Shown: positions 1 through 64,000 of the stretch, one piece after another
How the letters are laid out: each line of letters starts with the position of its first letter
How positions within the stretch are numbered: position 1 is the first letter of the stretch
DNA from: an uncultured Methanosarcinaceae archaeon
GTDB taxonomy: Archaea; Halobacteriota; Methanosarcinia; Methanosarcinales; Methanosarcinaceae
Assembly (NCBI GenBank): GCA_963847185.1
Contig: CAWJYV010000010.1
Location: forward strand, 640,001 to 704,000
Reading direction: 5' to 3'
Length of the DNA stretch: 64,000 nt
Notes under the pieces: model-generated
Databases searched by the model: none
Told to the model about the DNA's origin: nothing
Seen by the model: only the letters and a program-made list of their open reading frames with translations
Position numbers and translations under genes: made by a program

Positions 1-156
1 TTTCTTCAGCGCATCCTAGGCCTGACCTCGCTAAACGGAAAACAGTGGCTGATATGCCTTGCCATCGCTATCACCTTGCTGCTCGTCGACGAGGTCATCA
101 AGTTATTCCTGCGCAACCGCCTCAGCGCCAGCTCAGGTATAAGCGGTAACATCTGA
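1..156 (+). CDS. 3' end of a probable cation-transporting P-type ATPase (partial, runs in from the window edge)
   Basis: Frame 1 is open from base 1 to TGA at 154-156: FLQRILGLTSLNGKQWLICLAIAITLLLVDEVIKLFLR. This resembles the last helices of Cation_ATPase_C (LxxxQWxxxxxxxxxxxxxxExxK). Confidence 0.6.
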   Translation, partial: FLQRILGLTSLNGKQWLICLAIAITLLLVDEVIKLFLRNRLSASSGISGNI

Positions 157-898
157 ATCCGTCCATGATGTGCTCACAATTCTCCAGGATCTTTTTAGTA
201 GCCACAAAAATAGCAGGGTATCCGCAGTCTGCAGTTACTTCAATCATTTTAGGATTAGCGGTAAAACCTGAGAAATTGTTTACAATTTCGTTTCCTCTTT
301 TTAGAGCTTTTTCTTCAATTTCAGAAAGCACTACCTACAGAAGTATCCACAGAAATATGGCATTCATATGCCTTCCAAAGCTTCAAGCACTGGCAAAATA
401 CGCTCAGGTTCTCCTTCTTAGTTATTTTTTTACGATCTTTATCAGGAAGGCAATTACTGATGATATTATATGATCTAGCCGCCAATGACTATAAAGAACC
501 CTAATAACCGCCTCTCATAAATACAGAATCCATTCACTTTTCTTAGCGTGGTACGCAACTTGTCTGAAAGAGATCCTGATACCGGTTGTTTATAAGAGCT
601 TGTTCTTTTTCTAATTATCAAGCTTGATTATTTTTTTAATAAATAGCTCGTACTTGATGATTCCAATAGTATATTTTATAAATTCAAAATTATATTTAGG
701 TTATAGTTATTGTAGCAATATAAAAGAAAGAAGTTCAAATATAATAACACAAATCGAGGTAACTGGCATTATAGCTATACCTTAAGGTTATCAGATATAA
801 CCAGATGCAAATTATTTTTTAATTATACACGAAATATAAAATTAACAGATTAATTTATTCACTGATCATTGAAGGCCAGGCATTTTGTCGCTTAAGAG

Positions 899-3800
899 AT
901 GGAGACTAAAGGGATAATGGCAGCTAAAATGAAGCAATTTCCAGCAATAAACTCGAATCCTGTGCTCAGTGTGACAAAGGATGGAGTTATTATTTACTCA
1001 AATGAGGCTGGTGAGTCCTTATTGCATGAGTGGGGCGTGAGAGTGGGAGAAAATTTGCCTCCGCATATCGAAATTTGTGTTCATAAGGCAATTTCTCAGG
1101 AAGGCATTGAAAAAATAGAAATTAAAATGGGTAAAAGAGTATACTTTTTTGTTTTTCACTCCTTGCCTGAACAAGGATACGTAAACATTTATGGATTTGA
1201 TATAAGTAACCGTAAAAGGTTCGAGGGAGAACTTCAGGAAAGTGAAGCTCAAGAAAAGACAAACCTTGAACTTGCCAATATTATTGATGTTAAAGCGGTC
1301 CATTCCCTTATGAATGATTTTTACAGGCTTGCTCATATTCCCATGGCCTTACTTGATCTTAAGGGTAATGTTATTGTAGGCGTCGGATGGCAGGATATCT
1401 GCACGAAATTCCATAGGGTTAATCCTGAAACCTGCAAGCATTGCATAGAAAGCGACATTAATCTGTCCACGAGGGTTGCTCCTGGAGAATATAAACTGTA
1501 CAAGTGCAAGAACAATATGTGGGACGTAGTAACTCCAATTATGGTGGAAGGACAGCATATAGGCAATATCTTCACAGGACAGTTCTTCTTTGAAGACGAG
1601 CCTCTGGACTATGAATTTTTCCGATCCCAGGCCAGACAATATAGATTCAACGAGGAGGAATACATAGCAGCGCTTGAAAAAGTTCCTCGGCTGAGCAGAG
1701 AAGCTGTGGATACAGGCATGGCTTTCTTAATGACCTTTGCTAATATGATCTCACAGCTAAGCTACAGTAATATAAAGCTATCTCAATCACTGGCGGAACG
1801 CGATGCTGTTGTAGACGCATTGAAAGAGAGCGAGAAACGTGAGAAAGCTCGCTCGGAGGAACTGGCAGCAGTATTGGATGCCGTTCCTGTCTCCGTTTAT
1901 ATAGCGCATGATCCCCAAGCACTTAAGATAAGTGGTAACCGCCTATCCTACGAATGGCTACAGGTTCCTATTGGTACAAACTTTTCCAAGTCAACTCCTG
2001 AAGGAGAGAAACCAGAGTTTTTTAAGTTATTCAAGAACGGGAAAGAAATCCCACCTGAAAAAATGCCGTCGCAGATGGCAGCTGTAGGTAGAGAAGTAAA
2101 CGACTGCGAGCTAGATATTGTATCTGTTGACGGCGATATACGGCATGTATTGGGCAATGCCAGACCCTTACGTGATGAGCACGGGAAGCTACGAGGGTCA
2201 GTATCTGCATTTATAGATATTACCGAACGCAAAAAAGTAGAGGATGCACTTCGTGAAAGTGAAGAACGTCTGCGTCTTCTAAGCGACAACCTGCCAGACA
2301 GTGCTGTATATCAGTATGTCCTTGAGCCCGGCGGTAGTGTCCATTTTGTATACTTCAGCGTAGGCATCGAGCGTCTCAACGGTATCAAAGTATCCGATGT
2401 ACTTCGTGATCCGGGCACGCTACACCGGCAAATCCAGCATGATTATTATGAAAGGCTCATCGAAGCCGAAGCACGTAGTGCCCGTGAATTGTCAGATTTT
2501 GATATGGAATTACCTATGCATCTGTCCGACGGTCAGGTGAAGTGGATGAGATTACACTCCCGTCCGCGACGACTATCTGATGGCCGAATTATTTGGGACG
2601 GTGTACAAACCGACGTCACAAAGGTAAAAAGGGCTGAAGAAGTGCTGTACGAGAATGAGTTACGTAGTAAGGTTACCGAAGCTGTCGATACTGAACGGAG
2701 ACGGTTCTTTGATGTACTGGAGACACTGCCAGTGATGGTTGCTCTGTTAACACCTGACCATCACGTTGCCTTTGCTAACCGCTGTTTCCGTGAGAAGTTT
2801 GGGGAATCAGGCGGTCGACACTGTTTTGAATATCGTTTTGGGCGCACCAATCCATGTGAGTTCTGCAAAGCATATAAGGTACTTGAAACCGGTATGCCCC
2901 ATCATTGGGAGGTCACCATGCCGGACGGAAGCTTGTTTGATACCTATGACTTTCCGTTTACAGATGTTGACGGTTCTCCTATGGTCCTTGAGATGGATAT
3001 TGACATCACCAAGCGAAAAGAAGCAGAAGAAAAACTTCGGGATAGTGAGGAAAAGTACCGAAACATCGTTGAGACAGCAAATGAGCTTATACTTATAACT
3101 GACACAGAAAATGTAATCATTTACATTAACAAGAAAATAGAGGACATGCTTGGATATACTATCGAAGAAGTTATTGGCAGATTAATATGGGATTTCATCA
3201 GTGAAGAATGCGAACCTATTGTCAAAATGAATCTGGAAAATCGGAGGCAGGGAGTAAGCGAGAGCTATGAATTGAAATTAATACGCAAAGATGGCTCCCC
3301 TCTCTGGGCATTTCTAAATGCTAAACCCCTTTTTAATAAGGAAGGCAGGTTTATGGGCGTTATGAGTATGTTAACTGATATTACCAAGCGAAAAGAAGCT
3401 GAAGAAGCTCTTACTAATATCGAAACTGCCCGTAAAAAGGAAATCCATCATAGAATCAAGAATAACCTTCAGGTAATCTCTTCTCTCCTTGACCTTCAGG
3501 CTGAACAGTTCAGAAATCGAGAAAATATTAAGGATTCAGAAGTTTTGGAAGCTTTCAGGGAAAGCCAGGACAGAGTAATATCCATGGCTTTGATACACGA
3601 GGAGCTGTATAAAGGCGGCGGATTCGAAACACTAAACTTTTCTCCGTACATTCAGGAACTCGCTGAGAATCTTTTACTGACATACAGGCTTGGAGATACT
3701 GATATCAGCTTAAATCTGGATCTTGAAGAAAATGTTCTCTTTGATATGGATATTGCAGTCCCATTGGGAATAATTGTCAATGAACTTGTTTCCAATTCTC

Positions 3801-4120
3801 TAAAACATGCATTTCCTGACAGAAAGACAGGAGAAATCAGAATCAAACTCAGTAAAGAACAAAGTGAAGAATGTATAAACGGCATAACTGAAGACTGTAA
3901 GAGCATCAACTTCTGTAAAAGCATCAACTTTACTCTAACCGTTTCAGATGACGGCATAGGCATCCCTGAAAATCTTAATATTGAAGATCTTGATAGTCTT
4001 GGATTTCAGCTTGTAACTTCTCTTGTAGACCAATTAGATGGAGAGTTTGAATTGAAAAGGAAAAATGGTACAGAGTTCACTATAAGGTTTAAAGTGACAG
4101 AAAAAGATAATCTGGCTTAA
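899..4120 (+). CDS. Multi-PAS / PocR-domain sensor histidine kinase (HisKA_2 + HATPase_c)
   Basis: 1073 aa. PocR-like segment (GWQDICTKFHR...YKCKNNMWD), several PAS/PAC repeats (DITERK), EIHHRIKNNLQ H-box, NELVSNSLKHAF N-box, DDGIG G-box. Confidence 0.95.
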   Translation: METKGIMAAKMKQFPAINSNPVLSVTKDGVIIYSNEAGESLLHEWGVRVGENLPPHIEICVHKAISQEGIEKIEIKMGKRVYFFVFHSLPEQGYVNIYGFDISNRKRFEGELQESEAQEKTNLELANIIDVKAVHSLMNDFYRLAHIPMALLDLKGNVIVGVGWQDICTKFHRVNPETCKHCIESDINLSTRVAPGEYKLYKCKNNMWDVVTPIMVEGQHIGNIFTGQFFFEDEPLDYEFFRSQARQYRFNEEEYIAALEKVPRLSREAVDTGMAFLMTFANMISQLSYSNIKLSQSLAERDAVVDALKESEKREKARSEELAAVLDAVPVSVYIAHDPQALKISGNRLSYEWLQVPIGTNFSKSTPEGEKPEFFKLFKNGKEIPPEKMPSQMAAVGREVNDCELDIVSVDGDIRHVLGNARPLRDEHGKLRGSVSAFIDITERKKVEDALRESEERLRLLSDNLPDSAVYQYVLEPGGSVHFVYFSVGIERLNGIKVSDVLRDPGTLHRQIQHDYYERLIEAEARSARELSDFDMELPMHLSDGQVKWMRLHSRPRRLSDGRIIWDGVQTDVTKVKRAEEVLYENELRSKVTEAVDTERRRFFDVLETLPVMVALLTPDHHVAFANRCFREKFGESGGRHCFEYRFGRTNPCEFCKAYKVLETGMPHHWEVTMPDGSLFDTYDFPFTDVDGSPMVLEMDIDITKRKEAEEKLRDSEEKYRNIVETANELILITDTENVIIYINKKIEDMLGYTIEEVIGRLIWDFISEECEPIVKMNLENRRQGVSESYELKLIRKDGSPLWAFLNAKPLFNKEGRFMGVMSMLTDITKRKEAEEALTNIETARKKEIHHRIKNNLQVISSLLDLQAEQFRNRENIKDSEVLEAFRESQDRVISMALIHEELYKGGGFETLNFSPYIQELAENLLLTYRLGDTDISLNLDLEENVLFDMDIAVPLGIIVNELVSNSLKHAFPDRKTGEIRIKLSKEQSEECINGITEDCKSINFCKSINFTLTVSDDGIGIPENLNIEDLDSLGFQLVTSLVDQLDGEFELKRKNGTEFTIRFKVTEKDNLA

Positions 4121-4156
4121 GTCAGCTTAAATCACAAGAAAATAGATAAAAAAGTT

Positions 4157-4244
4157 TGGTGCGAGAAGTGATATTCGAATGCATGAATACCTACGAGACT
4201 GGACTTCAAATGTGATGCCTTTGAACTTTCTGGGCAATCCTCAC
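4157..4244 (-). pseudogene. Degenerate class II (Leu-like) tRNA relic with CCA end
   Basis: Minus strand reads GTGAGGATTGCCCAGAAAGTTCAAAGGCATCACATTTGAAGTCCAGTCTCGTAGGTATTCATGCATTCGAATATCACTTCTCGCACCA. It has an archaeal tRNA-Leu-like D arm, variable arm (TCTCGTAGG), TTCGAAT T-loop and ACCA end, but the anticodon and T stems are mispaired. Confidence 0.65.
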
Positions 4245-4388
4245 ATCTCGACTTCTCTACTTAAAATTATAGTCATCTATTTTCACGATAAACTGGTGAA
4301 ATTTAACCTTTTCTTAAAACAAACTGCTCTTAAAGTAAAATAGAATAGAGTGGGGTAGAAAAATGCTATTAAAAAATTAAATTGGTTG

Positions 4389-4899
4389 TTAAGTATTCTC
4401 TTCAAAACATAGCTCAATGATTTTTTCTACAAGCTCCGGAATACTCTCCCTTCCTTTAATTTTAATTGAAAAATCAGCATATTTCAGGTACAAAATTCTC
4501 CTCTCTTCAAATAGTTCCTTTAAGCTTCGGTCTCTGAGACCTACTATACCTCTTTTTCTTGCATTAGGAATCCTTTTTACAATACTCCTGAAAGGAGCAT
4601 CCAGAAAAACAATTTTTGAAACATTTTTTAAGATGTTCCATGGACTTTTCGGAATAAACAACACTTCCACCAGGAGAAATGATACATCCTTCAACCAGTC
4701 CGAGCTTGAGAATAGCTTCTTCTTCAAATCTAATGAGAGAGGAATCCCCCTCTTTGTCAATAAGGACCTGAAGAGGGGCTCCGGCTGATTCCGTGATCAA
4801 GCGATCAACCTCTATAAAAGTATAGCTCAGGCGCTTTGAAAGTGCCTTTCCAATAGTACTCTTCCCCGCTCCTGCCATACCAATTAATGTTATGTTCAT
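4389..4899 (-). pseudogene. aroK: Shikimate kinase (bacterial AroK/NMP-kinase type), split by a 1-nt frameshift
   Basis: N-half MNITLIGMAGAGKSTIG...FEEEAI...SPGGSVV and C-half KIVFLDAP...ERRILYLKYADF are in different frames. The junction is the A6 run at ~4624-4629. Confidence 0.8.
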
Positions 4900-5131
4900 T
4901 GCCGCATCCTTCCAGGATATAATATCAAGGGATCTGCTGTCTAAAACTCTCATGAATAAAGGCCTTTATATCGAAAATTATCTTGACAAAATATATTCTC
5001 AAGCTATATAAAACGTACAATACCGGAATTTTTATGAAAAGGATAAAAAATATTAAGGCTTCCCTTAATATTTTAAGAAAGATTTTTCCGGATTTTCCAG
5101 CCATTTATAAGTAGTTCATTTCTTACTATAC

Positions 5132-5156
5132 AGAATCCCTTTCGGGGGGGAGATTC
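5132..5156. terminator. Hairpin downstream of the acetyltransferase
   Basis: GAATCCCT-TTCG-GGGGGGAGATTC imperfect inverted repeat. Confidence 0.35.
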
Positions 5157-5233
5157 ACAATTAGTATTGACTATCTTTCCTTCTTTTTGCCCTTATTTGA
5201 CTGCTGCAAAGTATGTCATTTTTTAAAAAAGAA

Positions 5234-5743
5234 TCAAATTAATTCTCTATATTTTATCACTTTTGCAGGGTTACCTACAGCAATTGCGTATTCTGGAATA
5301 TCTCTCGTAACAACAGAGCCTGCTCCGATTACTGCACCATCACCAATACAAACTCCTTTTAAAACAGTTGCATTCGCTCCAATCCATACATCGTTTCCAA
5401 CTTTGATAGGCTTTCTAATACGGGGCTGTTCTCTGATAAGTTCTCCTCTTTTAATTCCATGGTCTCTTCCCCATATTACAGTTTTAGGACCAATTTGAAC
5501 ATCATTTCCAATTACGATTTCTCCTAGAATATGGCAACCTGCGTTCATATAAAAGTTATTTCCAATTGTTATTTCTGGATCTCCTGTTAGCCTGCAATAA
5601 GGTTCTATTTGAGCGCTTCCGATGAAGTTGACTCCCGAAAATGTGCAATTATTATTTATCACTACGCCTCTTCTTCTCAATAAAAGCCTTTTTGCGAATA
5701 ATCTCATTTTATTCTGTAGGTTTTTAGGCATATTTATTGACAC
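5234..5743 (-). CDS. Hexapeptide-repeat (LbH) sugar O-acetyltransferase
   Basis: [45 protein letters not shown]...GNPAKVIK motifs. Confidence 0.9.
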
Positions 5744-5831
5744 CTCTAACCTGACTTACAAAAACATTAATTATATAGGGAAAACCAAAGTTTCCCTTTA
5801 TATTTACTAAAAGCAACTCAGTTTCCTAACA

Positions 5832-7097
5832 TCAAAAGTTATCAGGATCATCTGCATGATCTGAAATACGATTAGCTCTCCAAAACCCAGGAAATAAAGA
5901 GATTTGTGGTTTACGGGGCAGGTTCATTCTCAGGACTCTTAAGAATTTCGCGATGATTCCCCCAGCCATATCTATGCAATCCTTCAAAAATGGCTGTATG
6001 TCTTTTTCATCATAGACAGCAATGTAAGTTTTTTCAGAGTCTTTAATATTTCTTATAAATGTCCGTAAGTAATTTTTACGCCTTGTGAGGTTTATTATTT
6101 CATGTTTTAGATACACGAAATGAATATCTTTATTCTTAATTTGTGTCTGGCAGTCTACTTTTTCTCCAAGTGCATCAAGGTACTGAGAGTAATGGAGATC
6201 TACCCCTGAAAGGTTTCCCATCCTATGCCACATCATCGAACGCAGATTTATCTCCATAAGCTTGTATTTTTTATCCCTTGAGTCGTACTTGAATTCGGGC
6301 TCTGCAATCCCTTTTAAATCCATGCCCTCAAGGAGAGCTCTTCCCTGTATCCTCACTTCCGCTGGAGCCTCATTTGAGGCACTTGAGAATACTCCAAAAT
6401 TATTCGGATACTGAGCAAGTTTTCTTCCTGTCCACTCATTGAGGATTTTTCCTTTCATGTCCCGGTAGGCAACATAAGCATATATGCAGTCGTCATTTCC
6501 AGGAATCATTTCAGAGGCTAAAAACTTAATCCCGGAAGCCAGATGAGTCTCTATGTATTCTCTTACTTCATCCAGGTCCTCGGGGCTGTTAATCTTTTTA
6601 TTCCTGAAGACTTTTCCTTTCAGGTCTTCTCTTTTATTGGGCTTTAACAGGATAGGAAACGGGAGGAGTTTGATTTTTTCTATGTCTTCTTTAACTTGAA
6701 TAGAAAATGTTTTAGGATAGGGAATACCCAGTTTTTCACAATAAGAGTACTGAACAGATTTGTCCAGGCATTTCTGCAAATTTTTCGGGTTAAAGGATAA
6801 AAAGCAGAAAGAACAAATGTCATTGTAGAGGGCATGCAGGTGTTCAAGATGTAAATCACTGGTTGGAAACACAATTATTTTTTCGTATTCATTATGTAAT
6901 TTTTTAATCTCTCGATGCAGGCTTTCTGGGGTTTTTTCAATAAGCACAAATTTATTTATCTTGTTACTGTATGAAGCCAGTTCTCTTGAATACGCAAAAA
7001 GAATTATTTCTCTTACCTTTTTTTCATACAACTCCTGAATTATTGAAAAACCATTTACGTATCCCCCTAAAACAAGGACACAGTGACTCTTTTTCAT
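5832..7097 (-). CDS. ATP-grasp carboxylate-amine ligase (D-aspartate-ligase-like)
   Basis: DKSVQY...LGIPYPKT, FPILLKP, EMIPG, GRKLAQYP, EFKYDSRD..KLMEINLR motifs. Confidence 0.8.
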   Translation of the reverse strand: MKKSHCVLVLGGYVNGFSIIQELYEKKVREIILFAYSRELASYSNKINKFVLIEKTPESLHREIKKLHNEYEKIIVFPTSDLHLEHLHALYNDICSFCFLSFNPKNLQKCLDKSVQYSYCEKLGIPYPKTFSIQVKEDIEKIKLLPFPILLKPNKREDLKGKVFRNKKINSPEDLDEVREYIETHLASGIKFLASEMIPGNDDCIYAYVAYRDMKGKILNEWTGRKLAQYPNNFGVFSSASNEAPAEVRIQGRALLEGMDLKGIAEPEFKYDSRDKKYKLMEINLRSMMWHRMGNLSGVDLHYSQYLDALGEKVDCQTQIKNKDIHFVYLKHEIINLTRRKNYLRTFIRNIKDSEKTYIAVYDEKDIQPFLKDCIDMAGGIIAKFLRVLRMNLPRKPQISLFPGFWRANRISDHADDPDNF

Positions 7098-7099
7098 AC

Positions 7100-7119
7100 G
7101 AACTCATCCCAAAACTTGA
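7100..7119. repeat. Isolated terminal repeat of MITE family A
   Basis: GAACTCATCCCAAAACTTGA is identical to 25115-25134. Confidence 0.55.
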
Positions 7120-7997
7120 TTAGATATCTTTATTATCATTATTATGGCCCTCAAAAATGAGAGCCCGGCTTTGAATCCTATATTAATCAGCTACAAGGAA
7201 CTGAATATTTATACTCAAACATTTACAGTCTTTTAGTTCAAATTACTTGAGGTAATTAATATAAAAATAATTATATTGTTAACAGAGTAAAAACTGCTTA
7301 CATTTTAAAAAATATTATCTATCATTCTATTTTATATTATAGTAGTTATTATGTTATATTATATAAAAATGATTTGTTGATGAAAATCTCCCAACATATT
7401 TTGATACTAACAATGAAGCTCAGTGTTTTTTTCCATAATTAAAGGCTCAACTGTGAGTTATAAATACCGAATTCAAAAAAGCGGATTTTAGTTTAGGGAG
7501 TAAGTACTCAGCTATTCTTTTATTTTTCCCGCTGTATTATTAAAATTACCATACTAAAATTTAAATATACTTACTGGATATAAATAAAAGAATAGATTGA
7601 TTTTACGTTTAAAAGTTATTTACCCATTTTCTCCTGAAATAAAGCTTATTTATCGATTTTAAAGCTTTATAAATTGTTTTAAAGGTTTCATTACTCCTAA
7701 GGATTGGAAGATCACGGACGTTCACCCTTTTTAGCACAATCAACACTATATCAGGAATCTCTAAAAAATCGAAATTAGAGTTTCAAAAGAGCATATGTAA
7801 TGTTTTCATTGAACTCTTCTGATTCTGTATTAGACAGAATCAGATTGGACTTCTCCGTTCAAAAAAGATTTGCAGAGTAAAAAACATTATATTTATTCCT
7901 CATTAGGTGCAGCTTGTTTTTAATACAATTTGAATTTACCGTGAGAATAAATGTATTAGAAAAAACGCAGTGTACAGGGAAACCAGCTCCTTCTGTT

Positions 7998-9440
7998 CTA
8001 TAGATATTTTTTTATAAAAGAAAGTTCATGGTCGCTGAAGCCTCCCAGAAGAAACATTGCAAATAAATAAACAAGTACGCCCATCCCTGCCATCTCGAAA
8101 AGCCTAATGATGCTTAATATCTCGAAATAGGAAATAAAGAAGTACATTGCGATTGAAGACAGAACGCTTTTAGCAATATCATAAAAATGGAATTCATACT
8201 TAATATATTTTAGAGATATATGTATACAGAGAATAGTCATAAAGAAGTATGAGAATAGGGTCGAAAAAGCAGCGCCAATAATACCTATAGAAGGTATGAG
8301 GAGGATGTTAATCAAAACATTTGAAATTGCTGCAGCAAAATTGATATAAGTTTGGGTTTTCGTTTTTTTGACAATTAATAGTGTATTGGCAAAAATTTGA
8401 TAAATTCCTGCCAGAAGGCCGGAAAAAGCAATTATAGGGATCACAAACCAGCCGGAAAGGAAATCTTCAGTCGTAAAGATTCCAAGCAAAGGTTTTGCAA
8501 GTGCTGAAAGCCCAAAAACCGCAGGAATGGAAATAAAAAGGAAATATCGCAAAGAGTAGGACATATAAGTTACTACTTTATCGGTTTTATTCTCATCAAA
8601 CAGTTTTGATAACTCCGGGAAAAGGATAAGCTGAAGAGGACTTACAAAAAGCTGTATGAGGTTACCGATGGAACATGCTGCGGAGTATATTCCCACACTC
8701 CCCAGTCCAAGAAAATATGTAACCAGATATCTGTCACTTGATTCAGTAACCCATCTTATAAGAGCATTGGGGGTTAGCGGGAGAGAAAACTGCAGATACT
8801 CCCTTATATAAATAAATCTAGGGATAACAAATCCTATCTGTGACACAATCATTAGAAAAGCGATTAAAATAATGATGCTCTGCACCAATAATGTGGCTGT
8901 TATTACGCCAAGAAGCCCGTATCCCATTTTGAGAAGTGCAAGAATAAAAAGTAGTTTTCCGAATGCTTCAAAAAGGGTCAGGTAAGAGAATTTATTGATC
9001 TGCCTGGACACTCTGAAATAATAAAGAGATATAGGCTCTATCACATTTAAGAGAATCAAAAGAGAGCCTGCCTTGATGAAATAAGTTGCTCCGGGGTCCT
9101 TGAAACCGAATGTTGCAAGAGGTTCTGCAAATGTATATAACAGAAAAGAGAGAAGAAGGCCAGACATAGTCACGAAAAAAAGGATTGAATAGACAGCTTC
9201 CCTTATTATTTTCTTATCGGTCTCAGAAGATAAAAATCTGACAAGCCCCATTGAAAGACCCATAAGTGCAAAGGGAGAAATGAGGGATACAGTGATATTG
9301 ATCTGAGCCCAGAGCCCGTAGTAATATGTTCCAAGGCTTTTTGTGATAATTGGAAGTAGAAAAAAAGTGCCCAGGCTTGTAAGCACCTGAACTGTTCCAA
9401 TAAAGCCAACATCTCTTGCAAACTTCTGGTATGACATCAA
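7998..9440 (-). CDS. Polysaccharide flippase (Wzx/MOP family)
   Basis: 480 aa, ~12-14 hydrophobic segments, LPIITKSLG..YYGLW, DRYLVTYFLG..SVGIYSAA motifs. Confidence 0.9.
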   Translation of the reverse strand: MMSYQKFARDVGFIGTVQVLTSLGTFFLLPIITKSLGTYYYGLWAQINITVSLISPFALMGLSMGLVRFLSSETDKKIIREAVYSILFFVTMSGLLLSFLLYTFAEPLATFGFKDPGATYFIKAGSLLILLNVIEPISLYYFRVSRQINKFSYLTLFEAFGKLLFILALLKMGYGLLGVITATLLVQSIIILIAFLMIVSQIGFVIPRFIYIREYLQFSLPLTPNALIRWVTESSDRYLVTYFLGLGSVGIYSAACSIGNLIQLFVSPLQLILFPELSKLFDENKTDKVVTYMSYSLRYFLFISIPAVFGLSALAKPLLGIFTTEDFLSGWFVIPIIAFSGLLAGIYQIFANTLLIVKKTKTQTYINFAAAISNVLINILLIPSIGIIGAAFSTLFSYFFMTILCIHISLKYIKYEFHFYDIAKSVLSSIAMYFFISYFEILSIIRLFEMAGMGVLVYLFAMFLLGGFSDHELSFIKKYL

Positions 9441-9921
9441 ATAACCTTGAAAAAATTATGTTTTTAAAATATATTATGAAAAAACACGAAGAGAGCTTAC
9501 AAATTACTCCTACGATTTGACCCAACTCATTATCAATCTGGTATTTAAATCCTTTTAAGTCTCAAAGTTGCTATATCGATTTAAGTTCCAAAAACATTCA
9601 TTACGAATCAAAGCAATCAAAAAATCTATTGAACTCTGATTTTCAAATTTCAAGCTTATATGCCTAATTCCTCAAGTTTTAGAGGGAAAGGAATTGTAAT
9701 TACGAAAATTCGAAACAGCAATTCATATTTTTAAGCATGGGCACATACTCCGGAATTATGAGAAGCTTGTGTGCTTAATAAGTGCAATTTATTCAAAATA
9801 GGGAAACATAAGAAGTCAGATATTTTTCTTAGGAAGAGTAGAAAAGCTTTTTTGTGTTTAAATTCATTGACACAATTAAACAAATAAAAAGCCTTATTTT
9901 CAGATGAACTCTGAAGAAGCC

Positions 9922-10344
9922 TTACTTTCGAGTCTGATGTTCTCTTTTCTTTGCCTGTGAATTAAGAAAATTTAGATTAACAATATACTTTTCGAGCTCT
10001 TCTGAGGAGTGCAGAAAGGTGGATATATATTCCAAAAAGACAACTCTGCTTCCGGAAACATAATGCTTGAAAAGGCTTCTGGTGGTCAGCCGATCAACCT
10101 GTTCCAGGGATACGATTGCAAGATACATGAGTATCCGAATAAAAAATACAAGATGAAGGACGAGCATTTTGACCCATGGGCTGTCTGAACTTATTGCCAT
10201 CCCGCAAATCCAGTTGCAGAGCCTTAAAGAGTGAGAAAGGAGCCTGATTTTGTAAAACTTCAAGAAGACTGCCAGGACTAGAAGAATAGATAAGCATCCT
10301 GCTATAAGATAAATGCCCTCCATTGTTAAATCCATAAAATTCAT
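9922..10344 (-). CDS. Hypothetical membrane protein
   Basis: 140-aa ORF with two hydrophobic segments; no family recognised. Confidence 0.5.
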   Translation of the reverse strand: MNFMDLTMEGIYLIAGCLSILLVLAVFLKFYKIRLLSHSLRLCNWICGMAISSDSPWVKMLVLHLVFFIRILMYLAIVSLEQVDRLTTRSLFKHYVSGSRVVFLEYISTFLHSSEELEKYIVNLNFLNSQAKKREHQTRK

Positions 10345-10517
10345 AGATCCTTACTTTCTGCTAATATTTTAATTTATGTCTTTCTTATTCATTTATGATC
10401 AATGATATAAAAGTTAAAAAGAAAAGTTTTAAAATTACAGTAAATTTTGAGAAATAAATATTTACAAATAATTGAATTAACGGAGAACTTTCTTCACTGG
10501 AAGAAATAGAGGTAGTT

Positions 10518-11978
10518 TTGGATATGAAAAAATATGATGTAATTGTTATCGGGGCAGGCATAAGCGGGCTTCTAGCGACTCTGACCCTTTCAAAGCACGG
10601 AAAAAAAGTCCTTTTACTTGAGAAAATGAGGTATCTGGGGGGGAACTGCAATAGTTACATGGTAGACGGTTATCAGGTAGATACCGGAGTACACGCGATT
10701 ACTCACCTGATGGAAGGGCCTCTGAAAATGTTGATGGATAATTATTTTGATTATCTGCCTGTGTTTGAAGACTATGGGTATTACTATATCCGGACTGAAA
10801 ATACTTTTGTCAAAGTTCCTTCCAATCTGAAAGATTTCGTTACCTTTGACGTACTTCCGAGAAAGGACAGAGTTTTACTTTCCCAGACCCTTACAAAGGC
10901 TTTTACCCTTTCCTCATTCGGAATAGATCTTTCGAACCGGTCAGTACATGATTTCCTGCCTAAGAATCTTTCTGAAGACACATACAATTTTGTGGACACA
11001 ATGTGTATTTCCCTTTCTGGAAAGCCCATGAAGGAGACATCAGCCAAACGCGTCCTGTATGGCAGCAATTTTGTCAGAGACAGCATTACTCAGGAGCAGT
11101 TTGATGCCATGATAGGAAAGCTTGAGCCGAAAAAACCTCAGTCTGTAGAATCTATCCTTGCCTCAATTCTTCCGTATCATCTCCACGCTTCCCTACAGGC
11201 CAGAATGACCAAAGTCACCCATCCTTTTACATCTCTGGAAAGACTTGCAACAAATGATGTAAATTATTCTCAGGGCTACCCCAGAAAAGGATTAAAGGCT
11301 TTACTTAACGCTCTTCTCTACTCCCTTCCGGAAACAGTCGAGATCAAAAAAGAATGTGAAGTAAAATCCATTCTGACACAGGACGGAAAGATATCAGGTG
11401 TAGAAGCCGATGAGATCTATTACTCAGATCTTGTAGTTTATACAGGATTTGCAACAGAACTGCCCAGACTTGTAAAGGATCTTCCTCCAGAGTATGCAGT
11501 AGATTTAAAAGATATTGTTCATAGCAAAAGCCTGACTATCTGGCTTGGCTTGAAGGAGGAGATTCCGGAATTCAACTATACTGGCTCGGAAATTTGGTTT
11601 AAGGATCTTGCTTACTGGGCAACTCCCATCAGCAATTATGACCCATCACTTGCTCCCAAGGACAAACAGCTAATAGGCTTTTCATTTGTAATCGACGAAA
11701 ACAGTGATGAAATACAAGAACTTAAAAGAGCCTACGACACCATTTTCCGTGCAGTTCCAAACGCTGAGAAACATATAGATATGCAGCATGAGCAGATAAT
11801 GATCCCCGAAAAAGCTGCAGTCACAATCAATGGAAAGTTTGCAGATATTCGGACTCCAATTAAAAATCTCTATATTGCAGGCACGGACACTGACATGCGT
11901 AGCATGGGAATTACACGGGCTTCATATTCGATCATTGAGCTCCTGAAAACCCTTAATGAGGATGGGAATCTCCATTAA
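10518..11978 (+). CDS. FAD-dependent oxidoreductase, phytoene-desaturase-like (COG1233)
   Basis: GAGISG dinucleotide fold, GGNCNS...DTGVH, C-terminal RTPIKNLYIAG. Confidence 0.85.
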   Translation: MDMKKYDVIVIGAGISGLLATLTLSKHGKKVLLLEKMRYLGGNCNSYMVDGYQVDTGVHAITHLMEGPLKMLMDNYFDYLPVFEDYGYYYIRTENTFVKVPSNLKDFVTFDVLPRKDRVLLSQTLTKAFTLSSFGIDLSNRSVHDFLPKNLSEDTYNFVDTMCISLSGKPMKETSAKRVLYGSNFVRDSITQEQFDAMIGKLEPKKPQSVESILASILPYHLHASLQARMTKVTHPFTSLERLATNDVNYSQGYPRKGLKALLNALLYSLPETVEIKKECEVKSILTQDGKISGVEADEIYYSDLVVYTGFATELPRLVKDLPPEYAVDLKDIVHSKSLTIWLGLKEEIPEFNYTGSEIWFKDLAYWATPISNYDPSLAPKDKQLIGFSFVIDENSDEIQELKRAYDTIFRAVPNAEKHIDMQHEQIMIPEKAAVTINGKFADIRTPIKNLYIAGTDTDMRSMGITRASYSIIELLKTLNEDGNLH

Positions 11979-12062
11979 AGCTAATACGAAACTGAAGAAT
12001 TAATGAATAAGCCTAACTGGATCAAAACAAGGACTCAGTTCAAAAATCTAGTGATAAAGTAA

Positions 12063-12263
12063 GTGTAACGTCACTACACAAATTTATAATTGTATAATTA
12101 TGTAATGATGTTACGGCAAAAATAATGATGGCTATAAATCTTGCTCTTAATAACTTTTCGGAGCTTCCTCCTCTTTTACATCTTTTTGATATTTTTGATA
12201 ATGATTTCGAATATTTCACAAAAGGGTTTTTTCGTAGAAAAACTCCTCCGGTTTGTTCTATTT
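12063..12263 (+). mobile_element. Possible truncated IS left end and transposase N-terminus (ISNCY-like)
   Basis: Inverted repeat at 12065-12114, then an ORF from 12125 (FDNDFEYFTKGFFRRKTPPVC) that I recall resembling Methanosarcina ISNCY-type transposase N-termini. It is cut off by the next element. Confidence 0.35.
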
Positions 12264-12514
12264 CCGACCTTCTGCAGATGTTCTCAAAAAAGCAACATTT
12301 TTCTTGCTATTGATTTTGGAGAATTATTCAAAATCTCCGGTTATTATCTCAAGTGAAGCTTTGGGAAATGGGGTTGAAAGTTTTTATTGAAAGCAAAAAG
12401 GTCGAAAATTGCAGGACATTTCAAAAATACTTTTTTGGATCGCATGCACATTTACCAGAAAAACAATAGCAGAAAAAATTGTGAAAAATTATAAGGACAT
12501 GTGCAGAAAGTGGG
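12264..12514. mobile_element. MITE, family B (IS1634-like ends)
   Basis: Left end CCGACCTTCTGCAGATGTTCT and right end (reverse complement) CCCACTTTCTGCACATGTCCT. The ends resemble those of 38385-38624. No target duplication is visible. Confidence 0.5.
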
Positions 12515-12771
12515 ATACAAAACAGCGAAGAACCTAAGAATATAAAATGTGCCAATTTATACTTTCAGTCGAATCAAAACTATAGAATGGAAAAAAATAC
12601 ATTTATGGTCACGTACCTACATTTCTTCACTAATATTAAATCTAAAAATTAATCATGAACACGGAAATTTATTTTAATATTTCTTTCTTCTTCGTATTGT
12701 TTGATATTATGGAATTTCTAAACCTATATGAGTAATTGTGTTTAAAACTATTATCATTTTTTAAAATTTGG

Positions 12772-13878
12772 TTAATTTATGAGTTCACTATAAAGTTCTT
12801 GCTTAACTGCCACTCTTTTTACGGAATAATTTTTCAAGATTTCCTCTTCCTCAGACTTTACCATCATTTTTACCAGTTCTTTAAATTTGACTTTTGGCTG
12901 CCAGCCAAGTATTTTTCTGGCTTTTGAGGAATCTCCTATGAGAATATCGACTTCAGTTGGCCTGTAATATCTAGGGTCTATTTCAACTATCACTTTGCCT
13001 GTACTGGCGTCAATTCCGACTTCATCTGCACCTTTTCCCTGCCAAACGATGTCGATTCCTACTTCTCTAAATGCAAATTCCGCAAATTCTCTGACTGAAT
13101 GGGTTTCGCCTGTAGCTATAACATAATCATCGGGTTTTTTCTGCTGGAGCATGAGCCACATTGCTTCTACATAGTCTTTTGCAAAACCCCAGTCCCTTTT
13201 TGCATCAAGATTGCCCAGGTAAAGTTTATCCTGAATACCATATTTTATTCTTGCAGCAGCCATTGCAATTTTTCTTGTAACAAAAGTCTCTCCTCTGATT
13301 GGAGATTCATGATTAAAAAGAATGCCATTGCATGCGAAAATACCGTAGGTTTCTCGATATACTCTGGTTATCCAGTAGGCATATAGCTTGGCTGCTGCAT
13401 AAGGACTTATTGGATAAAAAGGAGTGTTTTCTTTCTGGGGAGTTGCCTTGACATTTCCGTAAAGGTCACTTGTTGAGGCCTGGTAGAATTTCGTCTTCTT
13501 GTCAAAGTGGAGAATACGGATGGCATCAAGTAGCCTCAAAGTTCCAAGCCCGTCTGAATCTAATGTGTATTCCGGAGTTTCAAAAGAAACCTGCACATGG
13601 CTCTGAGCCGCAAGATTATAGATTTCATCGGGCTGCAATTTCTGGATAATACGGGTAAGGTTTGTCAAATCAGTAAGATCTCCATAATGCATGAAAAAAT
13701 CGACATTATTCTCATGGGGATCTTTGTAAATATGATCTATTCTTTCAGTGTTAAAAGAGGAAGAGCGCCGCTTTATTCCGTGTACAATATATCCTTTCTC
13801 AAGCAAAAATTCGGCAAGATATGCGCCATCCTGACCTGTAATCCCTGTTATTAGTGCAATTTTCGACAACCCATTCAC
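12772..13878 (-). CDS. gmd: GDP-mannose 4,6-dehydratase
   Basis: [59 protein letters not shown]. Confidence 0.97.
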
Positions 13879-14515
13879 TCCATTATTTTAAAACTTATGC
13901 TAAAGATTCTTGACCTGAATCATGTTTTTCATATACCCTCGTATCAAGGCTTATTTTTCCAATTTGGAGAATTGAGAACAGTTAGTACTGAGTTTTACAT
14001 CTGCAGAATTCTGGAAGTATTTTTTTCATTCTTTAAATAATTAAATAAGTGTAGCTATTTAAACTATTTGTCTTATTTCGTCAATTAATCAAAATTGTTC
14101 TTTTTGGTTATTCCTTTTTTATTTATCCCCTAATTTTCATCTATAAAGGCTAACTTTTTTTATACAATTTTTCAAATATTCCTTTTTAAAAGAATCATAA
14201 GTTTAAAATGAGGAATCAATGACTGAAACCTACAGGTATCTGCAAAATTAAATTAATCGTAGAGTCTAATGTACTTTATTGGCTCTTCGCTACTTCGAGT
14301 AGATAATTTAAAGATCGCGTACTTTAATTATGGATCAGATCCAAAAAAGAGAGTACATTTCCAGACATAGAAATATGTAGAAATGGTTCTGATGCAGCCT
14401 GTATTCTGCATTTTCCCCGTTTTCCGCAGTTTACCTTTTCATTTAAGAACGACGAAAGAGTTACTCTAGAATTACAAAATCCTAGTTTATGAAGTGTCAA
14501 TTTTTAATATATATA

Positions 14516-15653
14516 GGACTTACGCATTTGCCTGCTTTGCAGGCAACTTTTTAATTTTTTCGATATTTAGGTTAAGGTATATATTGGCTTTTTTAAAAAT
14601 TGGCTAACAGCATTTCTTGTAATGTTCCACTTTGTTTCAAACCATGTAACTCCTGTTTTTATCCTTTGAATTTCAAATCTTAGAAATGCTCTTATTGCCA
14701 TCATAATATGTGCTCTCTGCACATTGTTTCTTCTTGCCTGACAGCGTTCTACTCCACAAAACTGTTTTATTCCCCTATGATACTCTTCAATTTTCCAGGC
14801 TTTTTTCCCTAACTCTTTCCTTTTTTCTTCTTTCATATCCAGTACATCTGTAGCCCAGTATTGCGCGTCTTCGTCCTTGGAAACTATCCAAAATACCTTA
14901 ATAAAGCCATATTCTTTCAGATGAACTGTCATTCCTTCTGGTGGAATAGTTAACAATTCAATTGCTACATTACCAGTCTTATCAGGGTTAACTAACCGGT
15001 TTTTCTTCAACCTCGTTAACCAGTGCCATCCTTTTTTCCTGATTTCTTTGAGATTCTTTATGCTTGAATACCATGTATCAAAAAGAACAAATTCTGGTCT
15101 AAAACCACGTTCTTCTGCCTTATTTAGCATGTCAAGGAAGTGATCATTTTTTGTTTTTCCGTCAGTATCTATATCGTAAATTTTAAAGTCAACAGGAATT
15201 ATAGCATCATTATATGTCCAGACAACGGTTTCAAGATTGATTCCATTTACAATCTGATGATGTTTACCACTCCATTGCCTGTAAACAAGATCGATGTGTT
15301 TGGAATAAGGTTTATCGAGAACAGTATCATCGATAATAAGAAAGCCAGTTTCAGGAATGACAAAAGTCTTGACTTCGTCCCATAAAGCCTCCGTTTCCGG
15401 AGGCTGCCTTAGAAGAAGACGAGAAAAAGAGTCATGAGATGGACTATTAGAGTCTATAAAACTGCACTTAGAAGCTTCAGTACAGCTGAAGACGCGAGAA
15501 GAAGCAATGAGAAAGTTGATATAATCAAGTTCAGTGCATTTAGCAGGATTTATTTAATTCAACTCAAAGATTTTTTTTTGATTATATTGCATATATTATA
15601 TTAAAAGATGTATTTTAATATGATTTACAAAAGTGCTTCAACCGCGTAAGTCC
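14516..15653 (-). mobile_element. IS701-family insertion sequence
   Basis: Inverted ends GGACTTACGC (14516) and GCGTAAGTCC (15653), each flanked by a TATATATA run. Encloses a DDE transposase frame. Confidence 0.85.
14567..15553 (-). CDS. IS701-family DDE transposase; open frame begins with ATA
   Basis: Hand translation gives 328 sense codons: INPAKCTELDYINFLIAS...LIIDDTVLDKPY...WSGKHH...FDTWY...WKIEEYHRGIKQ. There is no ATG/GTG/TTG before 15130. Confidence 0.8.
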   Translation of the reverse strand: MNPAKCTELDYINFLIASSRVFSCTEASKCSFIDSNSPSHDSFSRLLLRQPPETEALWDEVKTFVIPETGFLIIDDTVLDKPYSKHIDLVYRQWSGKHHQIVNGINLETVVWTYNDAIIPVDFKIYDIDTDGKTKNDHFLDMLNKAEERGFRPEFVLFDTWYSSIKNLKEIRKKGWHWLTRLKKNRLVNPDKTGNVAIELLTIPPEGMTVHLKEYGFIKVFWIVSKDEDAQYWATDVLDMKEEKRKELGKKAWKIEEYHRGIKQFCGVERCQARRNNVQRAHIMMAIRAFLRFEIQRIKTGVTWFETKWNITRNAVSQFLKKPIYTLT

Positions 15654-15690
15654 TATATATACTATAACATTCAAAGGCCTGGATTTAATT

Positions 15691-16053
15691 TCAGCAGGTC
15701 ACGTGGAACATTGAAATAACCTTTCCTTTGCTTTTGTTCCATACTTTGATCGCTTTTGGAGTGGGGAGGAGTTTTACAGTACAGTCTTTTTTTTCAAAAA
15801 ACTTCTCTGCCTTTTTTGAGAGTTTAACATGCCCGTACTGGCCTGTTCCTATAATCACCTTTTCTGCTCCTTTCTCATAGATGTATTGTGCCTCTGCAAG
15901 CGACACTTTATGTGAGGTTCCATAGACTTTTTTCGAAAGCTTTTTCCTGCGCTTTTCTATATGTCCATCCATATGGATGAGAATATCGTGCTCAAAGGTC
16001 TCCTTTTTGACTGTAATCGAGCCAAAAGTTGTTGAGTTAATCATCGGTTTCAT
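15691..16053 (-). CDS. Mth938-like (DUF498) protein
   Basis: FGSITV...DILI...GTSH...VIIGTG...PTPKAI...FHVTC pattern. Confidence 0.8.
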   Translation of the reverse strand: MKPMINSTTFGSITVKKETFEHDILIHMDGHIEKRRKKLSKKVYGTSHKVSLAEAQYIYEKGAEKVIIGTGQYGHVKLSKKAEKFFEKKDCTVKLLPTPKAIKVWNKSKGKVISMFHVTC

Positions 16054-16185
16054 TGTTCACCCCGATTTTACTTATTTTCTTTTTATTTTCTTGTTATCTT
16101 CTGCTCTTACCTTATTTATCTCCTTAAGAAACAGTTTTTAATGGTTTTCTATATCTGGTGGCTAGGGTGCTTCTCATTTCAAGAA

Positions 16186-16490
16186 TAGTGTCCCGTCAAC
16201 AATAAAATGTCTTTATATTTATATCGTATTACACATAAAGAGTTTTGAGATTACTTATGAATGATACACTGTGGCACTTACTGAAGACGAACGTGAAGCT
16301 CTTCGTGAACTTATTTCAAAGGGTAAACATAACTCGCAAAATGTTCTCAACGCTCTGATCTTACTTAGTTGCGATAAAAGTGAATTTAACGCTAACCATT
16401 CAACAAATGAAGAAATCTCACGTATTTTGGACATCAGCATGAGAAAAATTGATCGTGGTAAGAAACGATTTGTTGAAGAAGATCTTGGAG
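16186..16490 (+). mobile_element. Truncated IS630-family element (left end plus HTH part of the transposase)
   Basis: TAGTGTCCCGTCAA end, then YTVALTEDEREALRELISKGK...NALILLSCD...EEISRILDIS...KRFVEE. Confidence 0.65.
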
Positions 16491-16892
16491 AATTGAGGAG
16501 ACACTAATTTAAACATGGATCTGGAAGAGAACATTTTTCTTGACATGGATACCGCAGTTCCGTTAGGCATAATCATCAATGAACTTCTTTCTAATTCCCT
16601 CAAATATGCATTTCCTAACAGAGAAGATAATGGGAAAATTCAAATCAAACATTGTAGAGAAGAAACCTCGAAAATAAAGTCAATAGAGCAGGAAACAATG
16701 ATAAGAGCTTAAAGGGTCGACAATTTTATCCTGATAGTCTCAATAATGGGATTGGCCTACCTGAAAGTGTTCCGGAATTCTGAAGGTCTTGGCATACAAC
16801 TTGTTACAACGCTTGTAGACCAGCTAGAAGGTAGAATTGAATTAAAACGAGACAACGGAATGGAGCTCATTATAAGGTTTACGGTAGTGTAA
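16490..16892 (+). pseudogene. C-terminal remnant of a HisKA_2 histidine kinase
   Basis: MDLEENIFLDMDTAVPLGIIINELLSNSLKYAFP, then frameshifted GLGIQLVTTLVDQLEGRIELKRDNG. Confidence 0.8.
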
Positions 16893-16974
16893 AAGAAGGA
16901 GAGAAACTATTTTTTAACAGTACCGGGGATCTGTGTGATTGACAAGAAGCCAGACCATGTTATGTGCAGCTATT

Positions 16975-17241
16975 TTAAATTTTCAACAACTGACTATAAT
17001 AACGTGGGTTTTCATCAAGATTCGTTATCGTAGTTCTGGCAGTTAAGTTTGTGTCATTGAACGTAATACTGGTTCGAGGATTTTTGGCGGTTAAGATGGT
17101 ACTATTCGATTTAGGACCACTTAGCTGATTTGAGTTTTTATTTTCTGACTCAAAGTTCATACCAAGCCAGAACTCATGAAGGTTGCCTTTAAATCCGAGC
17201 TGTCGGGCTAACATATTGGTGTAGTCAGATGTGAATTTCAT
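16975..17241 (-). CDS. Small protein, DUF5661-like (divergent)
   Basis: EFWLGMNFESE...TARTTITNLDENPRYYSQL resembles the GxxxExEH...TAKIAxAHLxExPxYYxxL pattern without the His residues. Confidence 0.4.
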   Translation of the reverse strand: MKFTSDYTNMLARQLGFKGNLHEFWLGMNFESENKNSNQLSGPKSNSTILTAKNPRTSITFNDTNLTARTTITNLDENPRYYSQLLKI

Positions 17242-17394
17242 ATTTTATATATAGCATAGAACTGATTTAAACCCGATCCCTTCTAGCACTATTTAGGGAG
17301 ATTTAAAGATATTCTTCAAAATCGGACGGTTGAAACTCGGATGATTAAAACGAGGCAATAAAGATATCCTTTTTTCAGGATTGATTAGCAACTC

Positions 17395-17619
17395 ATGGAT
17401 AAGACCAAATTTTGGTATGGAATCGAAAGGAAGTCAATGAAATATATACTCTGTATAGAAAGATCTGAGAATTTAGAGAAAGACTTTATCGAAATGAAGA
17501 AGCCGTTTTCAGAAAAAAGATCCAGTAAAAAGGCTGAGCTGATTGCTCTCCACAGAATTGCAGAATCGAGAAAAACAGAGGAAAAACGCATCTGTGATAT
17601 CCTTATGCCGTTCATTTAG
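17395..17619 (+). CDS. Hypothetical protein (74 aa)
   Basis: ORF only. Confidence 0.25.
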   Translation: MDKTKFWYGIERKSMKYILCIERSENLEKDFIEMKKPFSEKRSSKKAELIALHRIAESRKTEEKRICDILMPFI

Positions 17620-17686
17620 TTGAGTCTGAGATGCTGGCATCCAGAGAAGATAATCCAGAGCCTTAATTTAATAGATTAAATAATTA

Positions 17687-17799
17687 GGACTTACGCACTT
17701 GAGGTACAAAACCAAGTTCCATCGACTTTGTGACCAAAATCGATATCTAGATAGTTTTAGGCTTAAAGCTATTGATATATCAGCTCAACCGCGTAAGTC
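17687..17799. mobile_element. MITE derived from the IS701 element (family C)
   Basis: Ends GGACTTACGCA and TCAACCGCGTAAGTC match the two ends of the IS at 14516-15653. ~113 bp, non-coding. Confidence 0.8.
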
Positions 17800-17929
17800 A
17801 TGATAATAAAAAATCGGTGACAAGAGTAAGATTTTAGACCTTAACCGTTGAACAATGAATTCCTTTATATACCTTATCCAGAAAGTCTTCTCTCGTTCGA
17901 GATAGTGAGTCTCTATTTGTATAGGCAGA

Positions 17930-18079
17930 TTTATATGTTCTAAGTGCTTTAGATGCATTGAAAATAAAGATCCGTATAATCATCTGTTATTAAAAACCAA
18001 TTTTGTTTTTAATCAAAGGGTTCTATACAATCTTGTTTTTGAACTATCAACTATCCGCTCAAGCGGAGGTGAAACGAAA
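17930..18079 (+). promoter_or_regulatory. TATA box and conserved structured 5' leader, copy 1
   Basis: TTTATATG; AAAATAAAGA..TATAATCATCTGTTATTAAAAAC-loop-GTTTTTAAT..TCTTGTTTTT; TCCGCTCAAGCGGAGGTGA. Confidence 0.8.
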
Positions 18080-18262
18080 ATGGCTTTTAATGACAGAAAT
18101 TTCAGGGGAAATTCCGGAGGCTTCCGCGGTAACAGCGGTCCAAGGGAAATGACAAAAGTGACCTGTTCTGACTGCGGTGTTGAGACTGAAGTTCCGTTCA
18201 AACCAACCGAAGGCAGGCCAGTATACTGCAGGGAATGTCTTCCAAACCACAGAAAATTCTAA
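18080..18262 (+). CDS. RGG-rich CxxC-x17-CxxC zinc-ribbon microprotein (copy 1)
   Basis: FRGNSGGFRG...CSDC-x17-CREC; strong SD GGAGGTGA. Confidence 0.9.
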   Translation: MAFNDRNFRGNSGGFRGNSGPREMTKVTCSDCGVETEVPFKPTEGRPVYCRECLPNHRKF

Positions 18263-18273
18263 AGATAATCTGC

Positions 18274-18316
18274 ATCAGATGTTAATCTTGTAATTAATTT
18301 TATATTAACATCTGAT
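18274..18316 (+). terminator. 3' hairpin after CxxC copy 1
   Basis: ATCAGATGTTAAT...ATTAACATCTGAT followed by T-rich tracts. Confidence 0.55.
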
Positions 18317-18485
18317 TCATCTTTTCTTTTTGTTTTTTTGGCTTATTCTCTTTGTTTCTTCACATATTCTTACCTCGTGCGGCTGAGAAAACTGAGAATA
18401 AAATGGCATAGAGAATGAGAACTAGTATGAACTACCAATCCCAAACTTTTGTTATTTTTTGTTAATGTTTCAAGGAGGAGTTAAT

Positions 18486-18839
18486 TTGGCTAATTACAGA
18501 AGCACTATCCGGAAGAAAAGATTAGGTTCCACAAAACCAGTAAATTCAGGAGATGCCCCTGAAACATCCAGGGTACGAATCCCCCGCAAGGAAAGAAACG
18601 AAGTCCTGGCAACGGTTTCAAGTTTACTGGGCTCAAAAAGGGTAACACTTCAGTGTATGGACGGCATTGTTCGCATGGGCCGTATCCCGGGCTCTAAACA
18701 TAAAAAAATGTGGATTCGTGAAGGTGATATTGTTATTGCCAATCCATGGGAAATTCAGGATTCCAAAGCCGAAGTAACCTGGAAATACACAAGACCTCAG
18801 ATTGAATGGCTTGAGAGAAAAGGTTACCTTAATTTCTAA
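18486..18839 (+). CDS. eif1a: Translation initiation factor aIF-1A (paralog 1)
   Basis: [19 protein letters not shown]...[34 protein letters not shown] start after GGAGG, matching paralog 2. Confidence 0.95.
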
Positions 18840-19154
18840 TTAAGGTGGGCTAATAAAGATGCCTGATGAAGGCATCTAAAATAGAGGTATCTAAAAAGAC
18901 GCTGAAATCCTTTTTTACTTTTCTGGATTTCGCTTTGTCAATATATTTTCTTCAGACCAGTTTTAGAGTAACAATATCCTTTTGTTTAGATGACTATTTT
19001 TTCATATTAAACTGAAATTGCCAGCATTGTAACGAATTGGTAAAAGCAAAATAGATATATCGAAGAGAAAAGTGAATTAAAGAAAGATCAGTTAAAATGT
19101 CATTGTTGAGTGTTCTTCTTTTGGTCAGACTTTCAGCAAGTAATTTAATATTTT

Positions 19155-20219
19155 TTATATGTATCCTCTTTTTGAATTACTGGCATTTCCCATGTTTCCT
19201 TCAAACCATCTGCAGTATTCTTCAGGGCATTGCTTCTCAGGACACTCATGAATATACTCAAGGATATCATTGAGTTTTGCGCTGGCCATTGATATTGAAG
19301 TATCTGCACTTCCGTAATAAATTCGGAGTTCATCATTCACTATCACCCATCCGCAGGGGAAAACAACATCATTAACATCTCCACTACGCTCATAAGGTTC
19401 GCGGGGTCCGAAAACCCATCCTTCTGATCTGTGGAGCACTTTCCTGGGATCTTCAAGATCAAGAAGAGCCAGTCCAAGTCGATAACTTTTTTTAGGGGTT
19501 GTCTGGCGTACTCCATGGTACATAACCAACCAACCGTCAGATACACGAAGTGGCTGCGGAGATAAGCCTATTTTGTATGCATCCCACCATCCCCCTTCCC
19601 GAGCATATAGAAGAACCTGATGTTCCCCCCAGGATCTCAAATCTGTGGAAAAGGAGATCCAGATGTTTGCCTTTAAAGTATGACCTGTAGGTGCAGGTCT
19701 GTGCAAAATTGCCCATTTGTTATTAAATTTTACAGGGAATATAGCAACATCTTTGTTATCAGGAGGCATGACAGGTCCTATTCGTTCAAATGCCCTGAAA
19801 TCCTCTGTAAAAGCAAGAGCCGGCAAAGGACCTGAGTCCGAAAAAGCTGTATATGCTATAGCCCACTTTCCCATTTCATCTATGTAAGTTATTCGTGGGT
19901 CTTCAACTCCGTATATCTCTTCAGGATAGTTTAGAGGATCTGGAAAAAAAGTTGGTTTACTGTCAATTTCCCAGCCATTGATTCCGTTTTTACTCCTGGC
20001 TACTGTAAAATGAGAAAAGCCCCTGTGGTCTTCAACACGCGCCAGTAATAAAATTTCATCATTAACTATGGCGGCTGCAGGGTTAAACACTGAATTAGCC
20101 TGGTAAGGCCAATCTTCAACTGTAAGTATAGGATTTTTTTTATGGCGTACAAATAGTTCCCCATGGTCTTTCCAGATCATATTATTCCCCATCCCTTTCA
20201 GATTTTTATTATTCCTCAT
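19155..20219 (-). CDS. GH130-like glycosidase/phosphorylase (5-bladed propeller)
   Basis: NSVFNPAA, GVEDPRIT, DNKD, WLVMYHGV, YERSGDVNDVVFPCG, IYYGSAD. The real start may be the ATG at 20180. Confidence 0.9.
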   Translation of the reverse strand: MRNNKNLKGMGNNMIWKDHGELFVRHKKNPILTVEDWPYQANSVFNPAAAIVNDEILLLARVEDHRGFSHFTVARSKNGINGWEIDSKPTFFPDPLNYPEEIYGVEDPRITYIDEMGKWAIAYTAFSDSGPLPALAFTEDFRAFERIGPVMPPDNKDVAIFPVKFNNKWAILHRPAPTGHTLKANIWISFSTDLRSWGEHQVLLYAREGGWWDAYKIGLSPQPLRVSDGWLVMYHGVRQTTPKKSYRLGLALLDLEDPRKVLHRSEGWVFGPREPYERSGDVNDVVFPCGWVIVNDELRIYYGSADTSISMASAKLNDILEYIHECPEKQCPEEYCRWFEGNMGNASNSKRGYI

Positions 20220-20264
20220 TAAAAGCTATGCAAATAAAAACTAAAAACTGCACACAACTCCTTT

Positions 20265-22253
20265 TCAGGGCTTGATATCAAGCACGTCCTCCACATATGC
20301 CCTGAGAATTTCTGCAACACTCCAGGCCTGGGCAATGCAGCCTCCAGGGGCATGAGGATAGTCACCATTAAACACTTCAGAAATCGTGCCGAGACCTGCG
20401 GTTTCAAGATGTGTATCAAAGCCCTCAATAAGAACCCGCATAGCTTCACGACTGTCTTTTGAATAATTGTGGACTTTCCGGTAAGCTTTCACATAGGCCC
20501 CAAGGAGCCAGGGCCAGGCTGTCCCGTTGTGGTAGGCCGTATCTCTAGTTACGGCGTCTCCATGATACTGTCCCTTATATATGGGATCATCACTCGAGAG
20601 AGTTTTGAGCCCAAAGGGTGTGAGAAGATCTTTTTCAACTCTATCCACAATTGCTTTTTCTTTATCAGGAGAAAGAATAGTATAAGGGAGCGATACGGCA
20701 AAGATTTGATTGGGACGGATTGCAGGATCTTTAACCTGGTTTCCTGCTTCATCCTGATATATCAGATCAAAGAGGCAATTAGTCTCAGGGTTCCAGAAAA
20801 CATCCTCAAAATTTGAGGCAACGCTGGCTGCAAGGGTCTCATATGGCGAAATGTCTTTGCCGAGAAGAATTCCCAAATTGGAAGCAGTCTTCAGGGCATT
20901 ATACCAGAGAGCATTTATCTCACAGGCTTTACCTGCTCTTGGGGTCACTGCCATTTCCCCTATCTTGGCATCCATCCAGGTTAGTTGAGGTCCCTGTTGA
21001 ATGAGATAGTCAAAATCCATTCCGATTCCAAAATCTGTACCTTTATGATAATTGTCTATAATAGTCTCTACAGTATCCCAGATGTCCGAGAGGAAGAGAA
21101 AGTTTTTCGTATATGCAAAGTAACGGCTAACAGCATGAATAAACCAGAGAGAAGCGTCAACTGTATTGTAGATCGGCTCCCCTCCGAAAACCGGGAAAGT
21201 ATTGGGGATTAAGCCTTTCCTACAGTACCTGGCAAAATTTTTGAGAACTGATCTGGCTTCCTCGTAACGATATGGAACCAAAAACAATCCAGGCAGAGAA
21301 ATCATGGTATCCCTTCCCCAGTCAGAGTACCAGTGATATCCTGCAATCACCGTATTTTCACCTGAAGAAGGATTTTTCACTATAAATGCATCAGTTGCCC
21401 TGAGAAGCTTGAGAGCGAAGGGTTCGATGAGCCTGGAATTGAGAGAAAGTAGATTCTGCCTATTTACTTCCCTTGTATAAAGCTCCTCAACTTGCTCGAG
21501 AGTAAAAGAGGAAATATCGTCTGTTGAAGCAACGATAAATATTTGAGAAGTTCCCATTTTGAGTTTGCTTTCGAAATAACCGGGACTGAAATTATCCTCC
21601 TGGGAGTTGCAGTCCCTTTGTTTCTCAACATCGTATTCGAAGTTGTAGTGCCAAACCGGATCAGGATAGTACTGAATATTAGACGAGAGCGAGAAGGTAA
21701 AACCATTAGAACTTTCCAGTTTTACTCCTGCATGACCAGCTTTCTGAGAAAAGGAAAGATACCCTGAACGAGTAGTGAAGTGAAAGTCTCTTGAATTTAC
21801 CAAAGGGAATATTTTTAGCAAAGCTTCCTCTTTTCTGGATGTTATATCATAAAGAACACAGGTTGTATTACTGTTATGGACCATGAAGACTATTTTCTTT
21901 ATGATAAAGTCTCCAGGCTCGTAAACCCAAACAGGAAACGGGTCGTAAATAAATTCTGAAAGATACTCGAAGCCTGCAGGAGAAATAACATCCGGATATT
22001 TATGGGCTGCAAGTTTATAAATTTCTTCATTCCCTCTACTAATTGCGATTTCTTCATCAAGGGAAGAAAGCAGCAAGAATCTCCCTGGGGAGTTCTCCGG
22101 AGCTGCCACAAGCAGTCCGTGGTAAGTCCTTGTTCCAGCTCCTATAACTGTAGAGGAAGCATATCCTCCAAGCCCATTTCCGGTAATCCACTCTCTTTTA
22201 ATTCCTTCTTCATATGTTGAAAGAGAATCTCTTCCAAGCCTGACCCCACTCAT
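20265..22253 (-). CDS. Amylo-alpha-1,6-glucosidase (glycogen debranching enzyme, archaeal type)
   Basis: EWITGNGLGGYAS, AGYHWYSDWGRDTMIS, LTWMDAK, RPNQIFA, YHNGTAWPW, GCIAQAWS. Confidence 0.95.
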   Translation of the reverse strand: MSGVRLGRDSLSTYEEGIKREWITGNGLGGYASSTVIGAGTRTYHGLLVAAPENSPGRFLLLSSLDEEIAISRGNEEIYKLAAHKYPDVISPAGFEYLSEFIYDPFPVWVYEPGDFIIKKIVFMVHNSNTTCVLYDITSRKEEALLKIFPLVNSRDFHFTTRSGYLSFSQKAGHAGVKLESSNGFTFSLSSNIQYYPDPVWHYNFEYDVEKQRDCNSQEDNFSPGYFESKLKMGTSQIFIVASTDDISSFTLEQVEELYTREVNRQNLLSLNSRLIEPFALKLLRATDAFIVKNPSSGENTVIAGYHWYSDWGRDTMISLPGLFLVPYRYEEARSVLKNFARYCRKGLIPNTFPVFGGEPIYNTVDASLWFIHAVSRYFAYTKNFLFLSDIWDTVETIIDNYHKGTDFGIGMDFDYLIQQGPQLTWMDAKIGEMAVTPRAGKACEINALWYNALKTASNLGILLGKDISPYETLAASVASNFEDVFWNPETNCLFDLIYQDEAGNQVKDPAIRPNQIFAVSLPYTILSPDKEKAIVDRVEKDLLTPFGLKTLSSDDPIYKGQYHGDAVTRDTAYHNGTAWPWLLGAYVKAYRKVHNYSKDSREAMRVLIEGFDTHLETAGLGTISEVFNGDYPHAPGGCIAQAWSVAEILRAYVEDVLDIKP

Positions 22254-22377
22254 GTATATTTGATTAGGATTGATTTGTTAAATAGCTGTACGTTTGGAAA
22301 AAAACAATCCCTTTATGAATTGTTCTTTTTACATACTTGAATTCTCTATCGTATTCTTTTTTCCTTCTAAAAGTCGC

Positions 22378-23367
22378 TTACAGAGGGGAAGCAGGTACAG
22401 GACTGCGTCTGGCAAAGGCGGCCTTGAGATGGTCATTCGCCAGACCAATTGCGCTGCAAGTGGCAGGTGTACCCGCAAGTGCGTTTAGCATCACGAAATC
22501 GTGTATAGTTCCAAGGTATCTAACGGCTGTAACATTAACACCTGCTTGAATCAGCTTATGAGCATACGCTTCACCTTCGTCACGGAGCACATCATTTTCA
22601 TCAGTGATAATAAGAGCTGGCGGCTGTCCTTTAAGCTGATCAATTGAGGCCTGTAGCGGGGATGCTGTCGGTTGTCTGCTCGCTTCTTCGTCAGGTAAAT
22701 AGTTGTCCCAGAACCACTTCATAGCCTCACGGGTGAGCCAGATGTCGGTTGCAAACTTCTGATATGAAGGGGTATCGAAATTGGCATCAGTAACAGGATA
22801 AAAGAGTACCTGATAATCAATTTTCGGGCCTCCACGCTCCTTTGCCAGCAGCAGGACCGCTGCTGCCATATTCCCGCCTACGCTATCTCCGGCAACTGCT
22901 AACCTTGAAGAGTCCAGGTTGAGTTTTTTCCCGTTCTCTGCAATATACTTCGTCGCTGAGTATGCCTCTTCTATAGGTGTCGGGTATTTTGCCTCCGGGG
23001 ACGGCGTGAAATTCACAAACACAACTGCAGCATTAGCTCCGCTGGCAATTTCCCTGACCAATCGATCATGCGTATTTTTGTCCCCAAGCACCCAGCCGCC
23101 TCCATGGAAATACATCACGACTGGCAGGGTCTCTTTGATTCCTTTTGGCCTTGTTATTGTAATCGAAACCTGTCCATTAGGACCGGCTGGGATGTTCAGA
23201 TTTTCAATATCAACAGGCAGTTTTGCAACTTCCCCTGCCTGTAAATCGGAAAGAACTTTACGGGCATCTTTGGGTGATAGTTTGTAAATCGGAGTTCCAC
23301 CCTGCTTGTTTACTTTTTCTACAAATGCTCTGGTTGTTGGTTCCAGTGATTCGATGATTTGATTCAT
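22378..23367 (-). CDS. Alpha/beta hydrolase, HSL-family esterase
   Basis: HGGGW oxyanion motif, GDSVGG nucleophile, DVLRDEG, HDF. Confidence 0.95.
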   Translation of the reverse strand: MNQIIESLEPTTRAFVEKVNKQGGTPIYKLSPKDARKVLSDLQAGEVAKLPVDIENLNIPAGPNGQVSITITRPKGIKETLPVVMYFHGGGWVLGDKNTHDRLVREIASGANAAVVFVNFTPSPEAKYPTPIEEAYSATKYIAENGKKLNLDSSRLAVAGDSVGGNMAAAVLLLAKERGGPKIDYQVLFYPVTDANFDTPSYQKFATDIWLTREAMKWFWDNYLPDEEASRQPTASPLQASIDQLKGQPPALIITDENDVLRDEGEAYAHKLIQAGVNVTAVRYLGTIHDFVMLNALAGTPATCSAIGLANDHLKAAFARRSPVPASPL

Positions 23368-23851
23368 GAATTATCCCCCTTAGCTTGCTTTTATTCGTAA
23401 TTTGATTGATGTAATTAGTAATGCAAAAAATAATCTCAGAGTCCACCTGCAATTACAGGATTGATGTTCAAAATCACTATAGGATTCCCTATGGGAATTG
23501 CAGATATCATTTAGAGCAAATAATTTAGTTAAACATGCGCCTGGTTTTCTTTGTTAACAGGTAAAACTGGACTACTGTTGAGCAGATATATAACTGAGAA
23601 ATTTATATAATTAATAGAATAAATTTTCCTTATGAATAGTAATCTCTAAAAAGAGCAAAAATAAAAAAGTTCAGAAGAAAGAAGGGGCATGACAGAAACA
23701 ATTTTTGCCTCGAATTTCTACCTGCTGCTTTTAAAAATCTTGTAGCAGGAAAAACATAATTAGCTGCCGTAGAAAAATCATTTCAATAAGATTCTACGTT
23801 TTAAACAAAATCCGGGGAGATTTGAAGTAAATTATCAAGGGGTTAAAAAGC

Positions 23852-25000
23852 ATGACATATACCTTTCTGAATCCAAAGATAGCCCTTATGGGCGCTGGCT
23901 GTGTAAAAGAAATTGGCAAGCATGCAAAAGATCTTGGGGCTACAAAAGCCCTGATAGTTTCCGGCAAAAGCAGGCATGGAGAAGAGCTCGCACGAGATAT
24001 TTACAGGATTCTTGAAAAAGAAGGCCTGGAAGCAACAATCTTTGCAGGAGCAGATCCGAATCCGACCGATACTTCGGCTATGGAAGGAGCGGATATCTAC
24101 AGAAAAGAAGATTGCAATATAATAATTGCTGTCGGAGGCGGAAGCCCGATGGACTGTGCCAAGGCAGTTGGCATTGTGGTATATAATGGCGGATTGATCA
24201 ATGATTATGAAGGCATCGGAAAAGTTACGAAAGGAATTCCTCCTCTCATTACGATAAACACAACCGCTGGCACTGCAAGCGAAATGACAAGTTTTACAAT
24301 TATTACGGACACGAAAAGGCACATCAAAATGGCAATTGTTGACCCTCGAATTACACCTGACATAGCGGTCAACGACCCTGAACTTATGGTAAGCATGCCG
24401 CCTGCACTTACAGCTGCAACCGGAATGGACGCCCTTACACATGCAGTTGAAGCTTATGTTTCTACCATGGCTACCCCGACAACCGATGCGGCTGCTATCA
24501 AGGCAATCGAGCTTATCTCAAAATATCTGCCTGAAGCCGTTGCTCACGGAGAGGATGTAAGGACAAGAGACATGATGGCTCATGCCGAATATCTCGCAGG
24601 CATCGCATTCAATAATGCAAGTCTTGGCTACGTGCATTCCATGGCTCACCAGCTTGGAGGGTATTATAACCTTCCGCACGGTGTTTGTAACGCTATTCTT
24701 CTTCCCTATGTGGAGATGTACAATAAGCAGGTAGTCCCCGAACGTTTTGCAGACATTGCACGGGCAATGGGAGAAAAAGTTGAGGGATTGAGTCCTGAAG
24801 AAGCTGCAGATAAAGCCATAGATGCCATTAAAAAGCTTGCATCAAAAATTGGAATTCCCTCCGGTTTAAAAGAGCTTGGGGCAAGGGAAGAAGACCTGGA
24901 ACTTCTGGCTGAAAATGCCATGAAGGACGTCTGCAGGCTCACAAATCCCAGAGATCTCTCAAGAGAGGAAATTATCGAGATTTACAAGAAAGCCATGTAA
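23852..25000 (+). CDS. Iron-containing alcohol dehydrogenase
   Basis: GGGSPMD, TTAGTASE, DALTHAVE, HSMAHQLGG, PHG. Confidence 0.95.
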   Translation: MTYTFLNPKIALMGAGCVKEIGKHAKDLGATKALIVSGKSRHGEELARDIYRILEKEGLEATIFAGADPNPTDTSAMEGADIYRKEDCNIIIAVGGGSPMDCAKAVGIVVYNGGLINDYEGIGKVTKGIPPLITINTTAGTASEMTSFTIITDTKRHIKMAIVDPRITPDIAVNDPELMVSMPPALTAATGMDALTHAVEAYVSTMATPTTDAAAIKAIELISKYLPEAVAHGEDVRTRDMMAHAEYLAGIAFNNASLGYVHSMAHQLGGYYNLPHGVCNAILLPYVEMYNKQVVPERFADIARAMGEKVEGLSPEEAADKAIDAIKKLASKIGIPSGLKELGAREEDLELLAENAMKDVCRLTNPRDLSREEIIEIYKKAM

Positions 25001-25114
25001 TTTCACAGAAAAGAGATTTAATTTGAGACTTTGCAGGAAAACGATGAATCTGAAGAAACACTTTAAATTAAGAATGCAAAATTCTTTGGAAAATGGGCGA
25101 GATGTTAAGTTAAT

Positions 25115-25243
25115 GAACTCATCCCAAAACTTGAAATTTGCTTCTTATGCCTCATATTTTGAATGATCAATCAAGCTCATAATCACGAAAATAATTCTGA
25201 GAATCCCCAACGATAAGAATAAAGTGGCTTTTGGGATAGGCTC
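25115..25243. mobile_element. MITE, family A (complete copy)
   Basis: GAACTCATCCCAAAA...TTTTGGGATAGGCTC imperfect terminal inverted repeats (TIRs), with AAT on both flanks. Related copies at 7100 and ~39548. Confidence 0.65.
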
Positions 25244-25545
25244 AATAACTTGGCAATTTAATCCATAGTCTGCTCCTTTGCAAAGCTTATGGACTCATAC
25301 GTGCCAAATTATAAATTGGTTTGAATAAATAGTAATACACGTTATCTGCGTGGGGGAGACTTCTGGAACAATTCCACGAGCCGCCAGTCTGGACCCTGAT
25401 GGAGCAAATTTGAGCGTTACTACGATTTCCAGAAAAAGGCTTACCATTAATTCTCTCCTATTTTTTGACAGGATAAAATAGGCGCTCTGCAAGGTAAGTT
25501 ACCTGCACTGCAATAATAAACAAACAGAAACAAACGGAGGGATTT

Positions 25546-26076
25546 TTGACGCGAAGAATCATGGGAAATTCCAAAAGCCATGGAGCAGAAAGCAAACACA
25601 TCTACAAGATGCATGAAAAACTCGTTTCTATAGGGGATGATTACTGGATAGAAAATGAGGAAGGAAAGAAAGAATTCTACGTAGATGGCAAAGTACTACG
25701 CCTGCGTGAGACCCTTATTTTCAAGGATGCGCAGGGAAACGACATGTACAAAATACAAGAAAAGTTGCTCCATATAAGGGACACAATGGACATCAAAAGA
25801 GCAGATGACGGCCTCGCCGCAACAGTCAAAAAAGCTCTTATTACCATCTTACGGGACAAATGGAAAGTTGAAATTCCAGATGGGCCTGATATGGAAATTC
25901 ATGGCAATATTCTGGACCATGAGTATAGGATTGACTCGGAAGGAGAAAGAATCGCAGAAATCTCAAAGAAATGGTTCCGAATAAGAGATACTTATGGAGT
26001 TGAGATTGAACCCGGACAGGACACTGCGCTTATCCTGGCGATTACAGCAGCGATCGATCAGATGGCTCACGACTGA
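25546..26076 (+). CDS. LURP-one-related / scramblase-like protein
   Basis: KLVSIGDDYWIE...VDGK.LR.R...GNILDHEY...SKKWFRIRDTYGVEI. Confidence 0.85.
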   Translation: MTRRIMGNSKSHGAESKHIYKMHEKLVSIGDDYWIENEEGKKEFYVDGKVLRLRETLIFKDAQGNDMYKIQEKLLHIRDTMDIKRADDGLAATVKKALITILRDKWKVEIPDGPDMEIHGNILDHEYRIDSEGERIAEISKKWFRIRDTYGVEIEPGQDTALILAITAAIDQMAHD

Positions 26077-26214
26077 TAAAAGAGCAAGAAGAGGGGTTGA
26101 GACTGATTTTTGTATTCATTAGCTAATTGGAAATGTGTTCTCTCTTTATGTTTTAAGACTCACTTGTCTCTCACTTCTCAATAATGTGGCTGATACATAA
26201 AGGAGTTGCAGATA

Positions 26215-27264
26215 ATGAATATGAGTGGCAGTTCAATACCAGCTAAAATTTTACTCTACAGCACTCTTGCTGTTATACTTACATTGGGAATGAGAGAGAT
26301 AGCTCCTATACTCACGACCATTATTTTCTCTATATTCGTTGCACTGCTTTTTACCCCGCTTGTCCGCTGGCTGAAAAAAAAAGGGATTCCAGGTGGATTG
26401 AGTGTTATTCTGGTAATTTTGTTACTCTCTCTAATTATCCTGATTCTCGGGATAATAGTCGTCAGAGCGGCTCTCCAGTTTGGAAGCCAGATTCCGATAT
26501 ATCAGGATCAATTAACTTCTTTCATGATTAATTTTGCAAAATATATCCCTTCATACGAAGGTTTTTCCGTACAGTCAATTGTTCGCGGTACAGTATCAAT
26601 TACGATCTCTCTTATGATAAGCATTGTTAATGGAATTGTAAACGCCGGGACAACAGTCGGAATTATTGTGGTTACAGCAGCATTTTTGCTAATAGATGCC
26701 TCCAATGCTCCTGAAAAAGCAGATCATGAGCTTGGAAAGCAATCTGAACTCAGATTGAGGCTGGGTAGTTTTAGCAAGAAGCTGGTAAAATTTATTGTCA
26801 TAAGAGCAGAAGTAAATATTATCACAGCCACAGCAATCGCTCTTCTTCTCTTTATAGGAGGTATTGACTACGCTATTCTCTGGGGGGTTCTTATATTCCT
26901 GCTAAGCTATATCCCTTACATCGGTCTGGTTGTAGCTTCAATTCCTCCCATAATGCTTGCGATTTTTAAGTATGGGCCTTTAGGTGCCCTTGCAGTCATT
27001 CTAATTATCTTCGTTGTTGACGCGCTTGCAGAAAATATTCTTTTTCCGTCACTTATGGGAAAAGGTGTGCAATTATCTCCTGCTTTTTTATTTGTTGCTC
27101 TACTCTACTGGAATTTCGTGCTTGGACTTGGAGGTGTGCTGCTTTCCATACCTCTTACAATTGTTTTAAAAATTTTACTTGAAAGCTTTGAGGAAACAAG
27201 ATGGCTGGCCAGATTAATGGGTCCAGCAGATGATATTGAGAATGGGGAAATAAGCATCACATGA
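26215..27264 (+). CDS. AI-2E (UPF0118) family transporter
   Basis: Hydrophobic, SYIPYIG, PSLMGKGVQLSP, LSIPLT motifs. Start taken at the ATG after AAGGAG. Confidence 0.9.
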   Translation: MNMSGSSIPAKILLYSTLAVILTLGMREIAPILTTIIFSIFVALLFTPLVRWLKKKGIPGGLSVILVILLLSLIILILGIIVVRAALQFGSQIPIYQDQLTSFMINFAKYIPSYEGFSVQSIVRGTVSITISLMISIVNGIVNAGTTVGIIVVTAAFLLIDASNAPEKADHELGKQSELRLRLGSFSKKLVKFIVIRAEVNIITATAIALLLFIGGIDYAILWGVLIFLLSYIPYIGLVVASIPPIMLAIFKYGPLGALAVILIIFVVDALAENILFPSLMGKGVQLSPAFLFVALLYWNFVLGLGGVLLSIPLTIVLKILLESFEETRWLARLMGPADDIENGEISIT

Positions 27265-27284
27265 GATAAACTGTAAACCGACAT

Positions 27285-27324
27285 GGAGGAGTTGTAAAAT
27301 ATGAGGAGGAGTTGTAAAATATGA
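27285..27324 (+). repeat. 20-bp tandem duplication of SD + ATG
   Basis: GGAGGAGTTGTAAAATATGA x2. Confidence 0.9.
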
Positions 27325-28373
27325 AAATGAATAACAGTTCAGTACCAGCCAGGATTCTGGTATACAGTACTTTTGCTGTCATCCTGACAATAGGAATGAA
27401 GGAAATATCTTCTATACTTACAACCATCTTTTTCTCTATCTTCGTTGCCCTGATATTTACTCCGCTTGTCCGCTGGTTCAAGAGAAAAGGTATTCCCGGA
27501 GTACTGAGTGTGCTTCTGGTAATTTTGTTATTAACTCTAATTATCTCTGTTCTTGCGGTTGTAGTCGTTGGAGCCGCAGTCCAGATTGGAAACCAGCTTC
27601 CAAACTATCAAAGCCGGCTTATAGAGATTCTGGAAGAACTCTCACCACATCTTCCATCTACTGAAGAATTATCCCTGCAGTCCATTATTCGCAGCATTGC
27701 GTCAGTTGCAATCAGCCTTACGGTAAGCATCCTTAACGGACTTATAAATGCCGGGACAACAGTAGGAATAATTATAGTCACAGCGGCATTTTTGCTGCTG
27801 GGTGATGCTGGAGATCAGGAAAAAGCAGAAGAACAACCCATACTCAAATCACGGCTAAATAAGTTTGGCAAAGGTCTTGTGGAGTTTATCGTAATAAGAA
27901 CAGAAGTAAACCTTGTGACAGCTATTGGAATTACAGTAATTCTTCTCATAGGGGGTATTGATTTTGCAATTTTCTGGGGCATAATGGCATTTTTTCTCGG
28001 TTATATTCCATACATCGGCCTGGCTTTAACTGCAATCCCTCCAGCTGTTTTCGGGCTGCTCCAATATGGGATTGTAGGCTCTCTAGCTGTGATTATAGCT
28101 ATCTCGATAGTTAATGCGCTCACAGAAAACGTAATCTTTCCTTCACTCGCAGGGAGAGGCCTCAAACTATCTCCGGCTATTGTATTTCTTTCCCTTCTCT
28201 ACTGGAATTATGTGCTTGGAGCTACAGGAATGCTGCTTTCCACGCCTCTTGCTATGGTCTTAAAGATTATTCTGGAGAGCTTTGAGGAAACTAAATGGCT
28301 GGCCAGATTGATGGGGCCAGATGGAAATGGAGCAGAAGGTGAAGAAAACGAGAGGCAGGAAAAAGGAAGTTGA
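27321..28373 (+). CDS. AI-2E family transporter (tandem paralog)
   Basis: Collinear and highly similar to the upstream gene (e.g. NAGTTVGIIIVTAAFLL, ESFEET.WLARLMGP). Confidence 0.9.
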   Translation: MKMNNSSVPARILVYSTFAVILTIGMKEISSILTTIFFSIFVALIFTPLVRWFKRKGIPGVLSVLLVILLLTLIISVLAVVVVGAAVQIGNQLPNYQSRLIEILEELSPHLPSTEELSLQSIIRSIASVAISLTVSILNGLINAGTTVGIIIVTAAFLLLGDAGDQEKAEEQPILKSRLNKFGKGLVEFIVIRTEVNLVTAIGITVILLIGGIDFAIFWGIMAFFLGYIPYIGLALTAIPPAVFGLLQYGIVGSLAVIIAISIVNALTENVIFPSLAGRGLKLSPAIVFLSLLYWNYVLGATGMLLSTPLAMVLKIILESFEETKWLARLMGPDGNGAEGEENERQEKGS

Positions 28374-28693
28374 AATTCCGGAAGATGAAAAGGTACTTTG
28401 AAGCTATCGGTTTCGTAAAGAGCCAATTAAATTCGATTCTAGTCTTATGCCGATTTAATCTTAATTCTAATCTTAATTTTAATATTATATATGTTAATTC
28501 ATATATATTTTGAGTTTTATACTTGTTTTTACCAATAATGATGTGACTGCTTTTTGACTGCAGAGTTCTTTATAGGGGGAAAAAACACAGGAAGCATTGG
28601 AGGTCCCATTAATCATTCATATGACCCTTCCGCCCTTCAACAGCGCAGCAAAAACTGGAAAGCAGAAGCAGAGTCTTGACTGGGGGATAGTGA

Positions 28694-29254
28694 ATGGATG
28701 AAATAATTTTTGGGCCGATGCAGCTCTTAGTTATTGTATTCGATAATCCGAATTTTCACGGCCAGATTCGGCGTGAACTTGAGTCAGTAATGAATAAAGG
28801 AATGATCAGGCTTATTGACCTGCTGTTTGTGTGGAAAGACGAAGATGGGAACATCAAGTCCCTTGAAACTACACAGCTGAACGAAGAGGAGAGAATGCGT
28901 TTCGGTGCTGTTATAGGGGGACTTATTGGGTATGGAGCCGGCGGTGAAGAAGGAGTTAGAGGAGGCACTGAGGCTGGAATCCTGGCAGCGGCTCAGGAGA
29001 ATTACGGAATCACTGAAGAGGATATTCTTGAGATAACCGAAGCCATCCCAGACGGTACCGCCGCTGCTATCCTTATTATCGAACATCTCTGGGCAAAAAG
29101 TCTGAAACAGGCAATCCGGGATGCAGGAGGAATACTGATCTCGCAGGGAATGCTCACACCTGAACTGCTCATGGCAGTAGGGGAAGAACTGGCAGAGGCT
29201 GTTAATTTTGCAGAGAAGAAGAAAAAGGGATCTCAGGCAGCGACTCCCTTCTGA
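28694..29254 (+). CDS. DUF6325/DUF1269-like protein
   Basis: GPMQLLVIVF...IRLIDLLFVWKD...AAAILIIEHLWA...AIRDAGG pattern. Confidence 0.65.
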   Translation: MDEIIFGPMQLLVIVFDNPNFHGQIRRELESVMNKGMIRLIDLLFVWKDEDGNIKSLETTQLNEEERMRFGAVIGGLIGYGAGGEEGVRGGTEAGILAAAQENYGITEEDILEITEAIPDGTAAAILIIEHLWAKSLKQAIRDAGGILISQGMLTPELLMAVGEELAEAVNFAEKKKKGSQAATPF

Positions 29255-29761
29255 AGTATGCCTGCTTAAACTGCCACTATATTCAATGTCGTAATTGAAA
29301 ATAGAGAAGTAAAGCATTTATTCTCTATTGGCGGCCGAAGATTCAAAAGCTGTCGCGGAAGGAAGAAAGCCGGCCAAGAAGGGAGGAATTAAAAACGAGA
29401 ACTCAAATAGTTCAGGCATGGCCTGAATCTTTTGTATTTATTGAATATATAAACTGAGGGATTAGGGGGGAAAAATCCAGATTTTTTCAACCGACCCCGA
29501 ATCCGGTTTAAATGAGCTACATAATTCTCAAAAATTTGCAATGTGTGTTTACAAAAAGTAATTGCATTGAGTCGCTTATGGGAATTTCTGTGCCTCTACA
29601 AAGCCGACTCTAATCCTGATATCTTTACCTGTAATTTTTGAAAATTAGCTATTTTAACACTCAGTTTCAGAATCCGGACATACCCTTAAGTTATATATAA
29701 ATCGCTAATTTACTCAAGTCGCTAGTTGACTCAGTGAAAAAACTCCGATGGAAGGTAAAGC

Positions 29762-30571
29762 ATGCTAAAAGCCATCGTTTCAAGTGTATTTTTTATTGTC
29801 GCATCGAGTCTTAGTAAGGAGATAGACAGGATATTTGCGCAGCATCAACAGCAAAAGCAGGTCATTGTCACTGAAGAGATGCTGCAAAAACTTCCAGAGC
29901 CTGTAAAAAGATATCTTGCATATACTGGAGTAGTTGGCAAACCGATGGTTCAAAAGGTAAGGCTTAAGCAGATAGGGAAAATTAGAAAAGATTTCACACA
30001 ACCCTGGATGAATTTTGAGGCTAAGCAATACTATTCCGTAAGTCCGCCTGGTTTCGTATGGGTTGCACATATGAAATTTTTCGGTTTGCCGTTTGTGCGG
30101 GTGAGAGATTATTATATGGAAGGAAAGGGCAGTATTCTGGTGAAAGCTCTTTCATTACTCACAATTGGTAATTCTGAAGGTAAGGAAATGGATCAGGGGG
30201 CAATGATGCGTTACCTTAACGAAATGATGTGGTTTCCATCGGCTTTTTTGGGAAAGAATGTTTCTTTCGAATATATTGATGCCAATTCAGCGAGAGTAAC
30301 GCTGAAGGACATTGATAAAAGTGTGACAGCAATAATGTACTTTGATGACGAAGGAAAATTGACAAACTTCATGGCTCCGCGTTATCGAGATATGGGCAAA
30401 GATAGATTTGAATTTGAACATTGGTCCACTCCGATTCGAGAATACGGTGAATTTGAAGGGCTCAACCTCCCCCGAAAAGGATCGGGAGTCTGGAATTTAA
30501 AAGAAGGCGATCTGGAATATATTGACGTAACCGTGACCGATTTAAATTATAACCCGGATGGGCCTTATTGA
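29762..30571 (+). CDS. Conserved hypothetical protein (DUF6544-like)
   Basis: LPEPVKRYL, AKQYY...PGFVW, RYLNEMMWFPSA pattern. Confidence 0.65.
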   Translation: MLKAIVSSVFFIVASSLSKEIDRIFAQHQQQKQVIVTEEMLQKLPEPVKRYLAYTGVVGKPMVQKVRLKQIGKIRKDFTQPWMNFEAKQYYSVSPPGFVWVAHMKFFGLPFVRVRDYYMEGKGSILVKALSLLTIGNSEGKEMDQGAMMRYLNEMMWFPSAFLGKNVSFEYIDANSARVTLKDIDKSVTAIMYFDDEGKLTNFMAPRYRDMGKDRFEFEHWSTPIREYGEFEGLNLPRKGSGVWNLKEGDLEYIDVTVTDLNYNPDGPY

Positions 30572-30646
30572 AGATCCTTGGGCTTATTAAGGAGTCTCTT
30601 TGAAGAATTAAAGGCAGCTTTAGTTATCCTTTCAACTTTCGGGTCA

Positions 30647-31192
30647 TTATCTTTTAATTTTCGACATCACACTCTGAGTAATCAGTTTTTCGTACTTTCT
30701 CCAGGTATTTTCATCAATTTCAGGCATAGATATACTATGAGCTTCACTTCTCGCAGGAGCGGTGCAGGAGTCGATTACTTTCTGGATGGCGGCAGGATCT
30801 TTATTTCCAACCATATCTATGACTTTTATTTCTCTGAGAAAGCGGGTGATTGCAGTCATCGGGATTTCATTTAAGTAGGGCAGGGATGCTTTTGAACCGA
30901 CTATTTTTCGCGAGCCTGCCATTGTAGAAACGCCATTTTCAGCAAGTGCAATCAGGGACTGACCTGGAAAATGGGCACTATCTTCTCCGCAGACGACCAG
31001 GCAGGTTATATTCGGGTTTGCAAGAACATTTGCAATTATTTTCTCAATCCCGAAGTTCTCAGAAAAGCAAGTTCCGCAGATAGCATAATTTTTCAGGTTC
31101 CAGATTCTATAGTCAGAGGTAAGAGTCACTACAGCTACGCTTGAATTTACATTCCCTATTACATAGTCACCATCAGTTACAGGCCACTCCAT
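30647..31192 (-). CDS. Soluble MtrA/MtxA-like corrinoid protein
   Basis: WP..GDY.IG, AVVTL, ENFGIEKIIANVLANPNI, CGE...H.PGQSL; no C-terminal membrane anchor. Confidence 0.85.
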   Translation of the reverse strand: MEWPVTDGDYVIGNVNSSVAVVTLTSDYRIWNLKNYAICGTCFSENFGIEKIIANVLANPNITCLVVCGEDSAHFPGQSLIALAENGVSTMAGSRKIVGSKASLPYLNEIPMTAITRFLREIKVIDMVGNKDPAAIQKVIDSCTAPARSEAHSISMPEIDENTWRKYEKLITQSVMSKIKR

Positions 31193-31310
31193 AATATCGC
31201 TCCTGATCTCAAAAGGCAGTATCTCACTTGATTACTCAGAATAATGTTGTTTTTCTGAAACTTATACTATATGTTTTCACTGGATTATCATATCACTTTT
31301 ATAAGCTCAA

Positions 31311-32681
31311 CTATTCTCCTAAATCCTCAGAAATGCCTGCTGAAATTCTCTCGGCTTCAATTTCTGCCAGTCTTTCTTTTTCGATTTTTATAAGCCTGAA
31401 TGAGAGAAAAACAACTATGTATATTATTGCGGCTGCGATAAGGAAGGAAATTGCTCCGAAATGTGTATAGAGAAGGCCACCTGCCAGAAGGCCGATTATA
31501 CTTGCCAGGCTACTTGCACTCATGGCAAACCCCTGTACTGAGCCCTGATACTTATTTCCTGCAAATTTTGAGAGGATAGAGAGGATAGAGGGCCACATGA
31601 TTCCGTTTCCAAGCGCAAAAAAGACAGCTGCTATATATAAAAGGAAAAAATTTCCGGGGACTATGAGGATGAACTGCAGGCCAAGGATGAAGCCTCCACC
31701 GACTACCAGAAGCGATTCCCGATACCTTTTAGCAAGTCTTCCAAGAACAGGTCCCTGCACGAAAGCCATAAGGGCACTAATAACGGAGAAATAAATGCCA
31801 AGTGTGGCAGGATTCCATTCAAGGGCTGCAACAGCAAATATCGGGAATGCAGTATAATATATATTAAAACCCAGAAAGATAAGAAAATAAAGGGTCAGCA
31901 TGAAAGGGATATACTCAAGCTTGAAAATCTCGTTGAAGGTAACTTTATTTTCTCCTTCTACACGATAACATTCCTTTTGCTCCTGTCCAAGTACTTTCCT
32001 TATACTTTCAGGTTCGGAGTATCTTTCAATTTTGCAGGGTTTGGAATCAGGTAGGAAGAATATCACGACAAGAGCCCCTATAACTGAAATTACAAGGGCT
32101 GCAGACACAGGGAGAAGTTCACCGTAAACAGTTGCCCCGAGGAGACCTGCAAGGGCAGGGCCGACTACATATCCAAGATTGGAGGCAACAGACATCCTTC
32201 CATAGTTTTTGTTTCTATCCTCTTCGGATGTCAGGTCTGCAAGATACGCGTTTGCCACAGATATGTTTCCTCCTGTAGCCCCATCAAGAGCTCTGCCACA
32301 GAAAAGCGCAAACAGAGGAAGGGTGACTGTAAATGTACCAAGAAATTCGGAGTTAACTTCTATTAAAGGGATTATCGGCAGGAAGAGCGCGGAAAGAAAG
32401 ATTATCCATCCAATAACGGTCCCAATCTGGCTCAATAACAGAATTTTTTTCCTCCCATAAAGGTCAGACCAGCGCCCCAGAACAGGAGCTCCGATGAGCT
32501 GGAAGAAAGGATAAGTGGAAGTCAGCAGGCCGTAGATAAGTGCATTTCCTTTGTAGTCAGTCACGAGAAATACGAGAAAAGTGAGGATAACCCCGAATCC
32601 CAGGGTTCCTATGAATGTGATCGTATATAAGGGAAAAAGTGCCTTCCCTTCTACAGATGAGGATTCTGAATCCCGAATCAT
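31311..32681 (-). CDS. MFS transporter (TetA/DHA1-like)
   Basis: GRWSDLYGRK motif A, RALDGATGGN, ~12 hydrophobic segments. Confidence 0.9.
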   Translation of the reverse strand: MIRDSESSSVEGKALFPLYTITFIGTLGFGVILTFLVFLVTDYKGNALIYGLLTSTYPFFQLIGAPVLGRWSDLYGRKKILLLSQIGTVIGWIIFLSALFLPIIPLIEVNSEFLGTFTVTLPLFALFCGRALDGATGGNISVANAYLADLTSEEDRNKNYGRMSVASNLGYVVGPALAGLLGATVYGELLPVSAALVISVIGALVVIFFLPDSKPCKIERYSEPESIRKVLGQEQKECYRVEGENKVTFNEIFKLEYIPFMLTLYFLIFLGFNIYYTAFPIFAVAALEWNPATLGIYFSVISALMAFVQGPVLGRLAKRYRESLLVVGGGFILGLQFILIVPGNFFLLYIAAVFFALGNGIMWPSILSILSKFAGNKYQGSVQGFAMSASSLASIIGLLAGGLLYTHFGAISFLIAAAIIYIVVFLSFRLIKIEKERLAEIEAERISAGISEDLGE

Positions 32682-33299
32682 CCATAGATAGTATGTTTAC
32701 TTCATGCCTTATAGTATTTCATATCTAAATTTTCGAGTTTCGATGTGGCTTCTTTCGGAGTAAATGAATGCTATTCTTTCATTTCTCTATGAAAAATACC
32801 GCTAAACACAGGCCAAGAGTCACTTTCCCGGTGTTGTTTCCAGAATGCCTTTTTCTGGAAAGGTTCTAAACTCTTCTCATTTGTATCCCATGTCGAGACT
32901 TAAACGTGAGGTCAAGCTAAGTCTTTAGACAATATCTAAAATCTGGACATTCTGTACTTAAGAACAGCTCATTAAGAGGTTTTTATGTTATTTGGGAGCT
33001 GTATGAGGAACTAATTAACGCCTGAAATGATTCTTTTTGCTTTATTCGCATTCTAGCCGCTTTCAGAGATTTTATAAAGAATAAAAAGATGAATAATACG
33101 TGAAAACTACCTTTTGCTTTTCTCGGAGACTTTTTAATTGATATAGGAGTTTATATACTGATTTATTTAAATTTGGAGTTTCCATCATCTATTATCAAGG
33201 TAAATAAAGTATTATCAAGTTTTAAACCCTTTACGCATAGCAATATTCAGGACTGTTATAAAAAGTATACTTATATTCTAATTTTACAATATGAGTTTA

Positions 33300-33785
33300 G
33301 TCCCAGGTTGCTTCCCTTGAAATAAAGCAAAAGTCGGGAGCAATATACGGGAAATTAAAAGATCTTTAAATTTGAAGGAATAAAGATCTCTCTAAAAAAT
33401 AAGAAGGAAACTTCGAAAAACGAGGAACAAACACGGAGAAAATTGAACACTAGTACGTTCAGTGTACGAAAGTTGCGATATCTGCTCTTTCAATTAAGTC
33501 TCTGTTCCTTCCGGAGATGCTGTGGCAGAAATCGCTACCAGATCCCGTGCAGGCAACCTGCATTATGCCTCTGAACAGGTACTGATTCAGAGTAGACGGT
33601 TGCACGACAACAGAAAGCACAGTTGTTGTATTTCTCTGTGATGAATAAAAACCCTGGATAAGCGGTAGAAAGGCGGTGTCTGATACTGAATGAATCGGGG
33701 TTACTACCTTACACAGAAGAATTTTTCAGGTAACACCTGAGGGCGGATCAGATGTTGCCTGAAAGATCTTTCTTATTTTTGGGTA
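33300..33785 (+). ncRNA. Candidate large structured non-coding RNA (unassigned)
   Basis: GC-richer island within a 1.3-kb ORF-free intergenic region. About 10 hairpins, a 14-bp closing stem, GAAA loops and a T-rich end; TATA-like boxes at 33256-33277. Confidence 0.5.
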
Positions 33786-34045
33786 GATATTTTCGAGATA
33801 GTTATTTCTAGCTTGCTATTTTCTGAATCTATTCTTTAATCATTAATGCTGTTTTTAGTCGTAATTTTATAAGTTGCTATTTGTGGCCGATTTTAAGTGT
33901 TATTCTCTGGGCCTTATTTTCAGTGTTACTTTGGAATTATTAATCTTCGAATCTTAATTCTTTAACTTCTTGTCCTTTACAGATGGATCTCGCAAAATAA
34001 AAGGCCTCGAAATATTCTTTATTCCAGAGTATTATTCGGTTATAT

Positions 34046-34717
34046 ATGTCAGTAATATATTGGAAGAATATTTCCGGAAAGAATATACCTTCAAGCCTGG
34101 ATTTATACCCTGTAATTTATCAGTATTTACAGGATGGATACAAAATTCTCGACATTGGATGCGGTTTTGGCAAGATTAGCCTGAAACTCGCTTCCCTCGG
34201 ATATTCTGTGACAGGGATAGACATTAATCATGAGGCAATAAGGCTTTCAAAAGTAGTTGCAGAGGAGGGAAGTACTTCAGGAAAGGCTGAATTTGCAGTC
34301 GGAAATGCTTCGGTACTTCCTTTTTCTGGAAAAAGTTTTGATCTTGCAGTCATGCAGGCTTTTCTGACCTCTGTACCTGACGCGCAGGAAAGAATAAAAA
34401 TCATAAAGGAAACCTTCAGGGTACTGAAACCCGGAGGCTGTCTCTATCTTGTAGAATTTGGACAGAACTGGCACCTTAAACTTTATAGGAACCGTTATCT
34501 CAGGGATTTCCCAGTTACAAAAGAAGAAGGATCTTTCCTTGCCCATAACCCTGAGACCGGAAAAGTAGAGTATATAGCACATCATTTCTCCGAAAAAGAA
34601 CTTGTACTTCTGATGGTAAATTGCGGGTTTGACATCGACTATTTCAGGATTGAAGAACTCAAAACCAGAACCGGAAATAAAATTAATGGTTTTGTTATCA
34701 TTGCTAAAAGACTTTGA
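34046..34717 (+). CDS. Class I SAM-dependent methyltransferase
   Basis: ILDIGCGFG, GIDIN, LPF...SFD, RVLKPGG. Confidence 0.9.
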   Translation: MSVIYWKNISGKNIPSSLDLYPVIYQYLQDGYKILDIGCGFGKISLKLASLGYSVTGIDINHEAIRLSKVVAEEGSTSGKAEFAVGNASVLPFSGKSFDLAVMQAFLTSVPDAQERIKIIKETFRVLKPGGCLYLVEFGQNWHLKLYRNRYLRDFPVTKEEGSFLAHNPETGKVEYIAHHFSEKELVLLMVNCGFDIDYFRIEELKTRTGNKINGFVIIAKRL

Positions 34718-34855
34718 AGTTCCGTGTTTCATCTTCACAGAGCTTATTTTAAGTGTTGGATCTGGGTAAATCTTCAGACTCACATCATTTTCTTCTTTAT
34801 CAGTATCTCCTCATCACTATCTTCCCATCACTATTTTTTCATCACTGTTTTCTCA

Positions 34856-35182
34856 TCAATTTATTCTGTCACTTAGATGAAGTCCAACTACGCCTGCCAC
34901 GACAAAGAATAGGGATGATATTTTAAGTGTGTTTACCGGTTCTTTAAAAAAGAAAATCCCAATAACAGTAATGAGAGCTGTCCCAAGCCCTGCCCATATT
35001 GCATATGCGATACTTACATCTATTCCCTTAAGGGAAAGGGTAAAAAAATAGAAACTGATGGCATAAAATACGAAAATTAAAATGGAAGGAAACAATCTTG
35101 AAAAACCCTCAGAAAGTTTCATGCATGTGGTTCCACAGACTTCAAAAACAATTGCCAGTAAGAGCAGGTAGTAATAATTCAT
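34856..35182 (-). CDS. SMR (EmrE/QacE-like) multidrug efflux protein
   Basis: AIVFEVCGT (Glu14 equivalent), KLSEGF, AYAIWAGLG. Confidence 0.92.
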   Translation of the reverse strand: MNYYYLLLLAIVFEVCGTTCMKLSEGFSRLFPSILIFVFYAISFYFFTLSLKGIDVSIAYAIWAGLGTALITVIGIFFFKEPVNTLKISSLFFVVAGVVGLHLSDRIN

Positions 35183-35404
35183 TAATCCACTGTTTATTTC
35201 TCCATCTATTAATTAGTTATTTTTTATTAAATTCTTCAACGATCTATTCTTGCAAAATTATATTTTTTTGATAATAGGCCAAAAAATGGTCACAATTAAA
35301 GTATCATACTTATTTTCTCCAGTTAAAACAGCCGCTGAAGCCTGTAAATTATTTTTTTCATTTTGTAATTTCTGTTCTTATGTATACTGCACATCCTAGA
35401 TACA

Positions 35405-35564
35405 TTTATATAGTATGAGAGCTTGGGTCATATTAGCAGTAAAAATAAAGAGCCATATAATCTGTTATTAAAAACCTCATTTTTGTTTTTAATAAAAGAG
35501 CGTATAGATCTTATTTTTATAGCAGCCTAAATGTATATCCGCTATAAGCGGAGGTGAAACAAAA
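35405..35564 (+). promoter_or_regulatory. TATA box and conserved structured 5' leader, copy 2
   Basis: TTTATATA; ATAATCTGTTATTAAAAAC..GTTTTTAATAA; TCCGCTATAAGCGGAGGTGA. Confidence 0.8.
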
Positions 35565-35789
35565 GTGAGTTTTAGTGACAGAGGAGGGCATTCCTTCAGA
35601 GGAAGAGATAGCAATCGGGGAAGTAGAGACAACAACCGTGGTGGTTTCAGAGGCGGCAGCAGCGGACCCAAAGAAATGTACCCAGCGGTTTGTTCTGACT
35701 GTGGCGTTGAGACCCAGGTTCCATTCAAGCCAGCTGAAGGAAGACCTGTTTACTGCAGAGACTGTCTCCCAAAACACAGAAAATTCTAA
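35565..35789 (+). CDS. RGG-rich CxxC-x17-CxxC microprotein (copy 2, GTG start)
   Basis: FRGRD..RGGFRGG...CSDC-x17-CRDC. Confidence 0.9.
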   Translation: MSFSDRGGHSFRGRDSNRGSRDNNRGGFRGGSSGPKEMYPAVCSDCGVETQVPFKPAEGRPVYCRDCLPKHRKF

Positions 35790-35989
35790 TTCCATAAATT
35801 CTGCATCTTCTAAGTTTTAGTGTTATAAATGGAAATCTCTGGAAACAGAATTTCCAAATCCACTTTATTCTAATGCTTATTTAACTCAAACTCTACAATT
35901 GATTTCACCTATGCTCTAGAAGCTGATTTATTACAACAATCTCCCGATTTTGAGGAAGACGCTTTTATCCTTTTGGTTCTCTGGATTAG

Positions 35990-36139
35990 TTATATATAAC
36001 ATAAACAGATTTTTACAATTAGTAAAAATAATAAGACATAATCTGTTATTGAAAACTTCATTTTCGTTTTAAATAATAAATTATCTCTTATCATATTTTT
36101 ATAAATTATTTTATCCGCTATAAGCGGAGGTGAAACAAA
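35990..36139 (+). promoter_or_regulatory. TATA box and conserved structured 5' leader, copy 3
   Basis: TTATATA; ATAATCTGTTATTGAAAAC..GTTTTAAATAA; TCCGCTATAAGCGGAGGTGA. Confidence 0.8.
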
Positions 36140-36364
36140 ATGGGTTTTAATGACAGAGGAAACTCCTTCAGGGGAAGAGACAGCAGCCGGGGTGGCAGAG
36201 ACAGCGGCCGTAGTGGTGGTTTCAGAGGCGGTAACAGTGGCCCCAGAGAAATGCACAAGGTTACCTGTTCTGACTGCGGGGTTGAGACTGAAGTTCCGTT
36301 CAAACCAACCGAGGGACGGCCAGTGTACTGCAGAGAATGCCTTCCTAACCACAGAAAATTCTGA
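36140..36364 (+). CDS. RGG-rich CxxC-x17-CxxC microprotein (copy 3)
   Basis: CSDC-x17-CREC; near-identical to copy 5. Confidence 0.9.
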   Translation: MGFNDRGNSFRGRDSSRGGRDSGRSGGFRGGNSGPREMHKVTCSDCGVETEVPFKPTEGRPVYCRECLPNHRKF

Positions 36365-36567
36365 AATTTAATATCTCACTCGTAAGTGTTGATCTATAAA
36401 TTAATATATCAACACTTGTCCACTTTTATTCATGCTTTTTGTTAAACTTTTTTTCCCCTTCTTTCTACATCGGGCTTTAACCTCGTTTGCAAGAGTGGCA
36501 GCTTCATAACGAAGGTTACAGTAACTCAAGGTAAAAACATTTTTCACGGTATACTGATATGATAAAA

Positions 36568-36720
36568 CTTATATAATGTGATTGTATATGTAGCTCCAGT
36601 AAAATTAAGAGTCATATAATCTGTTATTAAAAACCTCATTTTTGGTTTTAATAAAAGAGCATATAGATCTTATTTTTATAGCGTATTAGGAAATCCGCTA
36701 TAAGCGGAGGTGAAACAAAA
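36568..36720 (+). promoter_or_regulatory. TATA box and conserved structured 5' leader, copy 4
   Basis: CTTATATA; ATAATCTGTTATTAAAAACC..GGTTTTAATAA; TCCGCTATAAGCGGAGGTGA. Confidence 0.8.
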
Positions 36721-36924
36721 ATGGGTTTTAATGACAGAGGAAATTCCTTCAGGGGAAGAGACAACAACCGCGGAGGTTTCGGAGGTCCTAAGGAAATGCA
36801 CACTGCAGTCTGCTCTGACTGCGGTGAAGAGACACAGGTACCTTTCAGGCCAGACCCTGACAGACCAGTCTATTGCAGAGAATGCCTTCCTAACCACAGG
36901 AAGCCTAGAGAGAACCGCTATTAA
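36721..36924 (+). CDS. RGG-rich CxxC-x17-CxxC microprotein (copy 4)
   Basis: CSDC-x17-CREC. Confidence 0.9.
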   Translation: MGFNDRGNSFRGRDNNRGGFGGPKEMHTAVCSDCGEETQVPFRPDPDRPVYCRECLPNHRKPRENRY

Positions 36925-37064
36925 CTCTCCTAATTCATTCATAATTTTGCTTGACATATTATGTCCGTTTTGCTGCTTGGGCAGGTCAAACGGACCACTT
37001 CTTTTTATACACTTAATTAAATGCCTATCTCTATTCTATGTTGCTCTGTTTTTTCATGGTAATA

Positions 37065-37217
37065 TTTATATAATCAAACTACTATGTAGGTATAGCTAAA
37101 AATAAAGAGACGTATAATCTGTTATTAAAAACCAGTTTTTGTTTTTAATCAATAAATTATATACAATCTTGTTTTTACCTTTTATCTCTTATCCGCTATA
37201 AGCGGAGGTGAAACAAA
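37065..37217 (+). promoter_or_regulatory. TATA box and conserved structured 5' leader, copy 5
   Basis: TTTATATA; ATAATCTGTTATTAAAAAC..GTTTTTAAT; TCCGCTATAAGCGGAGGTGA. Confidence 0.8.
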
Positions 37218-37442
37218 ATGGGTTTTAATGACAGAGGAAATTCCTTTAGAGGAAGAGACAGCAGCAGGGGCGGCAGAGACAGCGGCCGTAGTGGCGGTTT
37301 CAGAGGTGGCAACAGTGGCCCCAGAGAAATGCACAAGGTTACCTGTTCTGACTGTGGGGTTGAGACTGAAGTTCCGTTCAAACCAACCGAAGGACGGCCA
37401 GTGTACTGCAGAGAATGCCTTCCTAACCACAGAAGCTTTTAA
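37218..37442 (+). CDS. RGG-rich CxxC-x17-CxxC microprotein (copy 5)
   Basis: CSDC-x17-CREC. Confidence 0.9.
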   Translation: MGFNDRGNSFRGRDSSRGGRDSGRSGGFRGGNSGPREMHKVTCSDCGVETEVPFKPTEGRPVYCRECLPNHRSF

Positions 37443-37708
37443 ATATAATATATGATTTGAGTGTTAGTTTCATTTAATCTGGATTAACACTCTCTTCATT
37501 TCACTATTTGTTTTTTATTCCTTGTTTTTCATCTTTGTTTCTGTGAAAGCATTCCGTAGCCAGAACGTAATAAATTAACTCCATATGTTTGGAACAGTAA
37601 ATACGTTTAACGGCAATGATGAAAGAAAAACAATTGGAATGGAATAGAAAACATCTAAAACTAATATTGAGATTATTGAAATAAATTATCAGGATTGGAG
37701 GAATTAAT

Positions 37709-38059
37709 TTGGCTAATTACAGAAGCACTATTAGAAAGAAACAAGTAGGATCCAATAAACCGGTAGGCATGGGGGATACTCCTGAAGTAACGAGGGTGCG
37801 CACTCCTCGAAAGGACAGAAATGAAGTTCTGGCGACGGTCGGAAGCCTCTTAGGTTCAAAAAGAGTTACTCTCCAATGTATGGATGGAGTAGTCCGAATG
37901 GGCAGGATCCCCGGCTCCAAGAATAAGAAAATGTGGATTAGGGAAGGCGATATTGTGATTGCTAACCCGTGGGAAATTCAGGACTCAAAAGCTGATATTA
38001 CATGGAAATATACAAGACCTCAGATCGAATGGCTTGAAAGAAAAGGGTACCTTAATTAA
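37709..38059 (+). CDS. eif1a: Translation initiation factor aIF-1A (paralog 2)
   Basis: Same motifs as paralog 1; TTG start after GGAGG. Confidence 0.95.
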
Positions 38060-38176
38060 GTATTTAAGTTAATTAAATAAATTAAGGTAATTAGTGATTA
38101 AATAATTTGATAATTTGATAACTGAATAATTAGATGGTTAAAATTAAGGTACTTAAGATTTCTTTTATTAAATAAG

Positions 38177-38345
38177 TTATAATAGCTTTTCAATTTTGAG
38201 CAGTCTATCAGCTTCTTCTTTGCTCAAAATTCCTTTCATTAATATAGCTTCTTTAACAGGTATTTTCTTCTTAAGCACTTCTTTCGCGATTTCTGTTGCT
38301 TTAAGGTGCCCTATTTTAGGAGCAAGGGTGGTTACCGAGCAGGAC
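38177..38345 (-). pseudogene. C-terminal remnant of an aspartase/fumarase-family lyase
   Basis: VTTLAPKIGHLKATEIAKEVLKKKIPVKEAILMKGILSKEEADRLL matches FumaraseC_C-type ends. Confidence 0.65.
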
Positions 38346-38384
38346 TTAGTTAATCCTGCATTCGGAAGGTTAACGCAGTTAGAG

Positions 38385-38624
38385 CCCACATTCCGCAGTA
38401 TTTTTTGAAAATCACTATTTTTTCCGATAGCGTTTTTGGAACATCTCAAAATAATCTAAAATCAAAATGAAACTCGATGAAAATTGAATGCTATCGTTTT
38501 TTGGCCTCTAATTCATACATACCCACCTTTAATTCCTGCACAAAAATCCAATAAATTTACGTTAAATTGAAAATCGATAGCATTAAACACTATTAAAATA
38601 TGAAATTTTACTGCGGAAAGTGGG
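38385..38624. mobile_element. MITE, family B (IS1634-like), 240 bp with 6-bp target duplication
   Basis: TIRs CCCACATTCCGCAGTA / TACTGCGGAAAGTGGG, with TTAGAG directly repeated on both flanks. Confidence 0.85.
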
Positions 38625-38984
38625 TTAGAGATATATATTTTCACATAAAGCAGAGTACATGCTACCGCCAGCCAATTTCCAAACTTCACCTATCCCACTT
38701 AAAACCTTTGAGACTAATTATCAGAAACCAGAATCAAACCGATTGTAATCAGGTATGCGCTCATAGATTTGACTTAATTGCAAAGCAGTCATATTATTTC
38801 TTGAAATCAACCCATGTAAGAATTTTTTTAAAATTTAATTTTGGAGTTGCGAAAACAATCGCATAAACGAGTTAGATGCAAAAATAGCGCGCAAGAATGG
38901 AGGAAAAACTCTATCATATGTAACCCCGTAAAGTTTTCGAAACAATCCCTTGACATGTCAAACTTGTTGCAGTAGACTCAACCA

Positions 38985-39398
38985 CGAAGATCCTGATATT
39001 ATATTGAAATCGCATAGTTACTCTACGGACAAGCAGACTTTTTTCATCTTGGAAGCTGTCACTCAATATCTAACAGTGAAAAGCATTAAGGCAACGTTTG
39101 ATTTTCTGGCTAAGGCTGCACCTGGTAGCCGTCTTGTTTTCACATATGTTCGCAAGGACTTTCTCGATGGTCGAGTCATGTATGGCTGGGAGAAGTTCTA
39201 CAAAAAGCACGTGGTAAAAGATAAGATCTGGCTTTTCGGGATGAATCCGGATAAGTTGCCTAGCTTTCTAAATGAGTACGGCTGACAGGCAATCGAGGAC
39301 GTGGGTTACGATGAACTGGCTAAGAATATATTAAACCTACTGGTCGGACATTTGCTTCAACACCAATAGAAAGAATGGTTTATGCGGAAAAACTATAA
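38985..39398 (+). pseudogene. Remnant of an LCM/YktD-type SAM methyltransferase
   Basis: TFFILEAVTQYL...PGSRLVFTY...FLNEYG*, continuing past a TGA and a frameshift to ...IERMVYAEKL*. N-terminus missing. Confidence 0.6.
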
Positions 39399-39547
39399 GA
39401 GCTTTTTAAGGCAAAGATGATCAATATTTGTCTGGCTAGAAGACTGCGTTGAAAATTCTGTAAGTATCTTGTTTCAAAGAGCTTCCGGGCATAAATACAT
39501 CGCTTGCGAGAACTTTAATATAGTTTCAACCGTGTTATAGTAAGGGG

Positions 39548-39680
39548 GATCTCATTCTAAAACTCAATATTTGATTATTTGAATCTCATATTTTGAATGA
39601 CCAATCAGGTACTTTGAATGACCAATCAAGTTTCTGACCATGAAACAATCTGAAACTTATGGTTAGAATAAATGGGTTTA
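39548..39680. repeat. Degenerate MITE family A copy
   Basis: GATCTCATTCTAAAACT end, and CTCATATTTTGAATGACCAATCA matching 25151-25173. Internal duplication of TTTGAATGACCAATCA. Confidence 0.5.
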
Positions 39681-39715
39681 AGGAGATTCTAACATAAATA
39701 AAGGAGAAGTTAAAT

Positions 39716-39973
39716 ATGTGTCATGAAATGTCCTCGGAACACTCTGATGAGTGCTGTTGCTCTGAATACTCTGAAACGTGCTGTTGCTCTGAACAGGGAT
39801 TCTTAGAAAACCTGACTGACGACCAGAAAAAGAAAATTATGATAATGCAAATAGACATGAAAATCCACGGGATGGAGCAGAAAATAAAGCATATGGAAGG
39901 CGCAATTGAAGGAAAGAAAAAGATGATAGCCAACATGAGGCAGATACAGGAAATGCTTAAACAGAATAAATAA
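39716..39973 (+). CDS. Small Cys-rich / coiled-coil protein
   Basis: SD AGGAG; two CCC motifs followed by a Met/Lys-rich heptad region. Confidence 0.7.
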   Translation: MCHEMSSEHSDECCCSEYSETCCCSEQGFLENLTDDQKKKIMIMQIDMKIHGMEQKIKHMEGAIEGKKKMIANMRQIQEMLKQNK

Positions 39974-40207
39974 GTTACTCAGAAGCAATAGAATTGTCAC
40001 TATCCAAATATTCTCTACTTTTTATAAAAACGAAACTTACTTTTTCGAATAATTTTCTGGATCCCTGCTAATAAATTACAGTATATCGTTTTGGTCTTGT
40101 CAATGAGTTATGATCAATTCTAGAAAAGAAGGCACATCTGCCTTATGTATACCATAGATTAAATTTTGAATTAAAATAAGATGGACAAGTTTAGATCATC
40201 TACTAAA

Positions 40208-40279
40208 AACCGCGGAAAACGCAGAATAAAGAGAGCACGGGCACAGAGACCTTCCGCGCGTTCCGCGTTTTCTGCGGTT
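40208..40279. repeat. GC-rich REP-like palindrome
   Basis: AACCGCGGAAAACGCAGAA...TTCCGCGTTTTCTGCGGTT. Confidence 0.55.
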
Positions 40280-40485
40280 ATAGAGTGTAGAGCAAGTTTT
40301 CCGTGCCCATATGTTCTCCTCTTACTCATAGAATCTCAAATATGTTCATTTGGATCCGGTTAACGAATTTTATGCACAACTTCGAATACCATCTATAGTG
40401 ATTTTCCAAAATAATTCCTTTAGATATTGCATAAAAAATAGCATTTTTGAGTTTTGTCTCTTGACCGATGACGAATGGAATACAA

Positions 40486-42051
40486 TTAAACATTCACTTT
40501 GGAATTTTCAGCGGCTGAAAGGTCAGATTTCGCTGTAACCTTTTCCCCTGCTTTTTCTACCGTTTTTTCCACCGTTTTTTCTTCAATCTTTAAAGCTGTT
40601 TCGCCTTTTTCCTCATATTTTCTTCCTAGCAACCTGTCCATGACCTTACAGGTTACTAGATCTCCTGCAACGTTTACTGCAGTCCTGCACATATCAAGAA
40701 TTCTATCAACTCCCATAATAAGAGCTATCCCGCTTGTAGGGATTCCAACACTATTGAGGATCATAGCAAGAACAATAATCCCTACACCAGGAATTGAGGG
40801 AGTTCCTATAGAAGCCCCAACTGCCATAACCATAACCATCAGAAGCTGAAAAGGTCCAAGGTGTACTCCAAATACTTCGGCCAGGAAAACAGTAGCTACT
40901 CCCTGATAGAGGGCAGTTCCGTTCATATTGACTGTTGCTCCAAGAGGAATTACGAATTGAGAAATAGAGGGCCTTACACCCAGGTTTTCCTGTGCTGTTT
41001 TGAGAGTAAGGGGCATAACTGCAGCAGAACTTGAGGTTGAAAAAGCAAGAAGCAGAACATCACGGATAGCCTTCAGGAAGTCAAAGGGATTGGATCTGGC
41101 AACAAAAAAAACGATAAGGAGATTCAGACCCATCATAAGAGCAAGACTTACAAGCACTGTGGCTACATATACAACCATTCCCATCAGGGCATCGACACCG
41201 AGTTTAATGGTAAATTTGGTAAGTAGTCCAAAAACTGCAACCGGGGCAAGTGACATGCTCCATTTGACTACAGTCATGCAGATAGACTGTACAGAATTCA
41301 GGAAGCTAACCATAGGAGTTGACTGTTCTTTATCCAGAGAAACAAGGGCAACACCTATAACCACTGCAAGAAAGACAACCTGCAGCATCTCTCCACTAAC
41401 CATAGCCCCAAAGGGATTGGAGGGAAAGATATTTCCCACTAGCAGAGAGGGAAAATCCAGAGCTGAAGGGTCGAAACTTAGAGCTGTAGTTACAGGCTGT
41501 GCCTTCACTCCAAGAGCGCTTTCAACAAGGTCCCCACTAATAAATCTCCCGGGATGAATATAGAGCGCCATCTTCAGCCCTATAGCAGTTGCAATTGCGG
41601 TCGTTATTAAAAAGTAAACTGCAGTAAAAAGCCCTGTCTTTTTAAGTTCATTCATGCTCTGTGAAGCAACCCCAAGAATAATTGAGGCAAAAACAAGAGG
41701 GACAACAATCATCTTCAAGAGCGCGAGAAAAATGTAACCAGGAAGAGCAATCCATTCTCCTATTATTTCTGCAGAAGCCGGGTTAACGTATCCTCCAAGA
41801 GGCCCTAGAAAAAGCCCTAGAACTATCCCAAGACCCATGCTTATCAGGATTTTCAGCCAGAGTTTCTTTTCAAGAAGGTCGTGTAGATTGCGACTCAAGT
41901 CTTTAAGATAATTATTGCGTCTTAAATCCAGAGGGGAATAGATTCGAGTAATTCCTTCTGAAATCTCATGACCAAGTACCTTCGTTTCCTCAGCGAGTTC
42001 ATGCGTGAATTTTTTGGGGTCAGGAATGAAATGGTTGTTTCGGGCTTTCAT
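40486..42051 (-). CDS. Dicarboxylate/amino acid:cation symporter (GltP/SDF family)
   Basis: LAFSTSSSAAVMP, PLGATVNMNGTA, DRILDMCRTAVNVAGD. Confidence 0.95.
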   Translation of the reverse strand: MKARNNHFIPDPKKFTHELAEETKVLGHEISEGITRIYSPLDLRRNNYLKDLSRNLHDLLEKKLWLKILISMGLGIVLGLFLGPLGGYVNPASAEIIGEWIALPGYIFLALLKMIVVPLVFASIILGVASQSMNELKKTGLFTAVYFLITTAIATAIGLKMALYIHPGRFISGDLVESALGVKAQPVTTALSFDPSALDFPSLLVGNIFPSNPFGAMVSGEMLQVVFLAVVIGVALVSLDKEQSTPMVSFLNSVQSICMTVVKWSMSLAPVAVFGLLTKFTIKLGVDALMGMVVYVATVLVSLALMMGLNLLIVFFVARSNPFDFLKAIRDVLLLAFSTSSSAAVMPLTLKTAQENLGVRPSISQFVIPLGATVNMNGTALYQGVATVFLAEVFGVHLGPFQLLMVMVMAVGASIGTPSIPGVGIIVLAMILNSVGIPTSGIALIMGVDRILDMCRTAVNVAGDLVTCKVMDRLLGRKYEEKGETALKIEEKTVEKTVEKAGEKVTAKSDLSAAENSKVNV

Positions 42052-42690
42052 AGGGGATCACAGGGAAAATGTATGGGTTGGAAAGGGGATCGTTTTTAGG
42101 GGGTTTTGCTGAATTGGAAATTACATTCTCATTAGATTATATAAAAGCTTAGATAAACATATAACAATTTTTAAGCAATGGTTTTACAGGAAAAAGATTC
42201 ACTAAAACTTTTTGATTTGTACTTAAAAAACCTTGAGTAACTATAAAAAGATTCAATCTTTTGATTTAACGTTTATTAATTAATCCGAGAATAGAAAATG
42301 AATTTTTTTATTCAAGCAATCTTAACTTGTGTCAGTTGTTCCTTTTTATTCCTTTAAGTTTTCAGGGACCGTGGGAGTTAAGGTATTTTTGGTCTGAGTG
42401 TTGATTTCCTTATGGTATGTACTACAAACATTAAGTATAATATTACTAAATATTATGGAATTAAAGAAAAGTATTAAATATAAGTTAGTCGTACATATTT
42501 ATGCTAGATGAACAGACAAAAAACAGAAAAGCCTCCTAGATCTGTAAAGTGAGTTTACAACTCCTGAATTCCTCACCTGTATGTGCAGGCAGGTGAGGGG
42601 CTTCAGGTTTAAGGGATGGGCAAAAAATCATCAATATGGGAATTACTGGGACTGTTTTAACTGTTACACCTTTTAAGTATAATACTATCT

Positions 42691-42948
42691 TTGTTTAAAA
42701 TTGCAGAGCAGCAGCAGAAAGGTCTTATTCCATCTGAAGCGGACCCGCGTACCCTTGCAACTGCTATCGTGGCATTGTTCAACGGAATGAGAGTTCTTAT
42801 TCTCCTTGGCGTTGGTTGGAACGAAGTCCGTTCTCGCTGGATCGAAATACTCCGAAATCTATTTGGAATAACAGAAAAAGAGAAGAAAGCAGAATGCCCC
42901 AGGAATTGCAAAAGATTTGAAGATTGCAACACTTCACCAAAAGCATGA
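42691..42948 (+). pseudogene. C-terminal remnant of a TetR-family regulator
   Basis: EQQQKGLIPSEADPRTLATAIVALFNGM; no HTH domain upstream. Confidence 0.55.
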
Positions 42949-43051
42949 GTGTGAACTCCAAAAAAATTTGATAATTTCCTTTTAAACCTCAAATAGAGGA
43001 AAAGGGGTGAATTAGAAGATAAGATAAGAAAATGAGAAGAAAAACTTCTAC

Positions 43052-44296
43052 TTACGTATAGTAGTCCCACTGGAAAAACCCATTGAAAGTATCGTAAATG
43101 TAATATCTTATTTGGTCAAAGAAGCTGTCTGAGGTATTTCCATACTCAACACTTTCTCCACTCTCAGGCTCAGTACCATTACCATTCTCAGATTCATTAT
43201 TTTTTCCATCTTCATACTGAGTACCTTCTTTATCACTCGCCAGCTTAACTAACCATGCATTCCCATTTTTGACGCCTGCAGCTATGTACCCGCTATCTGA
43301 AGTCTGTTGAATGGAATATAGCGTACAATTAGAGAATACTTTCATCCACTCCTGATTCCCTTTACTATCCGTTTTGAGTATGAAAGCAGAGCCATCAGTC
43401 CCATAGGAATAGGATTCGGTATACTTACCAACCAACACGTAACCGTTATCAGAAGTCACGGAAAGAGAATAAGCAGAATCATCTAGCGGCCCACCAAAAG
43501 TCTTGTTCCATTGCTCCTGACCATATTCATCTGTCTTGATAAGCCATATATCAGAATTAGTGTTTGTTTCATTGAGATTAATTGCGCTGGCAATTACATA
43601 TCCACCATCGTGTGCTTGCTTAATTAAACCTAAAGACGGATCTAGCGTTTCAGAACTATTATTTTGACCAAAAGTGTTATTCCATTGCTGATTACCGCTT
43701 AAGTCATATTTAGTTAATCTGATATCAGGATCAATCATAAGCAAATCGTCTTGGGCTCCAATTTCATACTCAATTATATCCCCAATTATATACCCGCCAT
43801 CAGACGTACGCTCAGCCCTATATTGAAGATAATCCTCATGGGTAATTTCATTACATCTTTTTTTCCACAGCTCGTTTCCATTCTTGTCAGTCTTTATCAG
43901 CCAGGGCTCAGCAGAAGGAAATGCATAATCAGAAGGAAATATAGAATCCGATAACACATAACCACCATCTGAGGTTTGTCGGGTAAAGTATCCCTCATCA
44001 AAATAAGTTCCCCCGTAGGTTCGATTCCACTGTATATTCCCAATATTATCAGCCTTGATAAGCCAGGCATCGTGATAGCCTTCCATTTCTTTTCCGTATG
44101 GAACTGTTGCACCTGCAATTACATACCCACTATCTGAAGTTTGTTGAACGCACCAGAAATTATCTTCGCCATCGCCGCCAAAAGACCTGTTCCATTGTTC
44201 TGCAGGTGCTTCGACAGCTGCCACACTTGATACCTGTGAAAACAGAATTAAAACAAGAAAAATTTGGAATATTCTATATTCAGTATTCTTAACCAT
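43052..44296 (-). CDS. Secreted / cell-surface repeat protein (beta-propeller-like)
   Basis: Signal peptide; repeated QWNKTFGG...QTSDGGY...WLIKTDxxG units. Confidence 0.8.
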   Translation of the reverse strand: MVKNTEYRIFQIFLVLILFSQVSSVAAVEAPAEQWNRSFGGDGEDNFWCVQQTSDSGYVIAGATVPYGKEMEGYHDAWLIKADNIGNIQWNRTYGGTYFDEGYFTRQTSDGGYVLSDSIFPSDYAFPSAEPWLIKTDKNGNELWKKRCNEITHEDYLQYRAERTSDGGYIIGDIIEYEIGAQDDLLMIDPDIRLTKYDLSGNQQWNNTFGQNNSSETLDPSLGLIKQAHDGGYVIASAINLNETNTNSDIWLIKTDEYGQEQWNKTFGGPLDDSAYSLSVTSDNGYVLVGKYTESYSYGTDGSAFILKTDSKGNQEWMKVFSNCTLYSIQQTSDSGYIAAGVKNGNAWLVKLASDKEGTQYEDGKNNESENGNGTEPESGESVEYGNTSDSFFDQIRYYIYDTFNGFFQWDYYT

Positions 44297-44691
44297 CCTG
44301 TCACCCTAAAAAATGGACTGCGATAAAGACGTCAAACTTTAGATAGAATATTTAGTGAGTCCCTCAAGGATATGAATATTACCAATCATAAATATAGTTA
44401 AGAAGCACAGCAAAAATAATGTCGTCCTTTTCAAGCCCATGAGTATTCTCTGATTGTTGATTGGAAGCATTGCGCGGAGAATTTATACGACTATACACAC
44501 CGCAGTATCATCCTATGATTATGAAAAAAGATTTATGACTTTACAGTCTTTTTGCCGGCATTCTGGTTATTCAATCTAAAAGCTAGAAGACTAATTCTCG
44601 AAACTCCTCATTTTGTTAAAAACATACCATGGAAAATATAATTGCTAATGGAAATCTAAATTTTAGACCTAAGTTTTATTTATAACTGAAT

Positions 44692-45270
44692 TTAAGAAAA
44701 TAAAGATGTTTCAATAGCAGGCTTCAAAAGTACTGCTCTGTCAAAGGAAAACTTAGGTTCAGAAACCCGTTCAAGACCCACGGATCGGGCAATTTCCAGA
44801 GTGCTGTCAAAATTGGATTTTGAGACATGGAATTTAGGCTCAACAATCAAAAACCTTCCATCAGGTTTAAGATGGGAAGCGACTTCGCTCAAAAAACTCT
44901 TTTTATCCGGGACCTCATGAACCATATAGAAAGCCAGGGCAAAATCCACCATCTCGGAGATGCCTAATTTTTCAGGTTGGGCTTTATGGAGAACGATACG
45001 AGAACTAAGCCCTTCACGCTCGCTTTTACTCTTTACTATCTGAAGCATTTCATCCTGAATATCCACTGAGATGACCCTTCCTTTTTCACCCACCAGCTTC
45101 GCCATTGCCAGGGAAAAGAAACCGGGCCCGCAACCCAAATCCATAACAACCTGCCCTTCTTTGATATATTTGCCAATAATTTTGTATGGGTTTTGTAAAA
45201 ATCTGCGAACCCAGTTGTCAAGGGTCCAGGCCATCTGATAGGGGCATACATCCGTAGATTTGCTCGTCAT
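44692..45270 (-). CDS. Class I SAM-dependent methyltransferase
   Basis: MDLGCGPG, VDIQ, FYMVHEV, LKPDG. Start at the ATG after GGAGG. Confidence 0.9.
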   Translation of the reverse strand: MTSKSTDVCPYQMAWTLDNWVRRFLQNPYKIIGKYIKEGQVVMDLGCGPGFFSLAMAKLVGEKGRVISVDIQDEMLQIVKSKSEREGLSSRIVLHKAQPEKLGISEMVDFALAFYMVHEVPDKKSFLSEVASHLKPDGRFLIVEPKFHVSKSNFDSTLEIARSVGLERVSEPKFSFDRAVLLKPAIETSLFS

Positions 45271-45518
45271 TTTTCTTCCTCCTTTTAATTTTGGATTGTA
45301 TCTCAGTTCCGGAGAGAAAAAATCCAAAAAATTGATTACATATCTTTGAATTTGAATATATCTTTCTAATATGTTTTCGCATCTGGTTAAACCCTAAAGT
45401 TTTGGAAAATAGAAAAGTTATAGATATGCTTTTTTAGCACTAAATTTTTGTACACATAAGTACATCAAAGGACACATTAGCATCAGAAAAGCAGTTATTA
45501 TGGAATTTGGTGGATTAG

Positions 45519-46316
45519 ATGGATTACGTACACGGATATTCTAATAGGGAAAATTCTCGGCTTCAGGATCAGGCAAATACACTCACTGAGCTATTACATC
45601 ACGATACCATATATCCTCAGGGAAGCAGAGTTCTCGAGGCCGGCTGCGGTGTGGGTGCACAGACGGTCATACTGGGCAGAAACAGCCCTGATGCCAGTAT
45701 CACATCAATTGATATTTCAGCCGAATCAATTGAAAAAGCAAGACAGTTGGCTGAAAAAGAGGGTTTGGAGAATGTTGATTTTCAGGTGGCAAATATCTTC
45801 GATCTACCCTATGAAGACGAGACTTTTGATCATATTTTCATATGCTTTGTACTTGAACACCTTAAAAACCCACTTGACGCCTTATTGTCGGTGAAAAGGG
45901 TACTCAAAAAAGATGGCACGATAACTATCATAGAGGGAGATCACGGTTCAAGCTATTTTTACCCCAGGAGCGATGAAGCTATGCAGGCGATAAAGTGCCT
46001 GATAGATATCCAGGAGCTTTTGGGAGGTAACTCCCTCGTAGGTAGAGAAATCTATCCGCTATTGAATCGAGCTGGTTTTAAAAACGTGAGTGTCTCCCCC
46101 AGAATGGTATATGTTGATTCGAGTAAACCCGATCTGGTAGAGGGATTTACGAAAAATACTTTCACTGCAATGGTCGAAGGTGTCAGGAAGCAGGCACTGG
46201 AACTAAAGATGATCGACGAAAAAACGTGGGATAAAGGTATTAGCGACCTTTACCGGACGGCAGGGCAAGAAGGAACGTTTTGCTACACCTTTTTTAAAGG
46301 CACAGCCACTAAATAA
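45519..46316 (+). CDS. Class I SAM-dependent methyltransferase
   Basis: VLEAGCGVG, IDIS, FVLEHL, RVLKKDG. Confidence 0.9.
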   Translation: MDYVHGYSNRENSRLQDQANTLTELLHHDTIYPQGSRVLEAGCGVGAQTVILGRNSPDASITSIDISAESIEKARQLAEKEGLENVDFQVANIFDLPYEDETFDHIFICFVLEHLKNPLDALLSVKRVLKKDGTITIIEGDHGSSYFYPRSDEAMQAIKCLIDIQELLGGNSLVGREIYPLLNRAGFKNVSVSPRMVYVDSSKPDLVEGFTKNTFTAMVEGVRKQALELKMIDEKTWDKGISDLYRTAGQEGTFCYTFFKGTATK

Positions 46317-46487
46317 TTCCATCGTGTATTATTTCCTGGCTTTCCAAGTCAATTTGAAGTTGATCACTTGATGGGTTGTGCAAGGTTTTAACTGAGCAAA
46401 CTTATACTTATTTATTTAAAAGTTCTTAGTGTATTTAGAACGTATTAATCAAACCTCATTTTAATCCCATACGCCGGAGGCGGTACT

Positions 46488-47264
46488 ATGAGAAATATCA
46501 TAAAATATGGAATTTTTCTAGTTGGGACTCTTTCTTTGCTGACACTAAATGGTTTAGCGTTGTCCAATTCTTCAAATGATAGCATACAACTCTCAAATGA
46601 CAGTAATGAACCCGTAACTATTAGTGTCAGTGGATCACTCGTAGAACTCAACCATGAGGAATTAATTAGCAACTCCGATACGATTGTAATAGGTACAGTA
46701 AAGGAAATACTTCCAAGTAAATACGGAGACAGATTCAGTAAAGATACTGACTTCGGCCCAGATCATGTTATCTATACTGATATTATCATAAGTGTAGATG
46801 AATACCTCAAAAATCCATTATCATCAAATGAGGTTAGAGTGAGAGTAGCAGGTGGGACAATTGGAAGCGACAATATGTCAACAGATTATGAACCTAGTTT
46901 CAAAGCAGGTGAAAAAGTTTTACTTTATCTTGCCAAAGATACTAGCCATGCTACTCAGGATATTGGTCCTGAGCACTTTGTGGTTACAGGATGTCTACAG
47001 GGCAAGTACACATTAACTGATGATGGAAAAGCAATAAGACCCGATGAAAATACGACTCTGGATGAGTTGCTGAGTACAATTAATCAAACAGAGAATAAGA
47101 CAAACGATACCAAAATGTCAGAGAATACAGAAACGGCGAGAAAACAAGAAGAAAATTCCATTTCTACTCCAGAATCAAAAAATGCTCCTTTCATAAGCTC
47201 TTTCTGGACGTTTGCAGTACTGCTCGGAGTAGTTATGATTTTAAGAAGGCACAGGTGGAAATAA
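46488..47264 (+). CDS. Secreted surface protein with a C-terminal membrane anchor (PGF-CTERM-like)
   Basis: Signal peptide, T/E/N-rich linker, APF + hydrophobic helix + RRHRWK tail. Confidence 0.7.
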   Translation: MRNIIKYGIFLVGTLSLLTLNGLALSNSSNDSIQLSNDSNEPVTISVSGSLVELNHEELISNSDTIVIGTVKEILPSKYGDRFSKDTDFGPDHVIYTDIIISVDEYLKNPLSSNEVRVRVAGGTIGSDNMSTDYEPSFKAGEKVLLYLAKDTSHATQDIGPEHFVVTGCLQGKYTLTDDGKAIRPDENTTLDELLSTINQTENKTNDTKMSENTETARKQEENSISTPESKNAPFISSFWTFAVLLGVVMILRRHRWK

Positions 47265-47352
47265 GCTATTTGTAACTTTATTAGATGACTATTTTGCTTC
47301 ACTAGAAGATAGCACCTATGAATATTTATAAAGTTGGAAGACGAAAGCAGTT

Positions 47353-47889
47353 TTGAGAGGAAGTAAAAAAGTGAGTACTTATAGTGACGGCATTATTTTA
47401 TTCAGGTTCAGGAATAAGAAACTTGAAGTGATGCTAGTTCATCCAGGTGGGCCAATTTGGGCAAAAAAAGACTACGGAGTATGGTCAATGCCGAAAGGGC
47501 TACCCGAAGAGCATGAAAATCCTCTGGACACGGCTAAAAGAGAGTTTAAAGAAGAAACAGGTTTTGAAGTTGACGGCGAGTTTATTGATCTGGAAGAGTT
47601 AAATCAATCTGGCAACAAGATAGTACATATATGGGCTCTTGAAAAAGACCTGGATGTAACAAATATTGTAAGTAATACATTTAAACTTGAGTGGCCAAAA
47701 AACTCTAGGAAAGTACAGGAGTTTCCCGAGGTCGACAAAGCAGGCTGGTTCGATATTGAGCTAGCTAAGAAAAAAATACGAAAAGGACAGATAGGCTTTC
47801 TTGATAAACTCACAGGTATTCTTAATTACTCTGAAGAGAAAAAGCACTTAGATAAGGAAAAAAGGTACAGGCAAACCACACTATTTTAA
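47353..47889 (+). CDS. NUDIX hydrolase
   Basis: LVHPGGP.W, WSMPKG...AKREFKEETG Nudix box. Confidence 0.9.
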   Translation: MRGSKKVSTYSDGIILFRFRNKKLEVMLVHPGGPIWAKKDYGVWSMPKGLPEEHENPLDTAKREFKEETGFEVDGEFIDLEELNQSGNKIVHIWALEKDLDVTNIVSNTFKLEWPKNSRKVQEFPEVDKAGWFDIELAKKKIRKGQIGFLDKLTGILNYSEEKKHLDKEKRYRQTTLF

Positions 47890-48076
47890 ACGCTGACCAA
47901 AAGTTGCGGGGATTAAATCTTTGCTGAAAGCCTGAATACAAGCTTTCAGTCTGAGATATTTACTATTTTTTACCGTGATTGATCAGATATAACCTTTGTG
48001 TTGCCACATTCTTTATTTTGACGGTTAGACTAATGTATTTTCGGTTTAATTTGATGCATTTTGAGGTTGTCTGCTG

Positions 48077-48391
48077 TTAATTGTTCAAAACTTTACTGTT
48101 AGTATAGCAACCTGCAGCTCTTTGGCCTCTGCCAAAACCAATGTCGTAGCCATCTGTGTAGCCATCAGTATAGTCGCTTGGACCTACTATTCTGTGTGAT
48201 GCTACACCATACACACGTATTGGGTTTTTGCACTTATCGAAACCGTCTGAATAGCCGTCTCTGATACCCTCTTTGTATCCTCTTTCGTAGTCTCTTTGAT
48301 TCGCGCTTACTGCTGTAGCTGTTATTGCCACAAGGAAACAAACTAACAGCAAAATAGCCAGTATCTTCCTTATTTTCAGTTCTCCCGTCAA
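48077..48391 (-). CDS. Small secreted protein with GYxxGY repeats
   Basis: Signal peptide; GYKEG..DGYSDG..DGYTDGYDIG. Confidence 0.6.
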   Translation of the reverse strand: MTGELKIRKILAILLLVCFLVAITATAVSANQRDYERGYKEGIRDGYSDGFDKCKNPIRVYGVASHRIVGPSDYTDGYTDGYDIGFGRGQRAAGCYTNSKVLNN

Positions 48392-48667
48392 TCTAAACCC
48401 CCTTTATTTTTCACTGTCTCTTAATGTGTTGTTATTGAAGGGAAAAGAGGCTTCGGTAGCTAGAATTCATTAAAAACCCCATGCTTACAATTCCCACCCT
48501 GTTTTTAACACATAAGAATTATACAATTAAGTCATATAATAATTTCCAGACCCTATAATCTTAATGTGTTTCTTATCAGTAAAGAAGTGAGGTGGATCTT
48601 GTAATAGAATTGTTTTTCCAGATAATCTAGGGAAAAATATTTACAAAATGTTCACAAACTTTGTGGC

Positions 48668-49298
48668 ATGAATTTCGGATTTTTGATTTTCCCAGGAATG
48701 GAAGAGTTGGATCTTGTCGGGCCGTGGGAAATAATATCACTCTGGAGCAAATTTGCTCAAGGGCCTGAGAAATGCCTCATGATTGCCGAGAATCCTGATC
48801 CCGTAATCTGTAACAAGGGAATGTCCATAAATCCTCATGTTACCTTTGCGGATTGCCCTCCACTTGGACTTTCTCCTTGTGCCGGGCGGCGAAGGCACGC
48901 ATAAAGAGGTAGATAATCAGTCTCTGATTCAATTCGTTGCCAGGCAGGCTGAACATTGTAAAGCTGTGCTTTCTGTCTGCACCGGAACATTCATCCTTCA
49001 CCGTGCCGGCTTGCTCACAAATAAACGAGCTACTACGCACTGGGCTTCACTCCAGAAGCTGCGAGAATTGGGTGACGTGGAGGTAGTGGAGGATCGAATT
49101 GTAAGAGATGGAAATATCTGGACCTCGGCAGGCATTTCTGCTGGCATCGATCTGGCGCTTGAATTTATTGAATACATGACAGATGAAAAGACGGCGGGCA
49201 AAATTCAGCTCGGTGCCGAGTACTATCCGTCTGGCAAGTCATATGGTATGATGCACAAAATTCCGCAGGCTCCTGAGTATATGAGAGAAAAGGACTGA
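48668..49298 (+). pseudogene. DJ-1/PfpI (InhA-like) protein, frameshifted
   Basis: EELDLVGPWE...DCPPL in one frame and DFLLVPGG..SVCTG..ATTHW..TSAGISAGID in another; one extra base at ~48866. Confidence 0.8.
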
Positions 49299-49348
49299 AA
49301 TCAAGGCTAAAAGCGGAATGCTGCAGTCCCTCCAAACCCTTCAAGAAC

Positions 49349-50167
49349 TTACTGCCATGTCACCTCAAGAGGTTTCCGGCGTGGGATTGCAGATATTTTG
49401 TACTGAGGGTTGCCAAACATCATTGCATAGGCACACTTTCTGTCTTCAGGCAGACCAAGCTCCTTCTGCAGGGGTTCATAGAAACTAGCAGCCGCATAAA
49501 CAAAACCAGCCCAGCAGGTTCCTATCCCGAATGCAGGAGCAGCAATATCAAAGTGGGTAAGGGCAATTATAGCATCGGTTGGTGCAATAGGGTTATCCTC
49601 AGGAATGTGGGCAAAAAGCAGGTGCGGAGCACCCCTGCAAATTACATCGTGCCCCTGTTCCCAGGCTGAAATAAGTATTGGCACATAGATGCTCATGGGA
49701 TGATTAGTGTTCTGAAGGCTTCTCATCCATTCGATAGTGAGCCCGGCAATCTTCCTGACTCTTTCTGGATCATGGATAACAAGCCACTGAACCGGCTGAC
49801 CGTTGCCTCCGGAAGCGGCGTAACGGGCAATATCAAGGACTTCAAGAATCTTTTCCTCTGGCACAGGCTCTTTGGTAAAATGTCGAACAGACCTGCGTTT
49901 TTTGAGATAGATTCCCAGATCTTCTGGAGAAATACTACCTGCACCTGCAGGAAGGGGAATTTTTTCTTCAGGATGTAAGTTCAGGATGAGAGCCTGCGTG
50001 GGGCAAAAAGCCTCGCAGTGTCCGCAGTAAAGGCAGCGGGAAGCATTCGTTTCCTGTACTTGCGGGAGATGAGATTCATCAACCGGATCGATAATACCTG
50101 AAGAGCAAACTTTTACACAAATGCCGCATTGTGTGCAACTATCCTGATTAACAATAATGTGAGTCAT
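49349..50167 (-). CDS. Nitroreductase with N-terminal 2x[4Fe-4S] ferredoxin domain
   Basis: CTQCGICVKVC, CLYCGHCEAFCP, RRSVRHF, ASGGNGQP, GTCWAG. Confidence 0.93.
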   Translation of the reverse strand: MTHIIVNQDSCTQCGICVKVCSSGIIDPVDESHLPQVQETNASRCLYCGHCEAFCPTQALILNLHPEEKIPLPAGAGSISPEDLGIYLKKRRSVRHFTKEPVPEEKILEVLDIARYAASGGNGQPVQWLVIHDPERVRKIAGLTIEWMRSLQNTNHPMSIYVPILISAWEQGHDVICRGAPHLLFAHIPEDNPIAPTDAIIALTHFDIAAPAFGIGTCWAGFVYAAASFYEPLQKELGLPEDRKCAYAMMFGNPQYKISAIPRRKPLEVTWQ

Positions 50168-50430
50168 GGTATTGAGTCCTGCTAAAGTATAGTATCAAAA
50201 TATTCTGAGGACAGATATAAACAAACCAATATTTATTTACTTTTCTTTTTTTCTCTGCCTGTGAAACTCAACTCATTCTTCAACTCATTCTATTACTGCC
50301 TGGCCAAAGAATAAAAGGTGCATACGTGTCTTTACACCTACCTCAAAAACTTAAAATCTGTTTTCTAAGAAGAAAAACTAAGCAGACCTTGACATTCAAA
50401 TTCTTATGAAGGAGAAATGGAAGAGGGAGA

Positions 50431-50502
50431 AAAAAATGAATATGGGAAGAGAAAATGAATATGGAGAGGGAGAAAGAATATGGAGGAAGGGAAATGAATA
50501 TG
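50431..50502 (+). repeat. Degenerate tandem repeats of (AAT)GAATATGG around the start codon
   Basis: Four GAATATGG units separated by purine-rich spacers. Confidence 0.6.
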
Positions 50503-51027
50503 GATACTGAGGAGATTCGAGCGATCTTTAAATTTTCAGCCCGGGAAAAAAATATTATCTCCAGTTTTGGAATCCAGGGAGATATGTTTCTTCCTTTTCT
50601 GCTATCGCTAAAATCAGGAGGTTCCTGGAGTTATGCTTCAGAAGAAACAAAAAGCATTGCAGTAAAGGATGTGATCACTTATTACGATGAGGAGAGCAAG
50701 ACAGGTTATACTCTGGAAAAGATATATTTTTTTATCGATCCTGAAATCATAAAGCAAGAAGGAGTTATCCGCAGGCTGGAGAAATGCGGGACAAAAGAAG
50801 AAAGAGAACTGGTTGAAAGACCCTACAGCCTAACCCTTCAGGCTAAAAAAATTATACTTGCAGAGGTAAATCCAGGCCTCAGGGAGATAAGAGTCAAGGA
50901 GCTGGAGAAAAAAAGCATAATATTGAAAGGTACTCCGGCATACAGCGCAGCTCATGAGCTGGAACATCTTGAAAAAGGAGAAGTAAAAGGAGTTCCTATA
51001 TGGAACTTTGAATATGTTAAAGAATAG
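50455..51027 (+). CDS. Peptide-deformylase-like HExxH metalloprotein (archaeal)
   Basis: DPEII..EG...LEKC..VERP...KGTPAYSAAHELEHL. The true start is probably one of the later ATGs (50494/50500). Confidence 0.6.
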   Translation: MNMEREKEYGGREMNMDTEEIRAIFKFSAREKNIISSFGIQGDMFLPFLLSLKSGGSWSYASEETKSIAVKDVITYYDEESKTGYTLEKIYFFIDPEIIKQEGVIRRLEKCGTKEERELVERPYSLTLQAKKIILAEVNPGLREIRVKELEKKSIILKGTPAYSAAHELEHLEKGEVKGVPIWNFEYVKE

Positions 51028-51063
51028 GTAAAAATGAGCAGAGATACTCAGTAATTACAATAA

Positions 51064-51119
51064 AAAGTGAAGAATATAAAGTGAAGAATATAAAGTGAAG
51101 AATATAAAGTGAAGAATAT
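51064..51119. repeat. 14-bp tandem repeat x4
   Basis: AAAGTGAAGAATAT x4 between convergent genes. Confidence 0.95.
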
Positions 51120-51189
51120 AAATAGTGGAGAAAAGCAAAGTTTTCTCCTGATAATCATACCTTCTTCAAAAAAGAATTTTGTGACAAAA

Positions 51190-53403
51190 TTACTTTTGTC
51201 TGATAATATTCTTAACCCGTCTATCCCATTCTGTGGATTCGAAAAGTTCTCGAAGTTCTGGAGAGTCGTCAATAAAGCAGAATCCCCAGTAAACCGCAGG
51301 TAGAAACTCCCGCTTCCACTGCTCTTTTTTCTTTTTATCGAGGAACTGGTATGTTTCTGATGAAGAAAGACGGCTTACGAATCCGAGCACTTTTACAAGG
51401 TCCGGGATGTTCTTCTGGGCAGAGCCAAGTTTCAGGCATTTAAGTCTGTAATTGTCTATATTTCTGAAATCGGGATCGAAACCGAGAGTTTTTAAGATCC
51501 TGTTTTTCTCGGGATTTGAGAGACGCGTGCCTTCGTATTTAAGGGAATTTAGAGCCTGAAGTTTCAGAAGCCATTCGATTTCTCCAAAGACTTTAGGCTT
51601 ATGCTGCCTTGAAACGTCCCCTAACCTGCGGTCCTCATAGGCTTCCCGTTTTAGCTGATTTATCTTACCTGAGAGACCAGCCAGTTCTTCTGCATCCCCG
51701 GGTTCTCTAACCCTGAATCTCAGGGTAGCCCGCATAAGTTCACGTTTTTCCCGCTCAAAAGCTCCTATATCTTTTTCCTCGGTTAGAGCTAGCAGGCGTG
51801 AAAAATATTTTGCCCTTATTGCAGTTGGTGGAAGCCTTACAGGCACTTCTCTGATCTGAGCATCCTTTCCTTTACCTTTTCCGAATGTGCTGAAGTCCAC
51901 CTTATTGATCTCAATCTTTCCTTCTTTAATAGCACGGGCTGCATCTCCTTCGGAAAAGAGCTCTTCGAGACGGATTTCGGGCTGGAGCATCTGGACCTGA
52001 TCAACCTTTTCTCCGTTAAATACTCCTTCTCCAAAATGCTGGTAAAGAGAGTCAATACTGTCCGAAATCTCAAAAATATTGCCCTTCTTCTTTCCCGAAA
52101 CTGGAGAAAGCCTTGTTACCCTTCCGACCTGTTGCTCAAAAAGCCGCATGCTAAGGGTGGGCCGAAGAAGCACGAGAGCTTCAAGGCCGGGAAAGTCAAA
52201 ACCTTCAATTAGCATGCCTACAGTGCAGAGGACATAAGGAGGTTTCCCTATCTCTTTAAAAGCTGCAAGGAGGGCATTTTGTTCCTCTTTAGGCAATTCA
52301 GATGTAATAAAGGCTGCATCTTTAAACCCTCCTTTTGAGGTATAATTATCAAAATCAAGAGGAAGGACAGGATCAGGATCTTTTTCCAGCTTCTGAGCAG
52401 AGATTTCCCCATTGAAAATGGAAGCAGTAAGCTTTGCGTGGAAAGCGTTTATTTCTTCACCGCTCTCTTCTGCTCCATAAACACGTTTCCTGACAGGGGC
52501 ACAGAATACAAGAGTCTTTACGTCCCTGTGTTTTACCATAGAATCATACACATCATTTGCAAGCTGAGTTCTTCGGATTACTTTTTTCAGCTTATCTGCA
52601 GTGCTGCAGTCAAGGAAAAGGTCCTGTTTATCAAGCTCATCCAGCCCCTTTTCAAAATCAAAAATCTCAAAAATATCTTCGGAACTTTCTGCAATCGTAT
52701 ATTTAAGAGGAGCAAGCTCTTCGTCCAGGATACACTCTGGAAGCGTTTTTGCATAGATTTCCCTCATATCTCCTGCAATTTCATCCACGAACTTGACATT
52801 TCCGACAACACCCTGGAATGGAGTTGCAGTCATTCCAAGAATTTTAGTCCTTTCCCCTAATTCATTTAGAAAATCGTTCCCTTTGTTATTGATGAAATTG
52901 TGGATTTCATCTATAATTGCAAGATCAGTAAACTCAAGAATCAAATCTTTAATTTCAGACCCCTGTTTTCCAAGTACTGTTTGCAGAGATGCGAAAAGCA
53001 CAAAGCCTTTACCCGTTCCCTGCCCAATATTTTTTAAAGCTTCAGCAAGCTCTCTTCTGTCAATCTTATTTTCAGAAGAGAGGAGAGCACTGTTGGGAAA
53101 AAGAGGGTTTTCTTTCTTCCTGTCGTAATAGGTTTGACTAAGAAGAGGGTTGTTTTTTGAGACAAGGAAAAGCACAAGCTTTCCTTCGTCATAGTACTTT
53201 TTCATGATATGCTTCGAAAGAAAAGTCTTGCCCCAGCCCGTAGGAACCTTGATGTAGCCTCTTTGATAGGTTTCAAAGTATTGCAGAATATCCTCAAAAA
53301 TTTTCTTCTTATCTTCCTTCAAGGGCTCGAGCTCGACGGTTTCCATACCGACTGCTGCTTTATTTGAAATTGTCATTAATACGCTGTCCTTAAAACTTGT
53401 CAC
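51190..53403 (-). CDS. SF2 DExH helicase (ResIII/Helicase_C type)
   Basis: PTGWGKT, DEIH, TAT, MLIEGFDFP, QQVGRVTR. Confidence 0.9.
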   Translation of the reverse strand: MTSFKDSVLMTISNKAAVGMETVELEPLKEDKKKIFEDILQYFETYQRGYIKVPTGWGKTFLSKHIMKKYYDEGKLVLFLVSKNNPLLSQTYYDRKKENPLFPNSALLSSENKIDRRELAEALKNIGQGTGKGFVLFASLQTVLGKQGSEIKDLILEFTDLAIIDEIHNFINNKGNDFLNELGERTKILGMTATPFQGVVGNVKFVDEIAGDMREIYAKTLPECILDEELAPLKYTIAESSEDIFEIFDFEKGLDELDKQDLFLDCSTADKLKKVIRRTQLANDVYDSMVKHRDVKTLVFCAPVRKRVYGAEESGEEINAFHAKLTASIFNGEISAQKLEKDPDPVLPLDFDNYTSKGGFKDAAFITSELPKEEQNALLAAFKEIGKPPYVLCTVGMLIEGFDFPGLEALVLLRPTLSMRLFEQQVGRVTRLSPVSGKKKGNIFEISDSIDSLYQHFGEGVFNGEKVDQVQMLQPEIRLEELFSEGDAARAIKEGKIEINKVDFSTFGKGKGKDAQIREVPVRLPPTAIRAKYFSRLLALTEEKDIGAFEREKRELMRATLRFRVREPGDAEELAGLSGKINQLKREAYEDRRLGDVSRQHKPKVFGEIEWLLKLQALNSLKYEGTRLSNPEKNRILKTLGFDPDFRNIDNYRLKCLKLGSAQKNIPDLVKVLGFVSRLSSSETYQFLDKKKKEQWKREFLPAVYWGFCFIDDSPELRELFESTEWDRRVKNIIRQK

Positions 53404-53774
53404 TTTATAATTTTTTTAATTAATTTTAAAAACCAGAAAGTACCTTTCAAAATGGTTTCTGGGAAAGTGGTATAGCCCATGCAACAGGAAAATATTGCAT
53501 GTAACTGTAAATCTTATAAGAAGTAACCCCGCAAATTACGATAACTTATAAATAGCTTATAAAAAATTTCAGTTCAGAAAACTTCAGCTAACTTCTTTCT
53601 GTCCAGAACCTGAAAAGAGTGATTCTGGAACTGCCTTTATTTAAAAGTAATCCCTTTTTAATAATAAGAACTACGTCAATATATATTTTATGGCAAAAAG
53701 TCAGAGGAAAAGGGCAAATAAAGAGTTTTTCAGGTTCTTTACTGCACCTTTCCCCACTAAATTTTTTGGAAAAC

Positions 53775-55682
53775 TTAAAAGAACTTTGGCCTTGCAGTAA
53801 GATACTTTGCAAGAGGCAGTTTTCTATACGGTTTACCTGTTATTTCGCCTCTGACCCTCTTATTGAGTTCTTCCGGAGTTATCTGCACTTTTGCAGGCTT
53901 ATTCTGCTCGGATTCGGCTCTGATGGTTACGTTAATAGTGCCTTCTTCAATTTCTTTATCTCCAATAACCACTACATAAGGAATCCATTCTCTACCTGCT
54001 TCCCTGATTTTCTTCCCTATGGACAGGTCGCGGTCGTCAATATCAACCCTGAAGTCAAGCTTGTTTGAAATTTCCTCGGCAAAAGCAATATGTTTCTCCG
54101 AAACCGGTACGATTCGGATCTGGGTAGGAGAAAGCCAGACCGGCAGCATAGGAACCTTTCCTTCTTCGGTTTCCATTGCAGCCTTTTCAAGGAGAGCGTA
54201 AATACAGCGTTCAATTGCCCCGCTGGGAGAACAGTGAAGGACAGTTGGCCTTTCGAGTTTACCGTCAGTACTCACATAAGAAATATCATACCTTTCGGCA
54301 TTTTCTACATCTATCTGGACTGTTGAGAGTGCGCTTGCCTTGGCAAGAGCATCTACAAAGTTGAACTCGAACTTGAGCACGAAATAGAAGAAACGGGTGT
54401 CCCACATCTCTATAAGCACGGGTTTGTTGACAGTCTTTGCCATACTTACTACAAGCTCTTTATTAGACTCGTAAAAGTCCCTGGTAAAGCGGATGGCAAC
54501 TTCATAATCGTTAATATGAATTCCCATATTCTCAAGCACATCGATGCAGAGGTCATACTGCTGCTTGAACTGGTCCACAGCCTGGCCCATATCTTCACAG
54601 AGCGTATGCATGTCAGGCATGGTAAAAGCTCGAAGCCTTCTTAAACCCACGAGCTCTCCCCGCTGTTCCTTTCTGAAACTGTAGCGGGTCATTTCGATCA
54701 TCCTGAGAGGCAGGTTCTTGTAGGAGATCGTCATGTCGTGGTTCATCAGGAATTGCCCGAAGCAGGCTGCAAAACGCAGGAACATCTGCCGCTTATCAGA
54801 CTCTATAGAATACTGTCTTGCAGGGAACCTGTCAAGGTATTTCTTAAGAGTCGGATGATTCATGTCGTACATGAGAGGAGTTTCAACTTCCATTGCCCCG
54901 AACTCGGTTGCGACATCAAGAACATAATTTTCAAGAAGGGATTTCACAAGCCTTCCTTTAGGATAATAGCGCATATTTCCAGAATCTGAACCTGGCTCAT
55001 AATCCGCAAGCTCAAGCCTCCGCATAAGCTCAACATGAGGAGGAGCTCTCTCAACAGCCCTGTTCTTGGAAATTTCATAGTTAACAAACTGCTGGAGTTT
55101 TGGATAAGGAGTAAGGTCAAAGCCTTCAACTTCATGAAGCTCTCCATCAGGAGTCAGGATGCGCCAGTAAGATCTTGCAGCTCCTTCAGCTTTCAGGGCT
55201 TCGGAAACAACCTCTTCTTTTTCACCTTCAACTTCGACTTTGTTTACTTTTTTTACAGCCCCCTCAGGACGGATGCTTCTGGAAAGTTCGGAAAGGGGAT
55301 GTCCTTTACAGCTTATAGTGAAAGCCTTATACCATCCGAAAGGAGCACGTTTAACCTCATATTTTCCCGAGAGAGCAGCTTCAATACCTTTTAAGACCTG
55401 AACTGCAATTTTCGGAGAGGAAAGGTTAGAGCTTAAGTGGGCGTAAGGATAGAGCATTATACGGTCTGTTTTGACCTGGGCTGCTACCTTTTCGATTTCA
55501 GAAACAGCCTTTTCTATAGCTTCTTCAGGATTTGCTTCATCTACGCTTTCCACAGCCGTGAAAACGGTAAGCGCTTCCTCAAGCCTTCCTGATTTCAGGG
55601 AATCTTCAATTTTTTCAGCAACTGGAGTTTGTTTTTTGGTTTCGTATTCGATATAATCAGAGTGAATGAGCAATAACTGCAT
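53775..55682 (-). CDS. thrS: Threonine--tRNA ligase (archaeal type, with DTD-like editing domain)
   Basis: [62 protein letters not shown]. Confidence 0.97.
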
Positions 55683-55940
55683 TCGATCACCTGTCTGGTC
55701 AGTGAAATATGGTTCCGAATCACTTCGGTTCTGAATCAAATAATTGACTTATTTCAGGACTGTCTGCGGTCTGTACCCGTTGGCAGATCTTGATTAAAGT
55801 AATAAAGAAGAATATATGAAAGTCCTAACATCCTGCAATGATATAAAGCAATCCCTTTCGACTGATATTTATTAATTTAACCTGAAAAACTTTCTCACGT
55901 TTTCTGGATTTTTCAGCTTACTTTCCTTGATCTTTGGAAA

Positions 55941-57146
55941 TCATTTTTCAGATTCTGCCCTGCACCTTTTGGGGTTTGGAAGATACATGTTAGAATCTAT
56001 CAATTCCGGATGGATGTGTTCCTGATAAACTCTGTAAGCTGCAACCAGTGCTCCCAGGATGATAGGAGCCGCAAAAAAACCTGCAATTCCTCCAACGAAA
56101 GCTCCTCCAAGGAAGGCAAGCATTAAAGGCATGGGATGAATTTTGGATTTCATACCTGTAAGATAAGGCCTCATGATCAGTTCGGGAGGGCCATAAATTA
56201 CAAGAGAAGAAACCACCAGGAAAAGAACTGCACTTTCAAATCCCTGCTCAATATAGCGCATTAAAGCCAGGGGTACCAGTACCATATATCCTGCAAAAAG
56301 AGGGATTAGTGAGGCTATGAAGATCAGGGTTGCTAACGCCAATACATGAGGAAATCCAAAAAAATAGAAAACGAAAACCGAAGTAACGCTTACTATGAGG
56401 GCAGAATAAGCATTACCGATGAAAATTCCTCCAAGGATTAGATCCAGGTGACATGCGTAACGGTTTACCACTCTTTTATATTCTTTAGGAATAACTCCAA
56501 GAAAAGCACAATAAAGCCTGTCTCCGTCAGCAAGTATAAAATAGCAGAAAATGATCGAAACTATGAAATTAATGATAAAGAGACCGATGCTTTGAGCATA
56601 TGAGATTAGCCCTATACTGCCAACTGCGGGAAGCAAAGATTTGAAAAGATCCCAGATGGCATCATTGATACTTTGTAGAAGTTTTTCCGGGATTTGAAGA
56701 GCACTTATAAAATCAAAAATTGCGCCTATAACTGCATTTTGATTGTCAAGAATCCAGGATATCTGATTAAGGATTTCAACAATGCCTGCTCCTACAATGA
56801 ATACTATAGGGAAAAAAATACAAAGACTGGCAAAAAGAGCCCCAATTTTCTTGTGCTTTTTAAATTTTACACAAATAGGCCTTGCGATGTAAGCAAAGAC
56901 TAGGCCAAGTACAATTCCGTCTGCTAGAGGCAGTAGGATTATAATAGCAAAATATAAAAGCACCGCTACTGCCAGAGCCGCTCCAATTTTCCAGCGACTG
57001 GCGACTAATTTATCATAACCATCCAGAGATCTAATTCCGGTTCTTGGCTTATCCGAGCTTGCATCATGAGACATGCTGCAATAGTGTATGAAACAGTTTA
57101 TATAAATAATTAGCCTGTAATGATGAAAACGATGTCTGGAAACCAA
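55941..57146 (-). CDS. AI-2E family transporter
   Basis: FAYIARP, RPYL...IHP...GFFAAPII. The start may lie downstream (~57075). Confidence 0.85.
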   Translation of the reverse strand: MVSRHRFHHYRLIIYINCFIHYCSMSHDASSDKPRTGIRSLDGYDKLVASRWKIGAALAVAVLLYFAIIILLPLADGIVLGLVFAYIARPICVKFKKHKKIGALFASLCIFFPIVFIVGAGIVEILNQISWILDNQNAVIGAIFDFISALQIPEKLLQSINDAIWDLFKSLLPAVGSIGLISYAQSIGLFIINFIVSIIFCYFILADGDRLYCAFLGVIPKEYKRVVNRYACHLDLILGGIFIGNAYSALIVSVTSVFVFYFFGFPHVLALATLIFIASLIPLFAGYMVLVPLALMRYIEQGFESAVLFLVVSSLVIYGPPELIMRPYLTGMKSKIHPMPLMLAFLGGAFVGGIAGFFAAPIILGALVAAYRVYQEHIHPELIDSNMYLPNPKRCRAESEK

Positions 57147-57819
57147 AGCAAATAAAAAAGTAATTTTACCGCTAGTGTCGCGTCAATATCCACGACTCTG
57201 CGGTCTATTGGGAGTGATCTACATCACCTTCCTTGATTTTAATTTAAAATTTGATCTATAGTATACTTTGGAATCAATTCACTTGCAACAAAATTCGTTT
57301 TTATAGCTGACAAAAATCATTCATCCGATCTTAAAGTAAGTTGGGTCCCCTCTTAAAATTCATAGAAATGAACAAAAATCAGAACTGTCATTAATTCGAA
57401 TTACTTGTTGCTGTCAAAAAGGGAACCCTAAAACATATTTAACCTGCAGTTTATCCCATTTCGATTCTAAATTTCTGGCCATATACTTATATAAATATAT
57501 TAAATAAACAAACTTATTTATATTTAGACAGCTTTTATTATATTTGGCAGTAAGTTTTACCCTGTGCGCACCTAACCTGCAAAATAAGTGAACATCCAAT
57601 CGCATCACGTAAGCAGGGTAAAAAGTTTTGCTCCCACGGTCTTTCGTATAAGCAGGAGAAGGACCATGGGAGCTAATACCATCCCACCTCAAAAAGAGAA
57701 AGGAAGCTTTCTTAAGGTCTGCTTCCTTACCACTCCATGTTTGAACAACTTAAAGGATGACCATTTCTGATGCAACAGGAATGATCATCTTTTAAACGCA
57801 TCTTTCCACTTTTCCAACA

Positions 57820-58158
57820 TTAAAGATATTTTTGAGATTTTACATTTCCCGGAATAATTCTGGCCCGTAAAAAATCAGGATGTATTTCATCAAGAAATTC
57901 ATCACCATATCCTTCAAAATCCAAAAAACTCTCTATCAGACTTTTGTGACTTGCCCTGCTGACGATGTTGTTGGTTATATAATCAAATTTAATCCATCCA
58001 TCGTCCAATTTCTTTGCTCTTCCTGCTTGAGCAAGAACTTCCAGGTGTCTCTTTGGAGTACTTCTGGCAACTCCTAATTCTTTAGCGATCTGAGATGCTG
58101 ATTTTGGTGTTTCTGCAAGAGTCTTGTATACTGTTTCCTGTGATATTTTTTGAGTCAT
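57820..58158 (-). CDS. Winged-HTH (ArsR-like) small protein, possibly a remnant
   Basis: PKSASQIAKELGVARSTPKRHLEVL. Confidence 0.55.
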   Translation of the reverse strand: MTQKISQETVYKTLAETPKSASQIAKELGVARSTPKRHLEVLAQAGRAKKLDDGWIKFDYITNNIVSRASHKSLIESFLDFEGYGDEFLDEIHPDFLRARIIPGNVKSQKYL

Positions 58159-58249
58159 CTTATACAGTAATACAGATTGAAAATATTTATACAATTTGTT
58201 ATTATGCAAGTATAGTTATAGTTTCTTTTTTAGAATAATCTATGTTTTA

Positions 58250-61200
58250 TTACACTGTAAACCTAATAATGAATTCCGTCCCATTATCCCTTTTTAGTTC
58301 AAGTTCGCCTTCTAACTGGTCTATAAGAGTAGTTACCAGTTGCATGCCAAGACCGCCAGGATTTTCCAGATCAAAACTTTCAGGCACACCTACCCCATTA
58401 TCTGAGACGGTTAGAATAAATCTGGTGCCTTTCAAGTCCTCATTATTGTTTCCTGCTCTATTATCTTCACTCTTTCGGGATTCTTCTCCATAAAGTTTGA
58501 TTTGAATCTCCCCTTTATGTCTGTTGGCAAACGCATGTTTGAGAGCATTTGAAACAAGTTCGTTGGTGATTATGCCTAATGGAACTGCAGTATCCATGTC
58601 AAAGAAAATGTTTTCTTCCAGATCCATGTTTAAGCTAATATTAGCATTTCCAAATCTGTATGTCTGGAAAAGACTCTCAGTGAGTTCCTGAAGGTACGAC
58701 GAAAAGTCCAGTGTATCGACTCCTCCACCTTTGTACAGTTCCTCGTGAATAAGAGCCATAGATACTACTCTGTCTTGGCTTTCCCTGAATGCTCTAAGGA
58801 CTTCTGAATCCTCAATACATTCCCTATTGTTGAATTTTTCAGCCTGAAGGTCGAGAAGGGAGGAAATTACCTGCAGGTTGTTCTTGATCCTGTGATGGAT
58901 CTCCTTTTTACGGGCAGTTTCAATATTCGCAAGGAACTTTTCTGTCTCTTTCCTTTCGGTCACATCATAAATCGTACTCTGGTAGTATCCTGGCTTTCCA
59001 TTCTTTCCCTGGATTTTCTGGTAGATTTCATGCACCCACCTGATTTTTCCATCCTTGTGTATCAGGCGGAAATCAATTTCTCCGTAACCTGTAGATGGAG
59101 CATTCCGAACCTCTTCCTCTGCTTTGAGGACGAGTGACAGGTCATTGGGGTGAATGATATCTTCCCACCGCACTTGGGATATAAAATCTTCTTCAGTATA
59201 ACCGGTGATCTTTTCAACAGCTCCTTGCAGAAACACAGGAATGAAATTCTCATCCTCTTGAAAAACAATTCCCTGGAAATTCTGTATAATAGAGCGGTAC
59301 TTCATCTCACTTGTTTCGATCTTTTGTATGGCATATTTCCATTCCGTAATGTCTTTCAGTACCCCAATGGCTCTGTATACCTTACCTTCGTCATTTTTCA
59401 ACCAGACTCCCCGGATCTCCATATAGATGTAGTTTCCATCTTTTTTCCTGAACCTGAACTCTGCCTGAATTTCCCCTAATTTCCTGAAGAAATTCTTCAT
59501 ATTTTTGATCATCTTGGCCCTATCTTCAGGATGTATATGTTCTATCCAGACCGATTGATCTAAGTTCTTTAACTCTTCCGGACTGTACCCTGTTACTTCC
59601 TGTGTGGCTCCTGCCCACCTGGTTTCACGTGTTTCGAGATTGAAATCGAATACAACCTGCCCTGTCTGCTCTGTCGCTATTCGATATCTTTCCTCACTTT
59701 TCTGAAGCTGGATATCTGCAATCTTGGCACCTGTAATGTCTTTCAGTACTCCAAGAGCCCTGTAAGGCTGACCCTCATGATCCGTAAGCCAGATCCCTTT
59801 GTTTTCCACATAAATGTAAGTCCCATCTTTTCTTCTCAATTTTAATTCTTCCTTATACCGGCCTCCGGTCTTTCTCGTTTTCCTGGAATTTTCCATCTGT
59901 AGTATTCACATCTGCGAGCTGAATATTCTTAATCCAGACATTCTTGCCAAATTTCTGAAATTCTTCAAAACTATATCCTGTAACTTCTTCTATGGCACCT
60001 GCCCAGCTGCTCTTATCTGTTCTTAGATCATGATCGTACACGAGCTGTCCTGTCTGTTCTGTGACAATCCTGTATCTTTCCTCATTTTTCTGAAGTTTTT
60101 CTTCTACTTTTTTTCTTTTAGTTATATCTCTGGCAATAATTGAGATCGCGGTCAGCTTTTTAGAGACGTCAAAAATCGGAGAAAGAGTTAGTGAAACATT
60201 TAGTATAGTACCATCTTTTTTTAACTGTAAAGTCTCATAATTGTGAATTTTATCTCCCTGTTCAATCAGTTCAACTATAGTCTTCAACGTAACTTATTAC
60301 ACGTATTAACACCTATCTACTTATATGGTGGGGAAAGAACACATTCCAATTGATCAAAAATTAGCTCTTGATGAAATCAACGTTTTAATCAAACATGAAA
60401 CCAATTCAAGAGTACTTAAAAGGCTCTATTTTGTAAAATTTAGATTTTAAGGGGATTCAGTAGAAGAAGCCGCTACTAAAGTTGGAGTTACTAAGAAAAC
60501 AGGATATTACTGGCAAGATGCCTGGAATAAAGGCGGCTATGCCGCCTTAATACCAAATTTTGGTGGGGGTAGAAAATCCAAGCTTACCGATGATCAAATA
60601 AAAGAGTTAAGAATCTTGCTGGAAAAAAAAGATCATTGGACTACAAGAGAAGCTTTGGAGTTAATAAAGGAAAAATATGGGGTAGAGTATTCACAGAAAC
60701 AAGTAGGAGTTATACTGCATAGTTTTAACATGTATCATTCAAAACCATATACTCTTGACTACAGAAGACCTAAAAATGCTGAGGAAATTTTAAAAAAAGT
60801 TAATAGAAGCAATTCCAGCATATATTGGTCCAGATTATCAATATCTTATAGGTTTTTTGGATGAATCCTCACCACAAACAAAAGCAAATACGCAACGATT
60901 ATGGTCATTTAAAAAGCCTTTGATAACAAAAAATACAGATTATATAAAAGCAAATGCGTTTGCATTCTATTCGATTAATGGTAGAAATCTCATCGATTTT
61001 ATGGAAAGTTCAAAAGCAGAAAATGTATGTGAATTCCTTGAGAAAATTGTGGAACAGAATTTAGGGAAAAGAATAATTCTTGTTCTGGATAATTCGAGGT
61101 CACATCATGCTGATAAAACGGTAAGGAAAGCAAGAGAATTAAATATAACACTTGTATTTCTTCCTCCTTATTCACCAGATCTAAATCCTGTAGAATTTGT

Positions 61201-63089
61201 ATGGAAAACGATTAAGAGAGAAGTATCTATTAGATTTATTCAATCAAAAGAACATTTAAAAACGATTATCAAAAATGAATTTATGAAAGTGGAAAACTCA
61301 TTATCATTTGCAAAGAAATGGATGGAAACATTCAATCCACAAATAAAAAGTGTAATTTGTTGAGTCAGGAACTATAATTCTTTTATTTCCTCACTCACTA
61401 TGGGCGGTTCCAGGATAGATATGGGCTTTCCAAGAATTTCGTCAGCTGAATAACCGTAGATTTGCTCCGCACTTTTATTCCAGCTAGTAATAATGCCATC
61501 AAGGGACTCAGTTATAATGGCATCATTTGATGACTCCACAATACTTGCCAGGCTCCGGATTTTCTCTTCTGCTTTTTTGTTTTCGGTGATATCCCTAGTA
61601 ACAATAACTACTTCCCCATCAGAAAAAGGCAGAGCGGTTGCACTTACATCTGTCCAGATGATGCTTCCTTCTTCCTTGATTACGCCTATTTCTGAACTCT
61701 GAATCGACCCTTTCTCTTTCAAAGCCCTTACACTGGGTAATTCCTCAGCCGGCATCTCTGTGCCATCTTCCCTTAGATATTTTCGAGTTCCATACTTTCC
61801 TTTGAGCAAATCTGATCTGGAGAGTCCCAAGATATTTTCCAGGGCAAGATTTACATCCAGAATATTTCTTTCTTCATCAGTGACAGAAACTCCAACAGGC
61901 AGCAGATTAAAAAGAGCTTTCAATTTGCCCTCACTCTCTTTTCGCATCTCTTCTGCCTCTTTGCGCTCAGTAATATCCTGAATTGTTCCTCTCATTCGAA
62001 CAGGGATATTTTTCTCATCAAAAGCAACTTCACCTCGTGAATGGACTATGCGTTCTTTCCCATTAGCTAAGACTATTCTATAGTCAATGTCTGAGGGCTC
62101 TCCAGTTAAAAGCTTCTTTTAATGGCATTATCTACATTCTCTCGGTCTTCAGGATGTACATAATTCAAAAATTCATCGTAAATTGCGCCAGATTCTTGAG
62201 GATTACGTCCAAAAATACGATAAAGTTCTTCAGACCAGTATACTTCACCTGTTATGAGATCCCAATCCCAATTCCCAATATGAGCCATTTTTTGAGCTTC
62301 AGCAAGACCCTTTTCGCTTTCTTTCAAAGAATTGTAAGCCTTCTCAAGTTCTGCCGTACGTTCTTTAACTAGTTCCTCTAAATTGTCAAGTGTTTCTTTC
62401 AATTTAGCTTCTGCTTCTTTTCGGATGGTGATATCAGTGAGCATGCTGATGGAACCTGTAAACTCGCCATCTTTATCGAAAACAGACTTAGCATTTATAA
62501 GTGTCCATAAAGGCGAGCCATCCTTACGTATTAATTTGGATTCGTGACTTTCATCAATACCCTTCAGACTCTTTTTCATATTCAGTTTGATAATAACCTT
62601 ACCTTCTTCATCGACAAAGTCACACGCAGATTTACCAATCATTTCACCTTGAGTGTATCCTAACATCTCTGCCATTCTCTTATTTACGTAAGTAGTCATG
62701 GCTTCAGCGTCAACTATCCACACACCTTCATTGGTCGTCTCTATGATATTGCGGTACTTTTCCTCGCTCTCTCGAAGTTTTTCTTCAAGCTCTTTTTGCT
62801 CGCTTATATCAAACCCGTAAATGTTTACACACTCTTCTTCGGGTAAGGGATGAAAAGCGACCAGATATATTTTATTTCCAACTTTAACTTCTATTTTTTC
62901 CGGGTTATTCCGTGAAATTACCCTTTGCACAAAATCTACAATATAGGAAGGCAGTTTTTCCCCCACTCGTATGCCCCATTCATGCAATAAGGGCTCACCT
63001 GCTCCATTAGAGTAAAGAACCGTCCCATTCTTTTCCACACTGAGCACAGGATTCGGGTTCTTTGCCGGAAATTGCTCCATTTTTTTCAT
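58250..63089 (-). pseudogene. Large multi-PAS HisKA_2 histidine kinase broken by two frameshifts (~62110, ~59897) and an IS630 insertion
   Basis: Fragments 62106-63089, 61372-61995, 59853-60287 and 58250-59896 form one collinear PAS-kinase. Removing the IS restores ...EIKELVELI... Confidence 0.88.
60278..61374 (+). mobile_element. IS630-family element (two-ORF type), probably inactive
   Basis: TA duplicated at 60276-77 and 61375-76. OrfA starts at ATG 60325 with an internal TAA at 60448. A7 slippery site at ~60792. OrfB has DESS..VLDN..H..PPYSPDLNPVE. Confidence 0.92.
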
Positions 63090-63199
63090 TTCTCTTCCCC
63101 AGGATCTTCTTCTTTGATGGCAATGTGCCCATCTTCAATGAGCAGAATAAATAGATATTTTTAACTATTACGACTCTTTTCATTCCTTCTGTTCTTATG

Positions 63200-64000
63200 T
63201 TAGGATTTGATCTCTCTCTCCGTGGTCGCAATGGCATACATCTCATCGGCTTCATTCACGAGTGAAGTGGCAGTCAGCCATATATTTATCAGCCTGCCGT
63301 CTTTGGTAAGCCGCTGGGTGCGATAAGATTCCAGGACTTCAGCCCGGCCAAGCTTCTTCAATGCGGCCAACTCTTCTTCTCTCCGATTCTCAGGAACCAG
63401 GCTGCTAACATTCATCTTCAGTGCCTCGGCTTCGCTCCAGCCATAAATTTTCTCAGCTTTTGGATTCCAGGCCAGGATGTTACCCTTCACATCCTGCAAT
63501 ATTACGGCATCGCTCGAATCATTAGTCAATGCAATAAGGCGACGCATTGTTTCGGATTCTTTAAGCTTCGACTTTTTCGTCTCGGTAATATCCGTAAAGG
63601 TAATTACCGCTCCTTCGATATTGTTATCAAGGGTGCGATAGGGCCGAATTCGCATCAGGTACCAAGCATTCTCCTTGGTCTGGACTTCAATCTCTTTGGG
63701 TGTCAGATTGTCCAGTACTTCTTTTATGTCCTCTACCAGGCGATCGTAGCCTAGAAGATTGGAGACAATGTGCCCAACAGGCCTTCCCACGTCTGAAGGA
63801 ATCAGATTAATCAACTGTGTAGCTGGAGGAGTGAAGCGCATGATGCGCAGCTCATAGTCTACAAAGATGGTGCCTATGCCAGTGCCGGCTAGTAGGTTAT
63901 TCATATCGTTATTGGCTTGAGACAGATCGACCACTTTGTTTTGCAGTTCAGTATTGACGGTGCCCAATTCCTCATTGACTGATTGCAGTTCCTCCCTGGA
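63200..64000 (-). CDS. C-terminal part of a CheB/CheR-type fusion protein with PAS domains (partial)
   Basis: Frame open to the window edge: EELQSVNEELGTVNTELQ..NDMNNLL..GTIFVD..RFTP..DVGRP..RPYRT. Confidence 0.85.
   Translation of the reverse strand, partial: SREELQSVNEELGTVNTELQNKVVDLSQANNDMNNLLAGTGIGTIFVDYELRIMRFTPPATQLINLIPSDVGRPVGHIVSNLLGYDRLVEDIKEVLDNLTPKEIEVQTKENAWYLMRIRPYRTLDNNIEGAVITFTDITETKKSKLKESETMRRLIALTNDSSDAVILQDVKGNILAWNPKAEKIYGWSEAEALKMNVSSLVPENRREEELAALKKLGRAEVLESYRTQRLTKDGRLINIWLTATSLVNEADEMYAIATTEREIKS

Follow-up and report, generated by a model that had tools for sequence, protein, structure and literature searches.

A conserved leader of archaeal CxxC-x17-CxxC genes that looks like a two-state translation switch

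Why do five small genes in one archaeal locus carry nearly the same structured leader, and what might this leader do? The genes encode CxxC-x17-CxxC microproteins and lie in a 64,000-nt stretch of DNA from an uncultured Methanosarcinaceae archaeon, hereafter the window. The original prediction had placed the leader upstream of all five, which our analysis bore out at the same positions (Table 1). It had also proposed that this structured leader is cis-regulatory and controls translation through a GC-rich hairpin at the Shine-Dalgarno (SD) sequence. The sequence comparisons described here partly support this general idea, which stands, but they point to a different switch site.

A leader family of CxxC-x17-CxxC genes

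Each leader in the window is ~120 nt long and has a TATA box. At its predicted 5' end stands an AU-rich hairpin of ~85 nt (hairpin 1), and a GC-rich hairpin includes the opening GGA of the SD sequence GGAGGTGA. The gene of copy 1 matched TIGR04272 and PF23477 in searches. Five such genes had been predicted, and five are in the window, but the genome as a whole holds 11, of which 10 have the 5' hairpin. The 10-mer ATCTGTTATT followed by RAAAAC occurs ten times in the 4.04-Mb genome, always upstream of a CxxC gene, and the leader match is thus more than chance. We found the leader family in 28 of 121 Methanosarcinaceae genomes and 3 of 16 genus groups; our collection holds 125 distinct leaders, 116 of them intact. 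An Rfam search, proposed along with the original prediction, yielded no family reaching threshold, and a literature search for this leader found no description, in agreement with the view that it belongs to no described family.

Table 1. Leader and gene features of the five copies (positions counted from the first nucleotide of the window; hairpin 1 coordinates are matches to covariance model (CM) R1; duplex values are for the start region with its leader partner).
Feature	Position	Strand	Details
Copy 1 TATA-like box	17930..17937	+	read from sequence
Copy 1 hairpin 1	17956..18044	+	R1 match 100.9 bits; MFE fold
Copy 1 anti-start-region core UCUGUUAUUAAAA	17983-17995	+	apical loop comes next
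Copy 1 SD hairpin and SD	18054..18072	+	TCCGCT-CA-AGCGGA 18054-18067; SD GGAGGTGA 18065-18072
Copy 1 start region	18067..18098	+	partner of 17982-18015; core partner 18085-18097; spans 3' part of SD, spacer, ATG at 18080, codons 2-6; RNAduplex -26.0 kcal/mol, 28 pairs; 0/300 shuffled start regions as low
Copy 1 CxxC-x17-CxxC microprotein gene	18080..18262	+	60 aa; TIGR04272 73 bits, PF23477 68.9 bits
Copy 2 TATA box	35405..35412	+	read from sequence
Copy 2 hairpin 1	35437..35522	+	core 35461-35473; R1 match 77.7 bits
Copy 2 SD hairpin and SD	35538..35557	+	hairpin 35538-35552; SD GGAGGTGA 35550-35557
Copy 2 start region	35555..35583	+	partner of 35460-35490; GTG 35565; core partner 35570-35582; -28.7 kcal/mol, 27 pairs; 0/300 shuffles as low; AAT>AGT (Asn>Ser) retains pair as U.G
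Copy 2 CxxC-x17-CxxC gene	35565..35789	+	74 aa; GTG start
Copy 3 TATA-like box	35990..35997	+	read from sequence
Copy 3 hairpin 1	36020..36104	+	most divergent copy; core 36042-36054; R1 match 52.4 bits
Copy 3 SD hairpin and SD	36114..36133	+	hairpin 36114-36128; SD 36126-36133
Copy 3 start region	36127..36158	+	partner of 36041-36088; ATG 36140; core partner 36145-36157; -23.7 kcal/mol, 31 pairs; 0/300 shuffles as low
Copy 3 CxxC-x17-CxxC gene	36140..36364	+	74 aa
Copy 4 TATA-like box	36568..36575	+	read from sequence
Copy 4 hairpin 1	36596..36681	+	core 36620-36632; R1 match 65.6 bits
Copy 4 SD hairpin and SD	36694..36713	+	hairpin 36694-36708; SD 36706-36713
Copy 4 start region	36710..36739	+	partner of 36619-36651; ATG 36721; core partner 36726-36738; -26.2 kcal/mol, 28 pairs; 0/300 shuffles as low
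Copy 4 CxxC-x17-CxxC gene	36721..36924	+	67 aa
Copy 5 TATA box	37065..37072	+	read from sequence
Copy 5 hairpin 1	37094..37180	+	core 37118-37130; R1 match 85.9 bits
Copy 5 SD hairpin and SD	37192..37211	+	hairpin 37192-37206; SD 37204-37211
Copy 5 start region	37205..37236	+	partner of 37117-37151; ATG 37218; core partner 37223-37235; -26.4 kcal/mol, 26 pairs; 0/300 shuffles as low
Copy 5 CxxC-x17-CxxC gene	37218..37442	+	74 aa

The expected TATA boxes were found as a TATA-like motif 31-37 nt before the outer-stem A-run in 114 of the 125 distinct leaders, and within 50 nt in 121. From this spacing, given the archaeal TATA-to-start distance, we predicted the 5' end of the leader. RNA-library contigs from four studies hold the leader with its anti-start motif (see below), contiguous with the coding sequence (CDS): copy 2 at 35455-35773 (X2) and 35472-35741 (X1), copy 4 at 36622-36746 (X3) and 36631-36743 (X1), and copy 5 at 37113-37243 (X4). 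The contigs begin 17-35 nt inside the predicted leader and cannot show start sites; one X1 contig (36401-36660) crosses a promoter region, and RNA libraries can contain DNA.

Minimum-free-energy (MFE) folds of all five copies contain the predicted outer (AAAAUAAAGA/UCUUAUUUUU) and inner (AUUAAAAAC/GUUUUUAAU) stems of hairpin 1, with fold z-scores of -2.1, -3.4, -5.0, -3.6 and -3.6 for copies 1-5 and 8, 0, 0, 0 and 1 shuffles per 200 folding equally well. The motif ATAATCTGTTATT, described as invariant, is indeed present in all five, in copy 1 with a 3-nt insertion, but copy 3 differs next to it, with two bases missing just upstream and an A>G change just downstream. A per-column profile of 44 distinct leader and gene sequences confirmed that stems persist while linkers and flanks diverge: pairwise identity was ~0.9-1.0 in the hairpin, as against ~0.2-0.5 in the stretch before the TATA box, 0.3-0.7 in the linker as well as the 3' UTR, and 0.3-0.6 where third positions of zinc-ribbon codons are compared. 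Hairpin 1 is more conserved in these sequences than the synonymous sites of the same genes. Among 108 distinct sequences, 93.5% of 3114 cells in hairpin 1 were paired, versus 39-53% when the partners were slid, and six pairs had double changes. G.U cells (140) outnumbered A.C cells (55), so selection fits a sense-strand RNA; CM scores were 52-105 bits on the sense strand versus 30-36 bits on the reverse strand. Conservation in hairpin 1 extends to its bulges and internal loops, beyond pairing needs, which suggests a further partner.

The SD hairpin TCCGCT-loop-AGCGGA is present in the five window copies, with the predicted ATA loop in four and CA in copy 1, and its last GGA opens the SD. It occurs, however, in only 6 of the genome's 10 hairpin-bearing leaders and in 74 of the 116 intact leaders. 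The predicted GC-rich hairpin hence exists, but its absence from the other 42 argues against it as the seat of the switch; it is an optional, accessory element. Its stems (variants TCCGTT/AGCGGA, 8; TCCGTT/AACGGA, 3; TCCGTT/AATGGA, 1; TCCGCT/AGTGGA, 2) are kept through wobble and compensatory changes, and its loops vary (14 sequences).

Complementarity of the leader to the start region

The sequence UCUGUUAUUAAAA and the apical loop are complementary to the spacer, start codon and codons 2-6 of their own gene. The invariant motif, which the original prediction had noted but not explained, thus forms an anti-start-region sequence together with the apical loop. Two alternative partners are open to this sequence, one being the 3' arm of its own hairpin and the other the spacer with AUG and codons 2-6; the 3' arm resembles the start region, 12 of 16 bases matching in our own reading of the consensus. 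A leader/start duplex of 24-31 pairs (-21 to -29 kcal/mol) was predicted in all 116 intact leaders, with -20.8 to -25.3 kcal/mol and 24-28 pairs in the seven that fall outside the motif pattern. The 13-nt core forms 13 pairs with CDS positions +6..+18 in 101, 12 in 7 and 11 in 1 of 109 distinct intact leaders. For the five window copies, duplexes of 26-31 pairs reached -23.7 to -28.7 kcal/mol (z -4.4 to -5.7), and none of 300 shuffled start regions was as low in any copy. In alignment A6 (109 sequences, 25 pairs), 95.1% of 2702 cells were paired, compared with 45.6-60.0% when partners were slid by 1-3 columns. The CxxC genes of other genera, whose leaders likewise open with a ~75-nt hairpin, gave no comparable duplex (z -2.7 to +1.7).

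The codons used at positions 2-6 agree with the leader, which supports selection on the duplex. Phe-3 is TTT in 107 of 107 genes versus 22 of 338 Phe codons in the remainder of these genes; MRFDS proteins of other genera (L050, L052) have TTC for Phe-3. Among 107 distinct CDS, Asn is AAT in 99/108 cases in codons 2-6 versus 162/502 elsewhere, Asp is GAC in 104/104 versus 243/330 and Arg is AGA in 104/104 versus 469/870. AU-rich early codons could instead partly reflect selection for an unstructured start, but the GAC preference argues against this reading.

Further support for selection on the duplex comes from an association between leader loop and codon 2 that falls outside the hairpin 1 stems. 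Loop segments TCCA/TCCGC go with codon 2 GGT (11/11) and TTCA/TTCAC with AGT (9/10), i.e., a C-G to U-A change between the loop and the first position of codon 2, and GCT goes with CAA, TAA, CA and similar loops. Amino acid changes also keep their pairs (Asn>Ser, AAT>AGT, as U.G; Asp>Asn, GAC>AAC, as U-A), and one core pair is A-U in 78 sequences, G.U in 25, G-C in 4 and other in 2. A swap test supports the same conclusion: leaders paired at -23.42 kcal/mol with their own start region versus -22.30 kcal/mol with those of others, 55 of 77 doing better with their own, and no permutation out of 2000 reached the observed mean; shuffled start regions gave -7.85 ± 2.33 kcal/mol. The covariation that had been proposed as a check is found as compensatory changes in the SD hairpin and at the six double-change pairs of hairpin 1, but is weak in the duplex columns, where 1 of 25 pairs changed on both sides (4 cells) and the score (0.069 versus 0.067 shuffled) was reached by 22 of 500 shuffles. 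Since both duplex partners are nearly invariant, the case rests on complementarity, codon choice, the swap test and the link between loop and codon 2; the sequences behind all of these are related and not independent.

Two predicted folds and their possible triggers

The leader probably is a cis-acting RNA in which two mutually exclusive folds set access to the start codon. In the open fold, the first ~85 nt from the predicted 5' end would form the AU-rich hairpin, whose 3' arm would occupy the anti-start sequence held in the 5' arm and apical loop, leaving the AUG predicted free. In the closed fold, 5' arm and loop would instead pair over ~25 bp with the SD end, spacer, AUG and codons 2-6 (MxFNDR), burying the start region. 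As the hairpin is transcribed first it should form first, and its apical loop would display anti-AUG bases that could nucleate refolding. Complementarity, conservation, codon signature and covariation are observed in the leaders; translation control, the identity of the "on" fold and the trigger are what we infer.

Near-equal predicted energies were observed as well. The long-range duplex and the 5' hairpin cannot form together, and both folds are predicted to be nearly isoenergetic (ΔΔG, long-range minus local, -2.4 ± 4.0 kcal/mol at 37 °C), with MFE predictions split between them among paralogs. For 75 of 109 sequences the long-range fold was the lower one at 37 °C; at 10 °C this held for 50. 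With hairpin 1 closed, the predicted probability of an unpaired AUG was 0.83 in the 69 leaders that have the SD hairpin and 0.54 in the 40 that lack it; at full equilibrium it was 0.23. The probability of the long-range fold at 37 °C ranged from 0.13 to 0.985 over the five window copies, and nearest-neighbour energies are unreliable for AU-rich long-range helices. In silico, energies lean weakly to a cold-favoured open state. Copy 1 is almost always closed at predicted equilibrium, yet in Methanosarcina mazei the protein group was identified every time at the highest confidence level in proteomic analyses, according to PMC12704099; equilibrium thus cannot be the whole story. As the first candidate trigger we would rank temperature, or the kinetics of refolding, where cold would favour the open fold as in cspA; second comes binding by the encoded RGG/zinc-ribbon protein or by another RNA chaperone or helicase.

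The latter might amount to autogenous control, with the encoded RGG/zinc-ribbon protein, a DEAD-box helicase or a TRAM chaperone binding the hairpin and shifting the fold balance. Such control is a matter of the trigger and would fit a two-state RNA. We consider it possible but doubtful. The conserved bulges and internal loops would fit a binding site, although conservation of the 5' arm is mostly explained by its two pairing partners. One leader design serves ten paralogs, as in a common feedback loop, and among 99 longer homologs, 10 have the domain fused to DEAD-box helicase domains and 11 have it fused to an OB fold (PF21473). These fusions fit nucleic-acid binding, and those with helicases make RNA binding plausible. 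The M. mazei proteins are abundant and bind zinc, but the authors of that work (PMC12704099) propose a role in transcription, not RNA binding. Abundant products would also suit a 5' hairpin that chiefly stabilizes the mRNA against 5'-to-3' decay, as would its start within a few nt of the 5' end predicted by TATA spacing and the hairpins that open the leaders of other genera, with start-region complementarity being secondary. A stabilizer needs a stem only, however, and would leave the invariant motif, the TTT/AAT/GAC/AGA choice, the loop/codon-2 covariation and the cognate advantage unexplained, and we regard it as unlikely.

Oligo-T acts as an archaeal termination signal, and a conserved TTTTT closes the hairpin, whose loop and 3' arm contain two further T5 runs. 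Transcription might stop there, so that the leader acts as an attenuator or in trans, as an ~85-90-nt small RNA whose anti-start sequence pairs with the start regions of all paralogous mRNAs; pairing in trans is possible since the ten paralogs have almost the same anti-start motif and start region. In M. mazei, 21% of unannotated small ORFs fall within previously detected sRNA candidates (PMC11456600). Nevertheless, RNA contigs continue past the hairpin and into the CDS, no short transcript was seen, the stems would require the T runs in any case and the motif is sequestered within the closed hairpin, which makes such action quite improbable. Finally, the similarity might be left over from recent gene duplication or conversion, or reflect a DNA palindrome (operator), with no RNA function. 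The paralogs stand in tandem, and the proteins of copies 3 and 5 are almost identical. Against this speak hairpin conservation above synonymous sites and flanks, its spread over 28 of 121 genomes, the excess of G.U over A.C cells (140 to 55), the lower reverse-strand CM scores (30-36 versus 52-105 bits) and the compensatory changes in the SD hairpin, so we assign this explanation very little weight.

Comparison with known systems

The two-state leader looks like an apparently previously undescribed on/off translation switch in an archaeon. ROSE and fourU elements are SD-masking RNA thermometers and share with it a hairpin overlapping the SD, but the stem seen here is perfect, GC-rich, 5-6 bp long and covers only the GGA; 42 of the 116 intact leaders lack it, and it has no Rfam match. 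The L1 mRNA leader of Methanococcus is an autogenous ribosomal-protein leader, among the few known archaeal translational feedback systems. There, too, a structured leader precedes the gene of an abundant protein that binds RNA (RNA binding being a candidate function here), whereas in our case no rRNA-mimic site was identified and the leader is common to ten paralogs.

The 5' UTR of Escherichia coli cspA mRNA was reportedly described by Giuliodori et al. in 2010 as a thermosensor. PMC5378194 cites it as an analogy. As in the leaders seen here, it is long and its gene encodes a small, abundant protein that binds nucleic acids (a candidate property here); in cspA and, as predicted, in our leaders, alternative folds bury or expose SD and AUG, and pairing reaches the first codons. 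The cspA open fold forms first and is cold-favoured, a direction that matches our in silico trend. The two share no sequence or structure similarity, however (Rfam below threshold), and our leader has an archaeal host and a zinc ribbon rather than a cold-shock domain.

In the phage MS2 maturation gene leader and the 5'-3' pairing of hok mRNA, start sites are masked over long distance under kinetic control. As proposed here, an upstream complement pairs with the start region, a first-formed local hairpin delays closure, and the architecture is one of anti-start and anti-anti-start elements. These are bacterial phage and plasmid RNAs, in contrast to a chromosomal multigene family in an archaeon whose decoy arm mimics the start region. 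An earlier study on the same archaeal family, as far as its available part goes, made predictions for other genes with alternative starts, without a conserved leader family or CDS pairing; like our analysis, it points to long 5' UTRs and to predicted masking of ribosome binding sites tied to cold adaptation.

Architecture and distribution of the leader

All five CxxC-x17-CxxC genes of the window (copies 1-5) are preceded by parts in the same order: a TATA-like box, an AU-rich hairpin of ~85 nt (5' hairpin), a linker of 20-35 nt, a GC hairpin, an SD, a spacer of 7-9 nt and the start codon of a protein of 60-74 aa. The GC hairpin (SD hairpin) reads TCCGCT-loop-AGCGGA, and its final GGA is the beginning of the SD GGAGGTGA. 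The five proteins score 72-74 bits against TIGR04272 (cut-off 36) and 68-70 bits against PF23477, the CxxC-x17-CxxC treble-clef zinc finger (cut-off 27); a PDB sequence search with the CxxC protein returned nothing better than an E of at least 0.17. Fold z-scores of the five leaders ranged from -2.1 to -5.0 against shuffles, and 8, 0, 0, 0 and 1 of 200 shuffles each folded equally well for copies 1-5. The structured leaders claimed for these genes in the original prediction are hence present, with one part order at every locus and folds that beat shuffled sequence.

In the window's own genome (G000), TIGR04272 matched 11 genes, ten of which carry the 5' hairpin. The originally noted 10-mer motif with RAAAAC directly after it occurs in 4.04 Mb only at these ten genes. 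A covariance model built from the ten hairpins (R1) found exactly ten places in this genome, plus weak reverse-strand echoes at eight of them. On contig C8, the eleventh gene lacks the 5' hairpin and is preceded by a leader of different design. The SD hairpin is found in only six of the ten hairpin-bearing leaders, and four copies on contig C4 carry AAAACCAAGGTGA in its place. The C4 copies belong to a second cluster of five leader and gene units, spaced by 2.4-6.2 kb, in which the four units without SD hairpin code for a shorter protein with an ...HRTPRENRRY end.

With strict filters, R1 matched 28 of 121 sampled Methanosarcinaceae genomes. These matches cover all 19 genomes of genus group g1 besides the window's own, both genomes of g2 and all six of g13; in the remaining 13 genus groups of this sample R1 had no match. 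The protein family is wider than the leader, being found in 85 of the 121 genomes and 11 of the 16 genus groups. A sense-strand hairpin ~35-55 nt ahead of the gene was found at 51 of 80 loci with relatives of the protein, all in records named Methanosarcina, Methanosarcinaceae or Methanosarcinales or in unplaced or oddly binned MAGs. The hairpin was absent from the other 29 loci, among them Bathyarchaeia, Thermoplasmata-type, Hadarchaeota, Nanoarchaeia, Woesearchaeota and Methanolobus as well as one Methanosarcinales MAG. In total, 130 hairpins from 74 sources were collected and reduced to 125 distinct leaders, of which 116 precede an intact CxxC gene and nine a decayed gene or one cut by the locus end; within this set the hairpin was never found before any other kind of gene. 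In decayed copies the hairpin is still recognisable, with the motif changed (e.g. TCTGCT), the SD gone or the gene truncated.

Coordinates of leader duplexes, RNA contigs and associated genes (window positions unless a contig or collected locus is named; G000, the window's own genome; L, collected loci; X1-X4, RNA-library studies)
Feature	Position	Start region	Strand	Duplex energy (kcal/mol)
Duplex, copy 1 (leader side)	17982-18015	18067-18098		-26.0
Duplex, copy 2 (leader side)	35460-35490	35555-35583		-28.7
Duplex, copy 3 (leader side)	36041-36088	36127-36158		-23.7
Duplex, copy 4 (leader side)	36619-36651	36710-36739		-26.2
Duplex, copy 5 (leader side)	37117-37151	37205-37236		-26.4
RNA contig, copy 2 (X2)	35455-35773
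RNA contig, copy 2 (X1)	35472-35741
RNA contig, copy 4 (X3)	36622-36746
RNA contig, copy 4 (X1)	36631-36743
RNA contig, copy 5 (X4)	37113-37243
RNA contig across promoter region (X1)	36401-36660
RNA contig towards aIF1A (X1)	37405-37700 and beyond
aIF1A (PF01176) gene after copy 1	18459-18839		+
aIF1A (PF01176) gene after copy 5	37709-38059		+
aIF1A gene after one C4 CxxC copy	G000:C4:190953-191324
Four-copy cluster neighbour, MtrA-like protein	30647-31192		-
Four-copy cluster neighbour, MFS transporter	31311-32681		-
Four-copy cluster neighbour, class I methyltransferase	34046-34717		+
Four-copy cluster neighbour, SMR-type small multidrug-resistance protein	34856-35182		-
sRNA41 (RF02905)	42502-42616		+
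Second leader cluster	G000:C4:188055-204482
Eleventh CxxC gene, shorter leader design	G000:C8:1077991-1078101		-
Decayed copy	L036:2187-2271
Decayed copy	L037:2181-2265
Decayed copy	L031:899-985
Decayed copy	L088:2751-2837
Decayed copy	L072:500-585
Decayed copy	L074:2038-2123

Conservation and transcription

As had been proposed from the five copies, linkers and flanks diverge while the stems persist. Across 44 distinct leader and gene sequences, pairwise identity per column was about 0.2-0.5 upstream of the TATA box, about 0.9 in the box, 0.9-1.0 over most of the hairpin, 0.3-0.7 in the linker and 0.3-0.6 at third codon positions of the zinc-ribbon domain. From this profile it follows that the hairpin is under more constraint than the synonymous sites of its own gene. 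In 108 distinct hairpins, 93.5% of 3114 cells were paired, compared with 39-53% when partners were slid. The covariation check suggested together with the leader came out in its favour: six of 29 hairpin pairs had changed on both sides, in 42 cells versus 13.3 +/- 3.1 after shuffling (0/500 shuffles as high), and the covariation score was 0.089 versus 0.063 for shuffled and 0.031-0.045 for slid partners. A DNA palindrome is disfavoured by the 140 G.U cells against 55 A.C cells and by R1 scores of only 30-36 bits on the reverse strand as opposed to 52-105 bits on the sense strand. Both the G.U excess and the lower reverse-strand scores thus point to selection on the sense-strand RNA.

A survey of 120 leaders with GGTGA found a stem of the SD-hairpin type in 76, with six of six pairs in 64 and five of six in 12; the others had no such hairpin. 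Complete stems were TCCGCT/AGCGGA (49), TCCGTT/AGCGGA (8), TCCGTT/AACGGA (3), TCCGCT/AGTGGA (2), TCCGTT/AATGGA (1) and TCTGCT/AGCGGA (1), so that the stem, where it occurs, is kept by wobble and compensatory changes; its loop has 14 different sequences. The hairpin is GC-rich, covers just the first 3 nt of the SD and is dispensable.

Of the 125 leaders, 121 have a TATA-like motif no more than 50 nt upstream. In 114 the distance from the first base of this motif to the A-run of the outer stem is 31-37 nt, with 33 nt as the most frequent value (58 of the 121), and the 5' end is predicted from this spacing. Given the usual distance from TATA box to transcription start in Archaea, transcripts are predicted to begin only a few nucleotides from the stem. 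Contigs assembled from RNA libraries of four studies, which cannot show starts and may derive from libraries containing DNA, extend from within the hairpin into the CDS at copies 2, 4 and 5, so that 5'-arm motif and start region are joined in single assembled molecules. None of the assembled contigs from these studies reached the first 17 nt of a leader, and one X1 contig crosses a promoter region; uncovered parts and adapter-flanked contig ends (36640, 37113 and 37118) are uninformative.

Predicted pairing of the leader with the start region

When leaders were folded together with the first 45 nt of the CDS, many members changed their fold, including copies 1, 2 and 4; copies 3 and 5 retained the local hairpin. 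In the alternative fold, the start region, from the final bases of the SD through spacer and AUG to codon 6, is bound by the leader, which contributes its invariant 5'-arm motif, its apical loop and the beginning of the 3' arm. The core of this duplex consists of 13 contiguous pairs of UCUGUUAUUAAAA with UUUUAAUGACAGA, one of them U.G. Of 109 distinct intact leaders, 101 form all 13 pairs, seven form 12 and one forms 11. In seven further leaders missed by the motif pattern, the duplexes have 24-28 pairs and energies of -20.8 to -25.3 kcal/mol. For each window copy, none of 300 shuffled start regions paired as favourably as the real one, and in an alignment of 109 sequences 95.1% of the 2702 cells of a 25-pair duplex were paired, versus 45.6-60.0% when slid. 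The leader hence carries an upstream complement of the SD/AUG region, and this pairing and the local hairpin exclude each other. Some folds contain a third hairpin, UGAAAC with GUUUUA around the AUG; it was dropped, as no consistent covariation was found for it.

Column-wise covariation of the long-range duplex is weak because both sides hardly vary: one of 25 pairs shows a double change (A-U 78, G.U 25, G-C 4, other 2), and the score of 0.069 versus 0.067 after shuffling was reached by 22 of 500 shuffles. In 107 distinct CDS, codons 2-6 use TTT for Phe in 107/107 cases (22/338 elsewhere in the same genes), AAT for Asn in 99/108 (162/502), GAC for Asp in 104/104 (243/330) and AGA for Arg in 104/104 (469/870), whereby these counts, like those of the covariation and swap comparisons, come from related sequences and are not independent events. 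The favoured codons are exactly those that pair with the leader motif; a plain preference for A/U-rich starts would leave GAC unexplained. Where the amino acid does change, pairing is kept, as U.G in Asn>Ser via AAT>AGT (e.g. copy 2) and as U-A in Asp>Asn via GAC>AAC.

Furthermore, the apical loop lies outside every stem of the 5' hairpin and yet covaries with codon 2. Loops TCCA/TCCGC occur with GGT (11/11), TTCA/TTCAC with AGT (9/10), and CAA, TAA and CA accompany GCT; a C-G pair of the leader with codon 2 is thereby exchanged for U-A, at a codon position where the change is non-synonymous. In a swap test on 77 distinct combinations of leader and start region, cognate pairs averaged -23.42 kcal/mol, a mean that none of 2000 permutations reached, and non-cognate ones -22.30; for 55 of the 77 leaders, the cognate duplex was more favourable than the average with foreign start regions. 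At the sequence level, codon choice, pair-keeping substitutions, loop covariation and the swap test together speak for selection on the duplex.

Which of the two folds prevails was estimated from energies of 109 leaders, computed once with the local hairpin enforced and once with the long-range core. Nearest-neighbour energies, here applied to AU-rich RNA, gave mean differences (long-range minus local) of +0.15, -1.16, -2.42 (sd 3.97) and -3.37 kcal/mol at 10, 25, 37 and 45 C, with the long-range fold lower in 50, 61, 75 and 87 of the 109. The median predicted probability of the long-range, closed fold was 0.14, 0.59, 0.64, 0.65 and 0.73 at 10, 20, 30, 37 and 45 C. No more is taken from these values than a competition of the two folds, with a predicted shift in the cold towards the open one, which has the local hairpin. 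Paralogues spread widely; copies 1-5 have predicted values of 0.985, 0.90, 0.13, 0.61 and 0.28 at 37 C. With the 5' hairpin itself closed, the AUG is predicted to be unpaired with a probability of 0.83 in the presence and 0.54 in the absence of the SD hairpin, and of ~0.23 at full equilibrium. Being transcribed before the start region exists, the hairpin should form first, and its 3' arm could serve as a decoy of the start region, as 12 of 16 bases are identical in the consensus.

The explanation with the best support is a cis-acting two-state translational switch, in which the local hairpin would compete with the long-range duplex over the start region and thereby set translation; the steps past base complementarity we infer. 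Of the translational switch originally proposed, the switch-type leader stands on this complementarity-based reading, whereas the SD hairpin as a common part does not, being absent from 42 of 116 intact leaders and present in 74 (by a rule slightly different from that of the survey). We may further speculate, although we consider it rather unlikely, about a family-wide RNA rheostat. About ten paralogous mRNAs per genome would share the anti-start sequence that could close their start regions in cis, possibly also in trans on any paralogue, with copy-specific set-points (predicted closed fractions of 0.13 to 0.985 at 37 C within the window). This would result in graded, cold-favoured translation of an RNA-chaperone or translation-factor system, coupled genomically to extra aIF1A paralogues. 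If so, the leaders would be a natural, conserved family of RNA thermosensors or translational switches in Archaea, and the pairing partner in the coding sequence would have fixed the codons at the protein's N-terminus, along with the amino acids allowed there.

Gene context and comparison with known systems

This genome has four aIF1A-like genes, of which three follow a CxxC gene at a distance of ~200-270 nt; the fourth, on contig C7, is 60-69% identical and stands alone. An aIF1A-like match was found beside the leader in 42 of 101 loci. One X1 contig downstream of copy 5 may hint at read-through towards aIF1A. Of 99 longer homologues, ten have the zinc-ribbon domain joined to DEAD-box helicase domains and 11 have it joined to an OB fold (PF21473), which fits a putative role in nucleic-acid binding. 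Such fusion proteins include P0058, P0062, P0063, P0072, P0073, P0075, P0076, P0078 and P0079; the domain is seen inside ~420-aa DEAD-box helicases, some named DeaD and one from a Bathyarchaeaceae MAG, and other fusion partners are an FKBP domain, a SET domain and PF13451.

Elsewhere in the sampled genus groups, CxxC genes are preceded by other leaders that are also long and conserved. Designs of ~190 and ~300 nt share a 5'-terminal hairpin core of ~75 nt (L042-L048, L050-L055, L060 and L061), which in the long form has a CAGUUARCUUA...UARGUUAAUUG helix; single-sequence folds contain a helix whose pairing persists across genera. In the ~190-nt form, additional hairpins vary in sequence from genus to genus, with the stem kept. 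A third, shorter design is common to the eleventh gene (MERKGF... type) and genes of four other genus groups (L049, L056-L059), and has a CCUCCC-type anti-SD that covaries with the SD (CCUCCC/GGGAGG, CCUCCU/AGGAGG, UUCUCC/GGGGAA). RNAduplex comparisons with shuffles found no comparable anti-start duplex in other genera's leaders, and although in one genus group a segment of the ~190-nt leader looked like a complement of that leader's start region, it was unremarkable against shuffles. As R1 with strict filters found no match in the 13 other genus groups and an nhmmer profile of the other genera's 5' core had no significant hit in this genome (best E = 1), only analogy is shown, not homology.

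The original impression that the leader belongs to no described family has held up in the scans and literature covered. An Rfam 15 gathering scan of the whole window did not match it; the sole match was full-length sRNA41 (70.2 bits, gathering score 45). A permissive scan of 35300-37500 gave 12 matches far below gathering, all at chance level with an E of at least 0.53. The accessible portions of the literature searched, including PMC12704099, PMC11456600, PMC5378194 and bioRxiv 10.1101/2025.10.28.685009, contain no description of the leader. In its available text, PMC12704099 reports eight M. mazei CxxC proteins as zinc-binding and always identified at highest confidence, and such proteins have been purified in that work; a role in transcription is suggested there, and leaders, UTRs or cold are not mentioned in that portion. 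The spRNA09/10 of M. mazei are placed by the accessible part of bioRxiv 10.1101/2025.10.28.685009 in a flavoprotein/adenylosuccinate-lyase context, and could not be linked to the window cluster, as the flanking genes differ. Leaders and downstream aIF1A genes tie the microproteins, abundant in M. mazei according to the available text of PMC12704099, to translation or RNA metabolism.

With 125 distinct natural variants, a simple competition of two helices, genetically tractable Methanosarcina hosts and a visible imprint of the pairing on codon choice within the coding sequence, the leader family offers a well-defined test case. Were temperature the trigger, archaeal cold-shock regulation would become directly testable through it. 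To our knowledge, natural cis-regulatory mRNA leaders are very rare in Archaea, where post-transcriptional tuning of translation is largely an open question.

Known regulatory leaders differ from the present one in several respects. A cspA-type cold-shock leader precedes a cold-shock-domain gene; here a zinc ribbon follows, and no cspA model matched. ROSE and fourU thermometers sequester the SD in a weak, mismatched or U-rich hairpin, in contrast to the GC-rich TCCGCT/AGCGGA stem found here, with all six pairs in 64 of 76. A riboswitch would feature a multi-helix ligand pocket, whereas the conserved part of this leader is one long hairpin and no riboswitch model matched. For a 5'-terminal stabiliser stem-loop, whose stem would start close to the mapped 5' end, the relevant observation is the TATA spacing with its mode of 33 nt. 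An autogenous leader would be bound specifically by the protein of its own gene, to which the domain's fusions with DEAD-box helicases and OB folds relate only indirectly. The leader resembles the long-distance start-site masking of MS2 and hok, in which likewise an upstream complement of the SD/AUG region excludes a local hairpin, as is predicted here. The leaders are best read as a new archaeal multigene family of a switch kind known in bacteria and phages, with the pairing partner inside the coding sequence.

Follow-up and report, generated by a model that had tools for sequence, protein, structure and literature searches.

The window analysed here, a stretch of 64,000 nucleotides from the genome of an uncultured Methanosarcinaceae archaeon, holds two copies of a gene pair typical of Methanosarcina, in which genes for small CxxC-x17-CxxC zinc proteins (CxxC genes) are followed on the same strand by a gene for a paralogue of the initiation factor aIF-1A. 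All seven ORFs (five CxxC and two aIF-1A, all on the + strand) lie where a sequence-only reading of this DNA had placed them. That reading had presented positions 18080-38059 as a duplicated module; the two modules are real, but the interval is not a single unit, since 17 kb of DNA with unrelated metabolic genes keeps the two loci apart. The spacer encodes a GH130 phosphorylase, a glycogen-debranching-type enzyme, an esterase and an Fe-ADH, as well as an AI-2E transporter, an MtrA-like protein and an MFS transporter. The genome as a whole has 11 CxxC and 4 aIF-1A genes, with a third CxxC/aIF-1A module on another contig.

Anatomy of the two modules

The first module opens with a TATA-like box (TTTATATG, 17930-17937), which matches, in an alignment of 95 leaders, the conserved TTTATATAA block, and continues with the conserved leader of CxxC gene 1 (17960-18079). 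Within this leader lie the segments S1 (17982-17995) and S2 (18005-18018) of an inverted repeat, and a small hairpin (18054-18067) that overlaps the Shine-Dalgarno sequence GGAGGTGA at 18065-18072. Copy 1 (18080-18262, 60 aa; TIGR04272 73 bits, PF23477 68.9 bits) contains a third segment, S3 (18085-18097), complementary to S1, and is followed by an inverted repeat and T-runs that are likely to be its terminator (18273-18339). Behind it lies an aIF-1A paralogue of the ANYRS type (tree group C; TIGR00523 122.3 bits, NF003085 162 bits), listed as an ORF at 18459-18839; its TTG at 18486, located behind AAGGAGGA, corresponds in the alignment to the start codon of the second copy, and translation likely begins there (18486-18839).

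The second module carries four CxxC genes. Copy 2 (35565-35789, 74 aa, GTG start, "MSF..YPAVC" type) follows a TATA-like box (35405-35412) and leader spanning 35405-35564, copy 3 (36140-36364, 74 aa) follows a box and leader at 35990-36139, and copy 4 (36721-36924, 67 aa), which has a C-terminus of the ...PRENRY type, follows those at 36568-36720. The box of gene 5 (37065-37073) and its leader (together 37065-37217) precede copy 5 (37218-37442, 74 aa), and the same elements recur there: S1 at 37117-37130, S2 at 37141-37154, the hairpin at 37192-37206, the Shine-Dalgarno sequence at 37204-37211 and S3 at 37223-37235. The region between copy 5 and the aIF-1A gene (37443-37708) contains a hairpin, T-runs and a GGAGG Shine-Dalgarno sequence directly before the TTG with which the second aIF-1A paralogue starts (37709-38059; ANYRS type, tree group B; TIGR00523 122.9 bits, NF003085 167 bits).

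The proposal that every CxxC gene has its own TATA box holds, as a TATA-like box is found about 150 nt upstream of all five. Each gene combines this strong TATA box with a conserved leader of about 120-135 nt (the transcription start being inferred from the TATA position), a perfect Shine-Dalgarno sequence and a likely hairpin-plus-oligo-T terminator; in most of the 51 CxxC/aIF-1A pairs listed, the T-runs start about 55-75 nt past the CxxC stop. RNA-library contigs from four libraries of four studies cover the window genes at 92-100% likeness.

The CxxC proteins and their leaders

The five proteins (60-74 aa) have a tail that is disordered and rich in RG/FRG, and a CxxC-x17-CxxC domain of 37 residues, whose Cys pattern is present in 5/5. 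All match TIGR04272 (cxxc_cxxc_Mbark) over profile positions 1-37 of 37 with 72-74.1 bits and PF23477 (zf_Tbcl_2) with 68.1-70.3 bits, the curated cut-offs being 36 and 27 bits, respectively. Across 51 CxxC sequences C43, C46, C64 and C67 are invariant, and the alignment shows the domain surface and the RG-rich tail to be conserved. A metal-free AlphaFold2 model of copy 5 has a disordered tail and a zinc domain (pLDDT 82-89) predicted with confidence as a beta-hairpin plus a short helix, i.e. a zinc knuckle or ribbon. No significant match to TFIIB or any solved protein was obtained in sequence or fold (PDB profile search, Foldseek); the weak fold matches, to MCM N-terminal zinc modules and PHD fingers among others, all had E >1. 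Between copies 3 and 5, 14 of 225 nt are different, which amounts to 12 synonymous codons (stop included) and a single replacement, K73S. Module 1 also has a twin on contig C4 (82.6% identity over 1068 nt), which encodes a protein identical to copy 1 with 7 synonymous and 0 non-synonymous differences. Both sets of counts bear out the purifying selection that had been read from copies 3 and 5, said to differ at one residue and at many synonymous sites.

The same domain is found fused to the C-terminus of other proteins, often with the same RG-rich linker, for example to a DEAD-box helicase (residues 380-416 of 420) and to an Ssb-like OB fold (residues 153-189 of 194), and also to an FKBP; methyladenine glycosylase and SET domains are further fusion partners. 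Helicases are a recurrent class, with DEAD and/or Helicase_C domains in 9 of the 98 longer matches. These fusions favour a role of the CxxC proteins as putative binders of single-stranded nucleic acid. The glycosylase, SET and Ssb-like partners would speak for DNA no less than for RNA. Of the proposals made by the sequence-only reading, binding to nucleic acid is thus a plausible one.

[quoted passage not shown] In the proteomes of that study, which covered standard growth, salt, virus, heat and starvation, most of the small proteins were present in all five conditions (PMC12704099). The M. mazei proteins are the same as those of the window in their TIGR04272/PF23477 domain, N-terminal MxFNDR and C-terminal types, and they too are multi-copy, besides being readily detected and zinc-binding. 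The primers published for A00184 and A01980 have the sequence ATGGCTTTTAATGACAGAAA..., also found in the window genes, and the 3' primer of A00184 ends on the kind of tail seen in copy 4 (PMC12704099). The authors took a role in transcription as their starting hypothesis, noting that TFIIB and Brf share the Cys spacing, and one of the eight is annotated as an RNA-polymerase subunit; the passages of that paper drawn on here mention no aIF-1A neighbour, conserved leader or RNA link (PMC12704099). The C(P)XCG micro-proteins of Haloferax volcanii (HVO_2753, HVO_0758) are likewise small archaeal zinc proteins, with one or two sites, but they form a different family (PDB profile E = 0.43 for the CPxCG protein 8q5b, Foldseek E = 2.9 for HVO_2753). 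They are not known to have an RG-rich tail. Some H. volcanii zinc-finger micro-proteins are reported as important for stress adaptation (PMC6562870).

The CxxC leader is conserved across 95 distinct sequences, and its S1 can pair with S3 over at least 11 bp in 99 of 99 genes, 76 of which reach 13 bp. Codons 3-6 are synonymously frozen (TTT 101/101, AAT 94/96, GAC 99/101, AGA 101/101), while at conserved zinc-domain columns the share of the major codon ranges from 0.42 to 0.99. Folding z-scores of the leader lie between -2.9 and -4.4. RNAalifold predicted no consensus pairs for the whole leader alignment; two local hairpins show modest covariation, their double-side-change cells being matched by 1 of 500 shuffles and their covariation score by 87 of 500. 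By predicted pairing, the leader has two alternatives, to fold on itself or onto codons 2-6 of its gene. For the S1/S2 inverted repeat, a role as DNA operator is just as conceivable.

The aIF-1A paralogues and their linkage to CxxC genes

Both window copies exceed the TIGR00523 cut-off of 102.9 bits and contain the S1-like OB domain PF01176 (65.8 and 66 bits). Among 51 such paralogues 62 columns are invariant, and the fold is therefore under constraint. The start codons are unusual. At the ANYRS position, 56 genes have CTG in 43 cases, TTG in 8, ATG in 3 and TTA in 2; when the start was guided by the Shine-Dalgarno sequence, 131 distinct aIF-1A genes gave CTG 95 times, TTG 16, ATG 4 and GTG 1, with none found in 15. 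In 64 of the 131 there is no ATG, GTG or TTG anywhere before the conserved core. A conserved non-AUG start with a strong Shine-Dalgarno sequence in front is predicted for the sampled aIF-1A genes, which come from methanogen and related families and include every Methanosarcina copy checked, and CUG or UUG starts extend across the sampled phylum except for eight high-G+C loci, taken to be haloarchaeal, that start with ATG or GTG. Our literature searches found no report of such starts in aIF-1A genes.

Expression of the paralogues may depend on the upstream gene, as many of the intergenic regions have no promoter-like motif: counted from the listing, 31 of 51 are devoid of a TATA-like motif, and a pattern search of 37443-37708 found none. 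The pattern is crude, so a weak promoter before aIF-1A may exist; group A regions do have such motifs. One RNA-library contig record (X1, record 8) spans 37405-38050 and bridges copy 5 and aIF-1A, a weak hint of co-regulation.

From 24 congeneric genomes 53 extra aIF-1A genes were retrieved, of which 49 have a same-strand CxxC gene upstream (251-1125 nt when measured from domain end to domain start, with 169-1031 nt of intergenic DNA after the CxxC stop), the four without one being L031, L035, L036 and L047. None of 10 housekeeping aIF-1A loci in these genomes has such a neighbour. The source genome conforms: all three extra copies follow a CxxC gene, and the fourth, which scores best (141 bits), has no such gene before it. 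The extra copies group together in the tree (a single branch, SH-like support 99), with linkage in 52 of 56 rows. The CxxC gene directly before aIF-1A usually encodes a particular subtype, with a short ...H/Y-R/K-x-F/L tail (46 of 51, absent in 5), and aIF-1A is the only conserved gene neighbour of CxxC genes, which also stand alone (four of five on contig C4, one on C8, three of four in the window array).

Outside the genus the picture differs. Nine genomes of five sister genera have the ANYRS-type aIF-1A in 9/9 and a CxxC match in 8/9, but at least 90 kb separate even the closest pair; therefore the link is lineage-specific and the coupling young. It is confined to Methanosarcina and one neighbouring genus, and is no deep functional couple. 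The conserved linkage looked for by the sequence-only reading thus exists among congeners and is absent from the five sister genera. Moreover, the 49 linked cases are not independent events, since they could all go back to two genes that became neighbours once and were then duplicated jointly.

The H. volcanii aIF-1A paralogues HVO_0136 and HVO_A0637 are likewise a duplicated factor, with redundant but not identical functions, and the double deletion was not obtained (PMC3828320, PMC8576121). Unlike these, the copies considered here number 3-5 per genome (2-5 in Methanosarcinaceae at large) and lie in a distinct ANYRS-type clade shared across that family, and the extra Methanosarcina copies have a fixed upstream neighbour and CUG/UUG starts. 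Such numbers contradict a review-type paper that credits H. volcanii with two paralogues "in contrast to other archaea" (PMC8576121).

What the pairing may be for

Most likely, the purpose of the pairing concerns RNA and the start of protein synthesis. The reading that we prefer, with a probability of roughly one half, is that the CxxC proteins bind single-stranded nucleic acid, probably RNA, in RNA handling or translation; that their synthesis would be tuned by a leader pairing either with itself or with codons 2-6; and that little of the aIF-1A paralogue would be made, in regulated amounts, its expression relying on read-through of the terminator and on a weak start codon. The anatomy of the modules, their families, synteny, selection and cis-elements are established by the analysis, whereas RNA binding, read-through, regulation and any joint action of the two products on the ribosome are what we infer.

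Several other explanations have to be considered. An ANYRS-type aIF-1A may have landed behind a CxxC gene once and the pair been copied as a block, with no shared function, aIF-1A at most borrowing transcription from the strong upstream promoter. This would fit the unlinked sister genera, the paralogy of the three linked aIF-1A groups, the twin of module 1 and the solitary CxxC genes, but it is unlikely given that the pairing has been kept in all three paralogous modules and in 24 species despite divergent intergenic DNA, that a particular CxxC subtype precedes aIF-1A, and that many intergenic regions are without a promoter-like motif. A role on DNA or in transcription rather than translation (as TFIIB-like ribbon, RNA-polymerase accessory or ssDNA binder) could draw on the Cys spacing, the RNA-polymerase annotation, the glycosylase, SET and Ssb-like fusions and the weak MCM and PHD matches; the lack of a significant TFIIB match, the recurrent fusions to RNA helicases and a translation factor as sole conserved neighbour make it improbable.

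The sequence-only reading had itself favoured a dosage-amplified, cold- or stress-induced system of RNA chaperones and initiation factor, comparable to bacterial Csp arrays. Bacterial cspA genes are likewise multi-copy genes for small nucleic-acid binders (binding here being predicted) with a long conserved leader of alternative folds, and the CxxC leader resembles the long 5'UTR of cspA mRNA. The near-identical copies with strong promoters of their own, the RG-rich tails and the fusion to DEAD-box helicases, a cold-linked class, would also agree with it. However, the CxxC proteins have no cold-shock domain (no match in the five by Pfam or NCBIfam), the Csp role in methanogens is already filled by single-TRAM proteins, the archaeal Csp analogues on record (PMC8576121), and most of the M. 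mazei small proteins are present in all five conditions (PMC12704099). A term search for "cold" in PMC12704099 gave 0 occurrences and our literature searches found no cold data on either gene type; we regard this reading as quite improbable. Least credible of all is a metallothionein-like zinc buffer or store, with copy number following metal demand: abundance of copies, ready detection and zinc binding would suit it (PMC12704099), but each protein of 60-74 residues has a single structural Zn site, the domain surface and tail are conserved, and the helicase and OB fusions fit a binding module better.

Our preferred reading, of nucleic-acid binders coupled to a weakly started aIF-1A, can be extended to a lineage-specific circuit, which is possible but doubtful as a whole. 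Here the CUG (sometimes UUG) start in aIF-1A genes of Halobacteriota that use Shine-Dalgarno sequences would serve the cell as an internal sensor of how stringent initiation is, comparable in archaea to the autoregulation of infC through AUU and of eIF1 through poor context. Methanosarcina would have set spare aIF-1A copies downstream of the terminators of highly transcribed genes encoding RG-rich, zinc-containing RNA binders, whose leaders may switch between a self-paired form and one clamped onto codons 2-6, and the combination would retune translation initiation with growth state. Bacterial infC (AUU) and eukaryotic eIF1 (poor context) are start-selection factors behind deliberately poor starts (PMC4705826, PMC6237735), and the window aIF-1A genes similarly lie behind weak ones; feedback is known in those systems, whereas for aIF-1A the suggested likeness is one of start codons. 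The archaeal fidelity factor on record, in the sources consulted, is aIF1 and not aIF-1A, and the aIF1 gene of the source genome starts with ATG.

Few small proteins of a model methanogen are as readily detected as the CxxC-x17-CxxC proteins (PMC12704099), whose translation-factor neighbour, helicase and OB fusions and switch-like leader offer testable leads on their function. Should the CUG start be confirmed, aIF-1A would offer one of the rare examples of conserved CUG initiation among prokaryotes, many database aIF-1A N-termini (which now disagree, giving 106-161 aa among eleven related proteins) would be corrected, and archaeal control of start-codon stringency would become open to experiment.

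Two modules in the window and their counterparts elsewhere in the genome

The modules described here are real, and they are kept in Methanosarcina and partly in the neighbouring genus g21. The sequence-only reading had placed five small zinc-protein genes (CxxC-x17-CxxC with an RG-rich tail, here called CxxC genes) and two aIF-1A genes on one strand, and this is borne out by the ORF positions, the family profile scores and a comparison of copies 3 and 5. On the forward strand, CxxC copy 1 (18080-18262) is followed by an aIF-1A gene with a TTG start at 18486-18488 and its end at 18839 (module 1). Copies 2 to 5 (35565-35789, 36140-36364, 36721-36924 and 37218-37442) precede an aIF-1A gene at 37709-38059, with TTG at 37709-37711 (the second module). 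All five small proteins match TIGR04272 (cxxc_cxxc_Mbark; 72-74 bits, cut-off 36) and PF23477 (zf_Tbcl_2; 68-70 bits, cut-off 27), and the two aIF-1A ORFs score about 122 bits with TIGR00523 (cut-off 102.9) and 162-167 bits with the NF003085 subfamily. Between copies 3 and 5 there are 14 differences in 225 nt, made up of 12 synonymous codon changes and a single replacement; the one-residue difference amid many synonymous ones had been noticed before. What did not hold is the treatment of 18080-38059 as one unit, since the 17 kb between the modules hold unrelated enzymes and transporters; because this is ordinary metabolism, the idea of a mobile island bounded by the two modules is rejected as well. 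Among the intervening genes are two tandem ORFs of visibly similar sequence (26206-27264 and 27321-28373, 352 and 350 aa), the former an AI-2E family transporter (PF01594), and, on the reverse strand at 30647-31192, a stand-alone MtrA-like gene (PF04208, 137 bits) with no mtr operon around it in the window.

The window is positions 640001-704000 of contig C10 in an assembly of 4.04 Mb, which contains four aIF-1A genes and 11 CxxC genes. Of the latter, five are in the window, another five are scattered along 16 kb of contig C4, and C8 has one. The best-scoring aIF-1A of the genome (141 bits, contig C7, 730557-730835) has no CxxC neighbour, and the other three lie 298-348 nt behind a CxxC gene, measured from domain end to domain start. 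The C4 module is a diverged copy of module 1, with 82.6% identity over 1068 nt. Comparison of 18080-18839 with C4:190557-191416 gives 7 differences in 183 nt of the CxxC gene, all seven synonymous and none non-synonymous, so that the proteins are identical, against 57 in 354 nt of the adjoining aIF-1A (32 synonymous and 19 non-synonymous codon differences). Such a contrast within one module suggests that CxxC copies undergo gene conversion or that their synonymous sites are strongly constrained. Four of the five CxxC genes at C4:188151-204707 are of a 62-aa type ending in ...PRENRRY, spaced 5-6 kb apart. The genes between the five C4 copies are heterogeneous (methyltransferases, ADH, a TrmB-type regulator, IS-like genes and a Fic protein), and none recurs there as a second conserved partner.

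Distribution of the linkage in the genus and the family

Genes matching TIGR04272 were found in all 24 congeneric genomes drawn (2-16 matches each) and, outside the family, in 9 of 16 genomes of the order; among the named control genomes, only Methanosarcina acetivorans matched. In 20 of the 24 congeneric genomes a single aIF-1A match stands at 138-145 bits, and each of these 20 has further matches at about 107-134 bits, contig-end partials scoring lower; outside the family, most genomes of the order have a single aIF-1A. We fetched 53 of the 62 lower-scoring loci and 10 high-scoring ones. A same-strand CxxC gene lies 251-1125 nt upstream in 49 of the 53 (the exceptions being loci L031, L035, L036 and L047), and in none of the 10 within the fetched DNA, which for three of them extended less than 1.7 kb upstream. 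In a FastTree analysis of 70 aIF-1A rows, the high-scoring copies and three out-of-family sequences were split from the extra copies with an SH-like support of 99 on both sides, and the extra copies formed three groups, A, B and C.

The commonest array in relatives is CxxC-CxxC-aIF1A(A)-CxxC-CxxC-aIF1A(B), with CxxC-aIF1A(C) elsewhere, and in 46 of 51 pairs the CxxC protein encoded directly before aIF-1A ends in a short tail of the ...HRKF type. The window has four CxxC genes followed by aIF1A(B), without a group A gene, plus one group C module. Where relatives carry the group A gene, between the second and third CxxC genes of the array, only 356 nt are present (36365-36720), in which blastn detected no aIF-1A remnant; the group A gene thus seems to have been cleanly lost. 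In one relative, the aIF-1A behind a CxxC gene consists of two overlapping partial matches of 59 and 47 bits (locus L055, 2934-3114), probably a frameshifted pseudogene.

At the family level we drew 81 genomes at least 90% complete, from 14 genera. Two aIF-1A genes per genome is the usual number in most sister genera, against mostly four or five in g21. In each of 10 complete genomes for which both loci were fetched, one aIF-1A was housekeeping-like and the other carried an N-terminal ANYRS; given its presence in all 10, this paralogue type is family-wide rather than specific to Methanosarcina. The synteny survey supports the proposed linkage for Methanosarcina and, in part, for g21, and not for genera g14, g15, g16, g19 and g24, where none of nine genomes had a CxxC gene within 2.5 kb of the ANYRS-type aIF-1A. 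CxxC genes are present in eight of these nine, the nearest about 90 kb from any aIF-1A. A mixed array, with three aIF-1A and two CxxC genes, was seen in g21 alone. Since the other sister genera are unlinked, the association arose in or near Methanosarcina, and the many linked cases go back to few events.

Leaders of the CxxC genes and initiation of aIF-1A

The alignment of 95 distinct regions upstream of CxxC genes begins with a TTTATATAA box, continues through a strongly conserved leader and ends in a small hairpin, TCCGCT-ATA-AGCGGA, which overlaps the Shine-Dalgarno sequence GGAGGTGA 6-7 nt before the ATG. Some of its G-C pairs have changed to A-U or G-U, and genes of the ...PRENRRY type do not have this hairpin. 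Further upstream, a 14-nt element, S1 (ATCTGTTATTAAAA), can pair as a local hairpin with S2 (GTTTTTAATCAAAG), about 10 nt downstream, or alternatively with S3 (TTTTAATGACAGA), which starts at the last base of codon 2 and reaches the end of codon 6; S2 and S3 are similar in sequence. In the window, the S1-S3 regions of copies 1 to 5 lie on the forward strand at 17982-18097, approximately 35461-35582, 36044-36157 and 36620-36738 (copies 2 to 4), and 37117-37235. Pairing was assessed by scoring named helices, and for S1:S3 also by a script count, which gave 13 consecutive pairs in 76 of 99 CxxC genes and no fewer than 11 in any of the 99; most substitutions yield a wobble or Watson-Crick pair. 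Of the five window leaders, two have S1:S3 in their minimum-energy fold and three have S1:S2, with folding z-scores of -2.9 to -4.4. Across 101 genes, codons 3-6 (TTT AAT GAC AGA) show hardly any synonymous variation, in which they differ from conserved columns of the zinc domain.

We read this pairing as a putative translational or stability switch, the transcription start being inferred. It is also possible that the S1/S2 inverted repeat is a DNA operator. RNAalifold returned no consensus pairs for the full 219-column leader alignment, and no Rfam family covers the leaders, a search of 17000-39000 giving two chance-level matches elsewhere (E = 0.21 and 0.66). Beyond the CxxC stop codon, an inverted repeat is followed by T-runs from about 55-75 nt past the stop in most of 51 pairs. 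The interval to aIF-1A measures 169-1031 nt, and a simple pattern for a TATA-like motif is absent from 31 of the 51 intergenic regions. Because one RNA-library contig covers 37405-38050, reaching from within CxxC copy 5 as far as the end of aIF-1A, read-through between them is plausible; the libraries, like all 24 sequencing runs considered, are assembled contigs that convey no starts, ends, strand or levels, and in which uncovered parts carry no meaning. The contig ends fall at words common to paralogues and were left out of the analysis.

aIF-1A genes start at a near-cognate codon that follows a strong Shine-Dalgarno sequence. In the paralogues, this codon stands immediately 5' of the conserved A-N-Y-R-S and 5-7 nt after GGAGGAATTAA. 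Both window genes have TTG there, and among 56 paralogues it is CTG in 43, TTG in 8, ATG in 3 and TTA in 2. In each of the 11 housekeeping genes of the genus, a stop codon 3-4 codons upstream is followed by (G)AGGTATCACA-CTG-GCA-GAC, and neither ATG, GTG nor TTG is available as a start; that of this genome, on contig C7, starts with CTG, and its aIF1 gene with ATG. CTG also predominates in the sister genera (19 of 22, the remaining three TTG) and in a phylum-level sample (n = 29; CTG 25, TTG 3, ATG 1). Sixteen further loci include eight of high G+C, taken to be haloarchaeal, with ATG in six and GTG in two, the other eight having CTG (5), TTG (2) or ATG (1). Pooling 131 distinct genes gives CTG 95, TTG 16, ATG 4, GTG 1 and none found in 15, and 64 of the 131 have no ATG, GTG or TTG before the conserved core. 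Public N-termini of ANYRS-type proteins disagree: annotated "MANYRS..." forms have 112-117 aa, "MRK..." forms, starting seven codons inward, have 106-110 aa, and one of the proteins read has 161 aa. Some aIF-1A matches contain one in-frame TAG, TGA or TAA (e.g. G042:C35:234-515, G071:C192:9119-9400 and G110:C1:2640046-2640321), probably because the profile match extends over the stop just 5' of the CUG start. In our searches of the open-access literature, no paper describing aIF-1A as starting at CUG turned up.

Possible roles of the small proteins

The small-protein family and the factor aIF-1A that make up the modules are both known. In the AlphaFold2 model of the CxxC protein, 37 residues form a beta-hairpin and a short helix with good confidence (pLDDT 82-89), and the RG-rich tail is disordered (pLDDT about 50). 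A Foldseek search of the PDB with this model gave no match at E <= 0.001, the best hits being generic zinc modules (E = 1.4), and a sequence profile search of the PDB gave one non-significant match (E = 0.43). A complex prediction for the aIF-1A paralogue with CxxC copy 5, run without controls, yielded no answer (score 0.00). A search for longer proteins returned 98 matches, all with PF23477 and most without another domain; DEAD and/or Helicase_C occur in nine and Ssb-like_OB in 10, with FKBP, methyladenine glycosylase and SET as single cases. Pfam scans place the zinc domain C-terminally, at 380-416 of 420 residues in helicases and 153-189 of 194 in OB proteins, and the OB and FKBP fusions retain the RG-rich linker and a "(P)REMHKAxC" junction. 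Given these fusions, the CxxC domain is best regarded as a portable module that would bind single-stranded nucleic acid, and the company of helicases and aIF-1A favours RNA as its target. A role in transcription was suggested by the authors of the M. mazei study as no more than a starting point (PMC12704099), and the literature searched gave no published link between CxxC small proteins and aIF-1A.

The modules had been taken for a dosage-amplified RNA-chaperone and translation-initiation stress system resembling bacterial Csp arrays, a cold-shock analogy that our results leave unsupported. The best-supported reading is that they encode zinc-bearing binders of RNA or single-stranded DNA, which may tune their own expression, followed by a spare aIF-1A that would be weakly initiated. 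The newest by-product of the analysis is the apparently conserved CUG/UUG start of aIF-1A.

Follow-up and report, generated by a model that had tools for sequence, protein, structure and literature searches.

The window, that is the whole stretch of 64,000 nucleotides (nt) analysed here, contains an intergenic region of 1.36 kb that has no credible open reading frame (ORF) and lies between an MFS transporter gene (31311-32681, minus strand) and a SAM-dependent methyltransferase gene (34046-34717, plus strand). From about 33299 to about 33781 on the plus strand, this region is probably a stand-alone gene for a structured noncoding RNA (ncRNA) of about 480 nt that is confined to Methanosarcina and matches no catalogued family. 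The transporter gene reads divergently from the ncRNA, and the methyltransferase gene lies downstream on the ncRNA strand. The GC content is 0.45-0.48 at 33400-33699 versus 0.255 and 0.295 in the flanks (33100-33299 and 33800-33999, respectively), in agreement with an earlier note on this DNA that had described the segment as richer in GC than its surroundings. Beyond the transporter gene, 30647-31192 (minus strand) encodes a stand-alone MtrA-family protein (PF04208, 137 bits) outside the mtr operon context. On the other side, 35565-35789 and 36140-36364 (plus strand) encode paralogous 74-residue proteins with an N-terminal half rich in RG and RGG and a treble-clef zinc finger (PF23477). The leaders of these two genes (about 35440-35564 and 36020-36139) are about 77% identical over about 125 nt and each has at its end a hairpin, CCGCU-AUA-AGCGG, the 3' arm of which shares bases with the ribosome-binding site GGAGGUGA; such a hairpin could be a structure-controlled translation switch. 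The two paralogues may be RNA-binding proteins and are candidate partners of the ncRNA.

The plus strand of 33300-33800 folds at -158.2 kcal/mol versus -119.8 +/- 6.0 kcal/mol for 100 dinucleotide shuffles, none of which folds as well (z -6.42). The same comparison gives z -3.83 for the opposite strand of the segment, and z -5.74 and -4.66 for two distant orthologues (L013 and L004, respectively). This shuffle test and a scan against Rfam were among the checks that the earlier note had suggested for its proposal of an unannotated structured RNA. In the scan, membership in a family was taken as a covariance-model score at or above the gathering threshold of that family. With the Rfam 15 models, sRNA41 (RF02905; 42502-42616, plus strand; 70.2 bits, E 5.8e-10) is the sole family in the 64-kb window to reach its gathering score, and none does so in the ncRNA region. 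At E<=10 the region 32700-34100 gives four chance-level matches, the best of which is mir-2329 with 22.7 bits against a gathering score of 90. The ncRNA stays below threshold for the Rfam 15 models of RNase P, SRP, tmRNA, group I and II introns, HEARO, OLE, GOLLD, ROOL, riboswitches and the M. mazei sRNAs, which agrees with the earlier statement that no RNase P, SRP, group I/II intron or HEARO signature is visible. Conserved C (RUGAUGA) and D (CUGA) boxes, as in C/D box sRNAs, are not shared by the orthologues; a GUGAUGA occurs at 33639-45, but just in the window and its relative L002, where a deletion created it, and the remaining orthologues differ at this place. The motif AAAGATCTTT is not clearly enriched across the window (17 matches versus 10.1 +/- 3.3 expected, with 2 of 100 shuffles reaching 17), and its meaning is local; GAGGGCGGA likewise shows no enrichment elsewhere in the 64-kb window. 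We found no description of the ncRNA in the literature. A catalogue of 248 M. mazei sRNA candidates, which Jaeger et al. are said to have compiled in 2009, lay outside the comparison, so that an unnamed listing there is possible.

The ncRNA is genus restricted, single copy and dispensable. A BLAST search with 33250-33850 against 41 related genomes matched 19 of 24 Methanosarcina genomes and none of 16 from five other families, and the region has a single match in its own genome. The parts conserved in this search are the 40 nt upstream, the first approximately 180 nt and the last approximately 140 nt, and the middle is of variable length. A covariance model of the 3' domain (R1) matches 28 of 34 Methanosarcina genomes and none of 116 genomes from 15 other genera of the family; at the level of the order, the model matches 11 of 12 genomes in the genus and none of 138 genomes from 22 other genera. 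Viral contigs gave no match to the ncRNA. The plus strand scores 106-152 bits in 27 of the 29 matching genomes, and the same loci score 33-53 bits on the minus strand. Weaker plus-strand scores are found in G165 (62.3 bits; G165:C1:2930803-2930942) and G126 (49.8 bits; G126:C115:15549-15656), where BLAST similarity extends over only about 90-100 nt; these copies are diverged or partly decayed. Six of the 34 genomes of the genus, which are 92-99% complete, give no match to the 3'-domain model, and for this reason the ncRNA is regarded as dispensable. One genome without a match (G146) keeps an upstream MFS orthologue with 80% identity that adjoins unrelated DNA.

The region directly upstream of the ncRNA is strongly conserved. 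The promoter (33261-33288, plus strand) comprises the 8-bp palindrome AGTATACT (33264-71), the near-invariant TATA-like sequence TTATATT (33271-77) and a conserved spacer, which we take to be a BRE/TATA arrangement from general knowledge of archaeal promoters. TATA-like boxes had been noticed here before. Among 19 genomes, 25 of the 28 positions are invariant and one more is at least 90% conserved. When 185,579 species genomes were scanned with the 28-nt pattern, it was found in 27 contigs, once per genome, and the titles of these contigs are Methanosarcina or unclassified MAGs of Methanosarcinales, Methanosarcinaceae or Methanobacteriota. Transcription is predicted to start at 33299/33300 (plus strand), at a purine after T that lies 25-26 nt downstream of the TATA centre, which is the usual archaeal spacing, and just before the conserved UCCC of the first hairpin. 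The predicted start is directly followed by a conserved T(A/G)TCCC. Archaeal RNA polymerase stops at oligo-T, and transcription of the ncRNA would stop at the U-tract 33776-80, a likely terminator; the tails of the second clade described below have no run of five U. Contigs from four RNA-library runs in three studies (sludge, sediment and soils) cover 33316-33748 with a few differences between strains. Such assembled contigs place the sequence in RNA libraries, but strand, ends and level cannot be read from them and they may include DNA. The lack of RNA-library contigs on 32900-33275 and 33793-34300 was considered as a sign of discrete ends and set aside, since missing contig cover proves nothing.

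The structure was examined in 29 distinct orthologous sequences of 363-653 nt (alignment A2), from which duplicates, incomplete rows and one broken copy had been removed. These split into two clades, with 15 sequences including the window in clade 1 and 14 in clade 2. The sequences left out are L020 (5' part only), L039 and L057 (locus incomplete at the sequence end), L047 (a disrupted second copy), 15 exact duplicates, and L021-L030, of which L023 is a duplicate contig copy of L012 (among the 15 duplicates) and the nine others are second pieces of loci already represented. The second copy in L047 (L047:5222-5993, minus strand), from one MAG, contains the promoter and the 5' part of the ncRNA; directly behind the promoter it carries about 140 nt of inserted DNA whose ends are inverted, and it is divergent past the closing-stem strand. 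It is either a broken duplicate or a bin mixture.

Stems were judged by mean pair probabilities and explicit pair counts, as a simple helix finder on A2 returned mostly noise from purine- and U-rich sequence. Run on the full alignment, RNAalifold gave only a partial structure because the clades are out of register, and folds for each clade are clearer. Over all tested helices (88 pairs), 91-94% of cells are paired versus 35-56% in slid controls, and 27 pairs have changed on both sides. In the 3' domain (P6 and P7, alignment A3), 94.1% are paired over 34 pairs versus 34.5-47.8% when the partners are slid, 10 pairs show changes in both partners, and covariation scores 0.179 versus 0.130, a value reached in 0 of 500 shuffles. 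For the remaining helices (54 pairs in A2) the figures are 90.9% versus 46.6-55.6%, 17 pairs show changes in both partners, and the shuffle count is again 0 of 500. Because the 29 sequences are relatives from two clades, many of the double changes in either set trace back to one event, and the support is less than the shuffle control makes it appear. All complementarities that the earlier note had listed are present in the sequence, and the comparison of orthologues separates those that are conserved from those that are not.

The ncRNA begins with P1 (33301-33353), a two-tier hairpin with an outer stem UCCC/GGGA and an inner stem UUGCUUCCC/GGGAGCAA. It is part of the minimum free energy (MFE) fold of the window, and 28 of 29 orthologues have it as their MFE fold even though the inner stem differs in sequence. 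It is followed by P2 (33358-33391), a module with the palindromic arms AAAGAUCUUU and AAAGAUCUCU and the loop motif GAAGGAAU at 33374-81; its seven pairs are paired in 98.5% of cells over the 29 orthologues. The 29-orthologue comparison backs the two leading hairpins that had been drawn at 33308-43 and 33360-89. In other species P2-type units of the form AAAGAUCUU-AAAAAC-GAAAAGGAA make up a tandem array, with 0-6 units per orthologue (regex count), and these modules of AGAUCU stem and GAAGGAA loop are a conserved part of the ncRNA that varies in copy number.

P3 (33445-33460) is a small hairpin with the stem GAAC/GUUC. Two of its five pairs have changed on both sides (C-G/U-A 9:15 and U-A/G-C 10:12), and both of these top pairs switch between the clades. 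The P3 loop (UAGGG or UAAGGG in the orthologues; 33449-56 in the window) is complementary to a CCCUUA that follows the P6 domain, with 96.4% of cells paired over five pairs, which amounts to a long-range contact between a loop and a strand of the 3' domain. In the window the partner is either 33702-06, where TAGTA (33451-55) would pair with TACTA over 5 bp (our reading), or 33708-11 in the aligned register with 3 bp. Relative to L002, which is 93% identical, the loop and its long-range partner have changed together in the window. The changes are clustered at 33451-33456 and 33702-33708, with a P3 loop one base shorter and GGA replaced by TAC; RNA-library contigs of related strains have one more G after 33452, and A in place of C at 33456.

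The best-supported helix is P4 (33473-33537), a long central hairpin in which 33473-87 pairs with 33522-37 and an apical stem (33499-504/33512-17) carries the loop 33505-11. Nine of its 13 pairs have changed on both sides, the apical stem is 99% paired, and the mean pair probability over the 29 sequences is 0.5-0.77. Across orthologues the apical loop is AUUCCUUC, which has the form UUCCUUC in the window. Several stems that had been proposed around P4 do not survive the comparison. Apart from the window, the stem 33441-47/33489-95 is shared by just its closest relatives, L002 and L003, with one pair less in the latter, and the stem 33422-29/33503-10 is missing even in L002. The two supposed GAAA-capped hairpins correspond to a single-stranded linker and to the 3' strand of P4. 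In the variable middle (33547-33629), the hairpins at 33547-63 (GTGCAGG/CCTGCAT), 33569-92 (CTCTGAA../..TTCAGAG) and 33604-29 (ACGACAAC/GTTGTTGT) had been listed as parts of the structure; they are conserved with covariation in the window's clade and are replaced or deleted in the other, and are thus lineage specific.

The P6 domain (33650-33702) is formed by AACCCUG/CGGGGUU enclosing CGGUA/UACUG and a GGC-GGU-GUC mini-hairpin, and is part of the window MFE. Its three helices are 80.0%, 98.9% and 97.7% paired, with five pairs changed on both sides; the previously drawn stem GGTAG/CTACC has to be given up because it clashes with the conserved helix CGGTA/TACTG. P7 (33715-33773) is the terminal hairpin, with a core at 33724-64, an extension AGAAG/UUUCU and the loop AGGGCGGAU at 33740-48, in which GGGCGG is invariant across orthologues. 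Its 22 pairs are 96-98% paired, and one pair of the extension is split evenly between G-C (14 sequences) and U-A (14 sequences). The core, already noted as a 17-bp hairpin and upheld by the 29 orthologues, has a pair probability of at least 0.85 for most of 16 pairs, with two lower values of 0.71 and 0.53.

In the window MFE the strands 33395-33408 (AAAAAUAAGAAGGA) and 33767-33780 (which includes the U-tract) form a 14-bp closing stem. This stem holds in the window's clade, where the duplex is strong in 13 of 15 sequences (z -3.1 to -7.0; up to 18 bp), but is weak in all 14 clade-2 sequences (z +1.0 to -1.7); over both clades the paired fraction is 82% of cells, and at five positions 10-14 rows lack a pair. 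In clade 1 the ends of the ncRNA thus appear to be clamped by a stem of 14-18 bp. The tail 33767-73 can pair either with 33715-19, as the P7 extension (G-C in 14 sequences, U-A in 14), or with 33402-08, as the closing stem (clade 1 only). These pairings are mutually exclusive and may reflect a clade difference or a real alternative conformation. The lengths of the A-run and U-run in the closing stem agree in part (A5-U5 in 4/4, A6-U6 in 6/10); this agreement is too weak and phylogenetically linked, and was not counted. A relationship between the closing stem and the CxxC leaders nearby was also rejected: the shared words are 10-nt AT-rich sequences (E 0.31) and there is no match at up to two mismatches, as expected if the likeness is due to chance, which the earlier note had allowed for.

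Two orthologues are natural short variants that lack P4 or P3-P5. L006 (L006:1229-1627, minus strand; 399 nt) is without P4 and the subsequent hairpins, and in L019 (L019:1228-1590, minus strand; 363 nt) P3 and the greater part of the middle are missing. What both retain, namely P1, the modules, P6 and P7, is therefore the minimal conserved set.

The region is noncoding. The longest ORFs differ in place and frame among the 29 orthologues, and an ATG frame that recurs in clade 2 meets an early stop in 5 of the 14 sequences and has no counterpart in clade 1. Five ORFs of the ncRNA region gave no Pfam family. Neither a decayed coding sequence nor a known family, which the earlier note had named as outcomes that would overturn its proposal, was found (no conserved ORF, no Pfam match, no Rfam match). 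That the locus is instead a DNA-level element, either an array of palindromes (AAGATCTT) that bind protein downstream of a divergent promoter or the remains of a coding or mobile sequence, is very improbable and already largely refuted. In its favour, the number of palindromic AAGATCTT units differs between orthologues, as it would in a tandem DNA repeat, and one MAG has the second, broken copy with its inverted-end insertion. However, covariance-model scores are strand asymmetric, compensatory changes occur in helices remote from the repeats, the locus is single copy and mostly conserved, viral contigs lack it, and the sequence is found in RNA-library contigs. The ncRNA could also be a long cis-acting 5' leader of the methyltransferase gene, similar to a riboswitch or attenuator, in which P7 and the U-tract would act as a conditional terminator and re-pairing of 33767-73 as the switch; we consider this quite unlikely. 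The gene lies on the same strand and is found downstream in 13 of 20 ncRNA loci, a stable hairpin adjoins the U-tract, each of the two exclusive tail pairings has some comparative support, and long 5' UTRs have been reported for M. mazei (PMC3600222). Linkage to the downstream gene is not constant as it should be for a leader, however, since the gene is missing in 7 of the 20 loci, in four of which the ncRNA is directly followed by a convergent SMR gene; the upstream neighbour is also variable. Because the ncRNA persists where the methyltransferase gene is missing, it is not simply a leader of this gene, and the variable neighbours and the promoter of its own argue that it is conserved for its own sake and not only as a leader. 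Archaeal termination does not require a hairpin, and about 265 nt of poorly conserved AT-rich DNA separate the ncRNA from the methyltransferase ATG. A conserved TATA-like sequence, AAATATTCTTTATT (within 34011-34046), is located about 25 nt upstream of this ATG in the window, L051 and L056, which suggests a separate promoter for the methyltransferase gene and an mRNA that is leaderless or nearly so. The proposal of an unannotated structured RNA is thus upheld by the shuffle test, the compensatory changes, the strand bias of the model, the promoter, the lack of a conserved ORF or Rfam match, the folds of the distant orthologues and the persistence of the ncRNA without the downstream gene.

Our best guess as to function ranks a trans-acting scaffold or titrator above a base-pairing regulator, and the latter above a methyltransferase leader. 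An ncRNA of this size, with so many conserved helices, a long-range contact and invariant loops, looks more like a scaffold than a simple antisense regulator, and our tentative proposal is that it serves as a trans-acting scaffold or titrator. In this model a protein or complementary RNAs would bind to several purine-rich GAAGGAA loops, presented by the 5' repeat modules, and to two invariant loops (AUUCCUUC and GGGCGG) of the folded core. The AUUCCUUC loop might pair with the GAAGGAA motifs of the same molecule and so mask itself. The loop is the exact reverse complement of the module motif GAAGGAAU in 11 of 28 loop-bearing orthologues and would form a duplex of 6-8 bp in most others, a complementarity that lies only about 2 standard deviations beyond that of shuffled loops; it would allow self-masking or pairing with purine-rich sites in other RNAs. 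A regulator that acts by base pairing, in which the C/U-rich apical loop (AUUCCUUCC) would mask purine-rich, Shine-Dalgarno-like sites of target mRNAs and the 5' GAAGGAA repeats would serve as a tuning decoy, is rather unlikely. In its favour, a conserved stem at the end of P4 carries the loop, about 25 of the 28 loop-bearing orthologues have a complement of 6-8 nt nearer the 5' end of the molecule, C is replaced by U where the loop varies, which preserves pairing as G-U, and there is a precedent in M. mazei sRNA162, which is reported to target mRNAs via distinct domains (PMC3510493). On the other hand, about 480 nt and a complex fold are far above the size of known archaeal base-pairing sRNAs, an 8-nt motif is unspecific in a 4-Mb genome, L006 is without the loop, and the z-score of the complementarity is only about -2. 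An unconstrained duplex between the ncRNA and sRNA41 (-56.0 versus a shuffle mean of -56.9) is no better than shuffles, a design that is uninformative. It is also doubtful, to about the same degree as a leader, that the ncRNA founds a new class of large structured archaeal RNAs with an activity of its own, be it a self-assembling RNA, a ribozyme or the core of a Methanosarcina-specific ribonucleoprotein. For self-assembly, the palindromic AAGAUCUU modules and the loop and repeat motifs (AUUCCUUC with GAAGGAAU) could pair between molecules.

To our knowledge, very few large structured RNAs are known in archaea beyond rRNA, RNase P and SRP RNA, and we know of none that only methanogens carry. 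For the genetics of methanogenesis, Methanosarcina is the main model. The size and long-range pairing of the ncRNA suggest more than a simple antisense regulator, its module array is a natural series of copy-number variants, and its description would add an Rfam family and improve the annotation of dozens of genomes and MAGs. As the ncRNA is conserved, single copy and dispensable, with a strongly conserved promoter and invariant loops, and markerless deletion tools are reported for Methanosarcina (PMC3177094), a direct test is possible.

Among known RNAs, the M. mazei sRNAs sRNA41, sRNA162 and sRNA154 resemble the ncRNA in belonging to the same genus, in being intergenic and in having their own promoters, and both they and the ncRNA contain pyrimidine-rich single-stranded motifs that could pair with ribosome-binding regions. 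The ncRNA is three to four times longer than these sRNAs and multi-domain rather than made of one or two hairpins, and matches none of them by sequence or model. The sRNA41 of the window contains CCUCCUAGAUCU, so that the AGAUCU palindrome is common to sRNA41 and the ncRNA modules. The modules are also reminiscent of CsrB/RsmZ, which have tandem hairpin modules with a GGA-containing loop in species-variable copy number. GAAGGAA lies in the P2 loop of the ncRNA, and there are 2-13 purine-rich motifs per orthologue (regex). Unlike in CsrB/RsmZ, the modules are confined to the 5' quarter of the ncRNA, and the remainder adopts a complex fold that is conserved; the partner CsrA (PF02599) has no match in the genome of the window (99.8% complete), and controls matched in three bacteria. 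OLE, GOLLD, ROOL, HEARO and raiA are large structured ncRNAs of unknown or recently emerging function that are all in Rfam. Unlike these, the ncRNA matches no Rfam model even at E<=10, belongs to an archaeal genus, has no consistently linked partner gene and carries a module array of variable copy number at its 5' end. Like them, it is hundreds of nt long, has many conserved helices and long-range contacts, is narrowly distributed, is probably a transcription unit of its own and is noncoding.
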